Below are positions 1 through 64,000 of a stretch of DNA of 64,000 nt, piece after piece; the first letter of the stretch is position 1, and every line of letters begins with the position of its first letter. The stretch comes from Bacteroidales bacterium (lineage in GTDB: Bacteria; Bacteroidota; Bacteroidia; Bacteroidales; UBA932). The DNA lies in contig JAVBPG010000042.1 in the NCBI GenBank assembly GCA_031549685.1, positions 3,826 to 67,825 of the forward strand, read 5' to 3'. The position numbers were made by a program, and so were the translations under genes. The notes under the pieces were generated by a model. The model did not search any database and was not told where the DNA came from. It worked only from the letters and a program-made list of their open reading frames with translations.

Positions 1-2
1 GC

Positions 3-116
3 GGCATAGCCCAGCTTGCCAAGCGCAAGGGCGGCCCCGCCACCCTCGACGAGCTGGTGCAAAACAATATCCTTACCGCCGACAAGGCCGAGAAGCTGAA
101 GCCTTATGTGAAGTAG
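3..116 (+). CDS. 3' end of an unidentified CDS that enters from upstream (…LAKRKGGPATLDELVQNNILTADKAEKLKPYVK*)
   Basis: The frame is open from the window edge to TAG at 114-116 and is followed by a hairpin plus T-tract. I did not recognise a family. Confidence 0.3.
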   Translation, partial: GIAQLAKRKGGPATLDELVQNNILTADKAEKLKPYVK

Positions 117-191
117 CGGCTTACGGATAAGAGTCTTGCCTTAAAATTCATTGAAATTATTCACAAAAACAAGAAAAGATTCAGCAAAATT

Positions 192-225
192 GGAAGTCCG
201 GCTACATGGACTTTCCACCTTTTTT
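192..225 (+). terminator. Intrinsic terminator after the upstream partial CDS
   Basis: The stem is ggaagtcc/ggactttcc with one bulge, followed by cctttttt. Confidence 0.55.
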
Positions 226-309
226 GAACAGCCTCTTTTGTGAGTAGGTTTTGCGTGCGTGCAAACGTTTTTTACAAGTAAACAGAGGTGTAACCTCCCG
301 ATATTTTGT

Positions 310-317
310 TAACTTTG
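310..317 (+). promoter_or_regulatory. Candidate Bacteroidota -7 promoter box (TAACTTTG) for fba
   Basis: It matches TAnnTTTG about 67 nt upstream of the ATG at 384. Confidence 0.35.
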
Positions 318-383
318 TACCTCTTTTATCCAAAAAAGAAGAAAAAGTAGAATTATTATTTATTCATCTTTAATTATTTACTT

Positions 384-1376
384 ATGATTTCGTACAAAGA
401 TTTGGGCCTTGTAAACTCAAGGGAGCTTTTCAAAAAGGCCATGGCGGGAAAGTATGCCATTCCCGCGTTTAACTTCAACAATATGGAGCAGCTGCAGGCC
501 ATTGTGCAAGCTTGCGCCGAGACAAAGTCTCCCGTTATTTTGCAGGTATCGAGCGGCGCGCGCAAGTACGCCAACCAAACCATGCTGCGCTACATGGCGC
601 AGGGCGCTGTGGAGTACGCCAAGGAGCTGGGCGTAAACGTACCCATAGTGCTCCACCTCGACCACGGCGATACGTTTGAGCTGTGCAAGAGCTGCATTGA
701 ATACGGCTTTTCGAGCGTGATGATCGACGGCTCGCACCACTCGTACAACGAGAACGTGGAGCTGACCGCCAAGGTGGTGGAGTACGCCCACAAGTACGAT
801 GTAACCGTTGAGGGCGAGCTGGGCGTGCTGGCAGGTGTTGAGGATGAGGTTTCGGCCGAGCACCACACCTACACGCAGCCCGAAGAGGTGGAAGACTTTT
901 TGAAAAAAACCGGCGTTGACTCGCTGGCTATCTCCATCGGAACCTCGCACGGCGCCAACAAGTTTAAGCCCGAGCAGTGCACCCGCAACGCCGAGGGCAT
1001 TCTGATTCCGCCCCCCCTGCGCTTCGATATTTTGGAGGAAATCGAAAAGCGCATTCCCGGCTTCCCCATTGTGCTGCACGGCGCTTCGAGCGTGCCCCAG
1101 GACCAGGTGGCCATTATCAACAAGTATGGCGGAGCGCTCAAGGACGCCGTGGGCATTCCCGAGGAGCAGCTGCGCCGCGCCGCAACTTCGGCTGTGTGCA
1201 AAATCAACATCGACAGCGATGCACGCCTGGCCATGACGGCTTCGGTGCGCGAGGTGTTTGCCACCAAGCCCGCCGAGTTCGACCCGCGCAAGTACCTGGG
1301 TCCGGCCCGCGACAACCTCAAGCAGCTCTACATGCACAAGATTGTAAACGTGCTGGGTAGCGCTAACCAAATTTAG
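384..1376 (+). CDS. fba: Class II fructose-1,6-bisphosphate aldolase
   Basis: The 330-aa ORF has a typical class II FBA N-terminus (AIPAFNFNNMEQ…ILQVSSGARKY…LHLDHG). Confidence 0.95.
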   Translation: MISYKDLGLVNSRELFKKAMAGKYAIPAFNFNNMEQLQAIVQACAETKSPVILQVSSGARKYANQTMLRYMAQGAVEYAKELGVNVPIVLHLDHGDTFELCKSCIEYGFSSVMIDGSHHSYNENVELTAKVVEYAHKYDVTVEGELGVLAGVEDEVSAEHHTYTQPEEVEDFLKKTGVDSLAISIGTSHGANKFKPEQCTRNAEGILIPPPLRFDILEEIEKRIPGFPIVLHGASSVPQDQVAIINKYGGALKDAVGIPEEQLRRAATSAVCKINIDSDARLAMTASVREVFATKPAEFDPRKYLGPARDNLKQLYMHKIVNVLGSANQI

Positions 1377-1432
1377 CGCAAGGATTCATTGCCGCCTGCT
1401 TTAGCTGACGGTTGGTAAGCCCATGGAATTTT

Positions 1433-1486
1433 GCGCGCGGAGAACAAGTGTTAATCTTAGGAAAACACTTGCTCCGCGCGCTTTTC
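1433..1486. terminator. Bidirectional hairpin terminator between convergent fba and the XRE gene
   Basis: The ~18-20 bp arms gcgcgcggagaacaagtgtt / aacacttgctccgcgcgc are followed by tttt. Confidence 0.7.
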
Positions 1487-1504
1487 ATTGCCCACTGTCC
1501 CTCC

Positions 1505-1726
1505 TTACTCCACATTCACCAGGTCAGCTACGCTTACGTCCAGCGCGTAGGCTATTTTGTAGAGCGTTTTTACGGTAAGATTCGTTTTGCCGGCCTCAAT
1601 GCGCGACATATTCGAGGTCTCAAAGTTACATGCGGCTGCCAAATCCTGAGCGCTTACGCCCCGCTCCCTCCTTAGGTATCTTATTTGCTCTCCGATTTTT
1701 ATCAGCAACCTTTCAGCGCTAATCAT
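1505..1726 (-). CDS. XRE-family helix-turn-helix transcriptional regulator (small)
   Basis: The HTH_3-like sequence is IRYLRRERGVSAQDLAAACNFETSNMSRIEAGKTNLTVKTLYKIAYALDV. I chose the internal ATG at 1726, which is preceded by aaaggagg. The track ORF extends to 1759. Confidence 0.8.
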   Translation of the reverse strand: MISAERLLIKIGEQIRYLRRERGVSAQDLAAACNFETSNMSRIEAGKTNLTVKTLYKIAYALDVSVADLVNVE

Positions 1727-1737
1727 AAATCCTCCTT

Positions 1738-1759
1738 TTGTTATCGTAGTTGATAACAA
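1738..1759. promoter_or_regulatory. Palindrome TTGTTATC-N6-GATAACAA in the divergent XRE/GntR promoter region
   Basis: Perfect 8-bp arms lie just upstream of the XRE start. They share a TTATC/GATAA core with the 1786-1803 palindrome. Confidence 0.45.
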
Positions 1760-1785
1760 AGGTTTTTTATTATCTTTGCTAGTCG

Positions 1786-1803
1786 CTTATCATAAATGAT
1801 AAG
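1786..1803. promoter_or_regulatory. Perfect palindrome CTTATCAT-AA-ATGATAAG (candidate operator)
   Basis: This is an 8+8 bp perfect inverted repeat between the divergent regulator genes. Confidence 0.45.
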
Positions 1804-1854
1804 TTTTCTTGTGTAAAAGTAATGTCGAAATAGCCGCTTGAACGTTAATTAATC

Positions 1855-2226
1855 ATGGATAGTATTCTTAACAGCTTACAGGAAGTGGTTGTGGAAAAAC
1901 CAGCAGATGTTATTATTCGCCAAATCAAAAGCCTGATTGCAGAAGGTCAGCTTAAGGCGGGTGATAGGTTGCCTTCGGAGCGCAAGCTCTCCGAGCGTTT
2001 TGGGGTGGGGCGCACCTACGTGCGCGACGCTATTAAGCAGCTGGAGTTTTACGGGGTGTTGCGTACGCTGCCGCAAAGCGGAACAGCGGTTGTTGGACTT
2101 GACTTGGCCGATTTGCAGCGACTTATAGGAGATTTGCTGAGTACCTATCGCGATTTGCATAAGCTGTCGCCCGAGGAGGAAAGCAAGCTGCAGGATTTGT
2201 ATAAAAAGGAAATGTTTTTACACTAA
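1855..2226 (+). CDS. GntR-family transcriptional regulator, short (YtrA-like size)
   Basis: The GntR winged-HTH signature is LPSERKLSERFGVGRTYVRDAIKQLEFYGVLRTLPQSG. At 123 aa it has only a short C-terminal tail. Confidence 0.8.
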   Translation: MDSILNSLQEVVVEKPADVIIRQIKSLIAEGQLKAGDRLPSERKLSERFGVGRTYVRDAIKQLEFYGVLRTLPQSGTAVVGLDLADLQRLIGDLLSTYRDLHKLSPEEESKLQDLYKKEMFLH

Positions 2227-2240
2227 AATATAGAAATCTT

Positions 2241-3056
2241 CTAGTACTGCTCCTTTTCGTTCGGAAAATCACCGCTCTTTACATCGGCTACGTACTGCTC
2301 AAAGGCGCTTTTGGCCACATCGTACAGGCTGGCGTACCGGCGGAGAAAGCGGGGCGAGAAATCCTTCGAAAGCCCCAGCATGTCGTGCATAACCAGCACC
2401 TGCCCATCTACGCCGCTGCCCGCGCCAATGCCTATAATGGGTATTTTGAGCTCACTTGCCACGCGTGTACCCAGCACGGCCGGGATTTTCTCAAGCACTA
2501 TGGCAAAGCATCCGGCCTCCTCAAGCAGGTGCGCGTCCTTTACTAGCTTTTCCGCCTCGGCGGCCTCCTTGGCGCGCACGGTGTAGGTGCCGAACTTATT
2601 GATGGCCTGCGGTGTTAACCCGAGGTGCCCCATTACCGGAATGCCGGCGCAGAGCACGCGCTCTATCGACTCCAGAATTTCTTCGCCACCCTCCATTTTT
2701 ACGGCGTCGGCACCGCTTTCCTTCATAATGCGAATGGCGGAGTGTAGCGCCTCCTTAGAGTTACCCTGGTAGGAGCCAAAGGGTAAATCGACCACTACCA
2801 TGGCTTTTTTGACGGCGCGCACCACCGACTGCGCGTGGTAAATCATTTGGTCGAGCGTAATGGGCAGCGTGGTGTCGTGCCCGGCCATTACGTTGGCGGC
2901 CGAGTCGCCCACCAGCACCACATCCATGCCCACCGAATCGACAATGCGCCCCATGGTGTAGTCGTAGGTGGTGAGCATGGCTATTTTTTCGCTGCGCTGC
3001 TTTTTTTCCATCAGGCGCTGCGTGGTAATGATGCGTTCTTTTCCTTCGGTTGACAT
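2241..3056 (-). CDS. panB: 3-methyl-2-oxobutanoate hydroxymethyltransferase
   Basis: The 271-aa ORF carries PanB motifs (TTYDY…VLVGDS…, KMEGG). Confidence 0.95.
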
Positions 3057-3081
3057 CGCTTATGGGTTTAAAATTTAAGGT

Positions 3082-3329
3082 TTAAAGTTTAGGCATTGTT
3101 AACAAAATATAGTTTTAGACAGGATTGGCTTCGCCGAGCTAACGGTTAACATGATTTGCAGGATTTTTCATGTCAATCATGTTAATCCTGTCTAAAATAA
3201 ATTTATTGTAATACGCTAATAATCAAAATTAAATAAAAATACCAATCCTTAGATTTTTATGAATTGGCTTAATAATCTATTCGCCATCATTAGTCAATGC
3301 TATATTTGATTAACAATGCCAAAGTTTAA
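3082..3329. repeat. AT-rich segment bounded by ~30-bp imperfect inverted repeats, with nested hairpins inside
   Basis: 3082-3112 (ttaaagtttaggcattgttaacaaaatatag) matches the reverse complement of 3300-3329. Inside are a perfect 14-bp IR (3113-3126 / 3184-3197) and an 11-bp IR ttaacatgatt/aatcatgttaa. Confidence 0.7.
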
Positions 3330-3331
3330 GG

Positions 3332-4195
3332 TTAGGCTTCGCTTGTTGCGTTTTCCTTTTGAGCGGCAGCGGCTCTTGGCGGAAAGGCTACCTCCCAAAT
3401 GGCGTTGGTGGGGCATTCGCCGGGGCACTTGCGGCACAGCTTGCACTTTTGCGGGTCGATGTAGGCCAGGTTGTTGCTCATGGTAATGGCCTCGTAGGCG
3501 CACACCTTGTGGCACTTGGTGCAGCCGGTGCAGGCCACGGTGCAGGCCTTTTTGGCCACGCCGCCCTTATCCTTGTTGATGCACGAAACGAAGATGCGCT
3601 TGCCCTTGGGGCCTTTTCTGCGCAGCTCAATAATGAGCTTGGGGCAGGCCTTGACGCAGGCGCCACAGGCGGTGCACTTCTCCTCGTCCACCACGGGAAG
3701 CCCCGTGGCCTCGTCCATGTGCAGGGCGTCGAACTTGCACGATAGGGCGCAGTCGCCCTTGCCCAAGCAGCCGTACGAGCAGCCGGTATCGCCGCTGTAG
3801 AGCGAGGCGGCAATGGCGCACGACGAGGCGCCCTCGTACAGGTTCGTGCGCGGACGGTGCGCGTAGCTGCCGTTGCAGCGCACCACCGCAACCTGGGGCT
3901 CCTTTTCGGCGGCAGCCTTGCCTAAAATTTTGGCTACGTTGGCCATGCAGCTGTTGCCGCCCACGGGGCAGTACAGCAGCGATAAATCGTCGGCGCTTAC
4001 GGCCGCCGTGGCAAAGGCGCGGCAGCCGGCGTAGCCGCATCCGCCGCAGTTGGCGCCCGGCAGGGCCGCCTCGACATCGTCAATGCGCGGATCCTCAAAA
4101 ACCTTAAATTTTTGGGCAACTAAATACAAAACAACCGCAAGCAGGATGCCGAGAATGGTAAGCGTTGCAATTGTAATAATAATGGAGGAGCTCAT
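3332..4195 (-). CDS. rnfB: Rnf electron-transport complex subunit B (Fe-S protein)
   Basis: It has an N-terminal TM helix, then CGGCGYAGC and several CxxCxxCxxxCP ferredoxin motifs. I chose the start at MSSSIIITIA (4195). Confidence 0.85.
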   Translation of the reverse strand: MSSSIIITIATLTILGILLAVVLYLVAQKFKVFEDPRIDDVEAALPGANCGGCGYAGCRAFATAAVSADDLSLLYCPVGGNSCMANVAKILGKAAAEKEPQVAVVRCNGSYAHRPRTNLYEGASSCAIAASLYSGDTGCSYGCLGKGDCALSCKFDALHMDEATGLPVVDEEKCTACGACVKACPKLIIELRRKGPKGKRIFVSCINKDKGGVAKKACTVACTGCTKCHKVCAYEAITMSNNLAYIDPQKCKLCRKCPGECPTNAIWEVAFPPRAAAAQKENATSEA

Positions 4196-4217
4196 GAACG
4201 TTAATGTTAGGGAAAGT

Positions 4218-4640
4218 TTAAATCGCCGGATATTTTTCGAGCGTAAAGTTGAATTCTTTATCCAGCCGGTTGCGGAAAAAGTACAGCGCAATGTAGTACA
4301 AAGCCAGTATTCCTAAAGAAATCAGGCCTGCTGCACCCTCGGGCAACCCTGCCGAAAAAAGGATGAGGAGGCTTGCCACCAGCACCACCAGCGGGAGCAC
4401 GTAGGCCAGCATTACGGCCCTGCGCCCGAGCGATTGATTCATGACCACATTGACCGGTTCGCCCACCTCAAACTGCTGTAGCCCGGGCATTACCTGTATC
4501 ATCTTATCCTGCACATCGGCCATGGAGCAGGCGCCTTTGGCGTGGCACGTGCCGCAGGCCGATACGCTCTCAATGCGCACCAGCACGCCGTGCTCATCAA
4601 TCTGCTCAACGACGCCGGGGTGTGAAATTTTGTTGGACAT
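4218..4640 (-). CDS. RseC/SoxR-reducing-system family protein (usual first gene of Bacteroidota rnf operons)
   Basis: The N-terminal domain has CGTCHAKGAC and is followed by two TM helices. I chose the start at MSNKISH (4640). Confidence 0.75.
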   Translation of the reverse strand: MSNKISHPGVVEQIDEHGVLVRIESVSACGTCHAKGACSMADVQDKMIQVMPGLQQFEVGEPVNVVMNQSLGRRAVMLAYVLPLVVLVASLLILFSAGLPEGAAGLISLGILALYYIALYFFRNRLDKEFNFTLEKYPAI

Positions 4641-4667
4641 ATTTAAATCAAAATGCGTAAATCCACG

Positions 4668-4675
4668 CAAAGGTA
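4668..4675 (-). promoter_or_regulatory. Candidate -7 box (TACCTTTG on the minus strand) for rseC-rnfB
   Basis: The plus-strand sequence caaaggta lies 28 nt upstream of the ATG at 4640. Confidence 0.4.
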
Positions 4676-4766
4676 AGCATTAAAAACGCTTTGGCAAGTG
4701 GGTGCAATGTAAAGTTGTGGCTACTATGAGGCGTAAGCCGTTGCAAAGCGTTGCGGCTGCCTCTTG

Positions 4767-5599
4767 CTACAGCTTGCTTTTCATGGGGTACTTCAGATTC
4801 TCCCAGCTCTTGATGCGCGCGCGGATGCTGCCCACCTTAATGGGCGCTTCGACGTACACCGGCACCCGATTTTCGTCATCGGTTACCCAAAAAAACACCT
4901 GCTCCTTGCCGGTAAAAACGCTGCCCGCGATGAGGCTTCCCGAGAACTTCAGCGTCCTGAATTTGCCCACCCCCTTTACCTTTACCTCCTCGGCTCCGTA
5001 CAGCTTGTAGTTGATGTTGTAAACTTTGTTGTCCATGGCCAGTTGCACAGTGTAGGTGTTGCCTACTTTCATTCTCGAAAAATCGCAGCAGCGGTAGTAG
5101 TAAAACAGCGATACCACATCGAAGGTGCAGGGCGTGAGGCGCAGCGTATCCAGCTCGGCCGGCTGCGGCTTATCCAGGCGCTGGGTGGAGGAGTAGAGCA
5201 GGGTATCCTTCCAGCTGTAGTGCCCGAAGCTGTTGCGGCGGTAGCCACCCTCATCGATGTTGCGCTGCATGTAAAACGGCTGCAAGGTTTTTGCATCAAT
5301 TTTGGTGGAGAAGTAGTCGCGCACGGTAAAAAAATTATCGAAGAAAGCCTGAGTTTTCCCGTTGACCTCAATGTGGTAAAACGGCTTTTTCTTTTCCTCC
5401 TTCAGCGAGGTCAGGAATTCCACCTCGCCTACGTTGATCCACACGCCCCACGTGTAGCTGATGGTGTAGGTAACCTTTTCGCCCGACCGGAAAACGGGCT
5501 CGCGCTTGCTCATGTCGAACAGCAGGCACTCGCCTTGGGCAAAGGTGCTGGTGGTGAGAATAAAAAGGGCGAAACAAAAAAGCGCTTTACGGGCAGCAT
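4767..5599 (-). CDS. DUF3108 domain protein with an unresolved 5' end (apparent frameshift in an A6/T6 run)
   Basis: The body matches the DUF3108 family (…YTISYTWGVWINVGEVEF…). The long frame has no start codon near its signal-peptide-like segment. The ATG at 5599 is out of frame by one nt across the homopolymer at 5576-5581. Confidence 0.6.
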
Positions 5600-5636
5600 A
5601 TTTAGCTACCCTCCTAAAGGGGGCGCTAACGATGCT

Positions 5637-5740
5637 GCGCTTGCCCGCGGCATCATTGCGAGCGAAGCGCGGCAAGCTTTTGCTTTGCGCCGTTGGCGCA
5701 ACCGGAGAGATTGCTTCGTCGTTCCTCCTCGCAATGACGC
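5637..5740. repeat. GTCAT-family palindromic repeat units (two units)
   Basis: The sequences are catcattgcgagcgaagcgcggcaagc and gagattgcttcgtcgttcctcctcgcaatgac. They relate to units at seven other loci. Confidence 0.7.
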
Positions 5741-5858
5741 TACGAGGTAAGCATTGTACAAGTCCACAATTATTATAGCCCGGCCGGTGGCGGGGTTGGG
5801 GGTAAAATAGGGAAGGGTTAAGCACTACTTCAATGTCAAAATTGTAAAACGATATTTT

Positions 5859-7961
5859 CTAACTTATTACGCTGTAATCTCTTGCGCTTTGCTTATTTTT
5901 GCTGAGCGTTTGCAGCAGCAGCGCATTCTTGCTGTCGCTCAGCAGCGGGTCGTCCTCCAGTATTTGTTCGGCCACCTTGCGCGCGTACTCCAAAATTTTT
6001 CCGTCCTTCCCAAGGTTTGCAATGCGTAAGTCGAACGCCATGCCGCTTTGCATGGTGCCCTCCAGGTCGCCGGGCCCGCGCAGCTGGAGGTCGGCCTCGG
6101 CAATTTCAAAGCCGTCGTTGGTGCTGCACATCATGCTGAGGCGGTAGCGGCTGTCGCTGCTCAGCTTCACATCGCTCATCAGTATGCAAAACGATTGTTC
6201 GGCGCCGCGCCCCACGCGCCCGCGCAGCTGGTGCAGCTGGGCCAGGCCAAAGCGCTCGGCGCTTTCGATTACCATTACGCTGGCGTTGGGCACGTTCACG
6301 CCCACCTCAATGACCGAGGTGGCCACCATAATGCTGGCCTCGCCGCGCACAAACTCCTGCATGGCCCTGTCCTTTTCATCGTTTTTGAGCTTGCCGTGCA
6401 CCATGCACACCTTATAGTTAGGCGCGGGAAAGTTGTACGTAATCATTTCCCAGCCCTCCTCTAGGTTTTTGTAGTCCATCTTTTCGGACTCCTTAATGAG
6501 CGGGTAAACAACGTACACCTGCCGTCCGGCTTTTATTTGCTCGCGCAGAAAGTCGAATACCTGGCCGCGCTTGCTGTCGAAGTAGTGCACGGTTTTTATG
6601 GGCTTGCGCCCCGGCGGCAGCTCGTCGATTACCGACACGTCGAGGTCGCCGTAGAGCGTCATGGCCAGCGTGCGCGGAATGGGCGTGGCGGTCATCACCA
6701 GGATGTGCGGCGGGTGGTCGCTCTTTTCCCACATTTTGCCGCGCTGCGCCACGCCGAAGCGGTGCTGCTCGTCAATGATCACCAATCCTAAGTTCTTGAA
6801 CTGCACCGTGTCCTCAATGAGCGCATGCGTTCCGATGAGGATGTGAATTTCGCCGCTGAGCAGTTTCTCGAACAGCGCCGCGCGCTCCGATTTTTTGGTG
6901 GATCCGGTGAGCAGCGCCACGTTTACGGGAATGCCGTGCAGCATTTCGGTAATGCTTTTGAAGTGCTGTGTGGCCAGAATTTCGGTAGGCGCCATGATGC
7001 ACGACTGAAACCCGTTGTCGGCGGCAATCAACGCGCACATGAGCGCCACCATGGTTTTGCCGCTGCCCACATCGCCCTGCAGCAGGCGGTTCATCTGTTT
7101 TCCCGAACCGGTGTCGGTGCGTATTTCCTTGATAACGCGCTTTTGGGCCTTGGTTAGCTCAAATGGTAAATTATTGTGGTAAAATGAGTTGAATAAATCG
7201 CCGACCTTCGAAAAGTGAAAGCCGTTGTTGGCCTTGCGGCGGGTGGAGCGCTGCCTGAGCAGGCTCAGCTCAACGTAAAACAGCTCCTCGAACTTGAGCC
7301 TGTCCTGCGCCTTCTTCAGCAGCTCGGGCGTTTGCGGAAAGTGAATGTTGAGCAGCGCATCCCTGAGCGGAATGAGCTTGCTCGCCGTGCGAATGTACTC
7401 GGGCAGCGTTTCCTCAACTTTGGGCAGGGCCATGCCCAGCAGCGCGCTTTGGTAGCGGTTGAAGGCGCGGGGCCCGAGGCCGTTGTCGCGCAGCCGCTCG
7501 GTGCTGCTGTACACCGCCTGAATGTTCGATGTGATTTTTCCCTCCTCCTTGAGCGAGCTCTCCACCTCGGGGTGAACAATGTTGAATTTCCCGTTGAAGG
7601 CCGTGGGCTTACCGAAGATGGTGTAGGGCTCCTCCACGCGCAGATTTTTTTCCACGTACGAAATGCCCTTAAACCACACCAGCTCTATGTATCCGGTGCC
7701 GTCGGTAAAGACGGCGGTAAGCCTTTTTTGCTTTGCCGATACCTCGCGGAAGCCCGTAATTTTTCCCTTGAGCTGAATGTAGGACAGCTCATCGCTGATT
7801 TCGGCAATGGTGTAAATCTTGGTTTTGTCGATGTAGCGAAACGGAAAGGTGCGCAAAAAATCGCCGAAGGTAGCTATGTTGAGCTCCTTGAGCAGCAGCT
7901 CGGCGCGCTTAGGCCCAATGCCCGGCAGGAATTTTATTTCGGTGTCCAAAATATTTTGCAT
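5859..7961 (-). CDS. recG: ATP-dependent DNA helicase RecG
   Basis: The 700-aa ORF has a wedge domain and SF2 helicase motifs (GDVGSGKT, DEQHRFG, QLRGRVGRG). Confidence 0.95.
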   Translation of the reverse strand: MQNILDTEIKFLPGIGPKRAELLLKELNIATFGDFLRTFPFRYIDKTKIYTIAEISDELSYIQLKGKITGFREVSAKQKRLTAVFTDGTGYIELVWFKGISYVEKNLRVEEPYTIFGKPTAFNGKFNIVHPEVESSLKEEGKITSNIQAVYSSTERLRDNGLGPRAFNRYQSALLGMALPKVEETLPEYIRTASKLIPLRDALLNIHFPQTPELLKKAQDRLKFEELFYVELSLLRQRSTRRKANNGFHFSKVGDLFNSFYHNNLPFELTKAQKRVIKEIRTDTGSGKQMNRLLQGDVGSGKTMVALMCALIAADNGFQSCIMAPTEILATQHFKSITEMLHGIPVNVALLTGSTKKSERAALFEKLLSGEIHILIGTHALIEDTVQFKNLGLVIIDEQHRFGVAQRGKMWEKSDHPPHILVMTATPIPRTLAMTLYGDLDVSVIDELPPGRKPIKTVHYFDSKRGQVFDFLREQIKAGRQVYVVYPLIKESEKMDYKNLEEGWEMITYNFPAPNYKVCMVHGKLKNDEKDRAMQEFVRGEASIMVATSVIEVGVNVPNASVMVIESAERFGLAQLHQLRGRVGRGAEQSFCILMSDVKLSSDSRYRLSMMCSTNDGFEIAEADLQLRGPGDLEGTMQSGMAFDLRIANLGKDGKILEYARKVAEQILEDDPLLSDSKNALLLQTLSKNKQSARDYSVIS

Positions 7962-8055
7962 AGCAGGACAAAGTTACTCAAAAGCTTGAAAATTTCGTAT
8001 CTTTGTTAGCTCTGTAAAAAAAATACTCTAAAAGAATTGCGCTTTGTCATAGAGC

Positions 8056-8143
8056 GTCACTCTGAGCGAAGCGAAGAATCTCAGGCTGAAATACTTTAGC
8101 CCAAATGCGCGCGTTTGAGACTCTTCGCTTCGCTCAGAATGAC
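8056..8143. repeat. GTCAT-family long palindrome (about 28-bp arms)
   Basis: gtcactctgagcgaagcgaagaatctca pairs with tgagactcttcgcttcgctcagaatgac, with two mismatches. Confidence 0.8.
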
Positions 8144-8193
8144 AGGAGGTTACATGCGTGATTTCATTGCAAAATTATAGAGTGAAAGGCCTA

Positions 8194-9876
8194 ATGAAAC
8201 CCAAGCAAAAAGACATCCTGTCCTTCATGGCCATCATCGCGGTGGTGGTGCTGGTTTGCCTGTTGGCCGGTGCGCTCGGCCTGCGCCTCGACCTCACGGC
8301 CGACAAGCGCTACACGCTGTCGGAGCCTACGCGGAAAATGCTGCGCGATCAGCGTGAGCCGCTGTACATCAAGGTCTATTTGGATGGCGAAATGCCGGTG
8401 GGCATGCGCCCCCTGCAGCGCGCCGTGCGCGATATGCTGGAGGACATGAAGTCGTACGCCGGAGGCGATTTGCTGGTGGAGTACATCAACCCTTCTGCTG
8501 AAAGTAAAAAAAATAGGGAGGCTCTATACCGCGACCTTATGCAGAAGGGCTTGCAGCCGTTTACCGTGCAGGAAAAAAATGCCGAGGGAGGCGTTACGCA
8601 GATGGACTTGTTTCCGGGCGCCGTGGTGGCGCTGGGGGGCAGGCTGCAGGCGGTAAATTTTTTGCAAAGCAACCGGCAAGTTTCTACTGAGGAGAACGTT
8701 AACAACGCCATACAAAACCTGGAGTACGCTTTTATCAGCGCCGTTGAAGCCTTGGCGCGCAGGGAGCAAAAGCACATTGCGTTTATCGATGGGCACGGGG
8801 AGCTGAGCGCGGCGCAGGTAGGCGATATTGCGCGCGAGCTTTCGCCTTACTACCGGGTAAGCCGCGTAACGCCGGGCGGCGATGTGGCCTCGCTCAACGG
8901 CTGCGACCTGGCGATAGTGGCCAAGCCCACCAAGCCCTGGAGTGAAGCCGATAAGTTGGTGCTCGACCAGCTGGTCATGCGCGGCGGAAAGGTGGCCTGG
9001 TTTGTTGACCCCGTACACGTGCATGAGGATAGCCTGGCCAACGGCCACATGACCTTTGGCCTAGCCGACGACCTCAACCTGAACGATATGTTTTTTTGCT
9101 ACGGGGCGCGCGTAAACGCCGATGTGGTGCAGGATTTGCAGTGCGCCATGATTCCGGTAAACGTATCTCCGGCCGGCATGCCCGCTAAGTTTGCGCCGCT
9201 GCCGTGGACGTACTATCCGCTGCTTTCCGCCTCGTCCGGTAACCCTATTTCGCGCAACCTGAATGTGGTGAAAACCGAGTTTCCGGGCACCATCGATACC
9301 CTGGCGGTGCCGGGCGTTGCCAAGGAAATTCTGCTGGCCACCTCGCAGCACTCGCTGGTAAAGGGAGCGCCGTTCTACGTGGGCCTGGAGCAGGTAACGG
9401 ACGATATTGACCCGAGGCTGTACAACAAAAAGTCGTTGCCCGTGGCGGTGCTTTTGCAGGGAGAGTTTGCCTCTATTTTCCGGCACCGCGTGCTGAGCCC
9501 GTACAACAACGGACGCCCCTTTGATTTCATGCCCCAAAGTAAGTTTACCTCGCAGGTGGTGGTGGCCGACGGCGATGTGATTCGCAACGATGTAATGGCC
9601 AACGGGACGATTTTGCCCCTGGGCTACGACCGCTACACCAAGCAAATTTTGTACGGCAACAAGGATTTTGTGAAGAATGTGGTCAACTTTTTGTGCGACG
9701 ATAGCGGCCTTATGTCCTTGCGTGGCAAGGTGGTAACCCTGCGCCTGCTTGACCGGGTGCGGGTGGTGCGCGAGCGCAACCTGTGGATTGCGCTAAACAC
9801 CGTAGCGCCCATTGTGGTGCTGGCCGCCGGAGGGCTGCTGTTTGTATATTGGAGAAAAAGGAAGTACGCAAGGTAG
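8194..9876 (+). CDS. gldG: GldG-like gliding-associated ABC transporter auxiliary/substrate-binding component
   Basis: It has N- and C-terminal TM anchors and ABC_transp_aux-like sequence (YTLSEPTRKML…IDGHGE…). I chose the start at MKPKQK. Confidence 0.75.
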   Translation: MKPKQKDILSFMAIIAVVVLVCLLAGALGLRLDLTADKRYTLSEPTRKMLRDQREPLYIKVYLDGEMPVGMRPLQRAVRDMLEDMKSYAGGDLLVEYINPSAESKKNREALYRDLMQKGLQPFTVQEKNAEGGVTQMDLFPGAVVALGGRLQAVNFLQSNRQVSTEENVNNAIQNLEYAFISAVEALARREQKHIAFIDGHGELSAAQVGDIARELSPYYRVSRVTPGGDVASLNGCDLAIVAKPTKPWSEADKLVLDQLVMRGGKVAWFVDPVHVHEDSLANGHMTFGLADDLNLNDMFFCYGARVNADVVQDLQCAMIPVNVSPAGMPAKFAPLPWTYYPLLSASSGNPISRNLNVVKTEFPGTIDTLAVPGVAKEILLATSQHSLVKGAPFYVGLEQVTDDIDPRLYNKKSLPVAVLLQGEFASIFRHRVLSPYNNGRPFDFMPQSKFTSQVVVADGDVIRNDVMANGTILPLGYDRYTKQILYGNKDFVKNVVNFLCDDSGLMSLRGKVVTLRLLDRVRVVRERNLWIALNTVAPIVVLAAGGLLFVYWRKRKYAR

Positions 9877-9912
9877 CTGAGCCTCACTAGGCTTTGAGAC
9901 CCTGTTCGGGGT

Positions 9913-9940
9913 GTCATTGCGGGTTTGACCCGCAATCTCC
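9913..9940 (+). repeat. GTCAT-family hairpin unit (gtcattgcgggtttgacccgcaatctcc)
   Basis: The hairpin is self-complementary (attgcggg/cccgcaat) and lies just after the gldG stop. Confidence 0.75.
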
Positions 9941-9999
9941 TGATGTGTGTGCGCTTCAAGGACTTTCTTATCTTATGGTTTTGTGTGAATATTGAATTG

Positions 10000-10626
10000 A
10001 TGACAGAACAAGAGCTTTTGACAGAAGGAAAAATGCTGCCCCTGGTGGAGGACTTCTACACCATACAGGGCGAGGGGTTTCATACGGGCAAGCCCGCGTA
10101 CTTCATTCGCCTTGGCGGCTGCGATGTGGGTTGCCGCTGGTGCGACGCCAAGCAAACGTGGAATGCGAAGGTTTTTCCGCCCGTTTTGACCGATGAAATT
10201 GTGAAGCGGGCGCTTTCGTACCCCGCGCAGGCGGTGGTGGTAACCGGCGGCGAGCCGCTGAACTACAACCTTGAATATCTTTGCAATACCTTGAAAGATA
10301 GCGGGGTGCAAACTTTTTTGGAAACCTCGGGCTCGCAGCCTTTGTCGGGCTTGTGGGATTGGATTTGCCTTTCGCCGAAGCAAAAGCAAGCGCCGCTGCC
10401 CGAAATTTTTACCAAGGCCAGCGAGCTGAAGGTCATTGTGGAGGAGGAAAAGGATTTGCGCTGGGCCGAGGAGTGCGCCGCCAAGGTTTCGAGCGCGTGC
10501 CTGCTGTTTTTGCAGCCGGAGTGGAGTAGGCATAAGGCGATTATGCCCACCATAGTGGAGTACGCCAAGCAGCACCCGCGCTGGAATATTTCCATTCAGG
10601 CGCACAAGTTTATGGAGGTGCCGTAA
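10000..10626 (+). CDS. queE: 7-carboxy-7-deazaguanine synthase (radical SAM)
   Basis: The sequence FYTIQGEGFHTGKPAYFIRLGGCDVGCRWCD is typical of QueE. I chose the start at MTEQEL, because the track start at 9925 lies inside the repeat. Confidence 0.9.
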   Translation: MTEQELLTEGKMLPLVEDFYTIQGEGFHTGKPAYFIRLGGCDVGCRWCDAKQTWNAKVFPPVLTDEIVKRALSYPAQAVVVTGGEPLNYNLEYLCNTLKDSGVQTFLETSGSQPLSGLWDWICLSPKQKQAPLPEIFTKASELKVIVEEEKDLRWAEECAAKVSSACLLFLQPEWSRHKAIMPTIVEYAKQHPRWNISIQAHKFMEVP

Positions 10627-10639
10627 ATAAAAGTTGACC

Positions 10640-11758
10640 ATGAGAATAGCTATTTTATCTCCATTCTATCCATATAGAGGTGGCATTGCCGAATTCAGCA
10701 ATATGCTGTACGGCGCCCTGCGCGAGCAGGGGCATGAGGTGCAGGCGGTAACGTTTACGCGCATGTACCCTGATTTTTTATTCCCCGGAAAAACCCAATA
10801 CGTGGAGGGGGTTTCGGGCTTCGAGCAGCTGAAGGCGGAAAGAATTCTGGATAGCATAAATCCGTTTTCCTATGTTAAAACTGCCCGACAAATTAGGAAG
10901 TTTAAGCCGGATGTGGTAATAGTTTCCTACTGGATGACGTTTTTTATTCCCGCCTACTCAGCTGTGCTGTTTTTACTTGGGCGCAAAGCTAAAACCATTA
11001 CGCTTTTTCATAATGTAATCTCGCACGAACCTCGCAAGCTCGATAGGTTTTTGACAAAATTCTTTATAAAAAGAGCCTCCGCATCGCTTGTTTTAAGTAA
11101 TGCCGTGAAGTCGGATTTGCTTACGTTGAACCCTGCTGCTAAATATTTGTACTCTCCGCATCCGCTTTACAACCATTTTGGTAGCGCTATGGAGAGGCTA
11201 CAGGCGCAGTACCGCCTGGGCTTAAATCCGAACAAAAAAACGCTGCTTTTTTTTGGCCTGATACGCGACTACAAAGGCCTGGATTTACTCATTGAGGCGT
11301 TTGGCAAGCTGCCGTCGGACTACCAGCTGCTGATAGCCGGCGAGCCGTACGGCGATTTTGAAAAATACGCCAAGCAAATTGCCGCCCTGCCCAACGCGCA
11401 GGATGTACACTACGAGGCGCGCTACATTAAGGACGATGAGGTGCCGCTGTTTTTCTCTGCCGCTGATGTGTGCATTTTGCCGTACCGCTCGGCCACGCAG
11501 AGCGGTATTACCTCCATAGCGTACCACTTCAACCTGCCCATGATTGCTACCAACGTAGGCGGGCTGCAGGAGAGCGTCCGCGATGGCGAAAACGGCGTGG
11601 TGGTTGCTCCCCGCGTTGATGATATTGTGGGCGGCGTTAACCGCTTTTTTGCCGGGGACAACCGGGAAAAGTTTGCGGGCGCCATTGCGCAGCTGAAAAA
11701 AGAACTCTCGTGGGAGGCGCTGGCCAAAGCCATAACCGATTTTAGCCAAACGCTGTAG
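10640..11758 (+). CDS. Glycosyltransferase, family 4 type (GT-B fold)
   Basis: It begins RIAILSPFYPYRGGIAEF and has a C-terminal Glycos_transf_1-like region with the EG…E motif area (…GLQESVRDGENG). Confidence 0.85.
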   Translation: MRIAILSPFYPYRGGIAEFSNMLYGALREQGHEVQAVTFTRMYPDFLFPGKTQYVEGVSGFEQLKAERILDSINPFSYVKTARQIRKFKPDVVIVSYWMTFFIPAYSAVLFLLGRKAKTITLFHNVISHEPRKLDRFLTKFFIKRASASLVLSNAVKSDLLTLNPAAKYLYSPHPLYNHFGSAMERLQAQYRLGLNPNKKTLLFFGLIRDYKGLDLLIEAFGKLPSDYQLLIAGEPYGDFEKYAKQIAALPNAQDVHYEARYIKDDEVPLFFSAADVCILPYRSATQSGITSIAYHFNLPMIATNVGGLQESVRDGENGVVVAPRVDDIVGGVNRFFAGDNREKFAGAIAQLKKELSWEALAKAITDFSQTL

Positions 11759-11760
11759 CC

Positions 11761-12585
11761 ATGGTTGATTTTGCCGCCTCCCTATCGGTTCGGATAGCCC
11801 GCATTGCGGCGGCCTGCGAGCTGCAGGATATGGGCACGCCTTTTGCCTTGCTACACGTTCCCGAAAAAAACATAGCCTTTCATTTGGTGGACCTGGACAC
11901 CTATAAGCTGCTCGCTGCCCACCGCAGCTGCGAGCTTTTCTTTAGGGATTTGTCAAAGCGATACGAGCGGCAGGGCGTTCAGCTCATTCACGTCTGGGAG
12001 GATGTTTGGCGTCGACAAACCGCTCAGGTAGAGGCGCGCATTGAGGCCTTGATGGGCCGGTTTACGCGCTACCACGCACGGCTTACCACGGTAAAAAAAA
12101 TTACCAACCCGGTGCTGGTGGGTTTTTTGGCTCAGCACCACCTGCAGGTTCCCCTTGGCGGGCGGTACAAGTACGGGCTTTTTTACAAGGACGAGCTGCT
12201 GGCGGTGGCATCGTTCAGCGCTGTGCGCCCCATGGTGCGGAGCGGGGTGGAGTACCGCTCGCACGAGCTGCTTCGCTTTGCCAATAAAACGGGCTGTGTG
12301 GTGGCGGGCGGCCTGGGCAAGTTGCTTTCGCACTTTATCAAAGAGCAGCACCCCGATGATATTATGACCTACGTGGATTGCGATTGGGGCAACGGAAAAG
12401 GCTACAAAATGCTGGGGTTTGAAGAGGTGGGAGCGCTGCCTCCGCAGAAATTTTTGTTAGATGAAAAGAGTAATGCTCGCTACTATGAGCGCCTGCTGCC
12501 GGATAATGAAAAGGAAGAGTTTTTTGTAAATATTTTTAATTCAGGAAGTTATAAATGTGTAAGAGATGTAAAAAGCAAGGGGTAG
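11761..12585 (+). CDS. Hypothetical protein with a possible GNAT-like C-terminal half
   Basis: The 274-aa ORF starts 2 nt after the glycosyltransferase stop. The C-terminal ELLRFANKTGCVVAGGLGKLLSHF resembles an acyl-CoA-binding GNAT segment. I did not confidently recognise a family. Confidence 0.55.
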   Translation: MVDFAASLSVRIARIAAACELQDMGTPFALLHVPEKNIAFHLVDLDTYKLLAAHRSCELFFRDLSKRYERQGVQLIHVWEDVWRRQTAQVEARIEALMGRFTRYHARLTTVKKITNPVLVGFLAQHHLQVPLGGRYKYGLFYKDELLAVASFSAVRPMVRSGVEYRSHELLRFANKTGCVVAGGLGKLLSHFIKEQHPDDIMTYVDCDWGNGKGYKMLGFEEVGALPPQKFLLDEKSNARYYERLLPDNEKEEFFVNIFNSGSYKCVRDVKSKG

Positions 12586-12616
12586 GGCAGGAGTTTTATA
12601 CTTACTGCAATTTTTC

Positions 12617-12624
12617 TATCTTTG
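12617..12624 (+). promoter_or_regulatory. Candidate -7 box TATCTTTG for tRNA-Arg
   Basis: It matches TAnnTTTG and ends 10 nt before the tRNA 5' end. The tRNA-Pro gene has the same geometry. Confidence 0.5.
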
Positions 12625-12634
12625 CAATCCTTTT

Positions 12635-12708
12635 GGTCCCATAGCTCAGCTGGATAGAGCAACAGATTTCTAATCTGTCGGCCGCAGGTTCGAATCCTGC
12701 TGGGATCA
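12635..12708 (+). tRNA. tRNA-Arg (anticodon TCT)
   Basis: I folded a 74-nt cloverleaf by hand. It has the acceptor pair GGTCCCA/TGGGATC, an anticodon stem ACAGA/TCTGT with loop TTTCTAA, and a T-loop GGTTCGAATCC. Confidence 0.9.
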
Positions 12709-12712
12709 CGCA

Positions 12713-12751
12713 AAAAGGGCTGCCATCGCAATAAGATGGCAGCCCTTTTTT
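12713..12751. terminator. Bidirectional intrinsic terminator
   Basis: The 15-bp perfect stem aaaagggctgccatc / gatggcagccctttt is flanked by A and T runs. It lies between tRNA-Arg and the 3' end of rhaM. Confidence 0.85.
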
Positions 12752-13065
12752 CACGCTAAGTAAAACACCTCTTTTATATCAATACTGATAGGTGAATTAT
12801 CGGGGTTTACTTCCATAATGTCGGCCATGTAGTCCCACCATTTTTTTACAATCGGATTGCCGCCCAAGTCTTGAGATGAGGCATCACCAGATACCTTTTG
12901 CGTAGCAAAAAGAATGTTGGTGTCTTTGTCCCAAAAGATGGAGTAGTCGCTTACCCCTGTTGATTTGATAAGGGCGGCCAACTCCGGCCAAATAGCGTTG
13001 TGTCGTTTCTCATACTCAGCCTCCATGCCGGGCTTGAGTATCATTTTAAATCCTTTACGTACCAT
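12751..13065 (-). CDS. rhaM: L-rhamnose mutarotase
   Basis: The 104-aa ORF has the motif KPGMEAEYEKRHNAIWPEL…, typical of the RhaM/YiiL family. Confidence 0.9.
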   Translation of the reverse strand: MVRKGFKMILKPGMEAEYEKRHNAIWPELAALIKSTGVSDYSIFWDKDTNILFATQKVSGDASSQDLGGNPIVKKWWDYMADIMEVNPDNSPISIDIKEVFYLA

Positions 13066-13088
13066 AAAATTTAGTTTTTGATTGAGAT

Positions 13089-14630
13089 TTATTGAACAGA
13101 TAATACCACTATTGACTTTGCCGGAAGCGTGAGTAGCAGCTTTCCCTTGCTGATTTTAGTTGAGCTAAAGCTGGCGGGTGCCACTATGTTGGAATTTTCG
13201 AACGTGTTGTGATCGGTAATGTTTTTGGCAGTAAGAATTAAGCCACTTGCGCTTTTGAATTTAGTGTCGCCCAGGTCAATGTTGATCACCCTATCGCCAT
13301 CGGGGTCAACGTTGGCGAGCGATATGTGCACTACGCCGTTTTTATCTTTAGAGGCTGAGGCGCTAACCATGGGAACATTTTTCTCCCGAACAACCTTGGT
13401 GTCGCACATGATGTCGAGCGGCAGGTGGGTAGCATCCTGGTGCACCTGGTACATGTTAAATACGTGATAGGTAGGCGTAAGCACCATTTTGTCGTCTTTG
13501 GTTAGTATCATCGATTGCAGCACATTAACTATTTGCGCTATGTTGGTCATTTGCACGCGGTCGGTGTATTTATGAAATACGTTGAGGCTTAAAGCAGCCA
13601 CAAACGCATCGCGCATAGTGTTTTGCTGGTATAGGAATCCTGGGTTTGTACCGGGTTCTACATCCCACCAGGTTCCCCACTCATCCACCATTAAGCCTAC
13701 TTTTTTTGCCTTATCGTACTTATCCATGATTTCGATGTGTTTTTTCACAACATCTTCTATCTCCAGGCATTTGCCAATAGTCCAAAAGTAGGCCTCTTTG
13801 TCAAATTGTGTGGCAGATCCTTTACTCCCTTTCCATCCGGTAACAGTATAGTAATGAAGCGATAGTCCATGCATTCGGGTGCCTGCATTTTTCATCAGCG
13901 TTTCAGTCCAATTGTAGTCGTAGTCGCTGGCGCCGCTGGCTATTTTGAAGAGCTTATTTTCGTCGAAGTTACGGCAGTAGGTGGAGTAGCGGCGGTACAG
14001 GTCGGCGTAGTACTCGGGGCGCATGCTGCCGCCACAGCCCCAGCTCTCGTTGCCCACGCCGAGATATTTTACCTTCCATGGTTTTTCGCGTCCGTTCCGG
14101 CGGCGCAGGTTGGCCATGGGGCTATCGCCGTCGGAAGTCATGTACTCTACCCACTTGGCCATTTCCTCCACGGTGCCGCTGCCCACATTGGCGCTCACAT
14201 ATGGTTCGCATTCCAGCAGCTCGCAGAGGTTAAGAAATTCATGGGTGCCAAAGCTGTTGTCCTCTACTACTCCTCCCCAGTTGTTGTTTACCATTTTAGG
14301 GCGATTCTCGCGAGGTCCAATGCCGTCCATCCAGTGATATTCGTCAGCAAAGCACCCGCCGGGCCAGCGCAGGTTGGGAATTTTAAGTGCTTTGAGCGCT
14401 GTTAGCACATCGTTGCGGTAGCCGTTGGTATTAGGAATGGATGAATTCTCGCCAACCCAAATGCCGCCGTATATGCACGAGCCAAGATGCTCGGCAAATT
14501 GTCCGTAAATATGCTTGCTAATGATTTGCTTACCCTGTTCGGGGTAGATGCGAATGCTGACTTCTTTGCTTTGGGCAGATAGGAAATTTGCACAGCAGCA
14601 TAGGGTAATGGTCAGAAAAAATCTTTGCAT
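13089..14630 (-). CDS. Alpha-L-arabinofuranosidase, GH51
   Basis: It has a signal peptide followed by [10 protein letters not shown]…[14 protein letters not shown]…[11 protein letters not shown], characteristic of GH51. Confidence 0.9.
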
Positions 14631-14735
14631 AAAAATAGGTGTTGGTTATTTTTATGCAAAGAAATTCTTTTAGCCTTATGCTAAGATGTAAAAGCGTCCC
14701 GAAAGAATGGAATTTTGTTCAGAGCCAGGCTTTAA

Positions 14736-16706
14736 CTAGAATTTAATTCGATATAGGTTAAAAGAATTAGGCTCTGATTTTATATTTAACGTATTGCTAT
14801 TTAATACCGTGCTGCTATTTTGAGGTGTAATACTATTGGGGCTGTCCAGCGTGTTTTCCTGATCCGGTTTTCCATGCAAAGTAATGACTTCGACTTGGGG
14901 TTGTATTACCATCTTTTTGTTTACTCCTTCCAGTTTTATGTTAATGCTTTTTTGTTCGGCAGAAGTATTGACCAACTTAATAATGAATTCCTTTTTCTGG
15001 GTATCAATAGTTGCGCTTGCATAGAGACCATCCTGTCCGGTAGCAGCCTGATTATTGTGGGTGAGGGATAGTACATTTGTACCTTTATACGTAGCGTACA
15101 GCTGTTGAACATAGTAGCTTGGCGTGCGCACGCAGCGCAGGTTGTCAAACCAAATGAGGTCGGGACGCCACTGCCAAGCATCAACGTGGGCAAACAGGGG
15201 AGCGTAGGTGCACATGTGTACCACATCGGCATTGCGCTCAAGTCCTGTCATAAACGCCGATTCGCACAACGCGGCTTCATAAGTATTCTTTTTGCTTTTT
15301 GGATGGCAGGCGTATTCTCCGGCAAAAACTTTTGGTCCTTTGCGGTCGTAGCTGTCGTAGCGCGTAGCTTCCTTCAAAAACCACTCGGGAGAGCGGTAGT
15401 AGTGCTCGTCAACCAAGTCCACCTTTAGCCGCTTCATCTCCGGCCATAGGTAGTCAAAGTCTTTGCCCTCGGCCTGCGGCCCGGAGCTGCCAATGATTTT
15501 TATTTGCGGATACGCCTTGCGAATGGCCTTTATAAATTGCTCCAGCCTTTCGGGGTACTCTTGGCCCCACTGCTCGTTGCCTATGCCAATAAATTTAAGG
15601 TTGAAAGGCTCCGGGTGTCCCATGTCGGCGCGCAGCTTGCCCCATGTGCTTGTTGCGCTGCCATTGGCAAATTCAATGAGGTCGAGCGCGTCTTGAATGT
15701 AGCATTCCAGGCTGTCGGTGTGTACATGCGCCTCCTGATTTTTGTTCTGGTACTGGCAGGCTAAACCGCAGTTGAGCACGGGCAGCGGTTCGGCTCCCAA
15801 ATCCTCGGAGAGCAGAAAGAATTCGTAGAATCCTAATCCGTACGATTGAAAATAGTCGGGGTAAAAGCGGTGCGGAAAGGTGTAGTGCCAGCGGTTCTCA
15901 TTCAACGGACGATTTTCTACAGGGCCTACTGATTTCTTCCAATCGTAGCGTGTTTCTAAATCGGTGCCCTCTACAATGCATCCGCCGGGAAAGCGAAATA
16001 CGCCCGGCTTAAGTTCGGCTAGCGCTTGTGCTAAATCCTTGCGCAAGCCGTTTTCGCGCTCTCTCCACGTATCTGCCGGGAATAGCGATATGTGCTCCAA
16101 ATCTATAGAGCCAGTAGAAGTCAAGAAGATACGGAGGTTCGCGCGCGCTTCCTCTTTTTTTGAAGTTAGCATCAGCTCGTATCTTTTCCACTCTTTAGAG
16201 TCAACGGTTAGCTCCCTTTTTTCAAAAGGGTTATTGTCGCTATCCACCAGCTCTACCCTTATTTTCTGGGTGGCGCTGTTGCTGCTGATTTTTGCCCAAA
16301 CAGAAAAACGATACTCCGCGTTTTTATGCACGCCAATACCTCTGAACCCTTCATTCTCAATGCCTGTATGCTTGTGCGAATGCTCTGCATTGCTGAGCCG
16401 TATGTAGTGTGGATTACGCTCAAACGGAGCGCTGTCGGTGCGGATTTCTACCTTGCCGAAAGTATTCCAACCCATAAATGCTTGAGGAAATTCAAACGAG
16501 CGGTTTTTTACGAGCTCCGCATATAGCCCGCCATCGGCACCAAAGTTGATGTCTTCGAAAAATAATCCGTACATGGTGGGCTGAATTTTTGCACCCACGT
16601 TTTTTACATCCAGCGTCAGGTTATACTCGGGTTGCTGCGCGTAAAGCGAAAACGAACAAAACGCGGCAAAAAATAAGGTTAGGCCTTTGGTGGAAAAATA
16701 CTGCAT
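14736..16706 (-). CDS. Alpha-L-arabinofuranosidase, GH51, with an N-terminal carbohydrate-binding-like domain
   Basis: It has a signal peptide, a roughly 200-aa beta-sandwich-like N-terminal region, then FRFPGGCIVEG…IGIGNEQWG. Confidence 0.85.
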   Translation of the reverse strand: MQYFSTKGLTLFFAAFCSFSLYAQQPEYNLTLDVKNVGAKIQPTMYGLFFEDINFGADGGLYAELVKNRSFEFPQAFMGWNTFGKVEIRTDSAPFERNPHYIRLSNAEHSHKHTGIENEGFRGIGVHKNAEYRFSVWAKISSNSATQKIRVELVDSDNNPFEKRELTVDSKEWKRYELMLTSKKEEARANLRIFLTSTGSIDLEHISLFPADTWRERENGLRKDLAQALAELKPGVFRFPGGCIVEGTDLETRYDWKKSVGPVENRPLNENRWHYTFPHRFYPDYFQSYGLGFYEFFLLSEDLGAEPLPVLNCGLACQYQNKNQEAHVHTDSLECYIQDALDLIEFANGSATSTWGKLRADMGHPEPFNLKFIGIGNEQWGQEYPERLEQFIKAIRKAYPQIKIIGSSGPQAEGKDFDYLWPEMKRLKVDLVDEHYYRSPEWFLKEATRYDSYDRKGPKVFAGEYACHPKSKKNTYEAALCESAFMTGLERNADVVHMCTYAPLFAHVDAWQWRPDLIWFDNLRCVRTPSYYVQQLYATYKGTNVLSLTHNNQAATGQDGLYASATIDTQKKEFIIKLVNTSAEQKSINIKLEGVNKKMVIQPQVEVITLHGKPDQENTLDSPNSITPQNSSTVLNSNTLNIKSEPNSFNLYRIKF

Positions 16707-16766
16707 GGTAGATTATTTTGTTGAATAAAGTACAAAGTAGCAAAATATTCTACATGAATGCAAATG

Positions 16767-16806
16767 CAAAAAAAAGGGGCTATCCAACTCTTGGATAGCC
16801 CCTTTT
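16767..16806. terminator. Bidirectional intrinsic terminator
   Basis: The 12-bp stem ggggctatccaa / ttggatagcccc has an A-run upstream and T's downstream. It lies downstream of the thioredoxin-like gene. Confidence 0.85.
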
Positions 16807-16814
16807 CCCTTTCC

Positions 16815-17342
16815 CTACCTCTTCTCCCCTGGCCATTTAAACGTTTTGTTGAATTCCTCCCACGTGGTTTTGGTGCTGTAAATTCCTTCGCCCATATATA
16901 CCATGAACGGGGCAAATTGCTCGGGGGCAAGGTAGCCGCTCTGCACGTGCAGCAGCTGGAACTTTTCATCCATAAATACCACCGAGGGGTAGCTCATCTT
17001 ACCCTGCAGCAGCGATGCCGCCAGCATGTGGGTTGACCTGCGGCCCTGCCCGGGATTGGTAAATACATGACCTTGAAAGCGAATGGTGTCCATGGTTTCA
17101 GCGTTCAGCTTCACAGGGTAGTAGTACCTGTTCATGTACGCGGCAATTTCGGGGTCGCCGAAGGTGTTGCGGTCGTACACCTTGCACCAGCCGCACCAGT
17201 CGGTGTACACATCAATAAAAATCTTTTTCGGTTGCTTTTTGCACAACTCCACCGCCTCCTCAAAGTCATACCACTTAATGCTTTGAGCTAGTGCTGCAGC
17301 GCCAATGCTCACCAGTAGTAGCGATGCAATAATTTTTTTCAT
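16815..17342 (-). CDS. Thioredoxin-fold protein (secreted, DUF255/TlpA-like)
   Basis: It has the signal peptide MKKIIASLLLVSIGAAALAQS and a WCGWC active-site motif. The track ORF extends to 17375. Confidence 0.8.
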   Translation of the reverse strand: MKKIIASLLLVSIGAAALAQSIKWYDFEEAVELCKKQPKKIFIDVYTDWCGWCKVYDRNTFGDPEIAAYMNRYYYPVKLNAETMDTIRFQGHVFTNPGQGRRSTHMLAASLLQGKMSYPSVVFMDEKFQLLHVQSGYLAPEQFAPFMVYMGEGIYSTKTTWEEFNKTFKWPGEKR

Positions 17343-17518
17343 CAAGATATAGTGCTCCTTTTTGCTGTTGTTCATGCAAAAGTACGCTCAAAGCTGCCTG
17401 TTGCCCATGCAGGTAGTAATATACTTTGTTAAATTGGGTTGCGCGTATTTCTTATTTAGCTATCTTTAGGCTGTCTGTTTTTCGAAAAATTTTCTAACGA
17501 CATTTAAACATAAAATCC

Positions 17519-18976
17519 ATGAGCAAAGAAATTTTATCTCTTCAGCCGGCCCGCCTGTGGCAGCATTTTTACGATTTGACACAAATTCCACGCCCCTCTA
17601 AAAAGGAGCGCAAGGCGGTGGAGCATGTGGCCGAGTTCGGCAAAAAACTAGGGCTGTTTACCGAGGTCGATAGCGTGGGTAACGTGCTTATACGCAAGCC
17701 TGCCACCAAAGGCATGGAGGGCCGCAAGGGCGTCATCCTGCAAGGGCACCTGGATATGGTGCCGCAAAAAAATAGCGATACAAAGCATGATTTTGAAAAA
17801 GATCCGATTGATGCATACATCGATGGTGAGTGGGTAAGAGCGCGTGGTACTACGCTGGGGGCCGACAACGGCATTGGCGCTGCAGCCGCCATGGCTATTT
17901 TGGAGGCAACGGATGTTGAGCACCCTGCGCTGGAAGCCCTTTTTACCGTTGATGAGGAAACGGGCATGACCGGCGCCTTCAACGTTAAGCCCGGCTGGAT
18001 GCAGGGCGATATCCTAATGAACCTCGACTCTGAGGATGAGGGCGAGCTCTGCGTGGGGTGCGCCGGCGGCCTGGACGGATCGTTCAGCGCCACCTATGAG
18101 GAGCAAAGCGCAGCTGCCGGGGCTGCCTATACGCTAAGCGTAACGGGGCTTAAGGGCGGCCACTCCGGCGTGGACATTGCGCTTGGACGCGGCAACGCCA
18201 ACAAAATTATTGCCCGTATTCTAAAGCGCCTGACCGAAAAGTGCGGCGTGCAGCTGGCGCAGCTCGAGGGGGGAAACCTGCGCAACGCCATACCGCGCGA
18301 GGCCTTTGCTACCATTGTGATAGAAAAAGATAGGGAGCAGGTCGCAAGGCAGGAGCTGGATGCGCTTACGCAGCTCATCAACGCCGAGCTGTCGGCCGTA
18401 GATGAGAACTTGAAGGTGGCGCTTGCTGCTGCCGAAGCTCCGCAGAAGGTAATGAATCCACAATCGCAGCTGGCCTTGCTCAACGCCGTGTGCGCCTGCC
18501 CCAACGGCGTGGTGCGCATGAGCGATGCCATTCCCGGCCTGGTGGAAACATCGACCAACCTTGCCATTGTAAAAATCGGCGGAGGGCAAATGAGCGCGTC
18601 GTGCCTGCTGCGCAGCTCGGTTGATAGCGCCAAGGAATATTTGTCGGAGTGCATGGAGTCGGTGTTTACGCTGGCCGGAGCAAAGAGCGCGTTTACCGGC
18701 GGCTATCCGGGCTGGAAGCCCAACCCCGATTCGCCTATTTTGAAGGAGATGGAGGCGCTGTACGAGAAAATGTTCGGCACCAAACCTCACGTGCGTGCCA
18801 TTCACGCGGGCTTGGAGTGCGGCCTTTTGGGCGGCGGTTACCCCAACATGGATATGATTTCATTCGGCCCCACTATTCTCAACCCCCACTCACCCGACGA
18901 GCGCGTAAACGTTCCAACCGTAGAAAAGTGGTGGAAGTATTTACTCGAAACGCTGAAGAATGCTCCGGTGAAGTAA
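17519..18976 (+). CDS. pepD: Aminoacyl-histidine (Xaa-His) dipeptidase
   Basis: The 485-aa ORF has M20C family hallmarks (IPRPS…E…, LQGHLDMV, TVDEETGMTGA). Confidence 0.9.
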   Translation: MSKEILSLQPARLWQHFYDLTQIPRPSKKERKAVEHVAEFGKKLGLFTEVDSVGNVLIRKPATKGMEGRKGVILQGHLDMVPQKNSDTKHDFEKDPIDAYIDGEWVRARGTTLGADNGIGAAAAMAILEATDVEHPALEALFTVDEETGMTGAFNVKPGWMQGDILMNLDSEDEGELCVGCAGGLDGSFSATYEEQSAAAGAAYTLSVTGLKGGHSGVDIALGRGNANKIIARILKRLTEKCGVQLAQLEGGNLRNAIPREAFATIVIEKDREQVARQELDALTQLINAELSAVDENLKVALAAAEAPQKVMNPQSQLALLNAVCACPNGVVRMSDAIPGLVETSTNLAIVKIGGGQMSASCLLRSSVDSAKEYLSECMESVFTLAGAKSAFTGGYPGWKPNPDSPILKEMEALYEKMFGTKPHVRAIHAGLECGLLGGGYPNMDMISFGPTILNPHSPDERVNVPTVEKWWKYLLETLKNAPVK

Positions 18977-18996
18977 GAAAGTCCTTTTTTACAAAA

Positions 18997-19038
18997 ACTC
19001 CCTGAGCATTAATTATGGTGCTTGGGGAGTTTTTTTTG
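18997..19038 (+). terminator. Intrinsic terminator after pepD
   Basis: The hairpin actccctgagca / tgcttggggagt is followed by tttttttt. Confidence 0.7.
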
Positions 19039-19140
19039 TTGAAATCTTTCGGCACCAACCCCCCAAATCTTTACTACCTTTGATAGTTGCAGTAATTATT
19101 TGTAACAACATGACTGTTAGGTATTTGTTGTTTTGTATTT

Positions 19141-19165
19141 CATTCTCCATTCTCCATTCTCAATT
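19141..19165. repeat. Heptamer array (CATTCTC) x3.5, GGAGAAT family, reverse orientation
   Basis: The sequence is cattctccattctccattctcaatt, ending 6 nt before the radical-SAM ATG. Confidence 0.8.
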
Positions 19166-19170
19166 AGTCC

Positions 19171-20433
19171 ATGACGGAGGCGGTTTTAGATAAGCTCAAA
19201 ATTCTTGCTGAGGCGGCCAAGTACGATGTGTCCTGCGCATCGAGCGGGCACTCGCGCGGCAACAAGGACAAGGGCCTGGGCACGGCGCATGGCTGGGGCA
19301 TTTGCCACAGCTTTGCCGAGGACGGGCGCTGCGTGTCGCTGCTCAAGATCATGCTTACCAACAACTGCATTTACGACTGCGCCTACTGCGTAAACCGCCG
19401 CAGCAACGATGTTAAGCGCACCACCTTTTCGGTTACGGAGCTGGTGGAGCTCACCATGGAGTTTTACCGCCGCAACTACATCGAGGGCTTGTTCCTGAGC
19501 TCGGGCGTAGTGCGCAACCCCGACTACACCATGGAGCGCATGGTGCGCGTGGCAAAAGATTTGCGCGAGGTTCATCGATACAACGGCTACATTCACCTCA
19601 AGAGTATTCCTGGAGCGAGCCGCGAGCTCGTTACCCAGGCGGGCCTGTACGCCGACCGCCTGAGCGTGAATATTGAAATTCCTACCGAAGAAAATTTGAA
19701 GCTGCTGGCGCCCGAAAAGGATTTTCAGAGCGTGTTTCAGCCCATGTCGTTCATCTCGCAGGGAGCATTGGAAAGCGCCGAGGAGCGTCGTAAATACCGC
19801 CATGCCCCACGCTTTGCGCCTGCCGGACAAAGTACGCAGCTCATAGTTGGCGCTACGCCTGAAACAGATAAACAAATTTTGCAGCTAAGCACCTCGCTTT
19901 ACCAACGGCCAACGCTCAAGCGCGTGTACTACTCGGGCTACATTCCCGTTAACGCTAACGATAGCCGCCTGCCGGCCCTGACCACGCCGCCGCTGGTGCG
20001 CGAGCACAGACTCTACCAGGCCGACTGGCTCATGCGCTTCTACAGCTTCCGCGCCGACGAAATTGTGGACGACCGCAACCCCAACCTCGACCTGGAGCTC
20101 GACCCCAAGCTGACGTACGCCCTGCGCCACCCCGAAATGTTTCCGGTGGACATCAACCGCGCCGACTACGAAACCATTTTGCGCGTACCGGGCATTGGCG
20201 TTAAGTCCGCCAAGCTGATAGTAGCCTCGCGGCGTTACGGCAGGCTGAACAGCGAGCAGCTGCGCAAAATGGGCGTGGTAATTAAGCGGGCGCAGTATTT
20301 TATTACCTGCGGCGAGCTGGCGCCGTACTCCGTAAAGGAGGTGCGTCCCGAGTTCCTGCGCAAGCTGTTTCTGCCTCCAAAATCGGCAAAGGAAAAGAAG
20401 CTGGAGGGGCAGCTGCAGCTGCAGTGGGAGTGA
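19171..20433 (+). CDS. Putative DNA modification/repair radical SAM protein (TIGR03916-type)
   Basis: It has CIYDCAYCVNR (CxxxCxxC) and a C-terminal helix-hairpin-helix-like ILRVPGIGVKSAKLI. The N-terminal KYDVSCASSG is typical of this family. Confidence 0.85.
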   Translation: MTEAVLDKLKILAEAAKYDVSCASSGHSRGNKDKGLGTAHGWGICHSFAEDGRCVSLLKIMLTNNCIYDCAYCVNRRSNDVKRTTFSVTELVELTMEFYRRNYIEGLFLSSGVVRNPDYTMERMVRVAKDLREVHRYNGYIHLKSIPGASRELVTQAGLYADRLSVNIEIPTEENLKLLAPEKDFQSVFQPMSFISQGALESAEERRKYRHAPRFAPAGQSTQLIVGATPETDKQILQLSTSLYQRPTLKRVYYSGYIPVNANDSRLPALTTPPLVREHRLYQADWLMRFYSFRADEIVDDRNPNLDLELDPKLTYALRHPEMFPVDINRADYETILRVPGIGVKSAKLIVASRRYGRLNSEQLRKMGVVIKRAQYFITCGELAPYSVKEVRPEFLRKLFLPPKSAKEKKLEGQLQLQWE

Positions 20434-20440
20434 AATGTAA

Positions 20441-20490
20441 GTGGGCAGTTTGCAGTGGGCAATACGCAGTAGCAGTTTGCAGTAGGCAAT
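20441..20490 (+). repeat. Heptamer array of the GTAGGCA family (gtgggca gtttgca gtgggca atacgca gtagca gtttgca gtaggca)
   Basis: It has 7-bp periodicity and begins 8 nt after the radical-SAM stop codon. Confidence 0.8.
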
Positions 20491-20500
20491 ATGGGGCATT

Positions 20501-20714
20501 GTCATCCTGAGTGAAACGAAGGATCTCAAGTTGGTGCAATTTGTTCAAGTCCACGTCATTGCGAGGACGAGGAACGAGGAATCTCAAGCCTCTGTCCTGT
20601 CATTGCGGGCTTGATCCGCAATCCCCTCGATTAGGAGATCCCGAATCAAGTTCGGGATGACAGAAAGAGATGAGAGATTGCTTTGCCACGCCACGGCGTG
20701 ACTCGCAATGACGC
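20501..20714. repeat. Cluster of five GTCAT-family units (three forward, two reverse)
   Basis: The units start or end at 20501, 20555, 20599 (forward) and 20634-20661, 20674-20714 (reverse). Confidence 0.8.
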
Positions 20715-21520
20715 CCCTCAATTCAACAATTCAACAATTCAACAGTTCAACTCTTTTGAATTACTTCATCTACGATAAAACCTTTGAGGGCTTGCTGTCG
20801 TTGGTATTTGATGCCTACGACAGCAAAGTTTTTCCCGATAAAATACTATCGGAGCAGGAGGTGCTGCCCTTCTTTTCCGATGCTGTTTTTCGCGTAAAAA
20901 CCAACGAGGAGAAATCGCGGCGGGTGTGGGCCGGGTTGAAGAAGAAGATTTCAGCGGAGGCCATTCGCCAGCTGCCGGTGGCCTATATGAGCGAGCTGCC
21001 CGAGGCGGATATGCTGATACTCCGCTACATCTGCAAGGCCTTTGCCGGCAAGCAGTCCATTGAGGTTAACTTTGGCGATGACGACGTGCTGCAGCTGGGA
21101 AAAATTTACCGGAAGGTAAGCCGCGAGGCGGAGCGCGTGCGCATGTTCGTTCGCTTTCAAAAAACGGCCGACGGCATATTCTTCGCGCCCTTTGAGCCCA
21201 AGTACAACGTGCTTCCGCTGGTGGCCGACTTCTTCGAGGAGCGCTTCGCCGACCAGCCCTTCATCATTTACGATGTCAAGCGCCGCTACGGCTTGTACTA
21301 CGATTTGCAGAAAACGGTTGAGGTAAATTTCGACAAGCTTGATTTTGATTTTACCACCGGCAAACTGAACGACGAGCAGGCGGCGGCGGACGAAAAAATG
21401 TTTCAGCAGCTGTGGAAGGGCTACTTCAAGGCCATTGCCATAAAGGAGCGCGTAAATCCGAAGCTGCACCGGCAGAACTTGCCAAAGCGTTTTTGGAAAT
21501 TTCTGCCCGAAAAAAATTAA
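20708..21520 (+). CDS. TIGR03915/DUF4130-type putative DNA repair protein (partner of the radical SAM protein)
   Basis: The family-typical N-terminus YFIYDKTFEGLLSLVFDAY is present. The ATG at 20708 lies inside repeats, so the TTG at 20756 (MNYFIYDK…) may be the true start. Confidence 0.75.
   Translation: MTPLNSTIQQFNSSTLLNYFIYDKTFEGLLSLVFDAYDSKVFPDKILSEQEVLPFFSDAVFRVKTNEEKSRRVWAGLKKKISAEAIRQLPVAYMSELPEADMLILRYICKAFAGKQSIEVNFGDDDVLQLGKIYRKVSREAERVRMFVRFQKTADGIFFAPFEPKYNVLPLVADFFEERFADQPFIIYDVKRRYGLYYDLQKTVEVNFDKLDFDFTTGKLNDEQAAADEKMFQQLWKGYFKAIAIKERVNPKLHRQNLPKRFWKFLPEKN
20718..20752 (+). repeat. Octamer array (CAATTCAA) x4
   Basis: The sequence caattcaacaattcaacaattcaacagttcaac lies immediately upstream of, or inside, the 5' end of the DUF4130 gene. 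Confidence 0.8.
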
Positions 21521-21540
21521 CCCCCTGCCTCTGTCCTTGC

Positions 21541-21583
21541 GAAAAAGAAGCGGCGACACTGTAAATGCCGCCGCTTCTTTTGT
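21541..21583. terminator. Bidirectional intrinsic terminator between convergent genes
   Basis: The stem agaagcggcg / cgccgcttct is flanked by an A-run and a T-run. Confidence 0.8.
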
Positions 21584-21615
21584 GCATACTGCCAGCTGCT
21601 ACTGCCAGCTTCTTT

Positions 21616-22062
21616 TTACACCTTCACCTTTACCACCAGCTTCTTTATTTCACCGCTGCCAACCAGGGGCATGTGCACATCCTCGGGGAATAAAATAACG
21701 AATTGTCCGGGCTTGATTTCCACGAAGGTATCGGGCTTGTCGGCGTAAAAAATGATGTCCTTCTCGGGGTTGTAGGCATCCTTCACGCTTTTGCAGTCGG
21801 GGCGGTAGCTCCAGCCAAAGCTCTCCTTGCCGGCAACGCACAGCTGAATGTCAATGTAGCTATCGTGCGCCTCGTGCTTGGCTGCCTCGGGGGCAAGGCC
21901 CTGGCGCACCATGTAGGTAGCGTAAACCTCCTTGCCGTCCACCTCGTACTTCTTCTCCTCGAGTTGCGATAAGTCATTGCTTTGTATGAAGTTGAACGCT
22001 TTTTCGAAGCGGGGGTTGAGCGAAAAATATTTTTTCGCGTTGCTTAAGTTGTCGATTATCAT
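21616..22062 (-). CDS. YhcH/YjgK/YiaL family protein (DUF386)
   Basis: MIIDNLSNAKKY…HDSYIDIQLCVAGKE…FVILFPEDVHMP is typical of this family. I chose the start at 22062. Confidence 0.85.
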   Translation of the reverse strand: MIIDNLSNAKKYFSLNPRFEKAFNFIQSNDLSQLEEKKYEVDGKEVYATYMVRQGLAPEAAKHEAHDSYIDIQLCVAGKESFGWSYRPDCKSVKDAYNPEKDIIFYADKPDTFVEIKPGQFVILFPEDVHMPLVGSGEIKKLVVKVKV

Positions 22063-22166
22063 AACGAAAATGTTTAAATTTGTTTTTGCAAATATACTGA
22101 TTGTTTTTGACTGGCAAATAGCGTTGGCAGCTGCCGGCATTCGGTAAGTAAATTATAGTAAACTAA

Positions 22167-22952
22167 ATGGATAGCGCAGAATCGGTAAAAAGAATAGCCT
22201 GCATAGGCAGCGGCGGCGTGGCCTCATCGCTGCTGCCGGCGCTGTACGGTGCAGGCTACAAAATTTCGCAGGTGTTTTCGCGTAACCTGCTCAGCGCTCA
22301 GGCGTTGGCTAAAGTGGTGGGGGCGTCGGCGGCGGGTAGCTTGGCCGAGCTTGATGCCAACGCCGATGTGTACATTATTACCGTGCCCGACGGCGAAATT
22401 GAAAACGTGCTGCGCGACGCCAAATTTGGCAACGGCATGGTGGTGCACACCTCGGGTTCCACCTCTATTGATGTTTTTCGAAAGTACAACATCGGGCGCT
22501 GCGGCGTGCTGTATCCGCTGCAAACGTTTAGCCGCCAGCGGGGCGTAAACTTTGCCCGCGTGCCGCTCTACGTCGAGGCGGGAAGCAGCAGCGATACCGT
22601 AGAGCTAATGTTCATGGCGCGCAAGCTCTCGGTCGATGTGTCGCAGGCCGACTCGGAAAAGCGCATGATGCTGCACATTGCGGCGGTTTTTGCCTGCAAT
22701 TTTACTAACCAAATGCTGGCCATATCATCGCAGCTAACCAGAGAGGCGGGGCTGAATTTTGCCTCGCTAAAACCGTTGATTCAGGAAACATTTGAAAAGG
22801 CCATGGCGGCCGACGACCCTGCTCAGGTGCAAACCGGCCCGGCGGTACGCGGCGACATGCTTACCGTGCAAAAGCACCTCGACGCCCTGGCAAGCTGGCC
22901 CGAGCTGCAGCAAATTTATAAGCTGGTGTCGGAGAGTATAATGGAGAATTGA
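22167..22952 (+). CDS. Rossmann-like plus DUF2520 domain protein
   Basis: It has an N-terminal IACIGSGGVASSL dinucleotide-binding motif and a C-terminal DUF2520-like TGPAVRGD. The stop codon is supplied by the heptamer array. Confidence 0.8.
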   Translation: MDSAESVKRIACIGSGGVASSLLPALYGAGYKISQVFSRNLLSAQALAKVVGASAAGSLAELDANADVYIITVPDGEIENVLRDAKFGNGMVVHTSGSTSIDVFRKYNIGRCGVLYPLQTFSRQRGVNFARVPLYVEAGSSSDTVELMFMARKLSVDVSQADSEKRMMLHIAAVFACNFTNQMLAISSQLTREAGLNFASLKPLIQETFEKAMAADDPAQVQTGPAVRGDMLTVQKHLDALASWPELQQIYKLVSESIMEN

Positions 22953-23075
22953 GAATTGAGAATGGAGAATTGAGAATGGAGAATTGAGAATGGAGAATGG
23001 AGAATGGAGAATGGAGAATGGAGAATGGAGAATGGAGAATGGAGAATGGAGAATGGAGAATGGAGAATGGAGAAT
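22943..23075 (+). repeat. 19 tandem heptamers (15 GGAGAAT and 4 TGAGAAT)
   Basis: I counted them directly. The array starts in the last codons of the DUF2520 gene. Confidence 0.95.
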
Positions 23076-23102
23076 GAATGTTATCAAGCATCTTTTATCG
23101 GT

Positions 23103-23151
23103 CGCAAATCGCAAATCATAAATCATAAATCATAAATCATAAATCGCAATC
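23103..23151 (+). repeat. 7 tandem heptamers (CGCAAAT x2, CATAAAT x4, CGCAATC)
   Basis: I counted them directly. The array ends at the base before the kdsC GTG start. Confidence 0.9.
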
Positions 23152-23673
23152 GTGAACTACAAAACCAAGCTGCACCACATAAAAGCCTTTGTATTTGATG
23201 TTGATGGCGTGTTTACCAACAGCCTTGTGCTGGCCATTCCCGGCGGCGATTTTTTGCGCATGCACAACACCAAGGATGGCTACGCGGTGAGCTACGCAAC
23301 CAAGCAGGGTTACCCCATAGGTATTATTACGGGCGGCGCCAGCGAGAGCATTCGCGAGCGCTTTAAGATGCTGGGGGTAACCGATGTGTACCTCGCATCG
23401 GGCTGCAAGCGCGATGATTTTCGCGACTTCTGCTTTAAGTACGATCTCAAGCCCGAGGAGGTGCTGTTTATGGGCGACGATATTCCCGATATGGAGGTGC
23501 TGACCATGTGCGGCGTGGCCACCTGTCCCGCCGATGCGGTGCACGAGGTGAAGGAGGCCTGCCACTACATTTCGGACCGGGACGGCGGCATGGGCTGCGT
23601 GCGCGATGTGATAGAGCAAGCGCTGCGCCTGCAAGGTAAGTGGAACTTGCAGAATGGGGTTAGTTCAATATAA
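23152..23673 (+). CDS. kdsC: 3-deoxy-D-manno-octulosonate 8-phosphate phosphatase (HAD-IIIA)
   Basis: The motifs are FVFDVDGVFT…GIITGG…FMGDDIPD…ISDRDGGMGCVRD. The start is GTG. Confidence 0.9.
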   Translation: MNYKTKLHHIKAFVFDVDGVFTNSLVLAIPGGDFLRMHNTKDGYAVSYATKQGYPIGIITGGASESIRERFKMLGVTDVYLASGCKRDDFRDFCFKYDLKPEEVLFMGDDIPDMEVLTMCGVATCPADAVHEVKEACHYISDRDGGMGCVRDVIEQALRLQGKWNLQNGVSSI

Positions 23674-23736
23674 ACATTTGTCTGTAAGTACGTTAAAGAA
23701 AATTTATTCGTGCATTTGTGGCTCTTTTTTTCTTCT

Positions 23737-24327
23737 ATGCTACACGAAAAACTAAAAAACAAAAAGCTCATACTTGCATCGCAGTCGCCGCGCAGGCAGG
23801 AGCTGCTGGGGGGGCTTGATGTGGCCTTTGCGCTTGCGCCGCGCTACGAGGTTGACGAGGTGTTTCCGCCCGGTATGCCCAAGGATGAGGTTCCCGTGTA
23901 TTTGGCTAAGCTCAAGTCGGAGCGCTACCCGCAGCCGCTGGCCGACGACGAAATTTTGATAACGGCCGACACGCTGGTGTGGTGCAAAAATGAATTCCTG
24001 GGCAAGCCCAAAAGCAATGAGGACGCCTGCCGCATGCTGTGGCTCATGTCGGGGAGCGTGCACGAGGTGCTTACCGGCGTGTGCCTGCGCAGCGCGCACA
24101 AAACCGTTACGTTTTTGGCCTCTACGCTTGTTTATTTTCGCTCGCTTACGCAGGATGAAATGTGCTACTACATAGGTAAGTATAAGCCCATGGACAAGGC
24201 CGGTGCCTACGGCATCCAGGAGTGGATTGGCTACGCCGCCATTGAGCGCATTGAGGGCTCATACTATAACGTAATGGGCTTGCCGATGCAAAAATTATAT
24301 GTGGAGCTGGAAAAATTTGTAGGCTAA
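23737..24327 (+). CDS. maf: Maf-like nucleoside-triphosphate pyrophosphatase
   Basis: The motifs are LILASQSPRRQELL…KAGAYGIQE. I chose the start at MLHEKL. Confidence 0.9.
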   Translation: MLHEKLKNKKLILASQSPRRQELLGGLDVAFALAPRYEVDEVFPPGMPKDEVPVYLAKLKSERYPQPLADDEILITADTLVWCKNEFLGKPKSNEDACRMLWLMSGSVHEVLTGVCLRSAHKTVTFLASTLVYFRSLTQDEMCYYIGKYKPMDKAGAYGIQEWIGYAAIERIEGSYYNVMGLPMQKLYVELEKFVG

Positions 24328-24387
24328 ACTGCGTTTTAATCGCGTCGCTTTTTCTCAAAATTATTGTTTCACTAAAAACTTTATGTT

Positions 24388-24666
24388 ATGAAGTTCACGT
24401 CTGTTTTTGGAGGAATTATTTTGGGCGTTCTTACCTTCTTTTTTGGAGGATGGAAAATTGCCTGGGGAGCAAGCGACATCGTTTTTAACTACGTCAACAG
24501 GGTGGGCCTGCAGGGCGACGGGCTTATTTTTGCCATCAACGGCAAGTACTACGGCCTGGTCAACACGCACCGCATGTTCGACTACCCGTTCTTTGCCTGG
24601 ATACTATTTTTTGGCTCAATTGCGTTTTTTGTCATTGCCATAAGGTCGCTCTTTAAAGGCCGGTAG
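24388..24666 (+). CDS. Hypothetical small membrane protein
   Basis: The 92-aa ORF has two hydrophobic segments. I did not recognise a family. Confidence 0.5.
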   Translation: MKFTSVFGGIILGVLTFFFGGWKIAWGASDIVFNYVNRVGLQGDGLIFAINGKYYGLVNTHRMFDYPFFAWILFFGSIAFFVIAIRSLFKGR

Positions 24667-24697
24667 GCAGCGCCTCTTCATTCTGAGCCTGCAAATT

Positions 24698-25441
24698 TTA
24701 AAGCGTAATCCGTAACCTTGCCAGCTCCTTGGCATCCTCGGTGCGCAGCACGCCGGCGGTGTAGCAGCTCTCGTTGACCTGCTGCAGGCATACCGAGTAG
24801 TGCTGCTTCGCGCGCGATTCGTGCAAAAAATTTACCTCAAGCGTTTTGATTTCCTTGCACTCTTGCACAAGGTCGGGCAGGCTATCGAGCACCCAGCGCA
24901 CGTAGCAGGCGTTGTTTACGTGCCCGTTCATGTCCACGTCGCTGCACCGGATTTCGAGCGCGGGTAGGGGCTTATCCAGCGGGGTAGCCTCCAACTTTTC
25001 GGGGGCCTGGGCAAAGGCGTGCCTGTCGTTCACGTGCGGAAACTGCGAGGCAAAGGCCTCCAGGCGCAGCGGCCGCCGCGTGTTGATATCCACCATGAGC
25101 CAGGCGGTGCTGGCTATGGCCACCACCGCACCCTGCCCGTCAATCAGCTCAAAATCGCGGATGCCCATGAGCGCTTCGGGCGCCTTGGACCAGGTGCGCA
25201 GCGCGAGCTCCTCCTTCCACTTGGGGTAGCGCAGCACCTCGAGCTTCAGGCGCGAGAGCACCCAGAAGTGCCCGGCGGCGCCGAGCGCATCGAAGCCAAA
25301 GCCGTTGGCGGAGGCGTGGTTGCCCGCCGTTTCCTGCAAAAAGTGTAGCAGCGATGTCAGCTGTAGGCGTTGCTTAAAGTCGGTATGGTAGGAGTAAACT
25401 TTGTACTTGTCGGTATAGTAAAACGGAGCGGAGAATGGCAT
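24698..25441 (-). CDS. Acyl-ACP thioesterase
   Basis: The 247-aa ORF has a double hotdog fold, and YSYHTDFKQRL… with NGHVNNACY is typical of FatA/B-like thioesterases. Confidence 0.85.
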   Translation of the reverse strand: MPFSAPFYYTDKYKVYSYHTDFKQRLQLTSLLHFLQETAGNHASANGFGFDALGAAGHFWVLSRLKLEVLRYPKWKEELALRTWSKAPEALMGIRDFELIDGQGAVVAIASTAWLMVDINTRRPLRLEAFASQFPHVNDRHAFAQAPEKLEATPLDKPLPALEIRCSDVDMNGHVNNACYVRWVLDSLPDLVQECKEIKTLEVNFLHESRAKQHYSVCLQQVNESCYTAGVLRTEDAKELARLRITL

Positions 25442-25453
25442 AGCTTGTATAGG

Positions 25454-25520
25454 GTTTAAATGGCTTAGAAACTGTTTAAAGTTGTTTCAGGTTGTTTGAA
25501 ATGGTTTGATGTTGTTGCTC
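25454..25520 (+). repeat. Array of roughly 10-bp period (gtttaaagtt gtttcaggtt gtttgaaatg gtttgatgtt …)
   Basis: The GTTT-headed decamers lie in the thioesterase/YihY intergenic region. Confidence 0.7.
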
Positions 25521-25564
25521 TCAACAAACGGCATGGCCATTAAACAATATTGAGCGTGCTGCCC

Positions 25565-26902
25565 CTACACCTCCATCAGCTTTACCTGCCCGCCGTTCTC
25601 GCCGGCGCACTGTGCCATTTGGTCGAGCACATCGGAAAATCGGGTAAGCGTCTTGCCGTCATCGCTTTCGAGCGCCAGCGTGCCGAGGTTTTCCAGGCGC
25701 TCAAGCACGTAGCTTACCGTAATGAGGTGAATGTCGGTGGCGGGTACGTAGGCGTTTTCTTTGGGGTCGTTGGTTACGGTTTCAACCGTAATGCGGCACT
25801 TGGTCAGCTCGTACATGGTTTCGCGCACTAAGCGCACGGGCGTTCCCAGCGCCTGCGCAATTTCGGAGGAGCTCAGGGGCTGCCTGTTCTGCGCAAAATT
25901 TTTGACCACCACGTGCGCCACCAGCAGCGCCAGCTGCTTGCGGTTGCGCATGCTGAGGTTTTGCGTGTCGGCGCCCAGCTCGTAGTGCTGCACATTTTGC
26001 GCCGCAAACGACAGTTCGGCCCCAAACAGCAGTATGAGCCAGCTGACCTGCGCCCACAGCAGGAATAGCGGCAGGGCGGCAAAGCTGCCGTAAATGGCGT
26101 TGTACTTGCTCATCATTACCTGCGAGTAGATGTAAAAATTCTGGGTAAGATGAAAAAGCGTTCCGGCGATGATGCCGGCCACCAGCGCCGGCATGAACTT
26201 TACCTTGGTGTTGGGCATGGCCACATAGACAAAGGTAAAAAGCAGCCAAAGCAGCACGTAGCTGAGGAACTTGAAGCCCATCTTCACCAGCGGGGCCACG
26301 TACGAGTACACGCCCCAGTCGGTGAAGGCAGCCGTAACGCGGGCGTGCAGCGCTACCGTAATGGAGCTGGACACGATGAGAAACAGCGGCGCAATCAGCA
26401 TTACCGAGAGGTAGTCGGTAATTTTGCGTCCCCACGGGCGGTTGCGCTTAACCTGCCAGATGTGGTTGAACGAAATTTCGATGTTGTTGAGCAGGCTGAT
26501 AATGGCCCACAGCAGAAACAGCGCGCTGACGCCCGTTACCACGCCGCCGCTGGCCTTGTTGAGCATGGAGTCGGCAAAGCCGAGCAAAAAATCGAGCACC
26601 TGCTCCTGCTCCTGAAAGCTACTGTGGAGCGTATCGACAAGGTACTGGTGCAGGCCAAAGCCCTTGGCGATGCCGATAAACATAGCCACCACGGGCACCA
26701 CTGCAATGAGCGTGTAGTAGGTAAGCGCCGAGGCGCGCAGCGATACCTTGTCGATAAAAAAGCCGCGGATGGAAATAAAAATTACCTTGAGCAGCTTAAT
26801 CAGCCACAGGTCGCGCGATTTTACCCGCGTGTGCTTCAAGTCCCAAATGTCAACGGTAACAAACTGGAATGCCTGCTGGTATAGCTCACGAAGTCGTTTC
26901 AT
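25565..26902 (-). CDS. YihY/BrkB family inner-membrane protein with a C-terminal winged-helix-like extension
   Basis: It has the motif SLRASALTYYTLIAVVP and six predicted TM helices over 445 aa. Confidence 0.85.
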   Translation of the reverse strand: MKRLRELYQQAFQFVTVDIWDLKHTRVKSRDLWLIKLLKVIFISIRGFFIDKVSLRASALTYYTLIAVVPVVAMFIGIAKGFGLHQYLVDTLHSSFQEQEQVLDFLLGFADSMLNKASGGVVTGVSALFLLWAIISLLNNIEISFNHIWQVKRNRPWGRKITDYLSVMLIAPLFLIVSSSITVALHARVTAAFTDWGVYSYVAPLVKMGFKFLSYVLLWLLFTFVYVAMPNTKVKFMPALVAGIIAGTLFHLTQNFYIYSQVMMSKYNAIYGSFAALPLFLLWAQVSWLILLFGAELSFAAQNVQHYELGADTQNLSMRNRKQLALLVAHVVVKNFAQNRQPLSSSEIAQALGTPVRLVRETMYELTKCRITVETVTNDPKENAYVPATDIHLITVSYVLERLENLGTLALESDDGKTLTRFSDVLDQMAQCAGENGGQVKLMEV

Positions 26903-26923
26903 TATTTTGCTCAGTTATTCCTT

Positions 26924-27313
26924 CTACTTTTGGTAAACCTTATTTGTAAATTTCTCCGCATCAATTATATACCGCTCGTGCGTGCCGCGGCCGATTTCGC
27001 CCTGCTCATCGCGCGCCGTAATTTCAAAGCAAAGGCGCTTGCCGTCAACCTTTACCAGCCTGGCGGTGGCCTCCACCTGCATGCCCACGGGCGTGGCCTT
27101 GCTGTGCGTGGTGCAAATCTGCGTGCCCACCGTTCCGCAGCCCTGCGGCAGGTGGGGCAGCACGGCGCTTAGCGCCGCGTTTTCCATCAGCCCCACCAGC
27201 GCCGGCGTGGCAAAAACCTCCACTAAGCCCGAGCCGTACTTGGAGGCCGTATCGTCTTTGGTAACCGTTTTTACGGAGGTGTGCTGTAGCCCTTCCTTCA
27301 AATTTATTTCCAT
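26924..27313 (-). CDS. Hotdog-fold thioesterase (FlK-like)
   Basis: The 129-aa ORF has the motif …TASKYGSGLVEVFATPALVGLMENAA…. Confidence 0.8.
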   Translation of the reverse strand: MEINLKEGLQHTSVKTVTKDDTASKYGSGLVEVFATPALVGLMENAALSAVLPHLPQGCGTVGTQICTTHSKATPVGMQVEATARLVKVDGKRLCFEITARDEQGEIGRGTHERYIIDAEKFTNKVYQK

Positions 27314-27559
27314 AAAATAGCTGTGTTTTTTTAGACAGTTTCTTACATATTTTTTGATGCTGCCCTCGGCGCAATCTTCCTGTTAATCTTGCGAATCCTG
27401 CCTTAACGCTTATCTCTGTGCAGCGCTGCGTTTTCCTATGCGCTCTGCGCGGCGTATTTTGCGCCCCAAAATTAGCATTTTATTTCATCATATCCCGCAA
27501 AAATCGTATATTTGTCGCCTATTTTTCGGTACATCAACATTAAAATAAACCACAAGAAA

Positions 27560-28840
27560 ATGAAAAGAGACGATAAAATTTTTGACCTGATTGAGCAGGA
27601 GCGCGCGCGCCAGACGCACGGCATCGAGCTCATTGCCTCCGAAAACTTTGTCAGCCCGCAGGTGCTTGAGGCTGCCGGCTCGGTGCTGACCAACAAGTAC
27701 GCCGAGGGCTACCCGAATGCTCGTTACTATGGTGGTTGTCAGATAGTTGATCAGTCAGAGCAGCTGGCCATCGATCGTCTTTGCCAGCTGTTTGACGCCG
27801 AGTACGCCAACGTGCAGCCGCACTCGGGCGCGCAGGCCAACACCGCCGTGTTTATGGCCGTGCTCAAGCCCGGCGATACCTTCATGGGCCTGGATTTGGC
27901 GCATGGTGGCCACCTTACGCACGGATCTCCCGTCAACATTTCGGGGCAGTGGTTTCACGCCGTGTCGTACGAGGTAAGGCAGGATACGGGTTTGGTGGAC
28001 TACGACCAGATGGAGCAGCGCGCCCTGGAGCACAAGCCCAAAATGATTGTGGGCGGAGCCTCGGCCTACTCGCGCGAGTGGGACTACAAGCGCATGCGCG
28101 AAATTGCCGACAAAATCGGCGCCATACTGTGGGTGGACATGGCGCACCCCGCCGGGCTGATTGCCGCCGGGCTGCTCAACAACCCCTGCCGGTACGCGCA
28201 CATTGTAACCTCCACCACGCACAAAACCCTGCGCGGGCCTCGCGGCGGCGTTATCCTGGTGGGCAAGGATTTTGAAAATACCTGGGGCCTGAAAACGCCC
28301 AAGGGCGAAACCAAAAAGATGTCGCAGCTGCTCAACTCCGCCGTATTCCCCGGCATTCAGGGCGGCCCGCTGGAGCACATTATTGCTGCCAAAGCGGTGG
28401 CGTTCTACGAGGCGCTGCAGCCCGAGTTCAAGCAGTACCAGCAGCAGGTAAAGGCCAACGCCGCGGCTATGGCCAAAGCCTTTGTGGCTATGGGCTACAA
28501 AATTTTCTCGGGCGGTACCGACAACCACCTCATGCTGATCGACCTCCGCTCCAAGTTTGCCGAGCTCAACGGTAAGCAGGCCGAAAATACGCTGGTGCAG
28601 GCCGACATTACGGTCAACAAAAATATGGTGCCCTTCGACACCCGATCGCCCTTCCAAACCTCAGGCTTCCGCGTGGGAACGCCCGCCGTTACCACCCGCG
28701 GCTTGAAGGAAAAGGATATGCCCCTCATCGCCTCGCTTATCGACAAGGTGCTGTGCAACGTGGACAAGGAGAGCGTGATAAAGGAGGTGCGCACCGAGGT
28801 AAATAGGATGATGAAGGATTTGCCGCTGTACGCCTGGTAA
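27560..28840 (+). CDS. glyA: Serine hydroxymethyltransferase
   Basis: The motifs are ELIASENF…YAEGYP…RYYGG and [13 protein letters not shown] chose the start at MKRDDKIF. Confidence 0.95.
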
Positions 28841-28943
28841 GGGGCAATGAGCGAAGGCTATCCCTCCCGCAACCCTATTACGGTGGTGGCCACATGGTAG
28901 CATAATATGGGGGTATAAAAAATCGTAAATTCTAAAATTGTAA

Positions 28944-29672
28944 ATGAAAAAACTCTTTTTGGCCCTAACCCTAATTGCAGGTCTTATGTCATGCACTGAA
29001 AAAAATATTCCCCAAGGCGATGCGTTCAAAACCTCCATGGGCGATTTGTACGTGTACCACGTGGGGCACGGCTCGGTAATGCTTACGCTGGGCGACAAGG
29101 TTATTCAGGTTGACCCGTACTCCGCGCAGGCCGACTACGACACGCTTCCCAAGGCCGACCTGGTGCTCATAACGCACGAGCACTCCGACCACCTGGACAG
29201 CGCCGCCCTGGCCAAAACCAGAAAGGAGGGAGCGCAAATTATTACCACCCCAACGGTGGCGCAAATTCTGCCTGATGCGACCGTGCTGGCCAACGGTGAA
29301 AAAACGGCGTGGAGCGGCATTGCCATTGAGGCTGTGCCGGCCTACAACGTAGCGCACATGCGCCCCGACGGGCAGCCGTTTCATCCCAAAGGTGTGGGCA
29401 ATGGCTACGTACTCTCCTTCGGCAACTTCAAGTTGTACCTCGCCGCCGATACCGAAAATATTGAGGAAATGGGCGCGCTGAAGGATATCGATGTGGCGTT
29501 CCTGCCCAAAAATTTGCCCTACACCATGACGGACGAAATGTTTGTTGCGGCCGCCAAATCCTTTAAGCCCAAGGTGCTGTATGTGTACCACTACTTTGAG
29601 CTGGACAACATTGATGCCATAAAAAAGGAGCTGGCCCCGGAGGGCGTCGAGCTGAGGGTGTTTAAGAAGTAG
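28944..29672 (+). CDS. MBL-fold metallo-hydrolase (lipoprotein)
   Basis: It has the lipobox LIAGLMSC and the motif THEHSDHLD. Confidence 0.85.
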
Positions 29673-29683
29673 GCTGGGATGTT

Positions 29684-30418
29684 ATGATTGAAGTAGTTCC
29701 CGCCATAGACATCATCGACGGCAAGTGCGTGCGCCTTACCAAGGGCGACTACGCGCAGAAAAAGGTGTACAACGAAGACCCGCTGGAGGTGGCGAAATCC
29801 TTTGAGGGGGTTGGGCTGCGGCGCCTGCACGTGGTGGATCTGGACGGCGCCAAGGCGCAGCACATTGTAAACCACAAGGTGCTCGAAAAAATTGCCGCCA
29901 AAACCGCTCTGGTAGTCGATTTCGGCGGAGGGCTGAAAAGCTCGGACGACCTGCGCATAGCCTTTGAGTGCGGCGCGCGCATGGTTACGGGCGGCAGCAT
30001 TGCGGTTAAAAACCCCGGTGAGTTTACCGGCTGGATTGAAAAATTCGGAGGCGAAAAAATTATTCTCGGCGCCGATGTGAGCGGGGAAAAAATTGCCGTA
30101 AGCGGCTGGCAGGAGGGCACCGATTTAGACCTTCTTCCCTTCATAAAATCGTACGCGGCAAAGGGCATTACGCAGGTAATCTGCACCGATATAGGCAGGG
30201 ACGGCATGCTGCAAGGCCCCAACATTGCGCTGTACAAAAAAATAGCGGAGGCATTTCCGGACTTGCATTTAGTAGCAAGCGGGGGAGTGTCGGCCATGGC
30301 CGACATTGAGGCGCTGGACAAGAACGGCCTGCGCTCGGTCATCGTGGGCAAGGCCATTTACGAGGGACGGATTTCGATGGAGGAGCTGGGGAAAATGGCA
30401 GTAGGCAGTAGGCAGTGA
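29684..30418 (+). CDS. hisA: ProFAR isomerase HisA
   Basis: [20 protein letters not shown]…[10 protein letters not shown] is typical of HisA. The last codons are encoded by the GTAGGCA array. Confidence 0.9.
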
Positions 30419-30443
30419 AGACAAGTAGGCAATAGGCAATGGG
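30397..30443 (+). repeat. GTAGGCA-family array/composite element
   Basis: The sequence ggcagtaggcagtaggcagtgaagacaagtaggcaataggcaatgg overlaps the hisA stop. Confidence 0.85.
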
Positions 30444-30454
30444 GTGGGTAAACC

Positions 30455-30497
30455 TTTAAACTTTGAATCTTTGAATTTTGAATTTTGAATTTTGAAT
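30455..30497 (+). repeat. Heptamer array (TTTGAAT), about 5-6 units
   Basis: The sequence ctttaaactttgaatctttgaattttgaattttgaattttgaat ends 10 nt before the hisIE ATG. Confidence 0.85.
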
Positions 30498-30507
30498 AGC
30501 GAAGCTT

Positions 30508-31098
30508 ATGGTTGATTTTGCAAAAATGGATGGCCTGGTGCCCGCGGTGGTGCAGGATAGCGCTACGGGCAAGGTGCTTATGGTGGCGTTTATGAACGAG
30601 GAGGCGTACCGGAAAACGCTCGAAACAAAGCTGGTAACCTTCTACAGCCGCACCAAGCAGCGCCTGTGGACCAAGGGCGAGGAGAGCGGAAATTTCCTTG
30701 ATCTGCTGAGCCTTACCGAGGACTGCGACCACGATACGCTGTTGGTAAAAGCCAAGCCCCGCGGCGTGGTGTGCCACACCGGCGCCGACACCTGCTTTGG
30801 CGAAAAAAATGAGAGCGGAATTTTATTTCTCGACTACCTGCAAAACCTCATTGCCACGCGCAAAAAGGAAATGCCCGAGGGCTCGTACACCACCAAGCTT
30901 TTTCAAAAAGGCGTCAATAAAATTGCGCAGAAGGTGGGCGAGGAGGCCGTGGAGCTGGTCATTGAGGCCAAGGATAGCAACGAGGAGTTGTTTCTGGGCG
31001 AAGCCGCCGACCTCATGTTCCACTTCCTGGTGCTGCTTACGCAAAAGGGCTACACGCTCGGCGATGTGGTAGGCGTACTCGAAAAACGGCATAAATAA
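30508..31098 (+). CDS. hisIE: Bifunctional phosphoribosyl-AMP cyclohydrolase / phosphoribosyl-ATP pyrophosphatase
   Basis: The HisI part is LVPAVVQD…WTKGE(E)SGN…DCD(H)D and the HisE part is KIAQKVGEEAVE…EAADLMFH. Confidence 0.9.
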   Translation: MVDFAKMDGLVPAVVQDSATGKVLMVAFMNEEAYRKTLETKLVTFYSRTKQRLWTKGEESGNFLDLLSLTEDCDHDTLLVKAKPRGVVCHTGADTCFGEKNESGILFLDYLQNLIATRKKEMPEGSYTTKLFQKGVNKIAQKVGEEAVELVIEAKDSNEELFLGEAADLMFHFLVLLTQKGYTLGDVVGVLEKRHK

Positions 31099-31203
31099 GT
31101 AGGCAGCATGCGCTATTGCGTAAGCCTTAATGATAAGACTATTGAGTTCTATAAGTCGCACACCTGAAACAAAGTAGCAATACTAAAACATCAACTTATT
31201 TGT

Positions 31204-31923
31204 ATGAAAAGCAGCAAACATACCACTATGTTCGTGCTGCTTTTTTTGTTGGCTGTGCCGCTTCGCGCGCAGGATTCCGTGCGGCACGAACGTGAGCCTT
31301 TTCCCTACGTGCAGCAAATTATTCCCGTAGCGCTTATTGCCACGGGCTCCGTGTTAGCGGCCGAAAAAACGGTTAACCAACGCTTCAACTCGTGGCTGCC
31401 CAACACCCGCACAAGCGTTGACGACTACCTGCAGCTTGTCCCCATGGCGGGGATGTACGTTGCGGATATAGCCGGGGTGAAGTCCAAAAACAGCGCATGG
31501 GATCAAACCAAGTATTTGGCTATGTCGCAGCTGCTGTGCGGCGTGGTGGTGCAAACGCTCAAGTACACCGTGGGGGAGCAGCGGCCCAACAATGGGGCGC
31601 ACAACTCCTTCCCCTCGGGGCATACCAGCGTGGCCTTTGTGGGCGCCACGGCGCTTTACCACGAGTTTAAGGAAAGCAACCGGTGGATTGCCTACAGCGG
31701 GTTTGCCGTGGCCGCAACGGTGGGCGTGCTGCGCATGACCAACGAGCGGCACTGGCTCTCGGATGTGCTGGCCGGCGCGGGCATCGGCATTTTAACCACC
31801 AACCTGGTGTACTACTTCGAGCCGCTCAAAAGTTGGCAACCCTTCTCCAAGTCCGGTAAAACATCGCTGGCACCCTACTACGACGGGGAAAATGCAGGGC
31901 TGATGTTTGCGGTAAGGTTTTAG
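31204..31923 (+). CDS. PAP2-family phosphatase
   Basis: It has a signal peptide and the PAP2 motifs …RPN…, SFPSGHTS and RHWLSDV. Confidence 0.85.
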   Translation: MKSSKHTTMFVLLFLLAVPLRAQDSVRHEREPFPYVQQIIPVALIATGSVLAAEKTVNQRFNSWLPNTRTSVDDYLQLVPMAGMYVADIAGVKSKNSAWDQTKYLAMSQLLCGVVVQTLKYTVGEQRPNNGAHNSFPSGHTSVAFVGATALYHEFKESNRWIAYSGFAVAATVGVLRMTNERHWLSDVLAGAGIGILTTNLVYYFEPLKSWQPFSKSGKTSLAPYYDGENAGLMFAVRF

Positions 31924-31988
31924 TTTGTCGTGGTAAAACCCAATGGCATTTTTGGGAGTAAACACGCCTACTTTTTTATCCTTGGCAC

Positions 31989-32092
31989 CGTCATGTCGAA
32001 CGAAGAGAGACATCTCCATCCTGAGTGCCGATAAATCCTCGGGGGCATTGCGGACGGCGTTGTGCGGAGAGACCTCTCCTCGCAAGCGCACG
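31989..32092. repeat. Degenerate GTCAT-family remnants
   Basis: gtcatgtcgaacgaagagagacatctcc, atcctgagtg… and …ctcctcgcaagcgc resemble units seen elsewhere but have diverged. Confidence 0.4.
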
Positions 32093-32108
32093 CTTTGTAA
32101 ACCCGAAA

Positions 32109-32891
32109 TCAGGCAAGCATCATAATGCCCGTCATCATCCGGCCGCTATCGCCGCAACGGTGCGAGAATAGGAGGTGGTTGTTGCAGCGCGTGCAGCGGC
32201 CCTCCAGGCCAATGTTTTCGGGCTTTAGCCCAAGGCCGAGCAGCTGGTGAAGGCTGGCGTACTGCATATCAAAGCGGGGCTTTCCGTTTGCCGCCCGATG
32301 AATAAATTTTTCGGTGCTTCCAAAGCTGCCCTGTACGCTGTCCACCACCTCGTCGCCCACCTCGTAGCAGCAGGCGCCAATGCGGTTGCCTATGGCGGCC
32401 ACCATGTGCTGCGGGCTGCAGCCAAATTCATCCTGCATTTTTTTTGCCGTAAGGCGGGCAATTTGCTGTACGGTGCCCCGCCATCCGGCGTGAATGGCGG
32501 CCACCACCTTTTTGTCGGGGGCGTAGAGTAGAATGGGGGTGCAGTCGGCGGTTTTTACGGCGATGCAGGTGTTGGGCAGCGCGCAGATGAGCGCGTCGGA
32601 GTGGGGTATGGTGCCGGCTTTTTGCGCCGCGCCGGCGCCCCGCAGGGGCGGAGTAACCACGGTGATGTTGCAGCTGTGCGTTTGGTCGGCCACGGTGAGG
32701 GCTGCTGGCGCAAAGCCTACGGCCTGCGCCAGCAGCCGGCGGTTTTCCACCACATTTTCGTCGGCATCGTTATCGTGAAAGCCGAGGTTGAGCGAGCTGT
32801 TGTCGCCCGCGCTCACGCCGCCGCACCGCGTGGACGAAAAGTGGAGCAGCTCGGCGCGGTATTTTTCAAAAATGTCAAAGATGGTAAACAT
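32109..32891 (-). CDS. pgeF: Peptidoglycan editing factor PgeF (YfiH/laccase-domain family)
   Basis: The motifs are FSSTRCGGVS…, QTHS…, ADCTPILL and HAGWRGT. Confidence 0.9.
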   Translation of the reverse strand: MFTIFDIFEKYRAELLHFSSTRCGGVSAGDNSSLNLGFHDNDADENVVENRRLLAQAVGFAPAALTVADQTHSCNITVVTPPLRGAGAAQKAGTIPHSDALICALPNTCIAVKTADCTPILLYAPDKKVVAAIHAGWRGTVQQIARLTAKKMQDEFGCSPQHMVAAIGNRIGACCYEVGDEVVDSVQGSFGSTEKFIHRAANGKPRFDMQYASLHQLLGLGLKPENIGLEGRCTRCNNHLLFSHRCGDSGRMMTGIMMLA

Positions 32892-32907
32892 GGGCTACTC
32901 CAGCTGC
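32876..32907 (+). repeat. Left copy of a 32-bp direct repeat (31/32 identical to 34084-34115)
   Basis: The sequence is caaagAtggtaaacatgggctactccagctgc. It contains the pgeF start codon and a copy of the ftsE stop region. Confidence 0.95.
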
Positions 32908-32925
32908 TGGTTGAATTGGGCATCA

Positions 32926-33927
32926 TTATTCTTGCTTGCCTTGTATGCGTTTTATTTCTTTATCGAAATCAGAAATGTAATTCTCGTCCTGAATTTTCCT
33001 GAAAACTTCATATTCCTGTTCCGCTCTTAGCTTGGCTTCCAATGCACTTACCCTACCTTTATCTTGTAATATAGGATACTGAGAAAGTTCCAAAAACTGA
33101 TTCAAAAACTGCATCCATTCCTGCATATTGGTTACAATACCTCGCGTAGCTCTGTTTTCTGCTAAATCCAAATAAACCGAGACGATACGGTTCAATTCCT
33201 TGATATGTGCTTCGTTCAGATAATTCTTGGAAACAACGACATCCGATTTAAGTATTTTTCCATCGGGTGCTTGCTTCCAATTTGTCAATCCCATGTACAA
33301 CTTTGTGGCATTGGCCGAAGTATAAATGATTTCGGCGGCAGTTTTTCCTGTAATAGCCCAATGCAACTTGTTCTGCACGGCAGCAAAAAAATCTTTTGTA
33401 ACAGGTGAATTTTTATCGTAGTCTGCCGAAAGCGCATAGATGTCTGTGATTTTTTGGTAAAATCGCCTTTCGCTGGCGCGGATTTCGCGAATACGTTCCA
33501 GCAGCTCGTCAAAATAATCTTTACCAAAGCTCTTTCCCTGTTTCAGGCGTTCGTCGTCCATTACGAAACCTTTGATAATAAACTCTTTGAGTGTATTGGT
33601 TGCCCAAATACGGAATTGTGTCGCCTGATAGCTGTTTACACGGTATCCCACTGCAATAATGGCATCCAGATTATAGAAATCCAATTCGCGCGAGACTTCC
33701 CGGTTGCCTTCTTTTTGAACTATCCGGATTTTCCGGATAGTTGCTTCATTTTGCAGTTCACTGCTCTGGTAGATATTTTTCAAATGTTCGTTTATGGTAC
33801 GAATATCTACGCCAAACAATTCACGCATTCGTTTTTGGGTTAGCCAAAAGCTACCGTCTTCGTACTGCACCTGAATGCTTACCTGACCGTTGGGTGTGGT
33901 GTAGAGTATGATGTTGGATTCGGACAT
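32926..33927 (-). CDS. rhuM: RhuM-family protein
   Basis: The 333-aa ORF has WLTQKRMRELFGVDIRTINEHLKNIY…AVGYRVNS…ATQFRIWAT…, characteristic of RhuM-like proteins. Confidence 0.85.
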   Translation of the reverse strand: MSESNIILYTTPNGQVSIQVQYEDGSFWLTQKRMRELFGVDIRTINEHLKNIYQSSELQNEATIRKIRIVQKEGNREVSRELDFYNLDAIIAVGYRVNSYQATQFRIWATNTLKEFIIKGFVMDDERLKQGKSFGKDYFDELLERIREIRASERRFYQKITDIYALSADYDKNSPVTKDFFAAVQNKLHWAITGKTAAEIIYTSANATKLYMGLTNWKQAPDGKILKSDVVVSKNYLNEAHIKELNRIVSVYLDLAENRATRGIVTNMQEWMQFLNQFLELSQYPILQDKGRVSALEAKLRAEQEYEVFRKIQDENYISDFDKEIKRIQGKQE

Positions 33928-34083
33928 TGTAATTCTTTCTTTTTGCTATAAATTCCGGAAGAGCCTCAATCTTATTGTGCTATCGTTTTTATTTTCAGTT
34001 GATTGCAATTGATGGCAATGAGGCGAATTTGCCCCTGTAAAGCGGACAACTTTATCCCAAAATCAAGCGTGCAGGACTGTCGG

Positions 34084-34115
34084 CAAAGGTGGTAAACATG
34101 GGCTACTCCAGCTGC
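34084..34115 (+). repeat. Right copy of the 32-bp direct repeat
   Basis: The sequence is caaagGtggtaaacatgggctactccagctgc. It contains the real ftsE stop and a 15-codon pgeF 5' remnant (MFTTFADSPARLILG*). Confidence 0.95.
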
Positions 34116-34813
34116 GATATGTCGAGCTCGTTGGACCCGCTGAGCTCGGCAACGCGGCCGTCCTCGCACTTGATGGTGCGCCTGGGGAAGCGCTGCAGCA
34201 GGCTGTAGTTGTGCGTGGCCATAATGACCGAGCGCCCGCTGCTGCTTATTTCGCTGAGCATGGCCATAATCTCCTCCGAGGTTTCGGGGTCGAGGTTTCG
34301 GGTCGGCTCGTCGGCCAGAATGAGCTCGGGGTCGTTGAGCAGGGCGCGGGCTATGGACACTCGCTGCTGCTCGCCGCCCGAGAGCTGGTGCGGCATTTTG
34401 TGCCCCTTGTACTCCATGTGCACCTTGGTAAGCACGTCGTGAATGCGCTTTTCCACCTCGGCCTTATCCGTCCAGCCGGTGGCCTTGAGCACAAACAGCA
34501 GGTTGTCGTTCACGCTGCGGTCGATCAGCAGCTGAAAATCCTGAAACACCATGCCTATTTTCCGCCGCAGAAAGGGGATGTGTGACTCCTTAATGTTGTG
34601 CAGCTTGTATCCTGCCACCCAGGCCTCGCCCTGCTTTAGCTTCAGCTCGGCGTTGAGCGTTCGTATCAGGCTCGACTTCCCGCTGCCAACTTTTCCTACA
34701 AGGTAAATAAATTCGCCCCGCTCTACGCTGAACGTAACATCGGACAGAATGAGGTGCGGGCCTTGGAAAATGCTGGCTTTCTTGACCTCGATAAGGGTGT
34801 CGAGTGAGGACAT
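34103..34813 (-). CDS. ftsE: Cell-division ABC ATPase FtsE
   Basis: It has Walker [10 protein letters not shown], the signature LSGGEQQR and Walker B ILADEPT. The length and sequence are typical of FtsE. Confidence 0.9.
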
Positions 34814-34977
34814 GATTTTTATTTTTTTTGAAGTACAAAAATACGTAAATATCTAATACCAGCTTCGATGCCTGCTAACTTATGAATTTTTAACCATGCC
34901 AAACTTGTATTTAAGTTTGAGTAAAAAGAATAGCCGCTACCTTTACAAGTTAAAATAAAGCAAGTTAATATAACGAT

Positions 34978-37900
34978 ATGCAGCTACTATTTTCTCGCCC
35001 GAAAGTTGCCCTCATGGCGCTTTTGCTAACGCTCTCCACATCGCTTGCAGCCCAGACTGTGCGCGACATGAACGAGGCCTCCGAAACCTACCGCAGAGCA
35101 ATGGAGCTTTACCAAAAAAAAATGTACGGGTTGGCTCAAGTTGAGTTTGAGCGCGCCATTGATAAAAGTGCACATCCTCTCAGCGATGATTTTTGCATTG
35201 GCGCCGAGTACTACATTTTGGAGTGCGCCTACGAGCAGTGGAACCCCAGCACCGAGGGGTTCATACTTGCGTTTATTGAAAAGCATCTGCAGAGCGCACG
35301 GGTAAACGATGCGTATAGCCTGCTCGGGAGGCTGTACTACCGCGAGGGCAGCTACGCCAAGGCGGCGGCGGCATTTGATAAAGTTGAGACGCGCACGCTT
35401 GCCGGCAGCGATTTTCAGGAGCACATGTTCAAAAAGGCGTACAGCCTGTTTGTGCTGCACGACTACGATAAAGCCTCGCCGCTGTTCTCGCTGGTAAAGG
35501 ACGGCAGCAGCAAGTACGCCCCCGCCGCCACCTACTACTACTCGCACATAGCCTACGAGCAGCAGCGGTTTTCGGTTGCCCTGAAGGGCTTTGAAAGCCT
35601 GCGCGGCGACGAAACCTTTGCCAAGCTGGTGCCCTACTACATCCTTCACATATACCACTACCAAAAAAATTACGACAAGGTAGTGGAGGAGGGCGTGGCG
35701 CTCATGGACCACGTTACGGGTAAGCGCCTGCCCGAGGTGGCGCGCCTGATAGGCGAGGCCTACTACTACAAAAAGCAGTACGCCGAAGCGCTTCCCTACA
35801 TCGAAAAGTACGCCGAAACAACCTTGGCGCTCACGCGCAACGATAAGTATTTGCTGGGCTACGTATACTACCAGAATAAGAAGTACGACAAGGCCATAGC
35901 CACCTTTGACCAGATAACCGTGGGGCGCGATTCGCTGGCGCAAAGCGCCTACTACTACCTGGCCGATGCCTACCTGCAGCAGGGCGATAAGCAAAATGCG
36001 GGGCGCGCTTTTCTGCAAGCCTCAAAAATGGATTTCTTTCCCGAAATAAAGGAGGACGCCCTGTTCAGCTACGCCAAGCTGATGTTCGAAATGAACAGCG
36101 GCCCCTTCAACGATGCCATCGACGCGCTCAACATGTACCTTGCAGCGTACCCCAACTCGCGCCGCACCGATGAAATAAACAAGTGCCTGATGCAGGCCTA
36201 CGTTTACTCCAAAAACTACAAAGCTGCGCTGGCCTCGCTGCAGGCCATAGGTAAGCCCGATGCCGATGTGCTGGCCGCCATGCAAAAGGTGGCCTACTAC
36301 CGCGGCGTGGAGCTGTTCCAAAACCAAAGCTACGCCGAGGCTATAAAAATGTTCGACCTCTCGCTCAAGTACGCTGCCTACAACCCCACCACAGCGGCCT
36401 ATGCCACCTACTGGAAGGGCGAGGCGTCTTACCGTTTGGGCAGCTACGCGCAGGCACAAAACCTGTTCAACGACTTTGTGCTGTCGGCCGGCATTTCGCA
36501 AACCGATGAGTACAAGATGGCGCACTACAGCCTTGGCTACAGCCTGTTTCAGCAGCACCAGTACGCCGCCGCTGCGGGCTGGTTCCGCAAGTACATAAGC
36601 CTTGCGGGCGCTACGCCCACAGCCATACTGTGCGATGCCTACAACCGCGTAGGCGATTGCAACTTTATGCAGCACGGCTACAACGAGGCCATTGAAAGCT
36701 ACAAAAAGGTGATGGCCTACAACATTGTGGATGCCGACTACGCCGCGTTTCAGAGCGGTATATGCTACGGCCTGCTGGGCGATCAGCATAAAAAGGTGGA
36801 GCAAATGGATGTGGTGATTAACGCCCGCCCCGCCTCGCCCTACGTTGATAACGCGCTGTACGAAAAGGGGCGTTGCTACGTGCAAATGCAGCAGTACGAC
36901 CAAGCCATTGCCGTGTACGCCGGCCTGCTGAGCCAGCACAAGGATAGCCCGTTCTACGCCAAATCGCTGATAGAGCTCGGCCTGATACATGTGAACAAGG
37001 GCGACAACGCCCAGGCCATGGACTACTACAAGCGCGTGGTAAAAGAATTTTCGGGAACGGCCGAATCGCGCAGCGCCCTGCTCGGCGTAAAAAATATTTA
37101 CATGGAAATGGGCGATGTGGATGGCTACTTTAAGTACATGTCGGGGGTAAAGAATATGGGCAACGTAAAGGATTCGGAGCGCGACTCGATGACCTTTGCC
37201 GTGGCCGAGTTGGCCTACACGGCCAACGACTGCGGCAAGGCGCTTCCGGCGCTGCAAAAGTATTTGAAGGAGTTTCCCACCGGCGCGTTTTTGGTTGACG
37301 CGCGCTTCTACACGGGCGACTGCCTTTACCGCGACGGCAAGCTGAGCGAGGCGCTACCGCACTTTGCCTTTGTGCTCAACATGCCCAAAAACAGCTACAC
37401 CGAGTCGGCGCTGCTGGGTGCCGCAAGGGCATCGTTTCAGCAGGGCGATAACGCGCAGGCGGCCGACTACTACGAGCGCCTGATCTTGGTGGCCGGTACC
37501 CGCGCCACCGCCCTTGAGGCGCGCGTGGGCAAGCTTCGCGCCGATTACCTGAGGGCGGACTACGCTGCTGTGGTAAACGATGCGGCTACGCTGCTGGCCA
37601 CTGATAACCTGCCGGAGGAGCTGAAGGTGGAGGCGCTGTACAAGCGTGCCAAATCGTACGAGCAGCTGGGCGCAGCGGATAAGGCCAACGAGGATTACCT
37701 GCAGGTGGCAGCCAACGTCAAAACCAAGATGGGCGCCGAAGCGCAGTACAAGGTTATTGAGTACCTGTTCGGCAAGGATGAGCTGGATAAGGTGGAGGAG
37801 GCGGTAATAGGCTTCTCCAAGAGCGGAACGCCGCACCAGTACTGGCTGGCCAAGAGCTTCATTCTGCTGGGCGATGTGTACGTCAAGCGCAACGATGTGT

Positions 37901-38064
37901 TCCAGGCCAAGGCTACCTACGAGAGCATAATGGATGGCTACACCGTAACCAACGATGGCATTTTGGGCGAGGTAACGCAAAAAATGCAGCAGCTTACCAA
38001 CGCCGAGCAGGCAAAGGAAAGCGAGGCTGTGCAGCAGCAAACACCCATGGATGTGGAGCTGTAA
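34978..38064 (+). CDS. Large tetratricopeptide-repeat protein (secreted)
   Basis: The 1028-aa ORF has a signal peptide and many TPR-like A/Y/L-rich repeats. Confidence 0.8.
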   Translation: MQLLFSRPKVALMALLLTLSTSLAAQTVRDMNEASETYRRAMELYQKKMYGLAQVEFERAIDKSAHPLSDDFCIGAEYYILECAYEQWNPSTEGFILAFIEKHLQSARVNDAYSLLGRLYYREGSYAKAAAAFDKVETRTLAGSDFQEHMFKKAYSLFVLHDYDKASPLFSLVKDGSSKYAPAATYYYSHIAYEQQRFSVALKGFESLRGDETFAKLVPYYILHIYHYQKNYDKVVEEGVALMDHVTGKRLPEVARLIGEAYYYKKQYAEALPYIEKYAETTLALTRNDKYLLGYVYYQNKKYDKAIATFDQITVGRDSLAQSAYYYLADAYLQQGDKQNAGRAFLQASKMDFFPEIKEDALFSYAKLMFEMNSGPFNDAIDALNMYLAAYPNSRRTDEINKCLMQAYVYSKNYKAALASLQAIGKPDADVLAAMQKVAYYRGVELFQNQSYAEAIKMFDLSLKYAAYNPTTAAYATYWKGEASYRLGSYAQAQNLFNDFVLSAGISQTDEYKMAHYSLGYSLFQQHQYAAAAGWFRKYISLAGATPTAILCDAYNRVGDCNFMQHGYNEAIESYKKVMAYNIVDADYAAFQSGICYGLLGDQHKKVEQMDVVINARPASPYVDNALYEKGRCYVQMQQYDQAIAVYAGLLSQHKDSPFYAKSLIELGLIHVNKGDNAQAMDYYKRVVKEFSGTAESRSALLGVKNIYMEMGDVDGYFKYMSGVKNMGNVKDSERDSMTFAVAELAYTANDCGKALPALQKYLKEFPTGAFLVDARFYTGDCLYRDGKLSEALPHFAFVLNMPKNSYTESALLGAARASFQQGDNAQAADYYERLILVAGTRATALEARVGKLRADYLRADYAAVVNDAATLLATDNLPEELKVEALYKRAKSYEQLGAADKANEDYLQVAANVKTKMGAEAQYKVIEYLFGKDELDKVEEAVIGFSKSGTPHQYWLAKSFILLGDVYVKRNDVFQAKATYESIMDGYTVTNDGILGEVTQKMQQLTNAEQAKESEAVQQQTPMDVEL

Positions 38065-38118
38065 TTTTTGTCGAGAAAAGGAAGATTTAGAGTAGTAAAA
38101 AAGTATTTTTCACAGCAT

Positions 38119-39801
38119 ATGAAACGAATTATTTTACCCTTGTTGGCCTTGCTTGCAGCATCAACCAAGCTGGCAGCGCAGGACGAGTCGCTGACAAAAA
38201 CGGTGGAGGTGCTGCGCCCCTACGAGCCAACTATCCCCGAGGCATACAAAATAAATCCCATTCCACGTATTGACGATACGGCCAAGGTTACGGCCAAATT
38301 CTCGTACCCACTGCGCCAAAGCAAGCCGCTTACCGAGAGCTACCTTACCACGCCTGTGCCGCCTGCACGGGTGCAGCGTGAGCGCTACAACGATAAGGTT
38401 GAAAATGGCGGATACGTGAGGCTGGGCTTGGGCTACAAGCCTACCACCATGCTCGATTTATACGTTGGAAGCGAGCGCGCAAAAACCTTTGTATGGGATA
38501 TTTACGCCAACCACTACGGCAACTATGGCGATGTGAAAAATGAGGCCAAGGCCAAGGTGCCAACGCTGGATATGCGCAACGAGGTAGGCGCTGTAGGGCA
38601 GTACAACTTTGAGCGCGCGCAGCTGCTGGCCAACGTAGGATTCCACCGCCACGATGTGCGGTTCTACGGCTACGACACCAAGTATTTTACCCTGGATGAC
38701 TATAAAAATCTGTCGAAGGACGCGTCGCGCCAGCACTTCAACCGCAGCTACGCGAGCCTTGAGTACAAGAGCCGCAGCCAGCCCGACACCACGTGGAGCT
38801 TTGGCGGCACGTTTAACTTTTACGATTACCGCAGCCGCCTGCCCAAATCGGAGGATGCGCTGGAGTTTGAGCTATACGCCTACAAGCAGCTGCTGCCAAG
38901 CACCCAGGTCGGCCTAACCGTAAACACCGATGTGTATGTGCGCAACAAGGCGCTTACGCAAAGCAGCAACACCATTGTATCGGTAATACCCGAGCTGCAG
39001 GAGAAGCGCGACTGGTGGCAGGCTACCGCCAAGCTTAACCTCACGTTCGACAACTTTAGCGGAGGCGTGAAAACCTACTTCTACCCCGTGCTCAACTTTA
39101 CAGCACTCCTTACCGACGGCGTTTTTCTTCCGTATGTTGAGGTAAGCGGCGAGCATCAGGCCAACACCTACAATGCGCTTACTACCGAAAACCCCTACCT
39201 CGATCCGCAGAAACCAATGGATATGCGCAATACGCAAAAGGCCCTTGCATTTAGCGGCGGAATAAAGGGGAAAATCGCATCGGTATTCAGCTACAATTTG
39301 GGCTTGAGCTACGCTTTTGTAAACGACATGTACTTTTACGCTACCTCCACCGATACCGCCACCATTGGCAACTACTTCGACGTGCTGTACGACGACATCA
39401 AGCAGCTTTCGTTTGTAGGAAGTGTGCGCTTTCAGCCCTCCCGCGCCTGCGAGCTGGAGTACGCGCTGCGCTACGATTCGTACAACATGGACAAGCTGCC
39501 CGTGGCCTACAACCGTCCATCGTTGAGCATGAAGCTGGAGGCTACCTACAACCTGTGGAATAAGCTCAACATGTACGCCAACGCCGACCTGCGCGGCAGC
39601 TACAAGGCGCGCGATTGGCAGGGCGTGGAGCTGAAGCGTAGCGCTGGCTTCGACCTTAGCCTCGGCGCTGATTACCGGTTCTACAACCGCTCATCAGTGT
39701 TCCTGCAGCTCAACAATATCCTGGGCACCCGCAACCAAATACTGAACAACTATCCCACCTACAGGTTTAATGTGCTGGTGGGGTACACCTGTGTGTTTTA
39801 G
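38119..39801 (+). CDS. Putative outer-membrane beta-barrel protein
   Basis: It has the signal peptide MKRIILPLLALLAASTKLAAQ, alternating aromatic beta-strand patterns and a C-terminal …VLVGYTCVF. It is probably co-transcribed with the TPR gene. Confidence 0.6.
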   Translation: MKRIILPLLALLAASTKLAAQDESLTKTVEVLRPYEPTIPEAYKINPIPRIDDTAKVTAKFSYPLRQSKPLTESYLTTPVPPARVQRERYNDKVENGGYVRLGLGYKPTTMLDLYVGSERAKTFVWDIYANHYGNYGDVKNEAKAKVPTLDMRNEVGAVGQYNFERAQLLANVGFHRHDVRFYGYDTKYFTLDDYKNLSKDASRQHFNRSYASLEYKSRSQPDTTWSFGGTFNFYDYRSRLPKSEDALEFELYAYKQLLPSTQVGLTVNTDVYVRNKALTQSSNTIVSVIPELQEKRDWWQATAKLNLTFDNFSGGVKTYFYPVLNFTALLTDGVFLPYVEVSGEHQANTYNALTTENPYLDPQKPMDMRNTQKALAFSGGIKGKIASVFSYNLGLSYAFVNDMYFYATSTDTATIGNYFDVLYDDIKQLSFVGSVRFQPSRACELEYALRYDSYNMDKLPVAYNRPSLSMKLEATYNLWNKLNMYANADLRGSYKARDWQGVELKRSAGFDLSLGADYRFYNRSSVFLQLNNILGTRNQILNNYPTYRFNVLVGYTCVF

Positions 39802-39859
39802 CCGCAGCTCAATTAAGCCTGCACTAAGCCCGGCTTTTTGGCAAGTTGCAAATGAAAAC

Positions 39860-39899
39860 AAAATCAGCCACTCGCATTTAACTGCAAGTGGCTGATTTT
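39860..39899. terminator. Bidirectional intrinsic terminator
   Basis: The 13-bp perfect stem is aaaatcagccact / agtggctgatttt. Confidence 0.8.
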
Positions 39900-39906
39900 C
39901 ATTTAG

Positions 39907-39980
39907 TCGGGGTGGCCGGATTCGAACCGACGACCTCCTGCTCCCAAAGCAGGCGCGATACCGGGCTACGCTACACCCCG
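39907..39980 (-). tRNA. tRNA-Pro (anticodon TGG)
   Basis: The 74-nt cloverleaf has the acceptor pair CGGGGTG/CACCCCG, an anticodon stem CCTGC/GCAGG with loop TTTGGGA, and a T-arm GTCGGTTCGAATCCGGC. Confidence 0.9.
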
Positions 39981-39990
39981 AAAAGGTGCA

Positions 39991-39998
39991 CAAAGGTA
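39991..39998 (-). promoter_or_regulatory. Candidate -7 box TACCTTTG for tRNA-Pro
   Basis: It matches TAnnTTTG 10 nt upstream of the tRNA 5' end. Confidence 0.5.
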
Positions 39999-40046
39999 GC
40001 ACTTTTTTTCAAATACAAAATCGTGGTGCACAACTTTTACGCTGCA

Positions 40047-40079
40047 ATAAAAAAGGAGCGGGATTTGTTGTCCCGCTCC
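40047..40079 (-). terminator. Intrinsic terminator (minus strand) after the small ORF
   Basis: The stem ggagcggga / tcccgctcc is followed on the minus strand by tttttt. Confidence 0.7.
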
Positions 40080-40089
40080 GAAAAAGTTG

Positions 40090-40173
40090 CTACTTCTTGC
40101 CCGCCTTTTTGCTGTCCTTTTTAGGCTCGGCAGCCTTGCTACCGGTCGCTTTCTTGCCACATCCGCATGCCAT
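40090..40173 (-). CDS. Candidate small protein, 27 aa (MACGCGKKATGSKAAEPKKDSKKAGKK)
   Basis: The ATG-to-TAG ORF is below the track cutoff. It has its own downstream terminator and Lys/Ala-rich composition like the neighbouring gene. No homology evidence is available. Confidence 0.3.
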   Translation of the reverse strand: MACGCGKKATGSKAAEPKKDSKKAGKK

Positions 40174-40445
40174 GGTGTTAATTTTTTGTTAAGGTTGGTT
40201 TCCAGTATTACAGCCCGAAACCTTTGCTGTTTTTTAGCCGCTGTTTACATTTAGAAATCAAAAAGCATTTAATCCCGCAGGGCGGGAGAGACACAGAGAG
40301 TACAACAGAAAAAACTCTCCTGCCTTGCAGTGCAAGCGACAACTCGTTAATATACAAAGTGCTAAAATGGTGCAGAGAAAAACCGAAGCAAATGTATGCT
40401 TCTAAATGTTCTCTGTGGCTCCGAGGTTAAAGTTTAAACGGCTTC

Positions 40446-41570
40446 TTAAAGTCCGGTGTCATCCTCGTCGTCCTCATCCTCCTCATCCTCGCTGCTGCGA
40501 CGTTTTTTCGGCTTTTCCTCCTCTTCGTCGTCCTCTGCTGCAATTTCGTCGTCGCCGCTGGCCGGGGTATCAATGATGATGTCGTCGTCGTCGTCCTTTG
40601 AGCGCGCATCAATTTTTACATCCACCTTAATGAGGTAGGTGGCGTTCTCGGTATCGAGCATGATGGCGTAAAAGAAGTCGGTTTCGCTCTTGTTGATTTT
40701 CATCACGTAGTCGCTCCAGCCAAAGGGGTACTTTTGCTTGAGCAGCTCCAGCAGCTCGGGCGACAGGTTTTTGTAGCTAACCACCACGCGGCGCTTGCCG
40801 GTGCCCACGGTTACACGGGGTAAGCTGCTCTTTGCCTCCTCCTGTGGCGGTTGCGGCGCAGCCTTGGGTTGGGGTTTTACCTCCTCTTTTTTAGCAGCCT
40901 TGGGTTGGAGGGCCGGTTGTACCTTGACCGGCTTTTCAGCCGCTTTTCCGGGTGCCTTCTTGGGTGGCGGTGGGGCAACTACTTTTTTACTTACTTCGGC
41001 AGCGGGCTTGGTAGTTTTTGCCGGAGCAGCTACTTTTTTGCTTGCTGCTACCTTGGAACTTTCTTTTTTTAGCGCTGTATTTTTGGTCGGGGCAATTGCC
41101 TTCTTTACGGGTGCAACTTTCTTTGCAGGTGTACTCTTCTTCACGGGAACCATAGCTTTTTTAGCGGCTGCCTTTTTTACGGGTGCAACCACTTTTTTAA
41201 CGAGAGCCTTTTTTAAAGGCTTAATAATTTTGACTACTTTTTTTACGGGTGTGGCCGTTTTTTTTACCGCCACCTTTTTGGCGGGTGCCAGGGCTTTCTT
41301 GGCTACCACCTTTTTTACGGGTACCGCCTTTTTGCTTACCACTTTTTTGGCCGGAGCTGCTACCTTTTTAGCGATAACTTTCTTGGCAGCCGCCTTTTTT
41401 GCGGGCACCAACTTTTTGGCCGCAACTTTTTTTGCGGCCACCGCAACCTTTCTGGCTACGGGCTTAGCTGCGCTTTTTTTTGCCGGCGCTGCTTTTATCG
41501 CTTTCTTGGGCGCAACTTTAGCTGCCTTCTTGGCGGGGGCTTTAGCTGCCGTTTTTTTCTTCACAGCCAT
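40446..41570 (-). CDS. Histone H1-like Lys/Ala-rich protein with a globular C-terminal domain and an acidic tail
   Basis: The first ~230 aa are (A/V/P)KK-type repeats. These are followed by …VVSYKNLSPELLELLKQKYPFGWSDYVMKINK…YLIKVDVKID and a D/E-rich C-terminus. Confidence 0.7.
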   Translation of the reverse strand: MAVKKKTAAKAPAKKAAKVAPKKAIKAAPAKKSAAKPVARKVAVAAKKVAAKKLVPAKKAAAKKVIAKKVAAPAKKVVSKKAVPVKKVVAKKALAPAKKVAVKKTATPVKKVVKIIKPLKKALVKKVVAPVKKAAAKKAMVPVKKSTPAKKVAPVKKAIAPTKNTALKKESSKVAASKKVAAPAKTTKPAAEVSKKVVAPPPPKKAPGKAAEKPVKVQPALQPKAAKKEEVKPQPKAAPQPPQEEAKSSLPRVTVGTGKRRVVVSYKNLSPELLELLKQKYPFGWSDYVMKINKSETDFFYAIMLDTENATYLIKVDVKIDARSKDDDDDIIIDTPASGDDEIAAEDDEEEEKPKKRRSSEDEEDEDDEDDTGL

Positions 41571-41777
41571 AACGTTTGAGTTTTAAGGCGTGCCGTTTTA
41601 GGGGGCACCAAATGATGTGCAATAATACGCTATTTTTCTATTTGCTTACAAATGATTTTTTATTAAAAAATGCAAAACGGAAAAGAATTTGGCGTCAATG
41701 CGCCTTGATTTAGTTTGTAATATGCTGATTTGTTTGATATTGTGATTTATTAGATGGTTGATATTTTTCTTGGCAAG

Positions 41778-42482
41778 TTAGCATGGCTGGTGGCCATGCC
41801 CGGGCGATTCGTCCAGCAGGTCGGGGCGGAGGCGGGCGGTGCGCTCGAGCGCCTGCTCCTCGCTCCACCTTTCAATCTCCTTAAAGTTACCCGACAGCAG
41901 CACCTCGGGCACCTTCCAGCCGTTGAACTCCGCGGGGCGCGTGTACACAGGCGCCGACAGCAGGTTGTCCTGAAACGAGTCGCTTAGCGCCGAAGTTTCG
42001 TCGGAGATGGCGCCGGGCAGTAGCCGCACCACGCTATCGACCACCACCGCGGCGGCCAGCTCGCCGCCCGAAAGCACGTAGTCGCCCACCGAAATTTCGC
42101 GCGTAACCAGGTGCTCGCGCACGCGGTGGTCAACTCCCTTGTAGTGGCCGCACAAAATGATGATGTTGTTAAGTGTTGATAAGTTATTGGCTATTAGTTG
42201 GTTATGCTGATCTCCGTCGGGTGTCATAAAAATAACCTCGTCGTACTCGCGCTCCGACTTCAGCCGGTTGACGAGGTTGAAGATGGGCTCCACCTTCATT
42301 ACCATGCCGGCGCTTCCGCCAAAAGGGTAGTCGTCCACCGTGCGGTGCTTGTCGGTGGTGTAGTCGCGAATGTTGTGCACGTGAATCTCGACTACGCCCT
42401 TGGCCCGCGCCCTTTTGATGATGGAGTGCGCAAAGGGGCTGTCGAGCAGCTCGGGCAAAACGGTAAGTATATCGATACGCAT
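41778..42482 (-). CDS. trmD: tRNA (guanine37-N1)-methyltransferase
   Basis: [11 protein letters not shown]…[10 protein letters not shown]…[13 protein letters not shown] are typical TrmD motifs. Confidence 0.95.
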
Positions 42483-42499
42483 GGCAGCTGATGGCTGGG

Positions 42500-42540
42500 G
42501 ATTAGTGAAGAGTGGCGAGTGATTAGTGATTAGTAGTCAG
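42500..42540 (+). repeat. Heptamer array of the GATTAGT family
   Basis: The units are gattagt gaagagt ggcgagt gattagt gattagt agtcag. Confidence 0.75.
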
Positions 42541-42567
42541 CCACGAGTTGCATTTTATGATTATTTA

Positions 42568-42588
42568 CTGGTCGCTGGTCGCTGGTTA
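42568..42588 (+). repeat. Heptamer array (CTGGTCG) x3
   Basis: The sequence is ctggtcgctggtcgctggtta. Confidence 0.7.
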
Positions 42589-42722
42589 CTTCTTCCAAAT
42601 TTCTCCGGCAAACGTACTTCAACTTTATAAATTACGCAAGCTTTTTACAAAAAAATCGTGCGTTACGGACAAAAACGCTATATTTGCAAGTTTCTGTTAG
42701 GTACGAAACCCATTTTAAAGTT

Positions 42723-44612
42723 ATGGAACCCCAAGAATTAAAAAACGAAGAGCAAGAGAATAGGGAAGTCAACGAGCAGCCGATGCAAGAGCCGGTTGAT
42801 TTTTCGGATGAAGATTCGCAGCTGGCGGCTGCCGAGCTGAGCATTGACGAAAACGAGGCCATTGACGATGCCGACGCCGATGCGCCTGCGGCACCCACAG
42901 CCGCCGCCTACGATGGGCACGACCGCGCGTCGCTGCTCGACGTCCTGGCGCAGCTGCTGGCGCAAAAGCCTGTGCAGGAGCTCAAGGGCGAGGTCGAGGC
43001 CATTAAGGTGGCGTTTTATAAAAAGTTTTCGCAGGAGCGCGAGGCCTTGCTCAGCAAGTTTGTGGAGGAGGGCGGCGACCGCGAGGCCTTTACCGTGCCC
43101 GAGGACGGCCTGGAGCTGCAGCTCAAGGAGCTGTTTGCGCAGTACAAAAAAATGCGCGCCGAGCTGACCGCAAAAATCGAAAAGGAGCGCGAGGACAACC
43201 TGCTCAAAAAGCAGGCCATTATAGGCGAGCTGCAGCTGCTGCTCGAGCGCCAGGATGACTTCAACAAGGTGTTCAACGAGTTCAAAGACCTGCAGGCGCG
43301 CTGGCGCGCCGCAGGCGCCGTGCCGCCCACCAAGCAAAAGGAGCTGTGGGATGTGTACAACTACAACGTAGAGAAATTTTACGATGTGGTAAAAATAAAC
43401 CGCGAGCTGCGCGAGCTGGACTTTAAGAAAAACTTTGAGCTCAAGCAGCTGCTGTGCGAAAAGGCCGAGGAGCTGCTGCTGGAGCCCGATGTGGTAACCG
43501 CCTTCCGCAAGCTGCAAAAGTACCACGAGCAGTGGCGCGACGTGGGGCCGGTGGCTACCGAGTTTCGCGAGTCGCTGTGGGAGCGCTTCAAAAACGCCAC
43601 CTCACAAATCAACAAAAAGCACCAGGACTACTTTGAGCAGCAAAAGGCCGAGCAGCTCAGGAACCTTGAGCTAAAGCAGGTGCTGTGCGAAAAGGCCGAG
43701 GAAATAGCCGGTGCCACCGTAACCACCATAAAGGAGTGGAACGAGAAAACCGCCGAGCTGCTGGAACTGCAAAAAATGTGGAAAGCGGTGGGTGCCGTTT
43801 CCCGCAAGGACAGCCTCAAGGTATTTCAGGCCTTCCGCAAGTCGTGCAACACGTTCTTCGATGCCCGCCGCGAATACTTTAAGGAGCAAAAGGCGGAGTA
43901 CACGCACAACCTGCAGCAAAAGCTCGAGCTGTGCGCCCAGGCCGAATCGCTGTCGGAGAGCAGCGAGTGGAAGAAAACCGCCGACGAGCTGATAAAGCTG
44001 CAGGCGCGCTGGAAGGAAATTGGCCCCGTGCCCCACAAGCAGTCCGACATGGTGTGGAGGCGCTTCCGCGCAGCCTGCAACAAGTTTTTCGATAGGAAAA
44101 AAGCGCATTTCTCAACGCAGGATGCCGCCTACGACGAGAATCTGAAGAAGAAGGAGGAGCTGATAGTCGAGATCAAGGGCTTTGTATCGGTCGAGAACCC
44201 GAGCGAAAACCTTGCCGCCATTAAGGCCTTCCAGCAGCGCTGGGTGGAGATTGGCTTTGTGCCCATGAAGGCAAAGGAGCGCGTGCAGAACGAGTACCGC
44301 ACGGCCATTGATGCGCTGTTCAACGCGCTGCACGTAAGCGATGCCGAGCGTCAGCTGATGAGCTTTAAGACGCGCGTGGCAAGCGCCGTCAAGGGCGATA
44401 AGCGCCAGCTCTCGAGCGAGCGCGAAAAGCTCATTCAGCAGGTAAAGCGACTGGAGGCCGACATTCAGCTGTGGGAAAACAACATCGGTTTTTTTGCCAA
44501 GTCAAAGAACGCCGATAAGTTGATTCAGGATGTGAAAAACAACATTGAAAAGGCACGCCGCGAGGTAGCGGTGGTGCTCGAAAAAATTAAACTTTTAGAA
44601 AATAACGAGTAA
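42723..44612 (+). CDS. DUF349 domain-containing protein
   Basis: It has repeated units of about 75 aa with the W..G.V…LW.RF pattern. I chose the start at MEPQELK. Confidence 0.85.
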   Translation: MEPQELKNEEQENREVNEQPMQEPVDFSDEDSQLAAAELSIDENEAIDDADADAPAAPTAAAYDGHDRASLLDVLAQLLAQKPVQELKGEVEAIKVAFYKKFSQEREALLSKFVEEGGDREAFTVPEDGLELQLKELFAQYKKMRAELTAKIEKEREDNLLKKQAIIGELQLLLERQDDFNKVFNEFKDLQARWRAAGAVPPTKQKELWDVYNYNVEKFYDVVKINRELRELDFKKNFELKQLLCEKAEELLLEPDVVTAFRKLQKYHEQWRDVGPVATEFRESLWERFKNATSQINKKHQDYFEQQKAEQLRNLELKQVLCEKAEEIAGATVTTIKEWNEKTAELLELQKMWKAVGAVSRKDSLKVFQAFRKSCNTFFDARREYFKEQKAEYTHNLQQKLELCAQAESLSESSEWKKTADELIKLQARWKEIGPVPHKQSDMVWRRFRAACNKFFDRKKAHFSTQDAAYDENLKKKEELIVEIKGFVSVENPSENLAAIKAFQQRWVEIGFVPMKAKERVQNEYRTAIDALFNALHVSDAERQLMSFKTRVASAVKGDKRQLSSEREKLIQQVKRLEADIQLWENNIGFFAKSKNADKLIQDVKNNIEKARREVAVVLEKIKLLENNE

Positions 44613-44656
44613 GCTGCGGAGCTTATTATCCCGAACCGGATGCTGAATTTCCCGCA

Positions 44657-44684
44657 GGAGATTGCGGGTCAAGCCCGCAATGAC
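44657..44684 (-). repeat. GTCAT-family hairpin unit (reverse orientation)
   Basis: The sequence is ggagattgcgggtcaagcccgcaatgac. Confidence 0.75.
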
Positions 44685-44705
44685 ACGCTTCATTAAACTT
44701 ATAAC

Positions 44706-46562
44706 ATGGATAAAAATACGCTTTGGGGCATTTTGGTAATTGGCGCCCTTATTATTGGATTTAGCTTTTACAATACAAAACAGGTTGAAAAGTACCAGCA
44801 CGAAAAACATCGCCTTGACTCGGCCGCCGCGGTAAAAATTGCCGCAGAAAAGGCCTACCAGGTAAACAAGGAGCCCGAAAAAAGCGCGGTGGAGCAGCAG
44901 GCTCCCGCCAAGCAGGTGTACGCCTACGATGCGCTCGAGTCGGCCTCCAAGGGCGAGGAGGAGTTCTACACCATCGAAAATGATTTGATGACGCTCACCC
45001 TCTCCAACAAGGGCGGGCGCATGTACGCCGTGGAGCTCAAAAAGTACCACTCCTACACCGGAAAACCCCTTATACTTTTCGATGGCCCCGGCAACGACTT
45101 TGCCTTTAACTTCTACACCAACGATAGCCGCAACTTTCAAACCTCGAGCTACTTCTTTACGCCGCAGGCGCCCCTTACCCACCACAAAATGGCGGAGGGC
45201 GATAGCGCCTATACCTTTACCATGCGCCTTGCCCTGGGGCAGGAGCGCTACGTGGACTACGAGTACACGCTGCGCAACGGCTCGTACATGGTGGACTTTA
45301 GGATGAAAACGGCCGGGATGCAAAACGTTACCAACGCTGATTTGCTGTGGGCGCATAGCACCTTCCAGCAGGAAAAGGCCTTTGACAACGAGAACAACTA
45401 CAGCACGGTGGCCTACAAGTACCCGGGCGAAACCAGCATTGAGGAGTTGGGCATAAGCAAGGAGGGCAAGGAGGAAAACGTGAAGACCAAGCTCGGCTGG
45501 ATTGCCTTCAAGCAGCAGTTCTTCTCGTCGGTTATTATCGCCAAGGGCGAAATGTTTGGCGGCGCCAACATGGCCTACCTTACCTACAAGCCGGGCAACG
45601 AGGAGCACCTGCTCAAGCGCTACATGACCAACATACAGCTGCCGGTGCAGCCCGAGCGCGACCAGAACCTGCCCCTGTCGTTCTACTTCGGCCCCAACCA
45701 CTACAGCACGCTCAAAAAGTACGATGCCGACCTGCATCAGCTGGTGCCGCTGGGCGGCTGGATGATAGGCTGGATTAACCGCTGGGTGGTGATTCCCATT
45801 TTCGACTTTCTGAGCAAGTACATCGCCAGCTTCGGCATCATTATTCTCATCCTGACCATCATTATCAAGCTGCTGCTCTTTCCGCTCACCTACAAGTCGT
45901 ACCTCTCGTCGGCCAAGATGCGCCTGCTCAAGCCCGATGTGGATAGGGTAAAGCAGAAGTACCCCAAGAAGGAGGATGCCATGAAGGTGCAGCAGGAAAC
46001 CATGGCGCTGTACAAAAAGGCGGGGGCGAGCCCCATGGGAGGCTGCCTGCCGATTCTGATCCAGTTCCCCATCCTCATCGCCATGTTCCGCTTCTTCCCG
46101 GCCTCCATCGAACTGCGCCAGCAGCCCTTCCTGTGGGCCGACGACCTGTCGGGCTTCGATTCGATACTGAACCTGCCGTTCACCATTCCGTTTTACGGCG
46201 ACCACGTCAGCCTGTTCACGCTGCTCATGGCCGGCGCGCTCTTTATTTCGTCGCGCATGAGCATGGCGCAAACCCCCGATACCGGTATGCCTGGCATGAA
46301 GTTTATGACGCTGTACCTGATGCCGGTCATGATGCTGTTTTGGTTCAACAGCTACGCCTCGGGTCTGAGCTACTACTACTTCTTGTCCAACCTCATTACC
46401 ATAGGGCAAACCTACGCTACCCGCCGCCTGGTAAACGATGAGAAGCTCCACGCCAAGATGAAGGAGAACAGCAAGAAGCCGGTAAAAAAATCGGGCTTTC
46501 AGGCTAAGCTGGAGGAGATAGCGCGCAAGCAGCAGGCGGCGCAAAAATCGGCAAGGAGATAG
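44706..46562 (+). CDS. yidC: Membrane protein insertase YidC
   Basis: The 618-aa ORF has a large periplasmic domain and a conserved C-terminal 60-kDa insertase region (…LLFPLTYKSY…GGCLPILIQFPI…). Confidence 0.95.
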   Translation: MDKNTLWGILVIGALIIGFSFYNTKQVEKYQHEKHRLDSAAAVKIAAEKAYQVNKEPEKSAVEQQAPAKQVYAYDALESASKGEEEFYTIENDLMTLTLSNKGGRMYAVELKKYHSYTGKPLILFDGPGNDFAFNFYTNDSRNFQTSSYFFTPQAPLTHHKMAEGDSAYTFTMRLALGQERYVDYEYTLRNGSYMVDFRMKTAGMQNVTNADLLWAHSTFQQEKAFDNENNYSTVAYKYPGETSIEELGISKEGKEENVKTKLGWIAFKQQFFSSVIIAKGEMFGGANMAYLTYKPGNEEHLLKRYMTNIQLPVQPERDQNLPLSFYFGPNHYSTLKKYDADLHQLVPLGGWMIGWINRWVVIPIFDFLSKYIASFGIIILILTIIIKLLLFPLTYKSYLSSAKMRLLKPDVDRVKQKYPKKEDAMKVQQETMALYKKAGASPMGGCLPILIQFPILIAMFRFFPASIELRQQPFLWADDLSGFDSILNLPFTIPFYGDHVSLFTLLMAGALFISSRMSMAQTPDTGMPGMKFMTLYLMPVMMLFWFNSYASGLSYYYFLSNLITIGQTYATRRLVNDEKLHAKMKENSKKPVKKSGFQAKLEEIARKQQAAQKSARR

Positions 46563-46569
46563 CGGCCTT

Positions 46570-47601
46570 ATGCAGCAGCAAAGGCGAGATAGGAAAGTTG
46601 CAGCAGTGTATGTCGCTTTGGCGGCGCTACTGCTGCTCTTTTTTGTGGCCGATATCCTGCTGGGCTCCGAGCCTATTTCGCTGCAGGCGGCGCTGCAATC
46701 CTTTTTGGGTAACGAAAATCCGGCACTTTCGCACATCGTGGTGGGCTACCGCCTTCCCAAGGCGCTGGTGGCCATTGTGGCCGGCGTGTCGCTGTCGGTG
46801 AGCGGCCTGCAAATGCAAACGGTGTTCCGCAACCCCCTGGCCGACCCCTACATTCTGGGTGTAAGCTCGGGCGCGGGCCTGGGCGTGGCGCTCTTCCTCA
46901 TGGGTTGCTCGCTCTGGGGCGGGGTGGCGTTGGGCGCCTTTCTGCCCAGCATGGGCTACGCGCTGGCGGCCTGGATTGGCGCAGGCTGCGTAATGCTCAT
47001 CATGCTGCTCATATCGCTGCGCGTGCGCGATATTATGGCCATGCTCATACTGGGTATGATGATTGGCAGCGCGGCGGCGGCGCTCATTACCGTGCTGCAG
47101 TACTTCAGCCGCGAAGCCATGCTCAAATCGTACGTGCTGTGGACAATGGGCAGCCTGGGCAACGTAACCACAGCGCAGCTGTACGTGCTGCTGGCCGTTA
47201 CCCTTGTGGGCGGCGTTTTGGCCCTGCTTTCCGTCAAAACCCTGAACGTGCTGATGCTGGGCGAAACCTACGCGCGCAGCATTGGCTACGGCGCGGCAAG
47301 GCACCGCACCTTCATTATCCTCACCTCAACCATTCTCACGGGCACGGTAACGGCCTTCTGCGGGCCCATCGGCTTTATCGGCGTGGCGGTGCCGCACGTG
47401 GCGCGCATGCTCATCCGCGAGGCCGACCACCGCTACCTCATGCCCGCCACCATGCTGCTGGGCGCGGTGGTGATGCTCTTTTGCGATATGGTGTCGCAAA
47501 TGCCGGGTAGCGATAGCGCGTTGCCCATCAATACGGTTACTGCGCTGCTGGGCATCCCCGTGGTGGTTATGGTAATAATTCGCAACCAAAAAATTGTGTA
47601 A
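46570..47601 (+). CDS. FecCD/BtuC-type ABC transporter permease (iron-siderophore/cobalamin class)
   Basis: The 343-aa polytopic ORF has motifs such as …RLPKALVAIVAGVSLSVSGLQMQ… and …GPIGFIGVAVPHVAR…. Confidence 0.9.
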   Translation: MQQQRRDRKVAAVYVALAALLLLFFVADILLGSEPISLQAALQSFLGNENPALSHIVVGYRLPKALVAIVAGVSLSVSGLQMQTVFRNPLADPYILGVSSGAGLGVALFLMGCSLWGGVALGAFLPSMGYALAAWIGAGCVMLIMLLISLRVRDIMAMLILGMMIGSAAAALITVLQYFSREAMLKSYVLWTMGSLGNVTTAQLYVLLAVTLVGGVLALLSVKTLNVLMLGETYARSIGYGAARHRTFIILTSTILTGTVTAFCGPIGFIGVAVPHVARMLIREADHRYLMPATMLLGAVVMLFCDMVSQMPGSDSALPINTVTALLGIPVVVMVIIRNQKIV

Positions 47602-48380
47602 TGGGCACGGCCGTTTCCTTACATAGCTTGAGCATTGGCTACGCCGCGCAGGGCAAGGCGCGTGAGGTTTTCCCCGCCGTTGACGCCGAGGCCGGCGTGG
47701 GCGAGCTGGTGTCGCTGGTGGGGCGCAACGGGCAGGGAAAAAGTACGCTGCTGCGCACGCTCATCGGCTTCCAGCCGGCGCTGGCGGGCAGCGTTCGCAT
47801 TTTCGAAAAGGATATTACGGCCTACGATTTGCGCAGCTTAGCCACCATCGTCAGCTACGTTTCGACCGACAACGTGAAGGTGGGCAACCTCAAGGTTTTT
47901 GACCTCGTGTCGCTGGGGCGCTACCCCTACACCGGCTGGTTCGGTACGCTTTCGCAAAACGATAAGGAGGTGGTCATGCAGTCGCTCGACATGGTGGGCA
48001 TGCGCGACTACGCCTGGCGCAACACCAACCGCCTGAGCGACGGCGAGCGCCAGCGGGCCATGATAGCGCGCGCCCTGGCGCAGGGTACGCCCATCATTGT
48101 GCTCGACGAGCCCACGGCCTTCCTGGATTTACCCAACCGCTACGAGGTGGTGCTGCTCCTGAAAAAGCTGGCGGAGGAGCAGCAAAAAACGGTGCTGTTC
48201 TCAACGCACGACCTGAGCTTGGCCTTCAAGGTGTCGGACAGGATGTGGGTGATGTGCGACGGAAAAATGCACCAGGGCGCGCCGCAGCAGCTCATGGCCG
48301 ATAGCGTGTTTGACGCGCTGCTGCAGAATACCCGCCTTGCCGTTGACCACGCCACGGGCGATGTACACCTAAAAATGTAA
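47601..48380 (+). CDS. ABC transporter ATP-binding protein (FecE/BtuD-like)
   Basis: It has Walker A GRNGQGKST, the signature LSDGERQR and Walker B IIVLDEPT. The start overlaps the permease stop. Confidence 0.9.
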   Translation: MGTAVSLHSLSIGYAAQGKAREVFPAVDAEAGVGELVSLVGRNGQGKSTLLRTLIGFQPALAGSVRIFEKDITAYDLRSLATIVSYVSTDNVKVGNLKVFDLVSLGRYPYTGWFGTLSQNDKEVVMQSLDMVGMRDYAWRNTNRLSDGERQRAMIARALAQGTPIIVLDEPTAFLDLPNRYEVVLLLKKLAEEQQKTVLFSTHDLSLAFKVSDRMWVMCDGKMHQGAPQQLMADSVFDALLQNTRLAVDHATGDVHLKM

Positions 48381-48383
48381 TTT

Positions 48384-49691
48384 TTGAAAAAAGTAAAACA
48401 TATACTGCTCCTTTTCTCCTCCGTGCTGGCCTTAGCCGCGCTGTGCGTGCTGCTGCTGTCGCACAAGAGCGACGGGGAGCCCGGGCCGCTGCAACCCGCA
48501 TCGCCCTTCCCCCTGCCCACCGTGCCCCGCCTTACCAACGACATGTCCGCCCGCGCGGAGTTTGCCGCGCTGGACAAGACGGTGGAGAAATTTCTGAAGC
48601 AGTGGCACATCAACGGCGCCTCGCTGGCCATTGCCAAGGACGGCAAGCTGATCTACGCCAAGGGCTTCGGCTACGCCGATGTGGCGCAGAAAAGGGAGGT
48701 GCAGCCCTACAACATTTTTCGCGTAGCCAGCGTGTCGAAGCTGGTAACCGCCGCCGCCATTATGAAGCTGGTGGAGGAGGGCAGGCTCACGCTCGATGCA
48801 AGGGTGTTTGGCCCCGAAGGTATTTTAAACGACTCCGTTTTTCTTCAGATTAAGGATAAGCGCGCCCTGCAGGTTACCGTCAAGAACCTGCTGGAGCACT
48901 CCGGCGGGTGGACTACGCGCTGGGGCGACCCCATGTTTATGAGCCGGCAGGTGGCCAGCAGCCTGCAGGTGCCCATGCCCGTTTGCGTGGACGATATTAT
49001 AGCTTTTGTGCTGAGCAAGCACATGCACTTCAACGTGGGCGATCACAGCTCGTACGTCAACGTGGGCTACATGATGCTGGGGCGCGTGGTGGAAAAAGTT
49101 ACGGGCATGGCCTACGAGGACTACGTGCGCCACGCCCTGCTGGTGCCCATGGGTGTGGCCAACATGTGCTTGGGCAACAGCTACCCCAAGGATTTGTACC
49201 ACGACGAGGTAAGCTACTACGATGTGTGGGACGCCGCCCAGGTAATGGCCTTTGATAACCCCAACGCCCTGGCGTACAAGTGTAGCGGCGGCCACGATAT
49301 CCACACGCTGGGCGCCGCCGGAGGCTGGGTGGCCTCGCCGGCGGAGCTGGTGCGCTTTGTGCTGTGCCTCGATGGCCGCCCCGAGGTGCCCGACGTGCTG
49401 ACGCTGGAGTCGGTGGATAAAATGGTGTGCAACGACCTCGGCTACGACCCGCTGGGCTGGCGCCTGGTCAACCCGCGCTACTGGCTGCGCACCGGCACGC
49501 TGGCCGGAACCTCGGCGGCGGTGGTGCGCGATACCGCCGGATTCTGCTGGGCTTTTGTAACCAACACCAGCTCGTGGCAGGGGGCGGCATTTCCGATCAA
49601 AATAGCGTCCACCATCAATGCTGCCATTGCCAAGGAATCGCCCAAGTGGCGCTACGATTACGATTTGTTTCTTCCATCAAAAAAAGAGTAA
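48384..49691 (+). CDS. Serine hydrolase, beta-lactamase/PBP4* family
   Basis: It has a signal or anchor sequence and the SxxK motif ASVSKLVTAAA, over 435 aa. Confidence 0.85.
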   Translation: MKKVKHILLLFSSVLALAALCVLLLSHKSDGEPGPLQPASPFPLPTVPRLTNDMSARAEFAALDKTVEKFLKQWHINGASLAIAKDGKLIYAKGFGYADVAQKREVQPYNIFRVASVSKLVTAAAIMKLVEEGRLTLDARVFGPEGILNDSVFLQIKDKRALQVTVKNLLEHSGGWTTRWGDPMFMSRQVASSLQVPMPVCVDDIIAFVLSKHMHFNVGDHSSYVNVGYMMLGRVVEKVTGMAYEDYVRHALLVPMGVANMCLGNSYPKDLYHDEVSYYDVWDAAQVMAFDNPNALAYKCSGGHDIHTLGAAGGWVASPAELVRFVLCLDGRPEVPDVLTLESVDKMVCNDLGYDPLGWRLVNPRYWLRTGTLAGTSAAVVRDTAGFCWAFVTNTSSWQGAAFPIKIASTINAAIAKESPKWRYDYDLFLPSKKE

Positions 49692-49696
49692 AACGC

Positions 49697-50098
49697 ATGA
49701 CATACGAACACAAGCTGAGAGTGCGCTACGGCGAAACCGATGCCATGGGCGTGGTGCACCACGGTACCTACCCGCTGTACTACGAGGAGGCGCGCACCGA
49801 AATGCTGCGCAGCGTGGGCCTGTCGTACGCCGAGCTGGAGCGCAGGGGCACTATGATGCCGGTGGTGGACATGCACATTAGGTACATTGCACCGGCATTT
49901 TTCGACGATGTGCTTACGGTGCGCGTAAGCGTGAAGGAGGTGCCTGCAGCGCGCATTGTTTTTTACTACGAGGTGGTGAACGAGGCCGGAAAAATTATCA
50001 ACGAAGCCGAGACAACGCTTGTATTTGTGGACGCTGTAACCCGCCGTCCGCGCCGTGCACCCATGGAAATGGTTGATGCTGTTGCTGCGAGGAGCTAA
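49697..50098 (+). CDS. Acyl-CoA thioesterase, YbgC/4HBT family
   Basis: It has VRYGETDAMGVVHHGTYPLYYEEAR. I chose the start at MTYEHK, because the track ORF extends upstream in overlap with the previous gene. Confidence 0.85.
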   Translation: MTYEHKLRVRYGETDAMGVVHHGTYPLYYEEARTEMLRSVGLSYAELERRGTMMPVVDMHIRYIAPAFFDDVLTVRVSVKEVPAARIVFYYEVVNEAGKIINEAETTLVFVDAVTRRPRRAPMEMVDAVAARS

Positions 50099-50203
50099 CG
50101 TGGAGAAAGCGTGTTTGTTTAGCAGAAAGTAACATAGCGCCAATAGAAGTAATGCTGAATTTACGTTATTGGTTGTATTTTTGCTGCGAAACACCGTATT
50201 TAC

Positions 50204-50737
50204 TTGCCAATTACCATTCGCATACTAACGCCCTTGCTAGCGCTTGGCTTTGTCGGCTGCAGCTGCAATACTGCGCCCAGGTCTAACTTTAGCGTGCAAG
50301 AAGAGCTCCGGGCAATGGGAGCACAGGCGCGCCATGTGAGCATCAACCCCTCCCTTATCCTGCCCTTTTTGAACGAAAACAATAAGGAGGAGGCAGCGCT
50401 GAAATTTTTTTTGAAATCCATTCGTAAGGCCGAAATATACAACCTCCCATCGTACGAGGTGGCGCACTTGCTGGCCGAGCATGCCATTGCTGCCAGCTTT
50501 GAGCAGGATATGACCCTGCGCGAGGGCGATAACCGCTTAATAGTGTACACCTACACGCCTAAAAAAAAGCCGGAGGTGGTAAAAATGTTGCTGCTGCTGT
50601 TGCAAAACGATTCGAGCAACCTGTACTACCTGATAGAAATGGAGGGTGAGATAGCGAAGCCAACGCTGGTTGTGCTCAGCAACATCAGCCCCGAATTTTT
50701 GGACGGCTACATTCGCCGCTTTAACATACAGTTTTAG
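50204..50737 (+). CDS. Hypothetical lipoprotein (possibly DUF4252-like)
   Basis: It has the lipobox LGFVGC and a TTG start. The family assignment is tentative. Confidence 0.5.
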   Translation: MPITIRILTPLLALGFVGCSCNTAPRSNFSVQEELRAMGAQARHVSINPSLILPFLNENNKEEAALKFFLKSIRKAEIYNLPSYEVAHLLAEHAIAASFEQDMTLREGDNRLIVYTYTPKKKPEVVKMLLLLLQNDSSNLYYLIEMEGEIAKPTLVVLSNISPEFLDGYIRRFNIQF

Positions 50738-51432
50738 GCATTATCCCTGCGGCAATTCTCTATAAGCTGCATAACCCACGTCATTTGCTCCTCCACGCTC
50801 ATGCTGCTGTTGTCCAGCAGCACCGCGTCGTGCGCACGGCGCAGCGGGCTTACATCGCGGTTTTCGTCAATGCTGTCGCGCTGGCGAATATTTTTTTCAA
50901 CCTCCTCCAACGTGGTTTTTACGCCCTTGCCCAGCAGCTCCTCGTAGCGCCGCCGCGCGCGTACCTCGGGCAATGCGGTCATAAAAATTTTGAGCTCGGC
51001 GCTGGGAAAAACCACCGTGCCGATATCGCGCCCATCCATTACAATGGCCTTGCCCCTGCCCATTTCCTGCTGTAGCGCCACCATGCGCTGGCGCACCTCG
51101 CCAATCTCGGCTATGCGGCTCACGTTGTCCGATACGCGCGCCAGCCGGATTTCGTTTTCAACGTTCTCTTCGTTCAAAAATACGTCGTTCTTTTCGCTCT
51201 GCGTGTTGTACAAAAGCCGGATGTTGATGAGCGGCAGCTGGGCCACAAGCGCCTCGCGCTGCACGCTCCCATCGGCATTTATGAGGTTGTTGCGCAGGGC
51301 GTAAAGGGTTACGCAGCGGTACATGGCGCCGCTGTCGATAAAGGTGTATCCCAGCCGCTTGGCAATGGCCTTGGCAAAGGTGCTCTTGCCACACGAGGAG
51401 TAGCCGTCAATGGCTATGGTAATGTCCTTCAT
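50734..51432 (-). CDS. cmk: (d)CMP kinase
   Basis: IAIDGYSSCGKST…DSGAMYR…MDGRDIGT is typical of Cmk. Confidence 0.95.
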   Translation of the reverse strand: MKDITIAIDGYSSCGKSTFAKAIAKRLGYTFIDSGAMYRCVTLYALRNNLINADGSVQREALVAQLPLINIRLLYNTQSEKNDVFLNEENVENEIRLARVSDNVSRIAEIGEVRQRMVALQQEMGRGKAIVMDGRDIGTVVFPSAELKIFMTALPEVRARRRYEELLGKGVKTTLEEVEKNIRQRDSIDENRDVSPLRRAHDAVLLDNSSMSVEEQMTWVMQLIENCRRDNA

Positions 51433-51513
51433 TTATGTGCGATATGCGATACGCAATACCGCGACGTGCGAATTTTCTTACACCGCAAGCCGCATTGTCG
51501 CGTGTCGGGATTA

Positions 51514-52536
51514 TTAAAAAATTCTCAAAATCAAACCAAAGTGGTTGTTGGCCCCGCCCAGGTGGTATATGGCGTGGGCGTAGTTGAGCTCAACGTACTT
51601 GAGGCGTAGCCCCAGGCCGAACGAAAAGCCCGTTCCGCCGCTTTTTTCGCCCACCTTCAGCTCGTTGCCCCGCCTGAAGTTGTACCCGCCCATGATAAAA
51701 AAATACTTGGACGGAATAATCTCAACGCCGACGGCAACGTGGCTGAGCAGCTCCTTGCCTGCCTTAGTCAGGCCGCTTTCCTGCTGCTCCCTCCCGTCAA
51801 GCGATGTTTGGCTTTCCTCGGTGTTTGTGTAGGTGTTGAAACTTTGTAAATCATTTAATGATAGCGAGATACCAAATGGTGCGTTTTCAAATTTTTGCGC
51901 CATCGACAGCTGAATTTCGAAGGGTAGCTTTTCGTGGTTACCTTCGGTGTAGGGCTTGAGCTGGTACCCTATATTTTTTAGCGCCAGCGTGGCGTTGAAC
52001 AAGTTGTTGTGGCTGTGGTAGCGTGCGCCCACGTTGAGCGCCATGCCGAAGGAGTTGTAGCGCTCCAGCTGCGAAATAATGGTGTTGAGCGTAGCGCCTA
52101 GGCTCACGTTACGCCACACGTTGCGCGAGTAGTGCAGCCCAAGGTCAAACTCGTTGGCGTTGAAGGTGCCCATGTCGGCTCCCTCCTCATCGTAGCCGTC
52201 GAACGAGCCGTAGTTGAGGCTTACAAAGCTCAGCCCCAGGGTGCCTACGCCCTTTTGGTGCCACGCGCCGGCCAGGCTGCTGTGCGAAATGCCGGCCACG
52301 TAGTGCAGGTAGGTCAGGCTAATATCGCGGTGCATGCCGCTGTCGAGCAGGGCGGGGTTTTGCGTCACCATACCCACATCGTTGTACATGGGCGACAGGC
52401 TTACGCCGCCCAGCGCCGCCGATTTTGCCGAGGGGTTTACCTTGAGGAAATTGTAGGTGCTCTCGCCTCCGATTTGCGCACAAACGCGCGCCGAGGCGAT
52501 GGTAAGCAGCAGTATGATGGCCGTTTTTTTGAGCAT
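51514..52536 (-). CDS. porQ: Outer-membrane beta-barrel protein, PorQ-like (type IX secretion associated)
   Basis: It has a signal peptide, then GGESTYNFLKVNPSAKSAALGG and a C-terminal aromatic-rich barrel. The family assignment is from memory and could instead be another PorV/FadL-like member. Confidence 0.5.
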   Translation of the reverse strand: MLKKTAIILLLTIASARVCAQIGGESTYNFLKVNPSAKSAALGGVSLSPMYNDVGMVTQNPALLDSGMHRDISLTYLHYVAGISHSSLAGAWHQKGVGTLGLSFVSLNYGSFDGYDEEGADMGTFNANEFDLGLHYSRNVWRNVSLGATLNTIISQLERYNSFGMALNVGARYHSHNNLFNATLALKNIGYQLKPYTEGNHEKLPFEIQLSMAQKFENAPFGISLSLNDLQSFNTYTNTEESQTSLDGREQQESGLTKAGKELLSHVAVGVEIIPSKYFFIMGGYNFRRGNELKVGEKSGGTGFSFGLGLRLKYVELNYAHAIYHLGGANNHFGLILRIF

Positions 52537-52594
52537 TGACCTACAAAAGGAAGAGCAAATGTACAATAATTTTAGGCAAGTTGACGCAGTGCAG

Positions 52595-53686
52595 CTACCG
52601 TAGCTGCCGGTAGTACACCAGCCTATGCCCGGGCAGCAGGTCGGGGTGCAGAACTTTTATCAAATCCTTTAAGATGATGTGCGGGTTTACCGTTCCCGAT
52701 TCAAAAAAATCGCTGCCGCCGTGCGCGCTCAGGCGGGCGTTGTTGTTGTAAACCTCGCCGCTTTTGAAGGCCGGAATATTCTCGATGAGCTTGTGCATAC
52801 TTTTAAGCTCGGCTAAGCTCTTGGCCTGTCCCGGGTTGAGCCACGTGCCGGCGTGCTGCGCATCGCCGTAGGCGCGCTCAATGTTGATGGGGTAGCTGTC
52901 TCGGTGGTTGCGCAGCTCCACTACGCTCTGCCCGCCGGCATCGCGCAGCAGCGTGGCCATGTAGCCCCGCTTGCCGGGCACAAACCATGCATCGCTCCAC
53001 GGCGCGTTGAGCAGCACCATCGTTTTTGGGAGCGCGCTGTCAACAACATTTTTCAGCCGGTTGTACTCGCATTCCACCTCCGTAAACCGGCCTATGGCCG
53101 CTTGCTCGCAGCCAAACAGCGATGCCACCGCCACCGCCCACTCGGCCTTACCCAGCGGGTGCTCCTCGGTGTACTCGCCAAGGTATACGATGCGCAGCCC
53201 CAGCTCCTCGAGCTTGTTGGCAATGCTTGTAAACTCGCCCGATACGCCGTAGGCAAAAATAACGTCGGGGCGCAGCGCGAGCAGCTTCTCCAGGTTGAGC
53301 TGCGTGTCGTAGCCCACATCGGCAATGGCGCCGCCGGTATACCTGGTGTATAGCAGCGAGTCGTACAGCAGGTTGGCGCTGGCCACACCCGCAATACTTT
53401 CGGCTTTTCCTATAAATTGGAGCAGCGCCACGTGCGTGGTCGACAGGCACGCCACCTTGCGTAGGGCGCTATCAACGGAGTAGCTGTAGGCCAGCTGCTG
53501 CGAGTTTTGAAATGGGTTGAACACGCGAAGAATTTTGCGACCGTTTACCGTGTCGATGCAGAATCCCTTGGCGTACCTGGGCACGTAAAAGTTACCCTGC
53601 GTAGCGCCGGTTGTGCTGCCGTTTTTACACGAAAAAAGGGGGAGTAGCAGGAGAGCGAGGAAGATTTTTGCGTTGAAAAAAGGCAT
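52595..53686 (-). CDS. ABC transporter periplasmic binding lipoprotein (Peripla_BP_2, Fe/B12 class)
   Basis: It has the lipobox LPLFSC and motifs such as …LRPDVIFAYG… and …EWAVAVASLFG…. Confidence 0.85.
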   Translation of the reverse strand: MPFFNAKIFLALLLLPLFSCKNGSTTGATQGNFYVPRYAKGFCIDTVNGRKILRVFNPFQNSQQLAYSYSVDSALRKVACLSTTHVALLQFIGKAESIAGVASANLLYDSLLYTRYTGGAIADVGYDTQLNLEKLLALRPDVIFAYGVSGEFTSIANKLEELGLRIVYLGEYTEEHPLGKAEWAVAVASLFGCEQAAIGRFTEVECEYNRLKNVVDSALPKTMVLLNAPWSDAWFVPGKRGYMATLLRDAGGQSVVELRNHRDSYPINIERAYGDAQHAGTWLNPGQAKSLAELKSMHKLIENIPAFKSGEVYNNNARLSAHGGSDFFESGTVNPHIILKDLIKVLHPDLLPGHRLVYYRQLR

Positions 53687-53853
53687 GCTGTTGTACTTGA
53701 ATTTTAAAGAGAATAAAAATACCACATGATTTTTACTGCGCCTAACAAAAAAGTAAGTTTAACGGATTTTAGTTTTTTTCGCTGCAATTTGTGATAATTC
53801 TTCGTTTTGCTTACCTTTGAAACCATCTTGAGCAACAGTAAAAATGTAAATAC

Positions 53854-55128
53854 ATGATAGGTAGCTATTTGAAAAATCTTTTACAGGAGCACCACCGGGT
53901 TATTATTCCCGGGTTGGGGGCATTGTTGAAAAAAGATAAGTCGGCTACGGCGTGGGAGGATTCGCTTACGTTTAGCCCGTTTTTGCGCTTTAACGATGGC
54001 TTACTTGAGGGCTATATTATAGAAAAAGAACGCATTGGGAAGGCCGAGGCGGAGCTGCAAATGCATCAGCTTGTGAAGGAGATACAGCAAACCATAGCTC
54101 AGCATTACCTTTTTTACATAGATGGCTTAGGAGCCTTTTATGAGGATGGGCGCGGAGCCGTGCAGTTTTTGTGCGCCAAAAGCAAAAAGGAGGCCCTCCA
54201 TAAGCTCGAGGCGCTGCGGGAGGAGAGTTCGCGCTCAAGCGATTTTTCGGTAGCCATTGATGTGGAGGAGGAGCTGATTGAGAAAAAAGTTCAACCTGCC
54301 AACGCTGAGCAGGCGCCGGGCCGCTCGGTAGGTGGCGCTACTCCCATTCCGCCCTCAACCGATAGGCAGGGCGTTGCTGCCACCAAGGCGCGGCAGCTGG
54401 AGGATGTGAACGCCTCGCTCATGCAGTGGATGGCCGAGGTGGAGGAGCGCAGGCTGAGGCAGCCGCACAAAGCGCAGGAGGAACCTGAACTTTCGGCGCG
54501 CGTGGAGCAACCGATTTCATCAACACCCGAAGCGCCGAAATTACCCGAAGCTCAGGATGAGGGCAGCGGTAAAAACGCATGGCCCGGGGTCGAGGAGAGC
54601 AAAAGTTCAGACGCTCCGCTGGCTCAACCCGCGCCGGCGCTGCCGTTTCAATCCGAGTCCGACGAGTGGAAAAAGGTGGTGGTGGCTCGCAAAGAGCGCC
54701 GTCCGATGCTAGCGGTAGGTATTGCTGCGGTGGTAGTGCTGGCGCTGGCTGTGGCTGCTGTAGGCTGGTTTTGGGATCCCATTTCGGAGCACATGGGCTG
54801 GCAGGAGCAGCCGGTGGTGGACGGAAACTACGTGGTGGAGCACCGGCAGCCCGAAGATGCGGTGGCCGTGGATGAGTATGAGTACGTGCCGCAGATTACC
54901 GAGCGGCAGCAGGGTTTTATTTACATTGTGGTGCTGAGCCTCAACCTGCAAAAAAACGCTATGGCCTTCTGTCAATCCCTTTACGAGCGCGGCATACGGG
55001 CAGAGATTGTGATTACCAATGAGGGTACATACTGGGTTTGCGTGGGTAAGTACAGCAGCATGGCCGAGGCCGAGGCTGCCCTTGACGCCTACACAAAAAA
55101 GTACGGCGAGGCCGAAATGAAGATATAA
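53854..55128 (+). CDS. HU-like N-terminal domain plus SPOR domain protein
   Basis: The N-terminal VIIPGLGALLKK resembles an HU/CCDC81-like domain. It is followed by a low-complexity linker, a TM segment and a C-terminal SPOR-like domain (FIYIVVLS…WVCVGKYSSMAEAEAAL). Confidence 0.8.
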   Translation: MIGSYLKNLLQEHHRVIIPGLGALLKKDKSATAWEDSLTFSPFLRFNDGLLEGYIIEKERIGKAEAELQMHQLVKEIQQTIAQHYLFYIDGLGAFYEDGRGAVQFLCAKSKKEALHKLEALREESSRSSDFSVAIDVEEELIEKKVQPANAEQAPGRSVGGATPIPPSTDRQGVAATKARQLEDVNASLMQWMAEVEERRLRQPHKAQEEPELSARVEQPISSTPEAPKLPEAQDEGSGKNAWPGVEESKSSDAPLAQPAPALPFQSESDEWKKVVVARKERRPMLAVGIAAVVVLALAVAAVGWFWDPISEHMGWQEQPVVDGNYVVEHRQPEDAVAVDEYEYVPQITERQQGFIYIVVLSLNLQKNAMAFCQSLYERGIRAEIVITNEGTYWVCVGKYSSMAEAEAALDAYTKKYGEAEMKI

Positions 55129-55151
55129 AGTTTATAAAAAGGAGTTGCTCC

Positions 55152-55790
55152 ATGAGCCATATTTTTGATGCGCTAAATCGCCTGTTCAGCACAGGCGATT
55201 TTTTAATGGCCAAGCAGGAGCCGGGCAAGCGCACGCTTGTGCATAAGGAGGTGGGGGAGATTGTGTACACCAAGCGTAAAAACTCCCGCAGCATTTCTAT
55301 TCAGCTGCGCCCCGGAAAGCCCGTGAGCGTTAACCTTCCGTACTACACCAGCTACGCTGAGGCCGATAAGCTGGTGCTCGAAAAAATAGCTTGGATAAAG
55401 GAGGAAATGGCCCGCCTTAAGGAGATGGAGCAGCAGCGGCGCGTTTTTACCGACGAGGAGGTGGAGCGGCTGCGCGCCCAGGCCAAACAGTTTTTGCCCA
55501 AGCGAGTGGAGGCATTGGCACACAAATTTGGCTTTGGCTACAACAAAATTACGGTTAAAGACATTCGCTCGCGATGGGGCAGCTGCTCCTCGTTAAACAA
55601 CCTCAACTTTAGCATTTACCTCATGCACCTCCCCGACGAGCTGGTCGACTACGTTATTCTGCACGAGCTGTGTCACACCGTGCACCGCAACCACGGGCCG
55701 CACTTTTGGGCGCTGCTCAACACTTGTACGGCAGGCAAGGCGCGCTACCTCTCGGCGCAAATGGATAAGTACAGCTTGAAGCTGTTTTAG
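55152..55790 (+). CDS. YgjP-like (DUF45/M48 superfamily) metal-dependent hydrolase
   Basis: It has RWGSCS… and the HELCH zinc motif. An alternative start lies at 55206. Confidence 0.8.
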   Translation: MSHIFDALNRLFSTGDFLMAKQEPGKRTLVHKEVGEIVYTKRKNSRSISIQLRPGKPVSVNLPYYTSYAEADKLVLEKIAWIKEEMARLKEMEQQRRVFTDEEVERLRAQAKQFLPKRVEALAHKFGFGYNKITVKDIRSRWGSCSSLNNLNFSIYLMHLPDELVDYVILHELCHTVHRNHGPHFWALLNTCTAGKARYLSAQMDKYSLKLF

Positions 55791-55801
55791 TGGGGCGTGT
55801 G

Positions 55802-56671
55802 CTAAAATGAGGTTTCCTCGCCCAGAATGTTGGCGGCGCGGTTGGCCCTGGCAGAAAGTTGGTGCTTACCATCGTTGTGGTAGATGGTGGACAGCAGCCT
55901 GCTGTAGCGATGCAGCAAAACCTGGCGCTTGCAGGGTCCCAAAAGTTGCTCTAACGGCGCGTTCAAATTCAGGTGTTTTTTAACCAAATTGGATAGCTGA
56001 GGTTTGCCGCATAGCGCCCCGTTGTGCGGGTCAATGTAAAAGAGTGTTCCGCTCGCGTCATCCAATATGTTATAGGTATCGCGGTAGCAAAGCATGCCGC
56101 TGCCGGGCAGCCGGATGCCCGAAATGGGCACCTCCAGGTACTCGGCTACGCAAATGTAGAGCAGCCCGAGCGCCATTTGGCAGCCCTGCTTGTACCTTAG
56201 TACCTCGCTGAGCAGCATCGTGCGGTCGTTGTCAACTGCCCGCCGACCAACAAGCTTACCGCGTTCGTAAATAGCATCGTTAATCAGCCGCACATGCTCC
56301 AGCGCCGTAAGATGCTCGTTGAACTCCATCCACACCTCCTGCCCGAGCTTTTGAATGGGTGCCGACAGTTGCTCAAATTCCACATCGGGGCTGAAGAGCT
56401 TGTTCAGGTAAAACACGCCGGTAAGCATGTCCTTGGCGCCGCTATCGACCCAGGTGCGCAGCTTTTGCAGCGTTGCGTTTTCCTGAATTTGCGCTATGAC
56501 GCGCTCTATACGCGCAAGGTGCTCCCCCTCGGAGCAGCGCTCCCACGCCGCCTCCAGCCAGGGTATAACCTCCTCGCCTTGGGCGCAGAGTCGCTCCATA
56601 ACTACGGCTGCTACCTCGCTATCCGAGTCATCGAGAAGGCTTATGAGCGATGAAACGTCCTTGCTACCCAT
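55802..56671 (-). CDS. Conserved hypothetical protein, transglutaminase-like/SirB1-N-like
   Basis: The 289-aa ORF is helical at the N-terminus and has a central segment resembling SirB1-type domains. The assignment is tentative. Confidence 0.45.
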   Translation of the reverse strand: MGSKDVSSLISLLDDSDSEVAAVVMERLCAQGEEVIPWLEAAWERCSEGEHLARIERVIAQIQENATLQKLRTWVDSGAKDMLTGVFYLNKLFSPDVEFEQLSAPIQKLGQEVWMEFNEHLTALEHVRLINDAIYERGKLVGRRAVDNDRTMLLSEVLRYKQGCQMALGLLYICVAEYLEVPISGIRLPGSGMLCYRDTYNILDDASGTLFYIDPHNGALCGKPQLSNLVKKHLNLNAPLEQLLGPCKRQVLLHRYSRLLSTIYHNDGKHQLSARANRAANILGEETSF

Positions 56672-56673
56672 GC

Positions 56674-57543
56674 CTACTTCAGCTTTTCGAGCGCCATTTC
56701 AATCATGTTGTTTACCGCTTTTTTGTAGTCCACATTCATGTCGAGTATGGCCCGGTTGGCAATTATGGTGCAAATTGTTAGTGATTTATGCCCCAGTAAC
56801 TTAGATAATCCGGCTATGGCCGAACTTTCCATTTCGAAGTTGGTTATTCTTTTCCCTTTGAACAAAAAACTTTCTATCTTTTCGTTCAGCATGGGGTCGG
56901 CCAGGGGCAGGCGCAGCACGCGCCCCTGCGGCCCGTAAAATCCGGGCGCCGAAATGGTCATGCCTTCAATTGTGGTGTCGGAGAAGAGCCGGATTAGCTC
57001 GTGCGAATTTTCAACAAAGTAGGGCTTTGCGCAGAGCTCATTCCACGCGGTATGCATCAAAAAAGCGGCTTCGTAGTCGAGCAGCGCAATGTCGTTGCGC
57101 CTTGCGTAAAAGTTGAGCAGCCCGTCGAAGCCGATGCTGATGTGCGAGCTAACCATGCTGCCCAGCGCAATGTCGGGCTGCAGCGCCCCCGATGTGCCCA
57201 GCCGCACTAAGCGCAGCGTGCGGTGCGACGCCTTGGGCGTGCGCGTTTTGAGGTCGATATTGGCCAGCGCATCGAGCTCGTTGACCACAATGTCGATGTT
57301 GTCGGTGCCAATGCCGGTGGAGAGCACCGTGAGGCGCGTGCCCTTGTAAATGCCGGTGCAGGTTACAAATTCGCGGCTGCTTTTCTTGACCTCCACCTGG
57401 CTAAAGTGGGCGGCTACGCTGGCCACGCGTCCGGGGTCGCCAACAAGTATTACGGTGTCGGCCAAATCTTCGGGAAGAAGGTGGAGGTGAAATACGCTCC
57501 CGTCGTCGTTCAGTATCAGCTCCGATGATGCAATGGGTTTCAT
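56674..57543 (-). CDS. Nucleoside phosphorylase (PNP_UDP_1 family, uridine-phosphorylase-like)
   Basis: The motifs are VILVGDPGRV…, LSTGIGTDNIDI and NFEMESSAI. Confidence 0.8.
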   Translation of the reverse strand: MKPIASSELILNDDGSVFHLHLLPEDLADTVILVGDPGRVASVAAHFSQVEVKKSSREFVTCTGIYKGTRLTVLSTGIGTDNIDIVVNELDALANIDLKTRTPKASHRTLRLVRLGTSGALQPDIALGSMVSSHISIGFDGLLNFYARRNDIALLDYEAAFLMHTAWNELCAKPYFVENSHELIRLFSDTTIEGMTISAPGFYGPQGRVLRLPLADPMLNEKIESFLFKGKRITNFEMESSAIAGLSKLLGHKSLTICTIIANRAILDMNVDYKKAVNNMIEMALEKLK

Positions 57544-57713
57544 GGTAGGTGATTCTCGATTTTTAGTTGATGATTTATGGTTGCTGCAAGCTGCGTTAAG
57601 TTAGCGATAAAATGGTAGCGCAGTAAGCAAAACCAACTTTTGCCATGTATTTAAAAAAGCAGCATACAGCATCAAAAATACAGCATTTTTGATGCAAAAT
57701 CAAGAAATGTGCA

Positions 57714-57721
57714 TAACTTTG
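57714..57721 (+). promoter_or_regulatory. Candidate -7 box TAACTTTG upstream of the DUF4293 gene
   Basis: It matches TAnnTTTG 66 nt upstream of the ATG at 57787. Confidence 0.35.
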
Positions 57722-57747
57722 CCCGCGAGGATTGACGGCGCTATCCG

Positions 57748-57782
57748 CCCTAACCCCTAATTACTAATCCCTAATCCCTAAA
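57748..57782 (+). repeat. Heptamer array (CCCTAAT/TACTAAT) x5, the reverse complement of the GATTAG(G/T) family
   Basis: The units are ccctaac ccctaat tactaat ccctaat ccctaaa, ending 4 nt before the ATG. Confidence 0.85.
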
Positions 57783-57786
57783 ATTT

Positions 57787-58203
57787 ATGCTGCAACGTAT
57801 TCAGTCGGTTTTTTTGACCTTGGCGCTGGTGCTGCAGGGTTTGATTTTTGTATTTCCCTTTGCCAAAGTAGCCGATGCGCAGGGCAACGAAACGCTGCTT
57901 ACCTGTGCCGACTTTCCGCTGATTCTTTTTCAGCTGCTGACGTTTACCTTTACGCTGGTTACCATTTTCTTTTATAAAAACAGGAAGCGGCAAATCCTTT
58001 TTTGCAACATCAACATTTGGCTGCTCATAGCCTACGTGCTGGTGCTGTACTGGCAGGCTTACGGCCTGTCGCAAGCAGCGGCGGCCATGCAGTTCAAGCT
58101 GGGCATGATCATTCCCTGGCTGGCGGCCATACTTATCTACTTAGCCAAGCGCGGCATTGCCAAGGACGAGGCGCTGGTAAAATCGCTGGACAGGTTGAGG
58201 TAA
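57787..58203 (+). CDS. DUF4293 family membrane protein
   Basis: It begins MLQRIQSVFL and has four predicted TM segments. Confidence 0.7.
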   Translation: MLQRIQSVFLTLALVLQGLIFVFPFAKVADAQGNETLLTCADFPLILFQLLTFTFTLVTIFFYKNRKRQILFCNINIWLLIAYVLVLYWQAYGLSQAAAAMQFKLGMIIPWLAAILIYLAKRGIAKDEALVKSLDRLR

Positions 58204-58218
58204 ACGGTGGGTATAAAA

Positions 58219-58252
58219 TAAAAAATCCGGGGCTACTGCCTCGGATTTTTTT
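58219..58252. terminator. Bidirectional intrinsic terminator
   Basis: The stem aatccgggg / cctcggatt includes one G-U pair and is flanked by A and T runs. Confidence 0.7.
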
Positions 58253-58267
58253 ATGACAAAATCAGAA

Positions 58268-59629
58268 TTACTGCCACACCACCTTGGCGGCTTTGGCAAT
58301 GTTTTTCGGGATGTCGGTGTTGTTTATTTTTCCGCCGAAGAGCTCGCTGCCGGCGCCGATGGCGTACACGGGCACCATGGTTCCGGTGTGGCCAAAGGTG
58401 CTGTACCCCGCGCCTACGCGGGCGCTTACCATGCGCATAACCTCCTTGCTAAGGTTATTTTTGTTTTTTACCTTGCAGGGCGAGTCCCCGGTTTGCGGCT
58501 CCTTTTCCACGTTGTCGGCAAACATTTTCCTCATCTTCTGCTCCTCGCCGTAGCTGAGCGTTAGCTTGTAGTCGTCCTGCAGCAGCTGCCTAAATTCGTT
58601 GTACGATATGGGGTTGCCGAGCCGCTCTACCAACTTTTCTACCGACTTTGCCTGCTGCGATATGCCCATAATGGTTACCAGCTTATCCTCGCCCGAGCCA
58701 ATGCCCAGACCGCCGGTTTCGTGGTCGGCGGTAACAATGATGAGCGTTTCGTTGGGGTGCTTTTTGTAAAAATCAAGGGCTACCTGCACGGCGTCCGACA
58801 TATCTATTACCTCGCCCACCATGGTTGCGGCATCGTTGTCGTGCGAGGCCCAGTCTATCTTTCCTCCCTCTACCATCAGGAAAAATCCCTTGCCGTTCAT
58901 CAGCTTTTCAATGGCAATTTCGGTGGTTTGCCTCAGCGTGTAGTCGTCGGCCGACTTGTCTATCACGTAGGGGTAGGCTTTGGCCGGCTTGTTTTCGGCC
59001 TGCAGCAAAATATTTTTGGGGGCGGAGGAAGCTTTGCAGTCGGCCAGGCTGCGCGAAACCTTGTAGCCGCTTTGCTCCACCAGCGTATAAATGCTTTCCT
59101 GCTGGTCATCTTTTCCGAGGGGATTTATAAATCCGGCTCCCGAAAAAAAGTCGAAGTTGCTCTTGGCCAAATCCTGCGCAATTTCGTAGTACATATTGCG
59201 GCTGGTCTGGTGCGCGTAGAACGCCGCCGGCGTGGCGTGGTCAATGCTTACGCTGGTGCTGATGCCCACCCTGTAGCCTTTTTCTTTGAGGCGCTGCGCA
59301 ATGCTTTTAAAGTTTTGCTTGGCTTCGGCATCCACCCCAATGCGGCCGTTGCGCGTTTTGCTACCGCAGGCCAGCGCCGTGCCGGCCGCGGCCGAGCAGG
59401 TAACGAGATTGCTGGCCGAGTAGGTGGTGGCAAATCCGGTTACGGGAAAGCCCGAAAACGTGAGGTTGCTTGAGCCGTGCTTGCCCTCCTTGGCCGCCAG
59501 GTAGTCCTCGGTAAGCGATACGGAGCCGAAGCCCATGCCGTCGCCGATGAAAAAGAAAATGTACTTGGCCTGCGCAAAGCTAAGCGTGGCGCAGAGTATG
59601 AGGGTCAGCAGGAGCGATATTTTTTTCAT
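58268..59629 (-). CDS. Alkaline phosphatase (PhoA family)
   Basis: The motifs are FFIGDGMG…, …DHATPAAF… and …ADHETGG…H(T)G. Confidence 0.9.
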   Translation of the reverse strand: MKKISLLLTLILCATLSFAQAKYIFFFIGDGMGFGSVSLTEDYLAAKEGKHGSSNLTFSGFPVTGFATTYSASNLVTCSAAAGTALACGSKTRNGRIGVDAEAKQNFKSIAQRLKEKGYRVGISTSVSIDHATPAAFYAHQTSRNMYYEIAQDLAKSNFDFFSGAGFINPLGKDDQQESIYTLVEQSGYKVSRSLADCKASSAPKNILLQAENKPAKAYPYVIDKSADDYTLRQTTEIAIEKLMNGKGFFLMVEGGKIDWASHDNDAATMVGEVIDMSDAVQVALDFYKKHPNETLIIVTADHETGGLGIGSGEDKLVTIMGISQQAKSVEKLVERLGNPISYNEFRQLLQDDYKLTLSYGEEQKMRKMFADNVEKEPQTGDSPCKVKNKNNLSKEVMRMVSARVGAGYSTFGHTGTMVPVYAIGAGSELFGGKINNTDIPKNIAKAAKVVWQ

Positions 59630-59640
59630 GATATGCGAGT

Positions 59641-59711
59641 TTGTAAAGTTTATATAGTCTATAAAGTTTCTAAAGTTTGTAAAGTGTATAAAGTTTCTGA
59701 AGTTAAAGAGT
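59641..59711. repeat. Nonamer array (TTNTAAAGT), about 8 units
   Basis: The units are ttgtaaagt ttatatagt ctataaagt ttctaaagt ttgtaaagt gtataaagt ttctgaagt taaagagt. The array starts 12 nt upstream of the phosphatase start codon. Confidence 0.85.
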
Positions 59712-59721
59712 TGTCATCCAC

Positions 59722-59749
59722 AATTCTCCATTCTCCATTATTCATTCTC
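59722..59749. repeat. Heptamer array (CATTCTC family) overlapping the gamma-CA stop
   Basis: The units are aattctc cattctc cattatt cattctc. Confidence 0.8.
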
Positions 59750-60259
59750 TTTGTACCAATCTTTATACATCAGGTAGCCCTGCGCATTCTTTACAATCAT
59801 TTTTTCGACGTCCTCGGGGGCAATGCTTTTTACCTTTTTGGCTGGTACGCCGGCGTAAATGCTGTAGGGCTCCAGCTGTGCGTTGCTCAGCACCACCGAG
59901 CTTGCGGCAATGATGCTGTTGTCGGCAACGGCGGCGTTGTCCATGAGCGTGGAGCCCATGCCCACCAGCACGTTGTGGCCCACCGTGGCGCCGTGAATAT
60001 TGCACAGGTGCCCCACCGACACGTAGTCGCCAATGCGCACCACCGAGCGCTCGTAAAGCGTGTGCAGCACCGAGTTGTCCTGTATGTTGACGTTGTTGCC
60101 GATGATGATGGGGTTGACATCGCCGCGCAGCACTGCGCCGTACCAAATGCTGCAGTTGTCGCCAATGGTTACATCGCCGATAAGGACGGCGGTTTCGGCA
60201 ATAAAACAGTTTTTGCCGATTTGCGGGGTCTTACCGCGAAGCGTTTTTATTAAAGCCAT
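59738..60259 (-). CDS. Gamma-class carbonic anhydrase / hexapeptide-repeat family protein
   Basis: It has left-handed beta-helix hexapeptide repeats, and …VLRGD…I.IG…NIQDNSVLH… is typical of the YrdA/PaaY family. Confidence 0.9.
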   Translation of the reverse strand: MALIKTLRGKTPQIGKNCFIAETAVLIGDVTIGDNCSIWYGAVLRGDVNPIIIGNNVNIQDNSVLHTLYERSVVRIGDYVSVGHLCNIHGATVGHNVLVGMGSTLMDNAAVADNSIIAASSVVLSNAQLEPYSIYAGVPAKKVKSIAPEDVEKMIVKNAQGYLMYKDWYKENE

Positions 60260-60265
60260 GTTGTT

Positions 60266-60300
60266 GAATTACAAATTACGAATTACGAATTACGGTATTG
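60266..60300. repeat. Heptamer array (GAATTAC) x4-5
   Basis: The units are gaattac aaattac gaattac gaattac ggtattg, starting 6 nt upstream of the gamma-CA start. Confidence 0.85.
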
Positions 60301-60344
60301 TTAAGTTAATATAGATTCCATGATTTACAGCACTTGATGGTTAT

Positions 60345-60429
60345 GTCATCCTGAGCAAGGCGAAGGATCTCAAGTTCGCACAGGGCTTCATATTCACAAC
60401 ATGAGATTCTTCGCTTCGCTCAGAATGAC
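60345..60429. repeat. GTCAT-family long palindrome
   Basis: gtcatcctgagcaaggcgaaggatctcaag pairs with …catgagattcttcgcttcgctcagaatgac. Confidence 0.8.
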
Positions 60430-60474
60430 AAGGGTTCGATTTTTATTAAAATCTACACCAAATTAACAATACCC

Positions 60475-60495
60475 GAATTACAAATTACGAATTTA
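60475..60495. repeat. Heptamer array (GAATTAC) x3
   Basis: The units are gaattac aaattac gaattta. Confidence 0.75.
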
Positions 60496-60524
60496 GCCAG
60501 ATGCAGGGGGGCCATGCTGCTCAG

Positions 60525-60589
60525 CATTGCCGATTGCCTACTGCTACTGCCTACTTGTCTTTACTGCCTACTGCAAGCTGCCTACTTGT
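60525..60589 (-). repeat. GTAGGCA-family composite element (minus orientation), abutting the folE stop
   Basis: The reverse complement reads caagtaggcagcttgcagtaggcagtaaagacaagtaggcagtagcagtaggcaatcggcaatg. Confidence 0.85.
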
Positions 60590-61194
60590 TAATGCATCCT
60601 TGCGCCCGTCATCAGAATAAACTCCTCGCGGGTTTTTTGCTGCGTCATAAAGGGGCCGGTAAAGGCCGATGTGGTGGTTACGGAGTTCTGCTTTTCCACG
60701 CCGCGCATCTGCATGCACATGTGCGCCGCCTCAATAATTACGGCCACGCCAAGCGGTTGCAGCGCCTCCTGAATGCAGTCGCGGATTTGCACTGTGAGCC
60801 TTTCCTGCACCTGCAGGCGGCGGGCAAAGGCATCGACCACGCGGGTAATTTTGCTCAGGCCGGTAATGTAGCCGTTGGGGATGTAGGCCACGTGCGCCTT
60901 GCCGTAAAAGGGCAGCAGGTGGTGCTCGCACATGGAGAACAGCTCAATGTCTTTTACCAAAATCATCTGCTTGTACTCCTCCTTAAACTTGGCGGAATTG
61001 ATGATATCGAAGGGATTTTGGGCGTAGCCCTGCGTCATAAAAAGCCGCGATTTGGCAACGCGCTCGGGCGTTTTTTGCAGGCCCTCACGCGCGCTGTCCT
61101 CGCCCATCAAGTCCAGAATGGCCTTCACATGCTTGCCGATGGCGTCAACTTTTTCTTGGTTGAAAGAATCGATTCTTTCGTAGTGTTCTGTCAT
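60589..61194 (-). CDS. folE: GTP cyclohydrolase I
   Basis: …[20 protein letters not shown]… and …HMCMQMRGV… are typical of FolE. Confidence 0.95.
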
Positions 61195-61238
61195 TTTTCG
61201 TATCTTTGGGTTACAAATTTACAAAAATAAATCAGCAA

Positions 61239-61883
61239 ATGCAGCTTTTGGTTGTAGCCGCCACCGAGCTTGAATTAAGCGCTGTGAAAAAGCGTTTAGC
61301 GAATGTTCCTAACGTTGATTTTGCAGCTACAGGTGTGGGCATGTTGGCTACTGCGTATACGCTTACCAAGTTGCTTTCGCAAAAAAAATACGATTGGGTT
61401 TTTAATGTAGGAATCGCCGGAGCATTTTCCGAAAAAATGAGATTGGGTGAGGTGGTAGCTGTTAAGAATGAGTCGATAGGTGACAGTGGTGTTGAAAATG
61501 CTGAGGGGGTTATAGCTGCTTATCCAAAAGAATTGCAAAGTGATGTGGTGTTAAATTGCCCCTATGTAAACGAATTTTCTACTTTGGAAAACGTTCAGCA
61601 AGCAAATGGCACAACTGTAAACCTGTTGACCGAAAATGAAATGAGAGTTGCGCAGCGTAGCGGTTCTGCCGATGTGGAAACAATGGAAGGCGCCGCGTTT
61701 TTTTACGTTTGTAAAAAAGAAAATGTAAATTTTTTGCAGCTAAGAGGCATTTCAAATCGAGTGGGGGAGCGCGATAAGGCGAAGTGGAAAATAGCAGAAG
61801 CGATGGAGAGTGTGAGTGATTTATTAGTACGTTGTCATTCCGCGCTTGATGCGGAATCCCCAAATCGGGAGATTGCGGATTAA
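61239..61883 (+). CDS. mqnB: Futalosine hydrolase-like nucleosidase (PNP_UDP_1 family)
   Basis: It has MQLLVVAATELE…GVGMLATAY…GIAGAF…VETMEGAAF and is adjacent to mqnD. The last ~17 codons are read from a GTCAT repeat unit. Confidence 0.7.
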   Translation: MQLLVVAATELELSAVKKRLANVPNVDFAATGVGMLATAYTLTKLLSQKKYDWVFNVGIAGAFSEKMRLGEVVAVKNESIGDSGVENAEGVIAAYPKELQSDVVLNCPYVNEFSTLENVQQANGTTVNLLTENEMRVAQRSGSADVETMEGAAFFYVCKKENVNFLQLRGISNRVGERDKAKWKIAEAMESVSDLLVRCHSALDAESPNREIAD

Positions 61884-62058
61884 GTCCGCAATGACAGCGC
61901 GCTATATAAGATGTTGTAAAACAAAGTGTTGATGTTGCCATGCTGAGCGAAGCGAAGCAATCTCAGGCTGTGCCAAAATGATAGCTGTACGAACTTGAGA
62001 TGCTTCGCTTCACTCAGCATGACAAAGATTGCTTCGTCGTACCTCCTCGCAATGACGC
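61834..62058. repeat. Cluster of five GTCAT-family units
   Basis: The units lie at 61834-61861 (+), 61868-61895 (-), 61937-61967 (+), 61994-62023 (-) and 62024-62058 (-). Confidence 0.8.
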
Positions 62059-62143
62059 CACGATTGAGCGCGCTGTTTTAAATTTGTAAATTAACTACGT
62101 TGAGCTCGCAAGCTCGGTTGTACTTTGTAAATTGTCAATTAGA

Positions 62144-62977
62144 ATGACTCTCGGATTTTCTCCCTGCCCCAACGATACCTTCATATTTCACGCCCTGCTG
62201 CACGGCCTGGTCGATACCGAGGGCCTGGCCTTTGAGGCGCACATCGCCGATGTGGAGGAGCTCAACACGCTGGCCCTGCAGGGTAAGCTGGAGGTTACCA
62301 AGCTCAGCTACGCGGCCTACACGCAGGTGGCCGGCAGCTACTTAATTCTCGATTCGGGCGGCGCGCTCGGGCGTGGCAACGGTCCGCTATTGGTTACAAA
62401 AAATGCAACGGAAATTACCGCTGATGCCCGCGTGGCCATTCCCGGAAAATATACCACGGCGGCCTTTTTGCTGCGCCTGGCCTTTCCGCAGCTGCGGCGT
62501 TGGGAGGAAATGCTTTTTTCGGATATTCCGCAGGCCGTTTTGCAGGGTCGGGCCGACGCCGGGGTGCTCATTCACGAGAGCCGCTTTACCTACGCGCAGC
62601 AGGGCTTGCGCCTGCTGGCCGACCTGGGCGCGGAGTGGGAAAAGCGCAGCGGGCTACCCATTCCGCTGGGTTGCATTTGCGTAAGGCGAAACCTGCCGCT
62701 TGAGCAGCAGCGGGCCTTTGCCCGGGTGCTGCGCCGCAGCGTGGAGTACGCGTTGCGCAATCCTGCCGAAAGTCGTACATTTGTCAAGCGCCACTCGCAG
62801 GAGTTGAGCGACGAGGTTATTGATAAGCATATCGCTATGTTTGTTAATGATTACACTTTGTCTCTTGGTGTGGAAGGAAAAAATGCCGTAGAAAGATTTT
62901 TTGCGGAAGCGACAAAGCGAGGTGTAGTGAAGGAAATGCCGGAGGATGTTTTTTTAGAAAACAGTGAAGACAAGTAG
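62144..62977 (+). CDS. mqnD: 1,4-dihydroxy-6-naphthoate synthase
   Basis: MTLGFSPCPNDTFIFHALLHG…LSYAAY…LDSGGALG is typical of MqnD. Its TAG stop lies in the GTAGGCA element. Confidence 0.85.
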   Translation: MTLGFSPCPNDTFIFHALLHGLVDTEGLAFEAHIADVEELNTLALQGKLEVTKLSYAAYTQVAGSYLILDSGGALGRGNGPLLVTKNATEITADARVAIPGKYTTAAFLLRLAFPQLRRWEEMLFSDIPQAVLQGRADAGVLIHESRFTYAQQGLRLLADLGAEWEKRSGLPIPLGCICVRRNLPLEQQRAFARVLRRSVEYALRNPAESRTFVKRHSQELSDEVIDKHIAMFVNDYTLSLGVEGKNAVERFFAEATKRGVVKEMPEDVFLENSEDK

Positions 62978-63040
62978 GCAGTTTGCAGTAGCAGTAGGCA
63001 GTAAAGACAAGTAGGCAGTGGGCAATCGGCAATGTAGTGC
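62964..63040 (+). repeat. GTAGGCA-family composite element
   Basis: The sequence is gtgaagacaagtaggcagtttgcagtagcagtaggcagtaaagacaagtaggcagtgggcaatcggcaatg. Confidence 0.85.
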
Positions 63041-63063
63041 AGCATGTTAACCATGCACTTGGC

Positions 63064-63091
63064 TGTATTTGTAATTCGTAATTCGTAATTG
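63064..63091 (+). repeat. Heptamer array (GTAATTC) x4
   Basis: The units are tgtattt gtaattc gtaattc gtaattg, ending 2 nt before the hldD ATG. Confidence 0.85.
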
Positions 63092-63093
63092 AT

Positions 63094-64000
63094 ATGGTAG
63101 TAGTAACAGGTGCCGCGGGGTTTATTGCCAGCTGCTTGGTGGGCATGCTCAACGAGCGTGGATACAACGACTTGGTGCTGGTCGATGATTTTTCGCACGA
63201 GGATAGAAGGGCCAACTACGAGGGCAAAAAGTACAGCGCGCTGGTGGAGCGCAGCCGCTTTTTCGGCTGGCTCAGGGAGCACCACCGCTACGTGCAGGGC
63301 ATTTTTCACATGGGTGCGCGCTCGGCCACTACCGAGAGGAGTTGGGATACGCTGGTGGATTTGAACCTGGGCTACTCGCAAAAAATGTGGAGCGCCTGCG
63401 TGGAGTACGGATTACCGCTCATTTACGCCTCCTCGGCTGCCACCTACGGCGACGGCGCGCTGGGCTACTCCGACAGCCACGATTTGGTAGAAAAATTGCA
63501 ACCGCTCAACCTCTACGGCAAATCGAAAAATGATTTTGACAAGTGGGCGTTGAAGCAAGAAAAATCACCGTTTTTTTGGGCGGGCCTGAAATTTTTCAAC
63601 GTATATGGCCCCAACGAGTACCACAAGGGGCGCATGGCCTCCGTAATTGTACACACGTTTGAGCAAATCAAGGCTACAGGTGGCATGAAGCTCTTCCGAT
63701 CGCACAACCCCAAGTACGCCGACGGTGGCCAGCTGCGCGATTTTGTGTATGTAAAGGACCTGTGCGACGCCATGATTTTTCTCATGGAAAAGCGCCCGCA
63801 GTCGGGCCTGTACAACATGGGAACGGGCCAAGCGCGTACCTTCTTAGACCTTGCACGTAACACGTTTAAGGCCATGGGTGCTCCCGAAAATATTTCGTAC
63901 ATCGACACTCCTATTGATATCCGCGACAAGTACCAGTATTTTACCGAAGCCGACATGAGCAAGCTGCGCAGCGCAGGATACACCAAGGAATTTACTTCGC
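63094..64000 (+). CDS. hldD: ADP-L-glycero-D-manno-heptose 6-epimerase (5' portion, runs off the window)
   Basis: The frame is open from ATG 63094 to the window end. It reads MVVVTGAAGFIASCLV…ASSAATYG…NLYGKSK…FFNVYGPNE. Confidence 0.9.
   Translation, partial: MVVVTGAAGFIASCLVGMLNERGYNDLVLVDDFSHEDRRANYEGKKYSALVERSRFFGWLREHHRYVQGIFHMGARSATTERSWDTLVDLNLGYSQKMWSACVEYGLPLIYASSAATYGDGALGYSDSHDLVEKLQPLNLYGKSKNDFDKWALKQEKSPFFWAGLKFFNVYGPNEYHKGRMASVIVHTFEQIKATGGMKLFRSHNPKYADGGQLRDFVYVKDLCDAMIFLMEKRPQSGLYNMGTGQARTFLDLARNTFKAMGAPENISYIDTPIDIRDKYQYFTEADMSKLRSAGYTKEFTS

Follow-up and report, generated by a model that had tools for sequence, protein, structure and literature searches.

Heptameric tandem repeats inflate the gaps between genes, from stop codons to just before start codons, in a 64-kb stretch of a Bacteroidales genome

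Why should the gaps between genes of an uncultured gut-type Bacteroidales bacterium hold tandem repeats of seven bases that seem to sit on stop and start codons? We scanned 64 kb of the genome (contig JAVBPG010000042.1; hereafter the window) with Tandem Repeats Finder and a separate period scan, and located 15 period-7 tandem arrays spread over nine intergenic regions. Under a strict criterion, 11 period-7 runs were counted, compared with a mean of 0.08 in block shuffles of the window; the other periods from 3 to 15 gave 0–2 runs each, except 14, which is twice 7. Ten of the 11 strict runs were intergenic, although non-coding DNA makes up about 11% (10.9%) of the window, and the eleventh overlapped the last codons of hisA. 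The arrays are genuine and clearly non-random, and the gaps are inflated by seven-base repeats reaching from stop codons to just before start codons. The initial annotation had described the unit families, coordinates and stop-array/array-start layout largely correctly, and an array was found at every position it listed. However, it had counted at least ten array-bearing regions and called them largely filled. Heptamers occupied most of the region in only three cases (82%, 72% and 60%) and 13–31% of the remaining ones.

The arrays were also checked against independent data. Two short-read assemblies matched the window with 100% identity over the hisA/hisIE junction; one (L001) covers both arrays, and the other (L002) starts at window position 30450 and so contains the TTTGAAT array only. 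Other short-read contigs terminate at arrays, and this proneness to break is what an assembly or sequencing artefact might produce. Nevertheless, the recovery of the hisA/hisIE arrays by an independent assembly, their phase with real gene ends, and the occurrence of the same families in hundreds of unrelated public contigs leave an artefact with next to no probability. No copy-number polymorphism was observed at hisA/hisIE, the single junction covered by other assemblies; as the copies were identical, we infer slippage activity rather than observe it.

The largest array (22940–23076, plus strand) consists of 19.6 copies of AATGGAG/AATTGAG (GGAGAAT/TGAGAAT). The DUF2520 gene ends there with ATA ATG GAG AAT TGA, and the first units of the array are its last four codons and TGA; stop-bearing TGAGAAT variants cluster at the 5′ end. 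The AAATCAT/AAATCGC array (23106–23145, plus strand) has TAA in all three frames and ends 6 nt before the GTG of the kdsC-like gene (23152). Similarly, GGCAGTA/GTAGGCA (30397–30438, plus strand) covers the last seven codons and the TGA of hisA, and TTTGAAT (30454–30497, plus strand, 5–6 copies) ends 10 nt before the hisIE ATG (30508). The TAG stop of mqnD (62975–62977) lies in the first unit of a GTAGGCA element (62973–63024, plus strand), and 3.4 copies of GTAATTC (63067–63090, plus strand) end 3 nt before the ATG of the hldD-like epimerase (63094). On the minus strand, a GTAGGCA element (60535–60586) begins 3 nt past the folE stop. The GTAATTC array of the same spacer (60266–60494, minus strand) is interrupted by a MITE-like insertion that has the inverted 11-mers GGTATTGTTAA and TTAACAATACC at its ends and divides the array into 60475–60494 and 60266–60294; the proximal part of the array ends 6 nt before the ATG of the gamma-CA-like gene (60259). 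At the other end of that hexapeptide-repeat gene, 3.9 copies of GGAGAAT (59723–59749, minus strand) overlap the last codons and the TAA (59738–59740), and a period-9 array (59638–59704, minus strand; sense TTAGAAACT/TTATAGACT, 7.4 copies) ends 8 nt before the alkaline phosphatase ATG (59629, minus strand).

The radical-SAM gene has arrays on both sides. CATTCTC, the G-free orientation of the GGAGAAT family (19141–19165, plus strand, 3.6 copies), ends 5 nt before its ATG (19171); a strong terminator hairpin (18993–19034) sits upstream of this array. A degenerate GTAGGCA/GTGGGCA/GTTTGCA array (20440–20488, plus strand) begins 6 nt past the stop (20431–20433) and is followed by MITE-like palindromic elements. 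Further along, 4.1 copies of the period-8 unit CAATTCAA (20719–20751, plus strand) lie within the mechanically called DUF4130 ORF, and the in-frame TTG at 20756, 4 nt downstream, may be the true start. CCCTAAT/CCCTAAC/ACTAATC (57748–57781, plus strand, 4.9 copies) ends 5 nt before the DUF4293 ATG (57787). Five degenerate copies of ACTAATC (42500–42534, minus strand; GATTAGT on the plus strand) have their edge 17 nt upstream of the trmD start (42482, minus strand). The weakest member, CTGGTCG (42568–42586, 2.7 copies, no strand assigned), lies in the divergent trmD/DUF349 spacer with no adjacent codon boundary. The bipartite layout with an A+T-rich heptamer array before the start was largely confirmed, but the pre-start array has period 9 at the phosphatase and period 8 at DUF4130. 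Pfam matches agreed with the earlier gene names, except that gamma-CA and hldD were supported only at a generic level, as a hexapeptide-repeat family and an NAD-dependent epimerase family, respectively. No strong terminator hairpin was found inside the array-bearing co-directional junctions of the window, so the arrays are probably transcribed within operon mRNAs.

Cyanobacterial short tandemly repeated repetitive (STRR) sequences comprise several heptamer families at many intergenic loci per genome. The window shares with them, and with the long simple-sequence repeats (SSRs) of Mrazek, several dispersed heptamer families in one genome; the lineage and the units differ, and placement relative to codons was not addressed in the classical descriptions. 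The statement that such arrays are not normal for bacterial genomes is contradicted by the literature, where heptamers outnumber every other type of long simple-sequence repeat in many bacteria and the same placement has been published (PMC4692102, PMC4679880). Mrazek 2007, as cited in the same two papers, described a long SSR class dominated by heptamers and proposed slippage as its origin; the preference of slippage for 7 nt is, in those citations, a hypothesis and not a demonstrated mechanism.

Rehm 2015 reported G-rich heptameric repeats in Xanthomonas (GGGAATC) and Nostoc/Anabaena (GGGGA(C/T)T), ~90% of them intergenic and mainly between co-directional ORFs (PMC4692102). The G-rich strand is coding 0–50 bp from stops, including overlap with the stop codon, and the complementary strand is found within 50 bp upstream of starts. 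These repeats are transcribed, occur also as inverted pairs, adjoin ordinary metabolic genes, and differ in length and sequence between close relatives (PMC4692102). Our arrays resemble them in unit length, intergenic location (mainly in co-directional gaps), G-rich sense after stops and complement before starts, and also in the presence of inverted pairs, in variation between relatives and in having ordinary metabolic genes as neighbours. They differ in that the units have no G-runs, many families co-exist (several of them A+T-rich), spacers often share two different arrays, and the host is a Bacteroidales lineage not using Shine-Dalgarno sites. MacGregor 2015 described TAACTGA direct repeats in marine Beggiatoaceae, cyanobacteria and a few Bacteroidetes; they lie a few nt upstream of starts in a single orientation and carry stops in the forward units (PMC4679880). 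Gramella and Aequorivita carry long TAACTGA arrays beside other heptamer arrays in the same spacer, whereas close relatives have short repeat-free spacers (PMC4679880). The likeness lies in heptamer arrays just before starts and in shared spacers; the unit sequence differs, no TAACTGA tandem occurs in the 64-kb window, and post-stop arrays were not described as a class by MacGregor 2015. Phase-variation (contingency) repeats are also short, slippage-prone tandem units, but have 1–5 nt (occasionally 7) and lie in ORFs or between promoter elements of surface and virulence genes, whereas our arrays are found between cistrons of housekeeping function and outside both frames and promoters. REP/BIME and MITE repeats are likewise only intergenic, often just past stops in operons, but their units are palindromic and hairpin-forming, whereas ours are direct repeats for which practically no structure is predicted. 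True MITE-like palindromes occur separately in the window. The window arrays are a new example of a described repeat class, not a new kind of element.

Placement relative to codon boundaries was non-random and strand-specific, as first proposed, both in the window and in public data. A stop was found within 20 nt of 38 of 67 GGAGAAT-sense arrays and of 9 of 56 ATTCTCC-sense arrays (p = 5e-6). In metagenomes, the stop-free GAATTAC sense adjoined stops in 37 of 60 cases, and GTAATTC-sense arrays adjoined a start in 12 of 30 cases versus 2 of 36 for the opposite sense (p = 8e-4). The rule therefore holds for two window families, and GGAGAAT spans many phyla. An inverted partner lay downstream of 21 of 125 GGAGAAT arrays and upstream of none. 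GGAGAAT is no special unit: two scrambled heptamers of its composition formed arrays at 103 and 9 viral-contig loci, compared with 23 for GGAGAAT itself.

The arrays might also act as DNA, either as non-B or bendable tracts modulating replication or transcription or as inverted pairs for segment inversion. Related G-rich heptamers form G-quadruplexes in vitro (PMC4692102), the folE–mqnD segment is flanked by inverted array pairs, and other phyla commonly have GGAGAAT...ATTCTCC pairs in convergent arrangement. However, the window units lack G-runs of three or more, which makes a G-quadruplex impossible, the strand rule follows the direction of the flanking genes and not window position, and Rehm 2015 found no leading/lagging strand bias (PMC4692102). 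We consider action at the DNA level very unlikely.

The origin of the arrays is best seen at orthologous junctions. The DUF2520→kdsC spacer measures 10 nt in L006, 15 nt in L010 and 22 nt in L008; in L003 it measures 169 nt and holds no heptamer array but a MITE-like element. The window's copy spans 199 nt, with arrays making up 164 nt. The arrays occupy what in relatives are spacers of 10–25 nt, and have enlarged them to as much as about 200 nt. The DUF2520 protein of the window ends in ...SESIMEN*, compared with ...SDYIVKN* for L003 and ...SENIMKK* for L006, which indicates that the native ATG GAG AAT TGA already made up the first two array units. The largest array arose by head-to-tail amplification of the end of its own gene, last codons and stop included. 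Targeted insertion, which the initial annotation favoured, alongside function, over random slippage, is contradicted for this array. At hisA, nine array-derived residues (GKMAVGSRQ*) in the window replace five (SRIVN*) in L003, so that the array at 30397–30438 has overwritten the C-terminal tail and lengthened it by four residues. The hisA→hisIE spacer carries GTAGGCA and TTTGAAT in the window versus 2.4 copies of ATTCGTA in 25 nt in L003. Different arrays were found at other junctions of L003, L010 and L011, and degenerate heptamer-like repeats in L006; orthologous junctions of relatives thus carry differing arrays.

Birth in place by slippage does not explain everything, as a handful of unit families keeps reappearing at different junctions across the 64 kb. 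The arrays could instead be dispersed modules, spread by recombination, gene conversion or MITE hitch-hiking. The GTAGGCA element at 60535–60586 is a paralogue of 62964–63035, with shared blocks of 29/29, 16/16 and 14/14 nt, and the two cassettes, inverted and 2.4 kb apart, have exactly matching blocks of 29, 20, 16 and 14 nt in identical order. Whole junction cassettes (60475–60588 and 62964–63090) are paralogous within the window, meaning that some copying between loci must occur. Moreover, GTAGGCA elements have non-periodic signatures in common (CAGTRAAGACAAGTAGGCA four times, and a GGCAATNGGCAATG 3′ end), a near-identical TTCGTAATTCGTAATTGAT motif is present at different junctions in the window and L003, and MITE-like elements are found next to or within arrays at 20501 and 60345–60429. 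As a general origin, dispersal nevertheless appears improbable. The DUF2520 array derives from a native gene end, and the arrays themselves are direct repeats without a hairpin, terminal inverted repeats, target-site duplications or transposase. The MITE at 60295–60474 breaks into an array and does not carry it.

Folding predictions support the arrays being essentially structure-free as RNA, in line with the earlier suggestion of unstructured leaders. The minimum free energy was −0.3 kcal/mol for the 137-nt GGAGAAT array and 0 for the CCCTAAT leader, pure arrays thus folding to about 0 kcal/mol. Folding z-scores of array spacers were around 0 or positive (−1.06 to +3.08), and those of array-free spacers ranged from +1.0 to −2.7, with three of six below −1.8. 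The suspected independence from Shine-Dalgarno sites was also borne out: none of the 8 array leaders has a Shine-Dalgarno-like core, and 7 of the 50 others do. Leaders without arrays are themselves A/T-rich and G-poor (A 36%, T 30%, C 18%, G 16%); the G content is 6–11% in pre-start arrays and 43% in post-stop units, the latter with 12% C.

The proposal that arrays act as frame-independent translation insulators rests on correct arithmetic (7 against 3). It agrees with the pre-start arrays: 5 of 8 array leaders have all three frames closed over the last 42 nt before the start, versus 3 of 29 others (p = 0.006), which also speaks against a purely passive reading. As a general explanation it fails, because the orientation found after stop codons is the one without stops; none of the six frames of GGAGAAT contains one. 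Nor do the units carry more stop triplets than expected, with stops in five of six pre-start families (46% expected) and one of three post-stop families.

More broadly, the arrays could be cis-acting modules of the mRNA, kept by selection for polycistronic translation independent of Shine-Dalgarno sites. Pre-start arrays would serve as unstructured pyrimidine- or A-U-rich standby sites or as S1/cold-shock-type protein sites, their three-frame stops clearing stray ribosomes and permitting termination-reinitiation a few nt from the start. Post-stop purine-rich arrays would be inert spacers loading neither Rho nor ribosomes. Strand-specific placement in the window and in unrelated organisms, the downstream bias of inverted partners, three-frame closure and near-zero folding energy all fit this proposal, as do arrays ending 3–10 nt before start codons at six junctions. 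For TAACTGA arrays at the same position, MacGregor 2015 suggested S1, Csp or CsrA binding (PMC4679880). We must also note that a strong cross-phylum strand rule would be expected of a functional element too. However, the arrays are not conserved at orthologous junctions, where spacers of relatives are 10–25 nt, unit sequences are diverse, and stop content is not significantly raised. The largest array was amplified from coding sequence, scrambled heptamers form arrays as well, and Rehm 2015 sought a regulatory role and found none (PMC4692102). Selected modules are therefore a possible but unlikely explanation.

On balance, the arrays are probably slippage-born heptamer microsatellites of the LSSR/STRR class, lying in tiny intercistronic spacers and strand-sorted at the mRNA level. 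Replication slippage, said to favour 7-nt units, would create them, and recombination between arrays would contribute occasionally. Since 7 is not a multiple of 3, in-frame arrays would be lost and the survivors would extend only from the stop outward and up to the initiation region; this would give the impression that arrays are placed on stop and start codons. Strand sorting would then follow from selection at the mRNA level: purine- and G-rich, C-poor sense strands would be tolerated right after stops, and G-poor, structure-free, usually stop-bearing ones before starts, where they may be mildly useful in non-Shine-Dalgarno initiation. Their effect is most likely that of a passive, unstructured intercistronic spacer. 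The best explanation is that this uncultured Bacteroidales lineage has the arrays as a mutational feature of its whole genome, not as purpose-built junction devices.

Tandem Repeats Finder and an independent self-match scan of the window both recovered period-7 arrays wherever the initial annotation had placed one. At the strict score, the window held 11 period-7 runs, against 0–2 for each other period from 3 to 15 (period-14 runs, merely twice 7, were set apart), and block-shuffled windows had a mean of 0.08. Ten of the 11 strict runs were intergenic, with intergenic DNA making up 10.9% of the window; the eleventh overlapped the end of hisA. When degenerate arrays were also counted, 15 arrays lay across nine intergenic regions, seven co-directional and two divergent. 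Heptamers filled 82% of the DUF2520–kdsC spacer (junction 22940–23145), 72% of the hisA–hisIE spacer (30397–30497) and 60% of the mqnD–hldD spacer (62964–63090), with just 13–31% in the remaining spacers. Within 64 kb of genome, GGAGAAT recurred at three loci, GTAGGCA at four to five and GTAATTC at three. The observation is thus real and highly non-random.

The underlying gene map agreed with Pfam; for the gamma-CA and hldD labels the matches were to generic families (hexapeptide and epimerase). The proposed bipartite layout, with one array at the upstream stop codon and another ending before the downstream start codon, held at the co-directional junctions for which it had been described, but the A+T-rich array has a period of 9 before the phosphatase gene and of 8 before DUF4130. 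The period-8 array lies within the mechanically called DUF4130 ORF, just 5′ of a possible TTG start. Single GTAGGCA units were also located on or beside three more stop codons (24663, 31099 and 56671), which suggests a favoured stop context that could seed GTAGGCA arrays; at one of them, the unit supplies the stop codon (TAG) of a small ORF that looks membrane-like (24388–24666). Weaker degenerate repeats with periods of 7–10 (e.g. GTTTAAA, TATCGCA) were observed just 5′ of other starts, at 3066–3091, 25473–25516, 28917–28952 and 51480–51513. We also observed a histone-H1-like-looking ORF on the minus strand (40446–41570) with a lysine/alanine/proline-rich N-terminal region, whose AKKA repeats appear as 33-, 36- and 84-nt periodicities in the DNA, followed by a conserved-looking middle and a strongly acidic C-terminal tail. 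The spacer at 39981–40445 contains, in the minus-strand sense, a possible 27-codon lysine-rich mini-ORF (MACGCGKKATGSKAAEPKKDSKKAGKK) and then a terminator-like hairpin (40100–40190).

An assembly artefact was ruled out because independent Logan assemblies of two samples match the window with 100% identity at the hisA/hisIE junction. The first of these contigs covers both arrays of the junction, and the second covers the TTTGAAT array only. Other short-read contigs terminated at the arrays; the only exact match to the DUF2520 protein was one such contig. For folE, and likewise for two proteins encoded close to the start of the window, no exact-protein match was on record.

As reported by Rehm et al. 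(2015), heptameric GGGAATC and GGGGA(C/T)T repeats of Xanthomonas and Nostoc are ~90% intergenic and lie mostly between aligned ORFs; they form inverted pairs, are transcribed and vary among close relatives, and no function was identified for them (PMC4692102). MacGregor (2015) described TAACTGA arrays immediately 5′ of starts in Beggiatoaceae, cyanobacteria and five Bacteroidetes, with other heptamer arrays in the same spacers and short, repeat-free spacers in relatives (PMC4679880). According to Mrazek (2007), as cited in both papers, heptamers dominate long simple-sequence repeats, and slippage is given as a hypothesis. The window arrays share with the LSSR/STRR class of Rehm et al. the head-to-tail 7-nt units in at least three copies, far beyond chance expectation, the non-coding bias (mainly between co-directional ORFs), the recurrence of units at many loci (here within 64 kb), and the strand rule, with the G/purine-rich sense at or over the stop and the complementary sense before starts. 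They also vary between related genomes, with one junction identical in two samples. No window unit contains GGG, unlike the G-quadruplex subclass with its four or more runs of at least three G, and no TAACTGA tandem was present; position 5′ of starts is the one feature common to the TAACTGA family and the window. CRISPR-like, phase-variation and REP readings were ruled out on anatomy. The arrays lie outside reading frames and between housekeeping genes (his, folE, mqnD, kdsC-like, trmD), in contrast to phase-variable contingency loci, and they fold at ~0 kcal/mol with z-scores around zero or above, unlike the palindromes, terminal inverted repeats and hairpins of REP/BIME or MITE elements. The window arrays have every defining feature of the heptameric class except G-quadruplex potential. 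They are new units in a new lineage, with two arrays per spacer, within a known repeat class.

The nearest relatives of the DUF2520 protein include proteins labelled ‘MAG: Prevotellaceae bacterium’, ‘Bacteroidales bacterium’ and ‘Bacteroidia bacterium’, and orthologous loci were compared in five relatives, with protein identities from 79% to 50%. The DUF2520–kdsC spacer measured 10 nt in L006, 15 nt in L010 and 22 nt in L008 (contigs of relatives), and 199 nt in the window, where arrays account for 164 nt. In L003, another relative, it was 169 nt long and carried a MITE-like element without an array. The hisA–hisIE spacer of L003 was 25 nt long with ATTCGTA × 2.4, versus 89 nt with GTAGGCA and TTTGAAT in the window. 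L003 also had its own array before hisA (TTTGAAA × 4.4), and the fifth relative, L011, had its own arrays (AATTATG, TGAACAA, TGAAACC) at other junctions, including a stop-array/array-start pair, while L006 carried degenerate heptamer arrays only (e.g. TCAATTG × 4). Across relatives, orthologous junctions differ in length and sequence, bearing different arrays or none; the phenomenon is lineage-wide, without conservation of individual arrays.

The ends of the flanking genes indicate how arrays may arise. The window's DUF2520 protein has the C-terminus ...SESIMEN*; its counterparts in L003 and L006 end in ...SDYIVKN* and ...SENIMKK*, respectively. The 19.6-copy array opens with two units (AATGGAG, AATTGAG) formed by the native codons ATG GAG AAT TGA, and is therefore an in-place amplification of the DUF2520 end and its stop. 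The hisA tail has nine array-derived residues in the window (GKMAVGSRQ*) versus five residues in L003 (SRIVN*). The junction cassettes on the folE side (60475–60588) and the mqnD side lie 2.4 kb apart in inverted orientation and have exact blocks of 29, 20, 16 and 14 nt in common, in the same order; GTAGGCA elements also share non-periodic signatures. Some copying between loci thus takes place too. At 8056–8143, 20501–20700, 60345–60429 and 61920–62023 lie palindromic, MITE-like elements whose core is GTCATCCTGAGCGAAGCGAAGGATCTC and its complement. One MITE-like element (60295–60474) splits a GTAATTC array; its edges are the inverted 11-mers GGTATTGTTAA and TTAACAATACC, with array units on both sides. 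In the best-supported mechanism, arrays would be born by slippage that nucleates on gene ends, inside intercistronic spacers of minimal length; the reading frame would then confine them, and their strands would be sorted at the mRNA level.

An exact 20-mer search for GGAGAAT returned at least 119 loci, and the matches listed came from Bacteroidota, Chloroflexota, Planctomycetota, Cyanobacteria, Acidobacteriota, Clostridia, Fibrobacterota, Patescibacteria, Campylobacterota and others. With flanking genes assigned approximately, by a simple ORF heuristic, 67 of 125 listed arrays followed a co-oriented ORF, with a median stop-to-edge distance of 0. Among the same matches, a stop lay within 20 nt for 38/67 arrays in GGAGAAT sense versus 9/56 in the opposite sense (p = 5e-6), and between co-directional genes the GGAGAAT-sense arrays were nearer the stop in 15 of 16 cases. 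The stop-bearing variant was commoner at the 5′ side of the listed arrays (TGAGAAT:GGAGAAT 50:106 in the 5′ third versus 17:101 in the 3′ third), and unrelated genes among them also end ...M-E-N-TGA within the array, as in the window. An inverted ATTCTC partner was found downstream of 21 listed arrays and upstream of none, the order always being GGAGAAT...ATTCTCC. T and A runs border some of these pairs, which thereby resemble bidirectional terminators (e.g. the match L074).

The GTAATTC 20-mer search gave at least 120 metagenome loci on unlabelled contigs. Among the matches listed, GAATTAC-sense arrays began 0–6 nt after a stop in 37 of 60 cases and, between co-directional genes, were nearer the stop in 20 of 21, while GTAATTC-sense arrays ended 1–12 nt before an ATG in 12/30 cases versus 2/36 for the other sense (p = 8e-4). 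In viral contigs, two scrambled heptamers of GGAGAAT composition formed arrays at 103 and 9 loci, versus 23 for GGAGAAT; the GGAGAAT unit is therefore not special, and its status as a particular, horizontally spread unit was ruled out. Other window families also stood beside arrays in unrelated organisms (GGATTAG in L075, GAATTAT/GAATCGT in L068, CTGCCTA in L058, GGCAGAA in L126, all GGAGAAT matches), so compound arrays, with two or more families per spacer, are common. A literature search with the unit strings GGAGAAT, ATTCTCC, AATGGAG and GAGAATG found nothing relevant.

As RNA, the arrays are predicted to be unstructured. In sense orientation, the minimum free energy was −0.3 kcal/mol for the 137-nt GGAGAAT array, 0 for the CCCTAAT leader and −0.6 for the GTAATTC leader, which upholds the earlier suggestion of unstructured leaders for pure arrays. 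The z-scores ranged from −1.06 to +3.08 (mostly ≥ 0) for array spacers and from +1.0 to −2.7 for array-free spacers, three of six being below −1.8. Leaders without arrays contained 36% A, 30% T, 18% C and 16% G (genome G, 27%); pre-start arrays had 6–11% G, and post-stop units 43% G and 12% C. The GGAGAAT family occurs in its G-rich sense 3′ of two stops and as CATTCTC before the start at 19171. Shine-Dalgarno-like cores were found in none of the eight array leaders and in 7 of 50 others, in line with the earlier remark on their scarcity. Strong terminator hairpins were clear elsewhere (e.g. 18993–19034) and absent within the array-bearing co-directional junctions, which makes it probable that the arrays lie inside operon transcripts. 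Post-stop arrays acting as terminators were ruled out in the window, where they have neither hairpin nor T-run; convergent GGAGAAT...ATTCTCC pairs in other contigs could fold into hairpins. In an Rfam scan of the window, only two tRNAs reached the gathering score, and no RNA family covered the arrays. Within the GGAGAAT array (22949–23012), a sigma-70-type scan, which does not cover Bacteroidota promoters, picked up TTGAGA-N17-GAGAAT four times, a result treated here as a by-product of periodicity.

The proposal that the arrays act as three-frame stop insulators captures something true of pre-start arrays but does not account for the arrays in general. Tandem stop-bearing heptamers do close every frame: all three were closed in the last 42 nt before the start for 5/8 array leaders versus 3/29 other leaders whose spacers were 42 nt or longer (p = 0.006). 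Stop-bearing units occurred in five of six pre-start families, versus 46% expected from leader composition, and in one of three post-stop families; unit stop content was not above expectation. GGAGAAT, however, is stop-free in all six frames, and among the metagenome matches listed the sense lying against stops is GAATTAC, which is itself stop-free. A translation-related function of the pre-start arrays is possible, and is the most interesting of the remaining readings. The most novel version of this reading, which we regard as unlikely, takes the heptamer arrays for orientation-coded, cross-phylum intercistronic mRNA modules and not neutral debris. On this view, neither Rho nor ribosomes would detect the purine-rich arrays after stops, and the arrays before starts, pyrimidine-rich or stop-bearing, would attract S1, cold-shock-type proteins or 30S subunits and end stray ribosomes in every frame; jointly, the two kinds would couple cistrons independently of Shine-Dalgarno sequences. 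If this were true, its hallmark would be the strand rule of GGAGAAT/ATTCTCC and GAATTAC/GTAATTC, along with the 21:0 bias among inverted pairs.

For annotation, the arrays yield spurious ORFs, change real C-termini (DUF2520, hisA), may mask true starts (DUF4130) and break short-read assemblies. The GGAGAAT array, open in all six frames, gives a spurious 119-aa ORF on the minus strand (22767–23126). The question becomes sharper and testable, namely whether a filter of mutation plus selection alone accounts for the arrays or a translation-related function does. The stop/start and strand rule, known for G-rich heptamers in two lineages, extends to two families that are not G-quadruplex formers, sampled from named organisms of many phyla for GGAGAAT and from unlabelled metagenome contigs for GTAATTC. 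With these arrays, a poorly studied class of repeats gains several unit families rich in A+T and a host lineage of uncultured Bacteroidales.

Follow-up and report, generated by a model that had tools for sequence, protein, structure and literature searches.

GTAGGCA Arrays at Gene Ends in the Window

Why do runs of GTAGGCA-like heptamers stand at the ends of several genes of this Bacteroidales bacterium, and are they independent microsatellites or copies of one dispersed element? In the window, i.e., the whole stretch of 64,000 nucleotides that was analysed, GTAGGCA occurs 25 times against 7.3 expected, and none of 100 shuffles reached a count of at least 25. The original prediction concerned four loci, whose genes were identified by Pfam. 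The array at 20441-20488 (plus strand; units GTGGGCA, GTTTGCA, ATACGCA, GTAGCA and GTAGGCA) lies 7 nt 3' of the TGA (20431-20433) of a radical-SAM/HHH_3 ORF (19171..20433), and a GTCAT-headed palindromic element comes next after it. At 30395-30443 (plus strand), an array joined to a AGTGAAGACAAGTAGGCA module and to GGCAATAGGCAATG overlaps the 3' end of a His_biosynth ORF (hisA, 29684..30418), encoding its last seven codons and its TGA stop (30416-30418), which falls within GCAGTGAAGAC; the remaining hisA-hisIE spacer (30444-30507, plus strand) is composed of a GGGTGGGTAAAC linker and of TTTGAAT-type repeats up to the start at 30508. The hisA copy is internal to the his operon. The composite array CAAGTAGGCAGCTTGCAGTAGGCAGTAAAGACAAGTAGGCAGTAGCAGTAGGCAATCGGCAATG (60525-60588, minus strand) is located 3 nt past the TAA (60591-60589) of the GTP cyclohydrolase I gene (folE, 60589..61194, minus strand), and a composite array with two AGTRAAGACAAGTAGGCA modules (62964-63040, plus strand) lies at the 3' end of mqnD, a VitK2_biosynth (MqnA/MqnD-type) ORF (62132..62977) whose TAG stop (62975-62977) is the TAG of AAGTAGGCA. 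A fifth, degenerate copy, GCTGGCAGTAGCAGCTGGCAGTATGCA (21583-21609, minus strand), was found 6 nt past the TAA of the minus-strand ORF 21616..22140; a hairpin with a T-run is next to it, at 21541-21576, and the sister species G004 also harbors an array at the orthologous site.

It had been predicted that each of the four arrays reads GTAGGCA in the sense of the gene upstream, begins close to its stop codon and, at mqnD, includes the stop. A direct reading of the radical-SAM, hisA, folE and mqnD loci bears this out: the arrays start from 24 nt before to 7 nt after the upstream stop, and the TGA of hisA, like the TAG of mqnD, is supplied by the array. The sequence motif that all four were thought to share is instead present in three, since, among the window loci, the 18-mer AGTRAAGACAAGTAGGCA and the terminal GGCAAT-N-GGCAATG were found only at hisA, folE and mqnD. 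The radical-SAM array has neither, its nearest match being the array at C34:26022 (91%, 44 nt). The 18-mer has five occurrences in the genome; outside the window, C33:2344 is a further site of the 18-mer and C16:1263 one of the terminal motif. The scan of the window with Rfam 15 at gathering score returned two tRNAs only, with no match for the arrays. Each of the four loci has one arm and no second, inverted one, no ORF lies inside the window arrays, nor is there a PF05635 gene within 1 kb; being one-armed, these loci are to be regarded as derived from, or related to, the gene-bearing cassettes described below, rather than as cassettes.

Placement and Orientation in the Genome

The genome, a 2.4 Mb Bacteroidales MAG, was scanned with TRF and with a regular expression for units of the type [AG]T-N(1-3)-GCA, mostly of 7 nt and some of 6 nt; since the expression is circular and the family filter admitted unrelated units, core and variable positions of the unit are not inferable from the resulting set. 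Arrays of at least three units number 42, against one in a first-order Markov simulation, and the bias in orientation and position that had been foreseen is present: 35 of the 42 lie at most 40 nt from a co-oriented stop, one for each of 35 genes. Thirty-two arrays are in sense in tandem spacers, five are in convergent spacers, three are antisense and none is in divergent spacers, even though these account for 20% of the intergenic bases; the median relative position of the arrays within the spacer is 0.036. About 2% of the genes carry an array, and those that were identified have no common theme.

Several general causes were considered and discarded. Contigs C8 and C9 bear arrays of both orientations within a span of 45 kb, always following the gene, so that the direction of replication is not the cause. 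The generic composition of 3' flanks does not account for the arrays either, the GC skew being only 0.04 in the first 30 nt after stops; the general stop context of the genome is TAA-A or TAG-C, not GTAGGCA-like. Recoding of TGA, as a reason for the odd stop usage, was rejected on the basis of the absence of a coding signal downstream of the TGA. A terminator or hairpin role was rejected too: the minimum free energy of the arrays is -4.3 kcal/mol versus -3.5 kcal/mol for shuffles, and hairpins of -15 kcal/mol or below are no commoner in the next 100 nt than in controls (7/35 arrays vs. 65/150).

Spacer Homology and Turnover between Species

The claim that the four loci are copies of a dispersed element rather than independent microsatellites is upheld by the shared 18-mer and by the homology of entire spacers. 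The mqnD and folE spacers align with each other, the homology continuing past the array to about 63075, and the hisA-hisIE spacer aligns over its full length with the ABC-2 permease-UDG spacer on contig C33. Close relatives have no array at their mqnD and folE orthologues; a sister species has arrays at no more than about half of the orthologous sites, at one of which a different heptamer family is located instead of GTAGGCA, and the orthologous arrays of G000 and G004 differ in unit number and sequence. The comparison of filled and empty orthologous sites revealed neither a target duplication nor a clean insertion boundary. In G004, nine out of ten arrays adjoin a sense stop; where genes converge, each is followed by an arm in its own sense, the pair forming a hairpin.

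Inverted Arms and PF05635 Genes

In IMG/VR, 55 contigs with 107 loci were retrieved, 97 of which follow the sense-stop rule, a count that, like the one given below for the metagenome arms, is perhaps partly inflated, since ORFs of at least 80 aa in high-GC contigs may be spurious. Arrays are in sense only at 68 loci, in both orientations at 29, antisense only at three and neither at seven, and the array-stop distances peak at -4 and -11, where the stop is the TAG of a unit. In contigs of other lineages having 64-71% G+C, the GTAGGCA unit forms the arms of hairpins.

The analysis of metagenomes disclosed 71 loci with inverted GTAGGCA arms 400-430 nt apart, the ORFs interior to which are 119-130 aa long. 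PF05635 (23S-rRNA-IVS/Avd-like) is matched by 61 of 63 interior ORFs, 42 of which also match bAvd, and the two matching PDB entries, 2GSC and 2RLD, contain five chains each; an ORF stop adjoins an arm in 44/49 of these loci, with the same reservation on spurious ORFs. G048 and G218, which belong to the same order as the organism studied, also harbor a PF05635 gene, with an arm of the GTAGGCA unit family on either side. The new observation is that inverted GTAGGCA arms enclose PF05635 genes in metagenomes, and arms of this unit family do so in G048 and G218. As for the genome under study, its PF05635 genes are located between co-oriented genes, six of them clearly with inverted arms of other units (for instance, GGAGAAT/ATTCTCC and ATGATTT/AAATCAT), and none is within 1 kb of any GTAGGCA array; likewise, according to the listed coordinates, no PF05635 gene shares a contig region with arrays in G004, G006, G017 and G032. 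Within the family, the four genomes rich in arrays contain 8, 12, 10 and 6 copies of PF05635 versus 0-4 in 21 array-poor ones, a co-occurrence that corresponds to about two independent events because G000, G004 and G006 are mutually closest relatives; G029 and G038 are PF05635-rich and have zero GTAGGCA arrays.

The order of the arms is strict: at 16 sites the 5' arm of the hairpin is GTAGGCA, and the reverse order was found at none. The IMG/VR scan for arms 400-430 nt apart yielded none in either order, so that it provides no control of polarity at that spacing. Array hairpin pairs number about four in this genome (C9:26477/26523, C33:6093/6121, C6:454 and C7:107522), and convergent ones are common in G004, G006 and IMG/VR contigs. 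Considering all unit families, arrays after a stop contain little C (C 0.087, G 0.256) and those before a start little G (G 0.092, C 0.141), which is what inverted pairs would predict for their two arms. The cassettes are placed between genes, with arms adjoining a stop and a start and with the 5' arm on the stop-bearing strand. Perfect GTAGGCA runs contain stops in all three frames, as do only 4/42 of the degenerate arrays of this genome, so that an argument based on the closing of frames is partial.

Origin of the Arrays and Alternative Explanations

Most likely, the GTAGGCA runs are gene-less and mostly one-armed leftovers of hairpin cassettes carrying an Avd-like gene. The best explanation overall, to which a probability of about 0.6 may be assigned, is that the arrays are the stop-side arms of heptamer-armed inserts that enclose PF05635 and occupy gene junctions. 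In this class of inserts, the arms would be two runs of a 7-nt unit in inverted orientation, with a small gene for a four-helix-bundle PF05635 protein between them in the full form; the GTAGGCA-armed copies of this genome contain no gene, about 31 out of 35 having lost, or never possessed, the start-side arm, and four still form hairpins. The polarity is fixed, with GTAGGCA as the 5' arm and TGCCTAC as the 3' arm on either strand, so that the arm adjoining a stop is always GTAGGCA in the sense of that gene. One, two or all three frames of the GTAGGCA strand contain a TAG, TAA or TGA, and the opposite strand is open, so that the insert can occupy or replace a stop with the sacrifice of only a few C-terminal residues. 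Copies would spread as entire spacers among unrelated junctions, after which the unit number would drift through slippage. The solo arrays would descend from two-armed cassettes; since most arrays are solo, followed by unrelated modules and devoid of any trace of TGCCTAC, this is a descent that we infer rather than see. Selection might act in this genome against the hairpin and against a C-rich arm on the start side, as Bacteroidota starts probably need A/U-rich unstructured leaders, and the arrays would be transcribed within 3' UTRs or intercistronic RNA.

The original prediction had left the choice between a 3'-UTR function and an element targeting stop-codon contexts. The latter is favoured by the spacer homology, by the PF05635 genes found between like arms elsewhere and by the strict polarity of the hairpins, whereas a gene-specific 3'-UTR function is less likely because the arrays are not conserved at mqnD and folE, are patchy among species and show no enrichment of structure or hairpins. 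A more general version of the 3'-UTR idea would make the arrays an RNA element in its own right, single-stranded, unstructured and multivalent, to which an RNA-binding protein would attach and so affect mRNA fate, with the RRM-1 family protein of the Bacteroidota as the most plausible candidate. This would fit their strict sense orientation next to stops, their absence from divergent spacers and a secondary structure not beyond that of shuffled controls. Moreover, RbpB of B. thetaiotaomicron shifted a probe of three GUAGGAUA copies, having GUAGG in common with the unit (bioRxiv 10.1101/2021.04.27.441718), and this genome contains an RRM_1 gene (C44:13851-14063). Nevertheless, CLIP data for RbpB indicate AU-rich sites (PMC11697453), and no co-occurrence of RRM_1 and arrays was found, the former being present in 34/41 relatives regardless of the latter. 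The gaps at mqnD and folE orthologues and at about half of the sites common with the sister species, the substitution by a different heptamer family at one of them, the lack of a common theme among the array-bearing genes and the use of the unit as hairpin arms in GC-rich contigs of other lineages also make an RNA element quite unlikely.

Unlikely, but to a slightly lesser degree, is the possibility that the arrays are local microsatellites due to polymerase slippage favouring 7-nt units, with selection keeping those that do not extend the upstream protein. Period 7 is indeed dominant among the tandem repeats of the genome (some 385 arrays built from dozens of unrelated units), a perfect 12-unit GTTAGCA run lies at C4:63414-63517, the G000 and G004 orthologous arrays differ as described, and a slippage origin of the heptamer excess was proposed earlier (cited in PMC4692102). 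Slippage surely alters the unit number; it leaves placement and dispersal unexplained. A non-repetitive 18-mer and non-repetitive linkers are common to unrelated junctions, no array lies in divergent spacers and nearly none is antisense though nothing forbids them there, and ordinary 3' flanks lack a G-over-C skew that might seed arrays; the strict hairpin polarity and the conserved gene enclosed by GTAGGCA arms point in the same direction. The arrays might also act as one-way transcription insulators, the sense (GUAGGCA)n escaping Rho and the antisense (UGCCUAC)n loading it, so as to block antisense entry at the 3' end of the gene. Rho binding is based on pyrimidine-C dinucleotides, of which (GUAGGCA)n has none and (UGCCUAC)n one per 7 nt, and what speaks for this role is composition, the sense strand being G-rich and C-poor like the post-stop arrays of all unit families. 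With an array on only about 2% of the genes, no such skew in ordinary 3' flanks and, in other lineages, hairpin pairing between the two arms that would mask the C-rich one, insulation appears very improbable.

Returning to junction inserts, a broader proposal can be advanced tentatively: heptamer-armed PF05635 cassettes might be cross-phylum mobile inserts homing to the junction between a stop and the next gene, their 7-nt register and arm polarity being needed by an Avd-like-dependent reaction, and the STRR, TAACTGA and GGGAATC repeats, together with the present families, might be their gene-less footprints.

Comparison with Known Repeats

Tandem 7-base repeats are overrepresented between genes in many bacteria, and the heptamer literature that was found offers no mechanism; an origin from PF05635 cassettes may help to explain why they are so common. 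Since a conserved small Avd-like gene is tied to the GTAGGCA unit in many environmental genomes as well as in G048 and G218, it is a concrete and testable candidate factor. The Bacteroidales family follows an unusually clean rule, in that the array begins at the stop, in sense, often provides the stop itself, and whole spacers are copied. The rewriting of C-terminal codons and stops of housekeeping genes (hisA, mqnD) matters for the annotation of C-termini, and operon spacers filled by arrays are relevant to models of operon expression in Bacteroidota.

The literature search for tandem GTAGGCA strings found no microbial paper. The rule of placement at stop codons has already been published for the GGGAATC repeats of Xanthomonas, described together with the GGGGAYT repeats of Nostoc (Rehm et al. 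2015, PMC4692102), and the GTAGGCA family is a further example of it. Both are intergenic tandem heptamers, rare between divergent ORFs and not fixed to the same genes in sister species, and the G-rich strand of Rehm-type repeats is on the coding strand, at most 50 bp from the stop or overlapping it, as is that of GTAGGCA (35/42 within 40 nt). Xanthomonas has 70-75 convergent inverted pairs of GGGAATC per genome (PMC4692102). The GTAGGCA arrays belong to another phylum and are mostly solo, stop-side arrays in mosaic spacers. The units of the latter contain GG and at most an occasional GGG, short of the G3-4 runs of a G-quadruplex, so that the G-quadruplex reading of Rehm et al. does not carry over. 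A link to PF05635 is absent from the text of PMC4692102, in which the terms "S23", "xcc0516" and "intervening" do not occur. According to the same paper, the STRR heptamers of heterocystous cyanobacteria (Calothrix PCC 7601) comprise several unrelated tandem families that occupy the intergenic DNA of one genome, as here; a stop-codon rule and an associated gene are not described for STRR in the account given there.

TAACTGA direct repeats are known from Beggiatoaceae, Cyanobacteria and some Bacteroidetes, and their horizontal spread was suspected, with no mechanism found (MacGregor 2015, PMC4679880). Like GTAGGCA, they are heptamers strongly oriented with respect to genes, extend into ORF ends and are absent at the orthologous sites of close relatives; they contain stops in all three frames of the forward strand. 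In contrast, TAACTGA adjoins start codons in forward orientation and GTAGGCA adjoins stop codons, and neither composite spacer homology nor an associated gene was reported for the former. With regard to the enclosed gene, a likeness is found in rRNA. The intervening sequences in the 23S rRNA of Leptospira, Coxiella and others carry a PF05635 ORF, and have in common with the cassettes a small PF05635 gene within pairable inverted repeats. The heptamer-armed inserts are located between protein-coding genes rather than in rRNA, with arms adjoining a stop and a start, and the window copies differ from PF05635 cassettes in having no ORF.

A RAYT-driven REP model is not supported, as the three Y1_Tnp genes of the genome are not flanked by GTCAT palindromic repeats (for those at C7:137209 and C18:19950, the 500 nt around the gene contain 0-1 GTCAT repeat heads) and none was seen adjoining a GTAGGCA array. 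The arrays resemble REP/BIME and REPIN-RAYT sequences in being short and abundant extragenic repeats that are specific to the transcribed strand, located after stops in mosaic spacers, and differ from them in being tandem direct repeats and not palindromes; the GTAG start of the unit resembles the GTAG head of REPs.

Structure and Homology of the GTAGGCA Arrays

The reading of the window sequence with ORF maps and Pfam searches bore out the four predicted loci of tandem ~7-nt GTAGGCA-family repeats and their relation to the upstream stop codons. At 20441-20488 (+), the TGA of a gene with Radical_SAM and HHH_3 domains is followed by 7 nt and then by the array. At 30395-30443 (+), the array covers the end of the hisA ORF (His_biosynth), encoding ...MAVGSRQ and providing the TGA. 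The array at 60525-60588 (-) begins 3 nt after the TAA of folE (GTP cyclohydrolase I), and at 62964-63040 (+) mqnD (VitK2_biosynth, MqnA/MqnD type), ending in ...ENSEDK, terminates at the TAG within AAGTAGGCA. The His_biosynth and VitK2_biosynth domains stop, respectively, 14 and 21 residues short of the array-supplied C-termini. A degenerate fifth array is located at 21583-21609 (-), 6 nt past the stop of ORF 21616..22140; overall, the window contains 25 copies of GTAGGCA vs. 7.3 expected. The degenerate array is immediately followed by a sequence (GAAGCGGCGGCATTTACAGTGTCGCCGCTTCTTTTT, 21541-21576, -) that combines a GC-rich hairpin with a run of T; it keeps its position in the sister species G004 and looks like a classical intrinsic terminator. 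The ORF at 61206-61883 (+) has a coding score of 24.5 (neighbours 180-260) and a lower G+C content, and its 3' end enters a cluster of a separate palindromic repeat, the GTCAT element.

The motifs thought to be shared by all four loci are present at hisA, folE, and mqnD; the radical-SAM locus carries neither the 18-mer AGTRAAGACAAGTAGGCA nor the terminal GGCAAT-N-GGCAATG, and its array is closest to one on contig C34. The 18-mer has five copies in the genome (one at hisA, two at mqnD, one at folE, and one at C33:2344) and the terminal motif four. The mqnD and folE spacers are alignable over ~110 nt, non-repetitive stretches included, and the hisA-to-hisIE spacer (window 30444-30507) is alignable end to end with the spacer between the ABC-2 permease and uracil-DNA-glycosylase genes at C33:2290-2400; both the hisA and the permease ORFs terminate at the TGA of a GTGAAGACAAG module. 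Entire junction spacers (stop-side array, linker, and start-side A/T-rich repeats) are thus dispersed among unrelated gene pairs. Judging from the 18-mer and the spacer homology, the array copies are related and not independent, in agreement with a dispersed composite element rather than independent microsatellites.

Placement of the Arrays across the Genome

The assembly (2.40 Mb, 60 contigs, 52% G+C), in which our own crude hexamer model called 1861 genes (88% coding), was searched with the pattern ([AG]T N1-3 GCA), at least three repeats being required. This disclosed 42 arrays, against one in a Markov-simulated genome. Tandem spacers harbor 32 arrays in sense and three in antisense orientation (two-sided binomial p ~4e-7), so that the orientation bias relative to stop codons foreseen by the original prediction was upheld genome-wide; five further arrays are located in convergent spacers, one (antisense) within a gene, and one at a contig edge. 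The lack of arrays in divergent spacers is notable, since these represent 53 of the 266 kb of intergenic DNA. An array lies at -24 to +34 nt from the stop codon of 35 genes, the median relative position in the spacer being 0.036. Two layouts predominate: either the stop is the TAG of the first unit (...AAG-TAG-GCA, offset -4), or the array begins after a TAA and a stretch of 1-8 A-rich nt. At least one frame of the GTAGGCA strand is closed by stops in 40/42 arrays (all three in only 4/42), and the opposite strand is open in 37/42, which would enable the element to sit on a stop codon. The longest array of the family (C4:63414-63517, -), located 4 nt past a TAA stop, comprises 12 perfect GTTAGCA units and, after these, three GTTGGCA units.

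Different causes of this placement were considered. Replication direction can be rejected, because on C8 (the contig of the window, which spans C8:3826-67825) and C9 arrays of opposite orientation lie near one another, each 3' of its own gene, the orientation always tracking the gene. A generic 3'-flank composition was likewise rejected as the source, ordinary flanks having neither a G-over-C skew nor a GTAGGCA-like stop context. No structure was found in the arrays, downstream hairpins were no commoner than in control flanks, and the arrays have no Rfam match. It is conceivable, as a lead, that a predicted RRM-1 protein binds the array RNA, since RbpB bound GUAGGAUA repeats in vitro (bioRxiv 10.1101/2021.04.27.441718); however, RRM-1 genes and arrays gave no co-occurrence signal.

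Stop codon usage in the whole genome, according to our gene calls, is unusual (TAA 977, TAG 704 (38%), TGA 170 (9%)), and C comes next after 43% of TAG stops. A recoding of TGA was rejected, the sequence downstream of TGA carrying no coding signal, as expected of a true stop.

Other Repeats of the Genome

The tandem repeats of this genome are mostly of period 7 (~385 arrays, dozens of units). Some families abut stops in sense orientation (GGAGAAT, GTAGGCA), and others starts (AAATCAT, AAATTGT, CGTAATT, AATTTTT), post-stop arrays being C-poor and pre-start arrays G-poor. Among the 338 extragenic arrays, an inverted partner lies no more than 200 nt away in only 67 cases.

A GTCAT-headed palindromic element lies within 45 nt 3' of 12/35 GTAGGCA arrays, and within 100 nt past the stop of 8% of ordinary genes. 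About 830 GTCAT heads are present in 2.4 Mb, in the window at 60345-60429, 20501-20714, and 61834-62058; a 34-nt segment of the folE spacer is repeated at 15 or more sites (94-100% identity). Three Y1_Tnp genes (IS200/IS605 or RAYT-type) were detected (C7:137209-137559, C18:19950-20294, and C25:4-135), the two complete ones having 0-1 GTCAT heads within 500 nt.

Distribution in Bacteroidales and Other Lineages

The repeat family is patchy: at least five matches were found in 6/41 relatives, and any match in 42/401 genomes and 34/232 genera of Bacteroidales, the order to which the organism belongs, a reversed-pattern control being nearly empty. A sense stop adjoins 9/10 arrays of G004, where the two genes of a convergent pair each carry a sense arm of their own and these arms pair as a hairpin. 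Among nine orthologous junctions compared between G004 and this genome, 4-5 carry an array in both genomes, while two have a remnant and two have none; at one further junction the array is replaced by another heptamer family, AAGTACG. No array was found at the mqnD orthologues of G004, G005, G006, and G009 or at a folE orthologue (85% identity), and neither insertion boundaries nor target duplications were seen between filled and empty orthologous sites. Farther families (genomes G059, G093, and G220) keep the sense bias, with looser distances to stops.

A scan of IMG/VR for three GTAGGCA-type units retrieved 55 contigs. Their 107 array loci adjoin a sense ORF stop only (68), stops on both sides (29), an antisense stop only (3), or none (7), with offsets peaking at -4 and -11. 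The six inspected contigs, one of which encodes a terminase, have 64-71% G+C, and hairpins of the type (GTAGGCA)n-loop-(TGCCTAC)n span the gap from the stop to the next start.

Heptamer repeats of this kind are already known from two reports (PMC4692102, PMC4679880); what is new is the GTAGGCA unit and the lineage. The same placement rule has been described for GGGAATC of Xanthomonas and GGGGAYT of Nostoc (Rehm et al. 2015, PMC4692102); these repeats are rare between divergent ORFs and mostly transcribed, and Xanthomonas has 70-75 convergent pairs per genome. TAACTGA repeats, some in Bacteroidetes, have all-frame stops and a strong orientation (MacGregor 2015, PMC4679880), but sit at start codons, whereas GTAGGCA arrays sit at stops.

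Proposed Relationship with PF05635 Cassettes

The favored reading of the arrays of the window is that they are relatives, gene-less and in most cases with a single arm, of cassettes in which a gene of the PF05635 family (23S-rRNA-IVS/Avd-like small proteins) lies between inverted heptamer arms. The four array-rich genomes of the organism's taxonomic family harbor 8, 12, 10, and 6 PF05635 copies vs. 0-4 in the other 21; as three of these genomes are closely related to one another, this co-occurrence amounts to about two events. Seven PF05635 genes of this genome (C50:9571-9978, C5:31526-31906, C24:6236-6607, C54:59823-60185, C7:51977-52306 (a pseudogene), C52:36966-37325, and C23:20101-20511) are each located between co-oriented housekeeping genes. 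At six of these loci the gene clearly lies between inverted arms of the heptamer type, the unit differing from locus to locus, e.g., GGAGAAT/ATTCTCC at the C7:51977 pseudogene and ATGATTT/AAATCAT at C52:36966; none of these genes is surrounded by GTAGGCA arms.

Such arms were found elsewhere. When metagenomes were scanned for GTAGGCA-GTAGGCA and TGCCTAC-TGCCTAC separated by 400-430 nt, 71 loci were obtained, whose ORFs between the arms cluster at 119-130 aa; 61/63 interior ORFs match PF05635, and 42 also match bAvd. Where enough flank was available, an ORF stop lies at -19 to +40 of an arm in 44/49 loci, a figure that spurious high-GC ORFs may inflate. Within the order, 4/401 genomes have inverted arms of the GTAGGCA unit family 400-430 nt apart, and in G048 and G218 the enclosed ORF belongs to PF05635. 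The arrangement GTAGGCA...N20-50...TGCCTAC was found at 16 sites on 12 IMG/VR contigs and the reversed one at none, a fixed hairpin polarity that would make the stop-side arm always GTAGGCA in sense.

Solo arms may have descended from two-armed cassettes. The absence of the start-side arm here might be due to a preference for A/U-rich surroundings of the ribosome-binding site, reported for Bacteroidota (PMC11697453); the start-side slots of this genome are occupied by A/T-rich arrays. The profile of the arm-enclosed proteins matches two PDB entries of five chains each, 2GSC and 2RLD. The closest solved structure, 2GSC, is that of XCC0516 from Xanthomonas campestris pv. campestris, the species of the GGGAATC repeats (PMC4692102).
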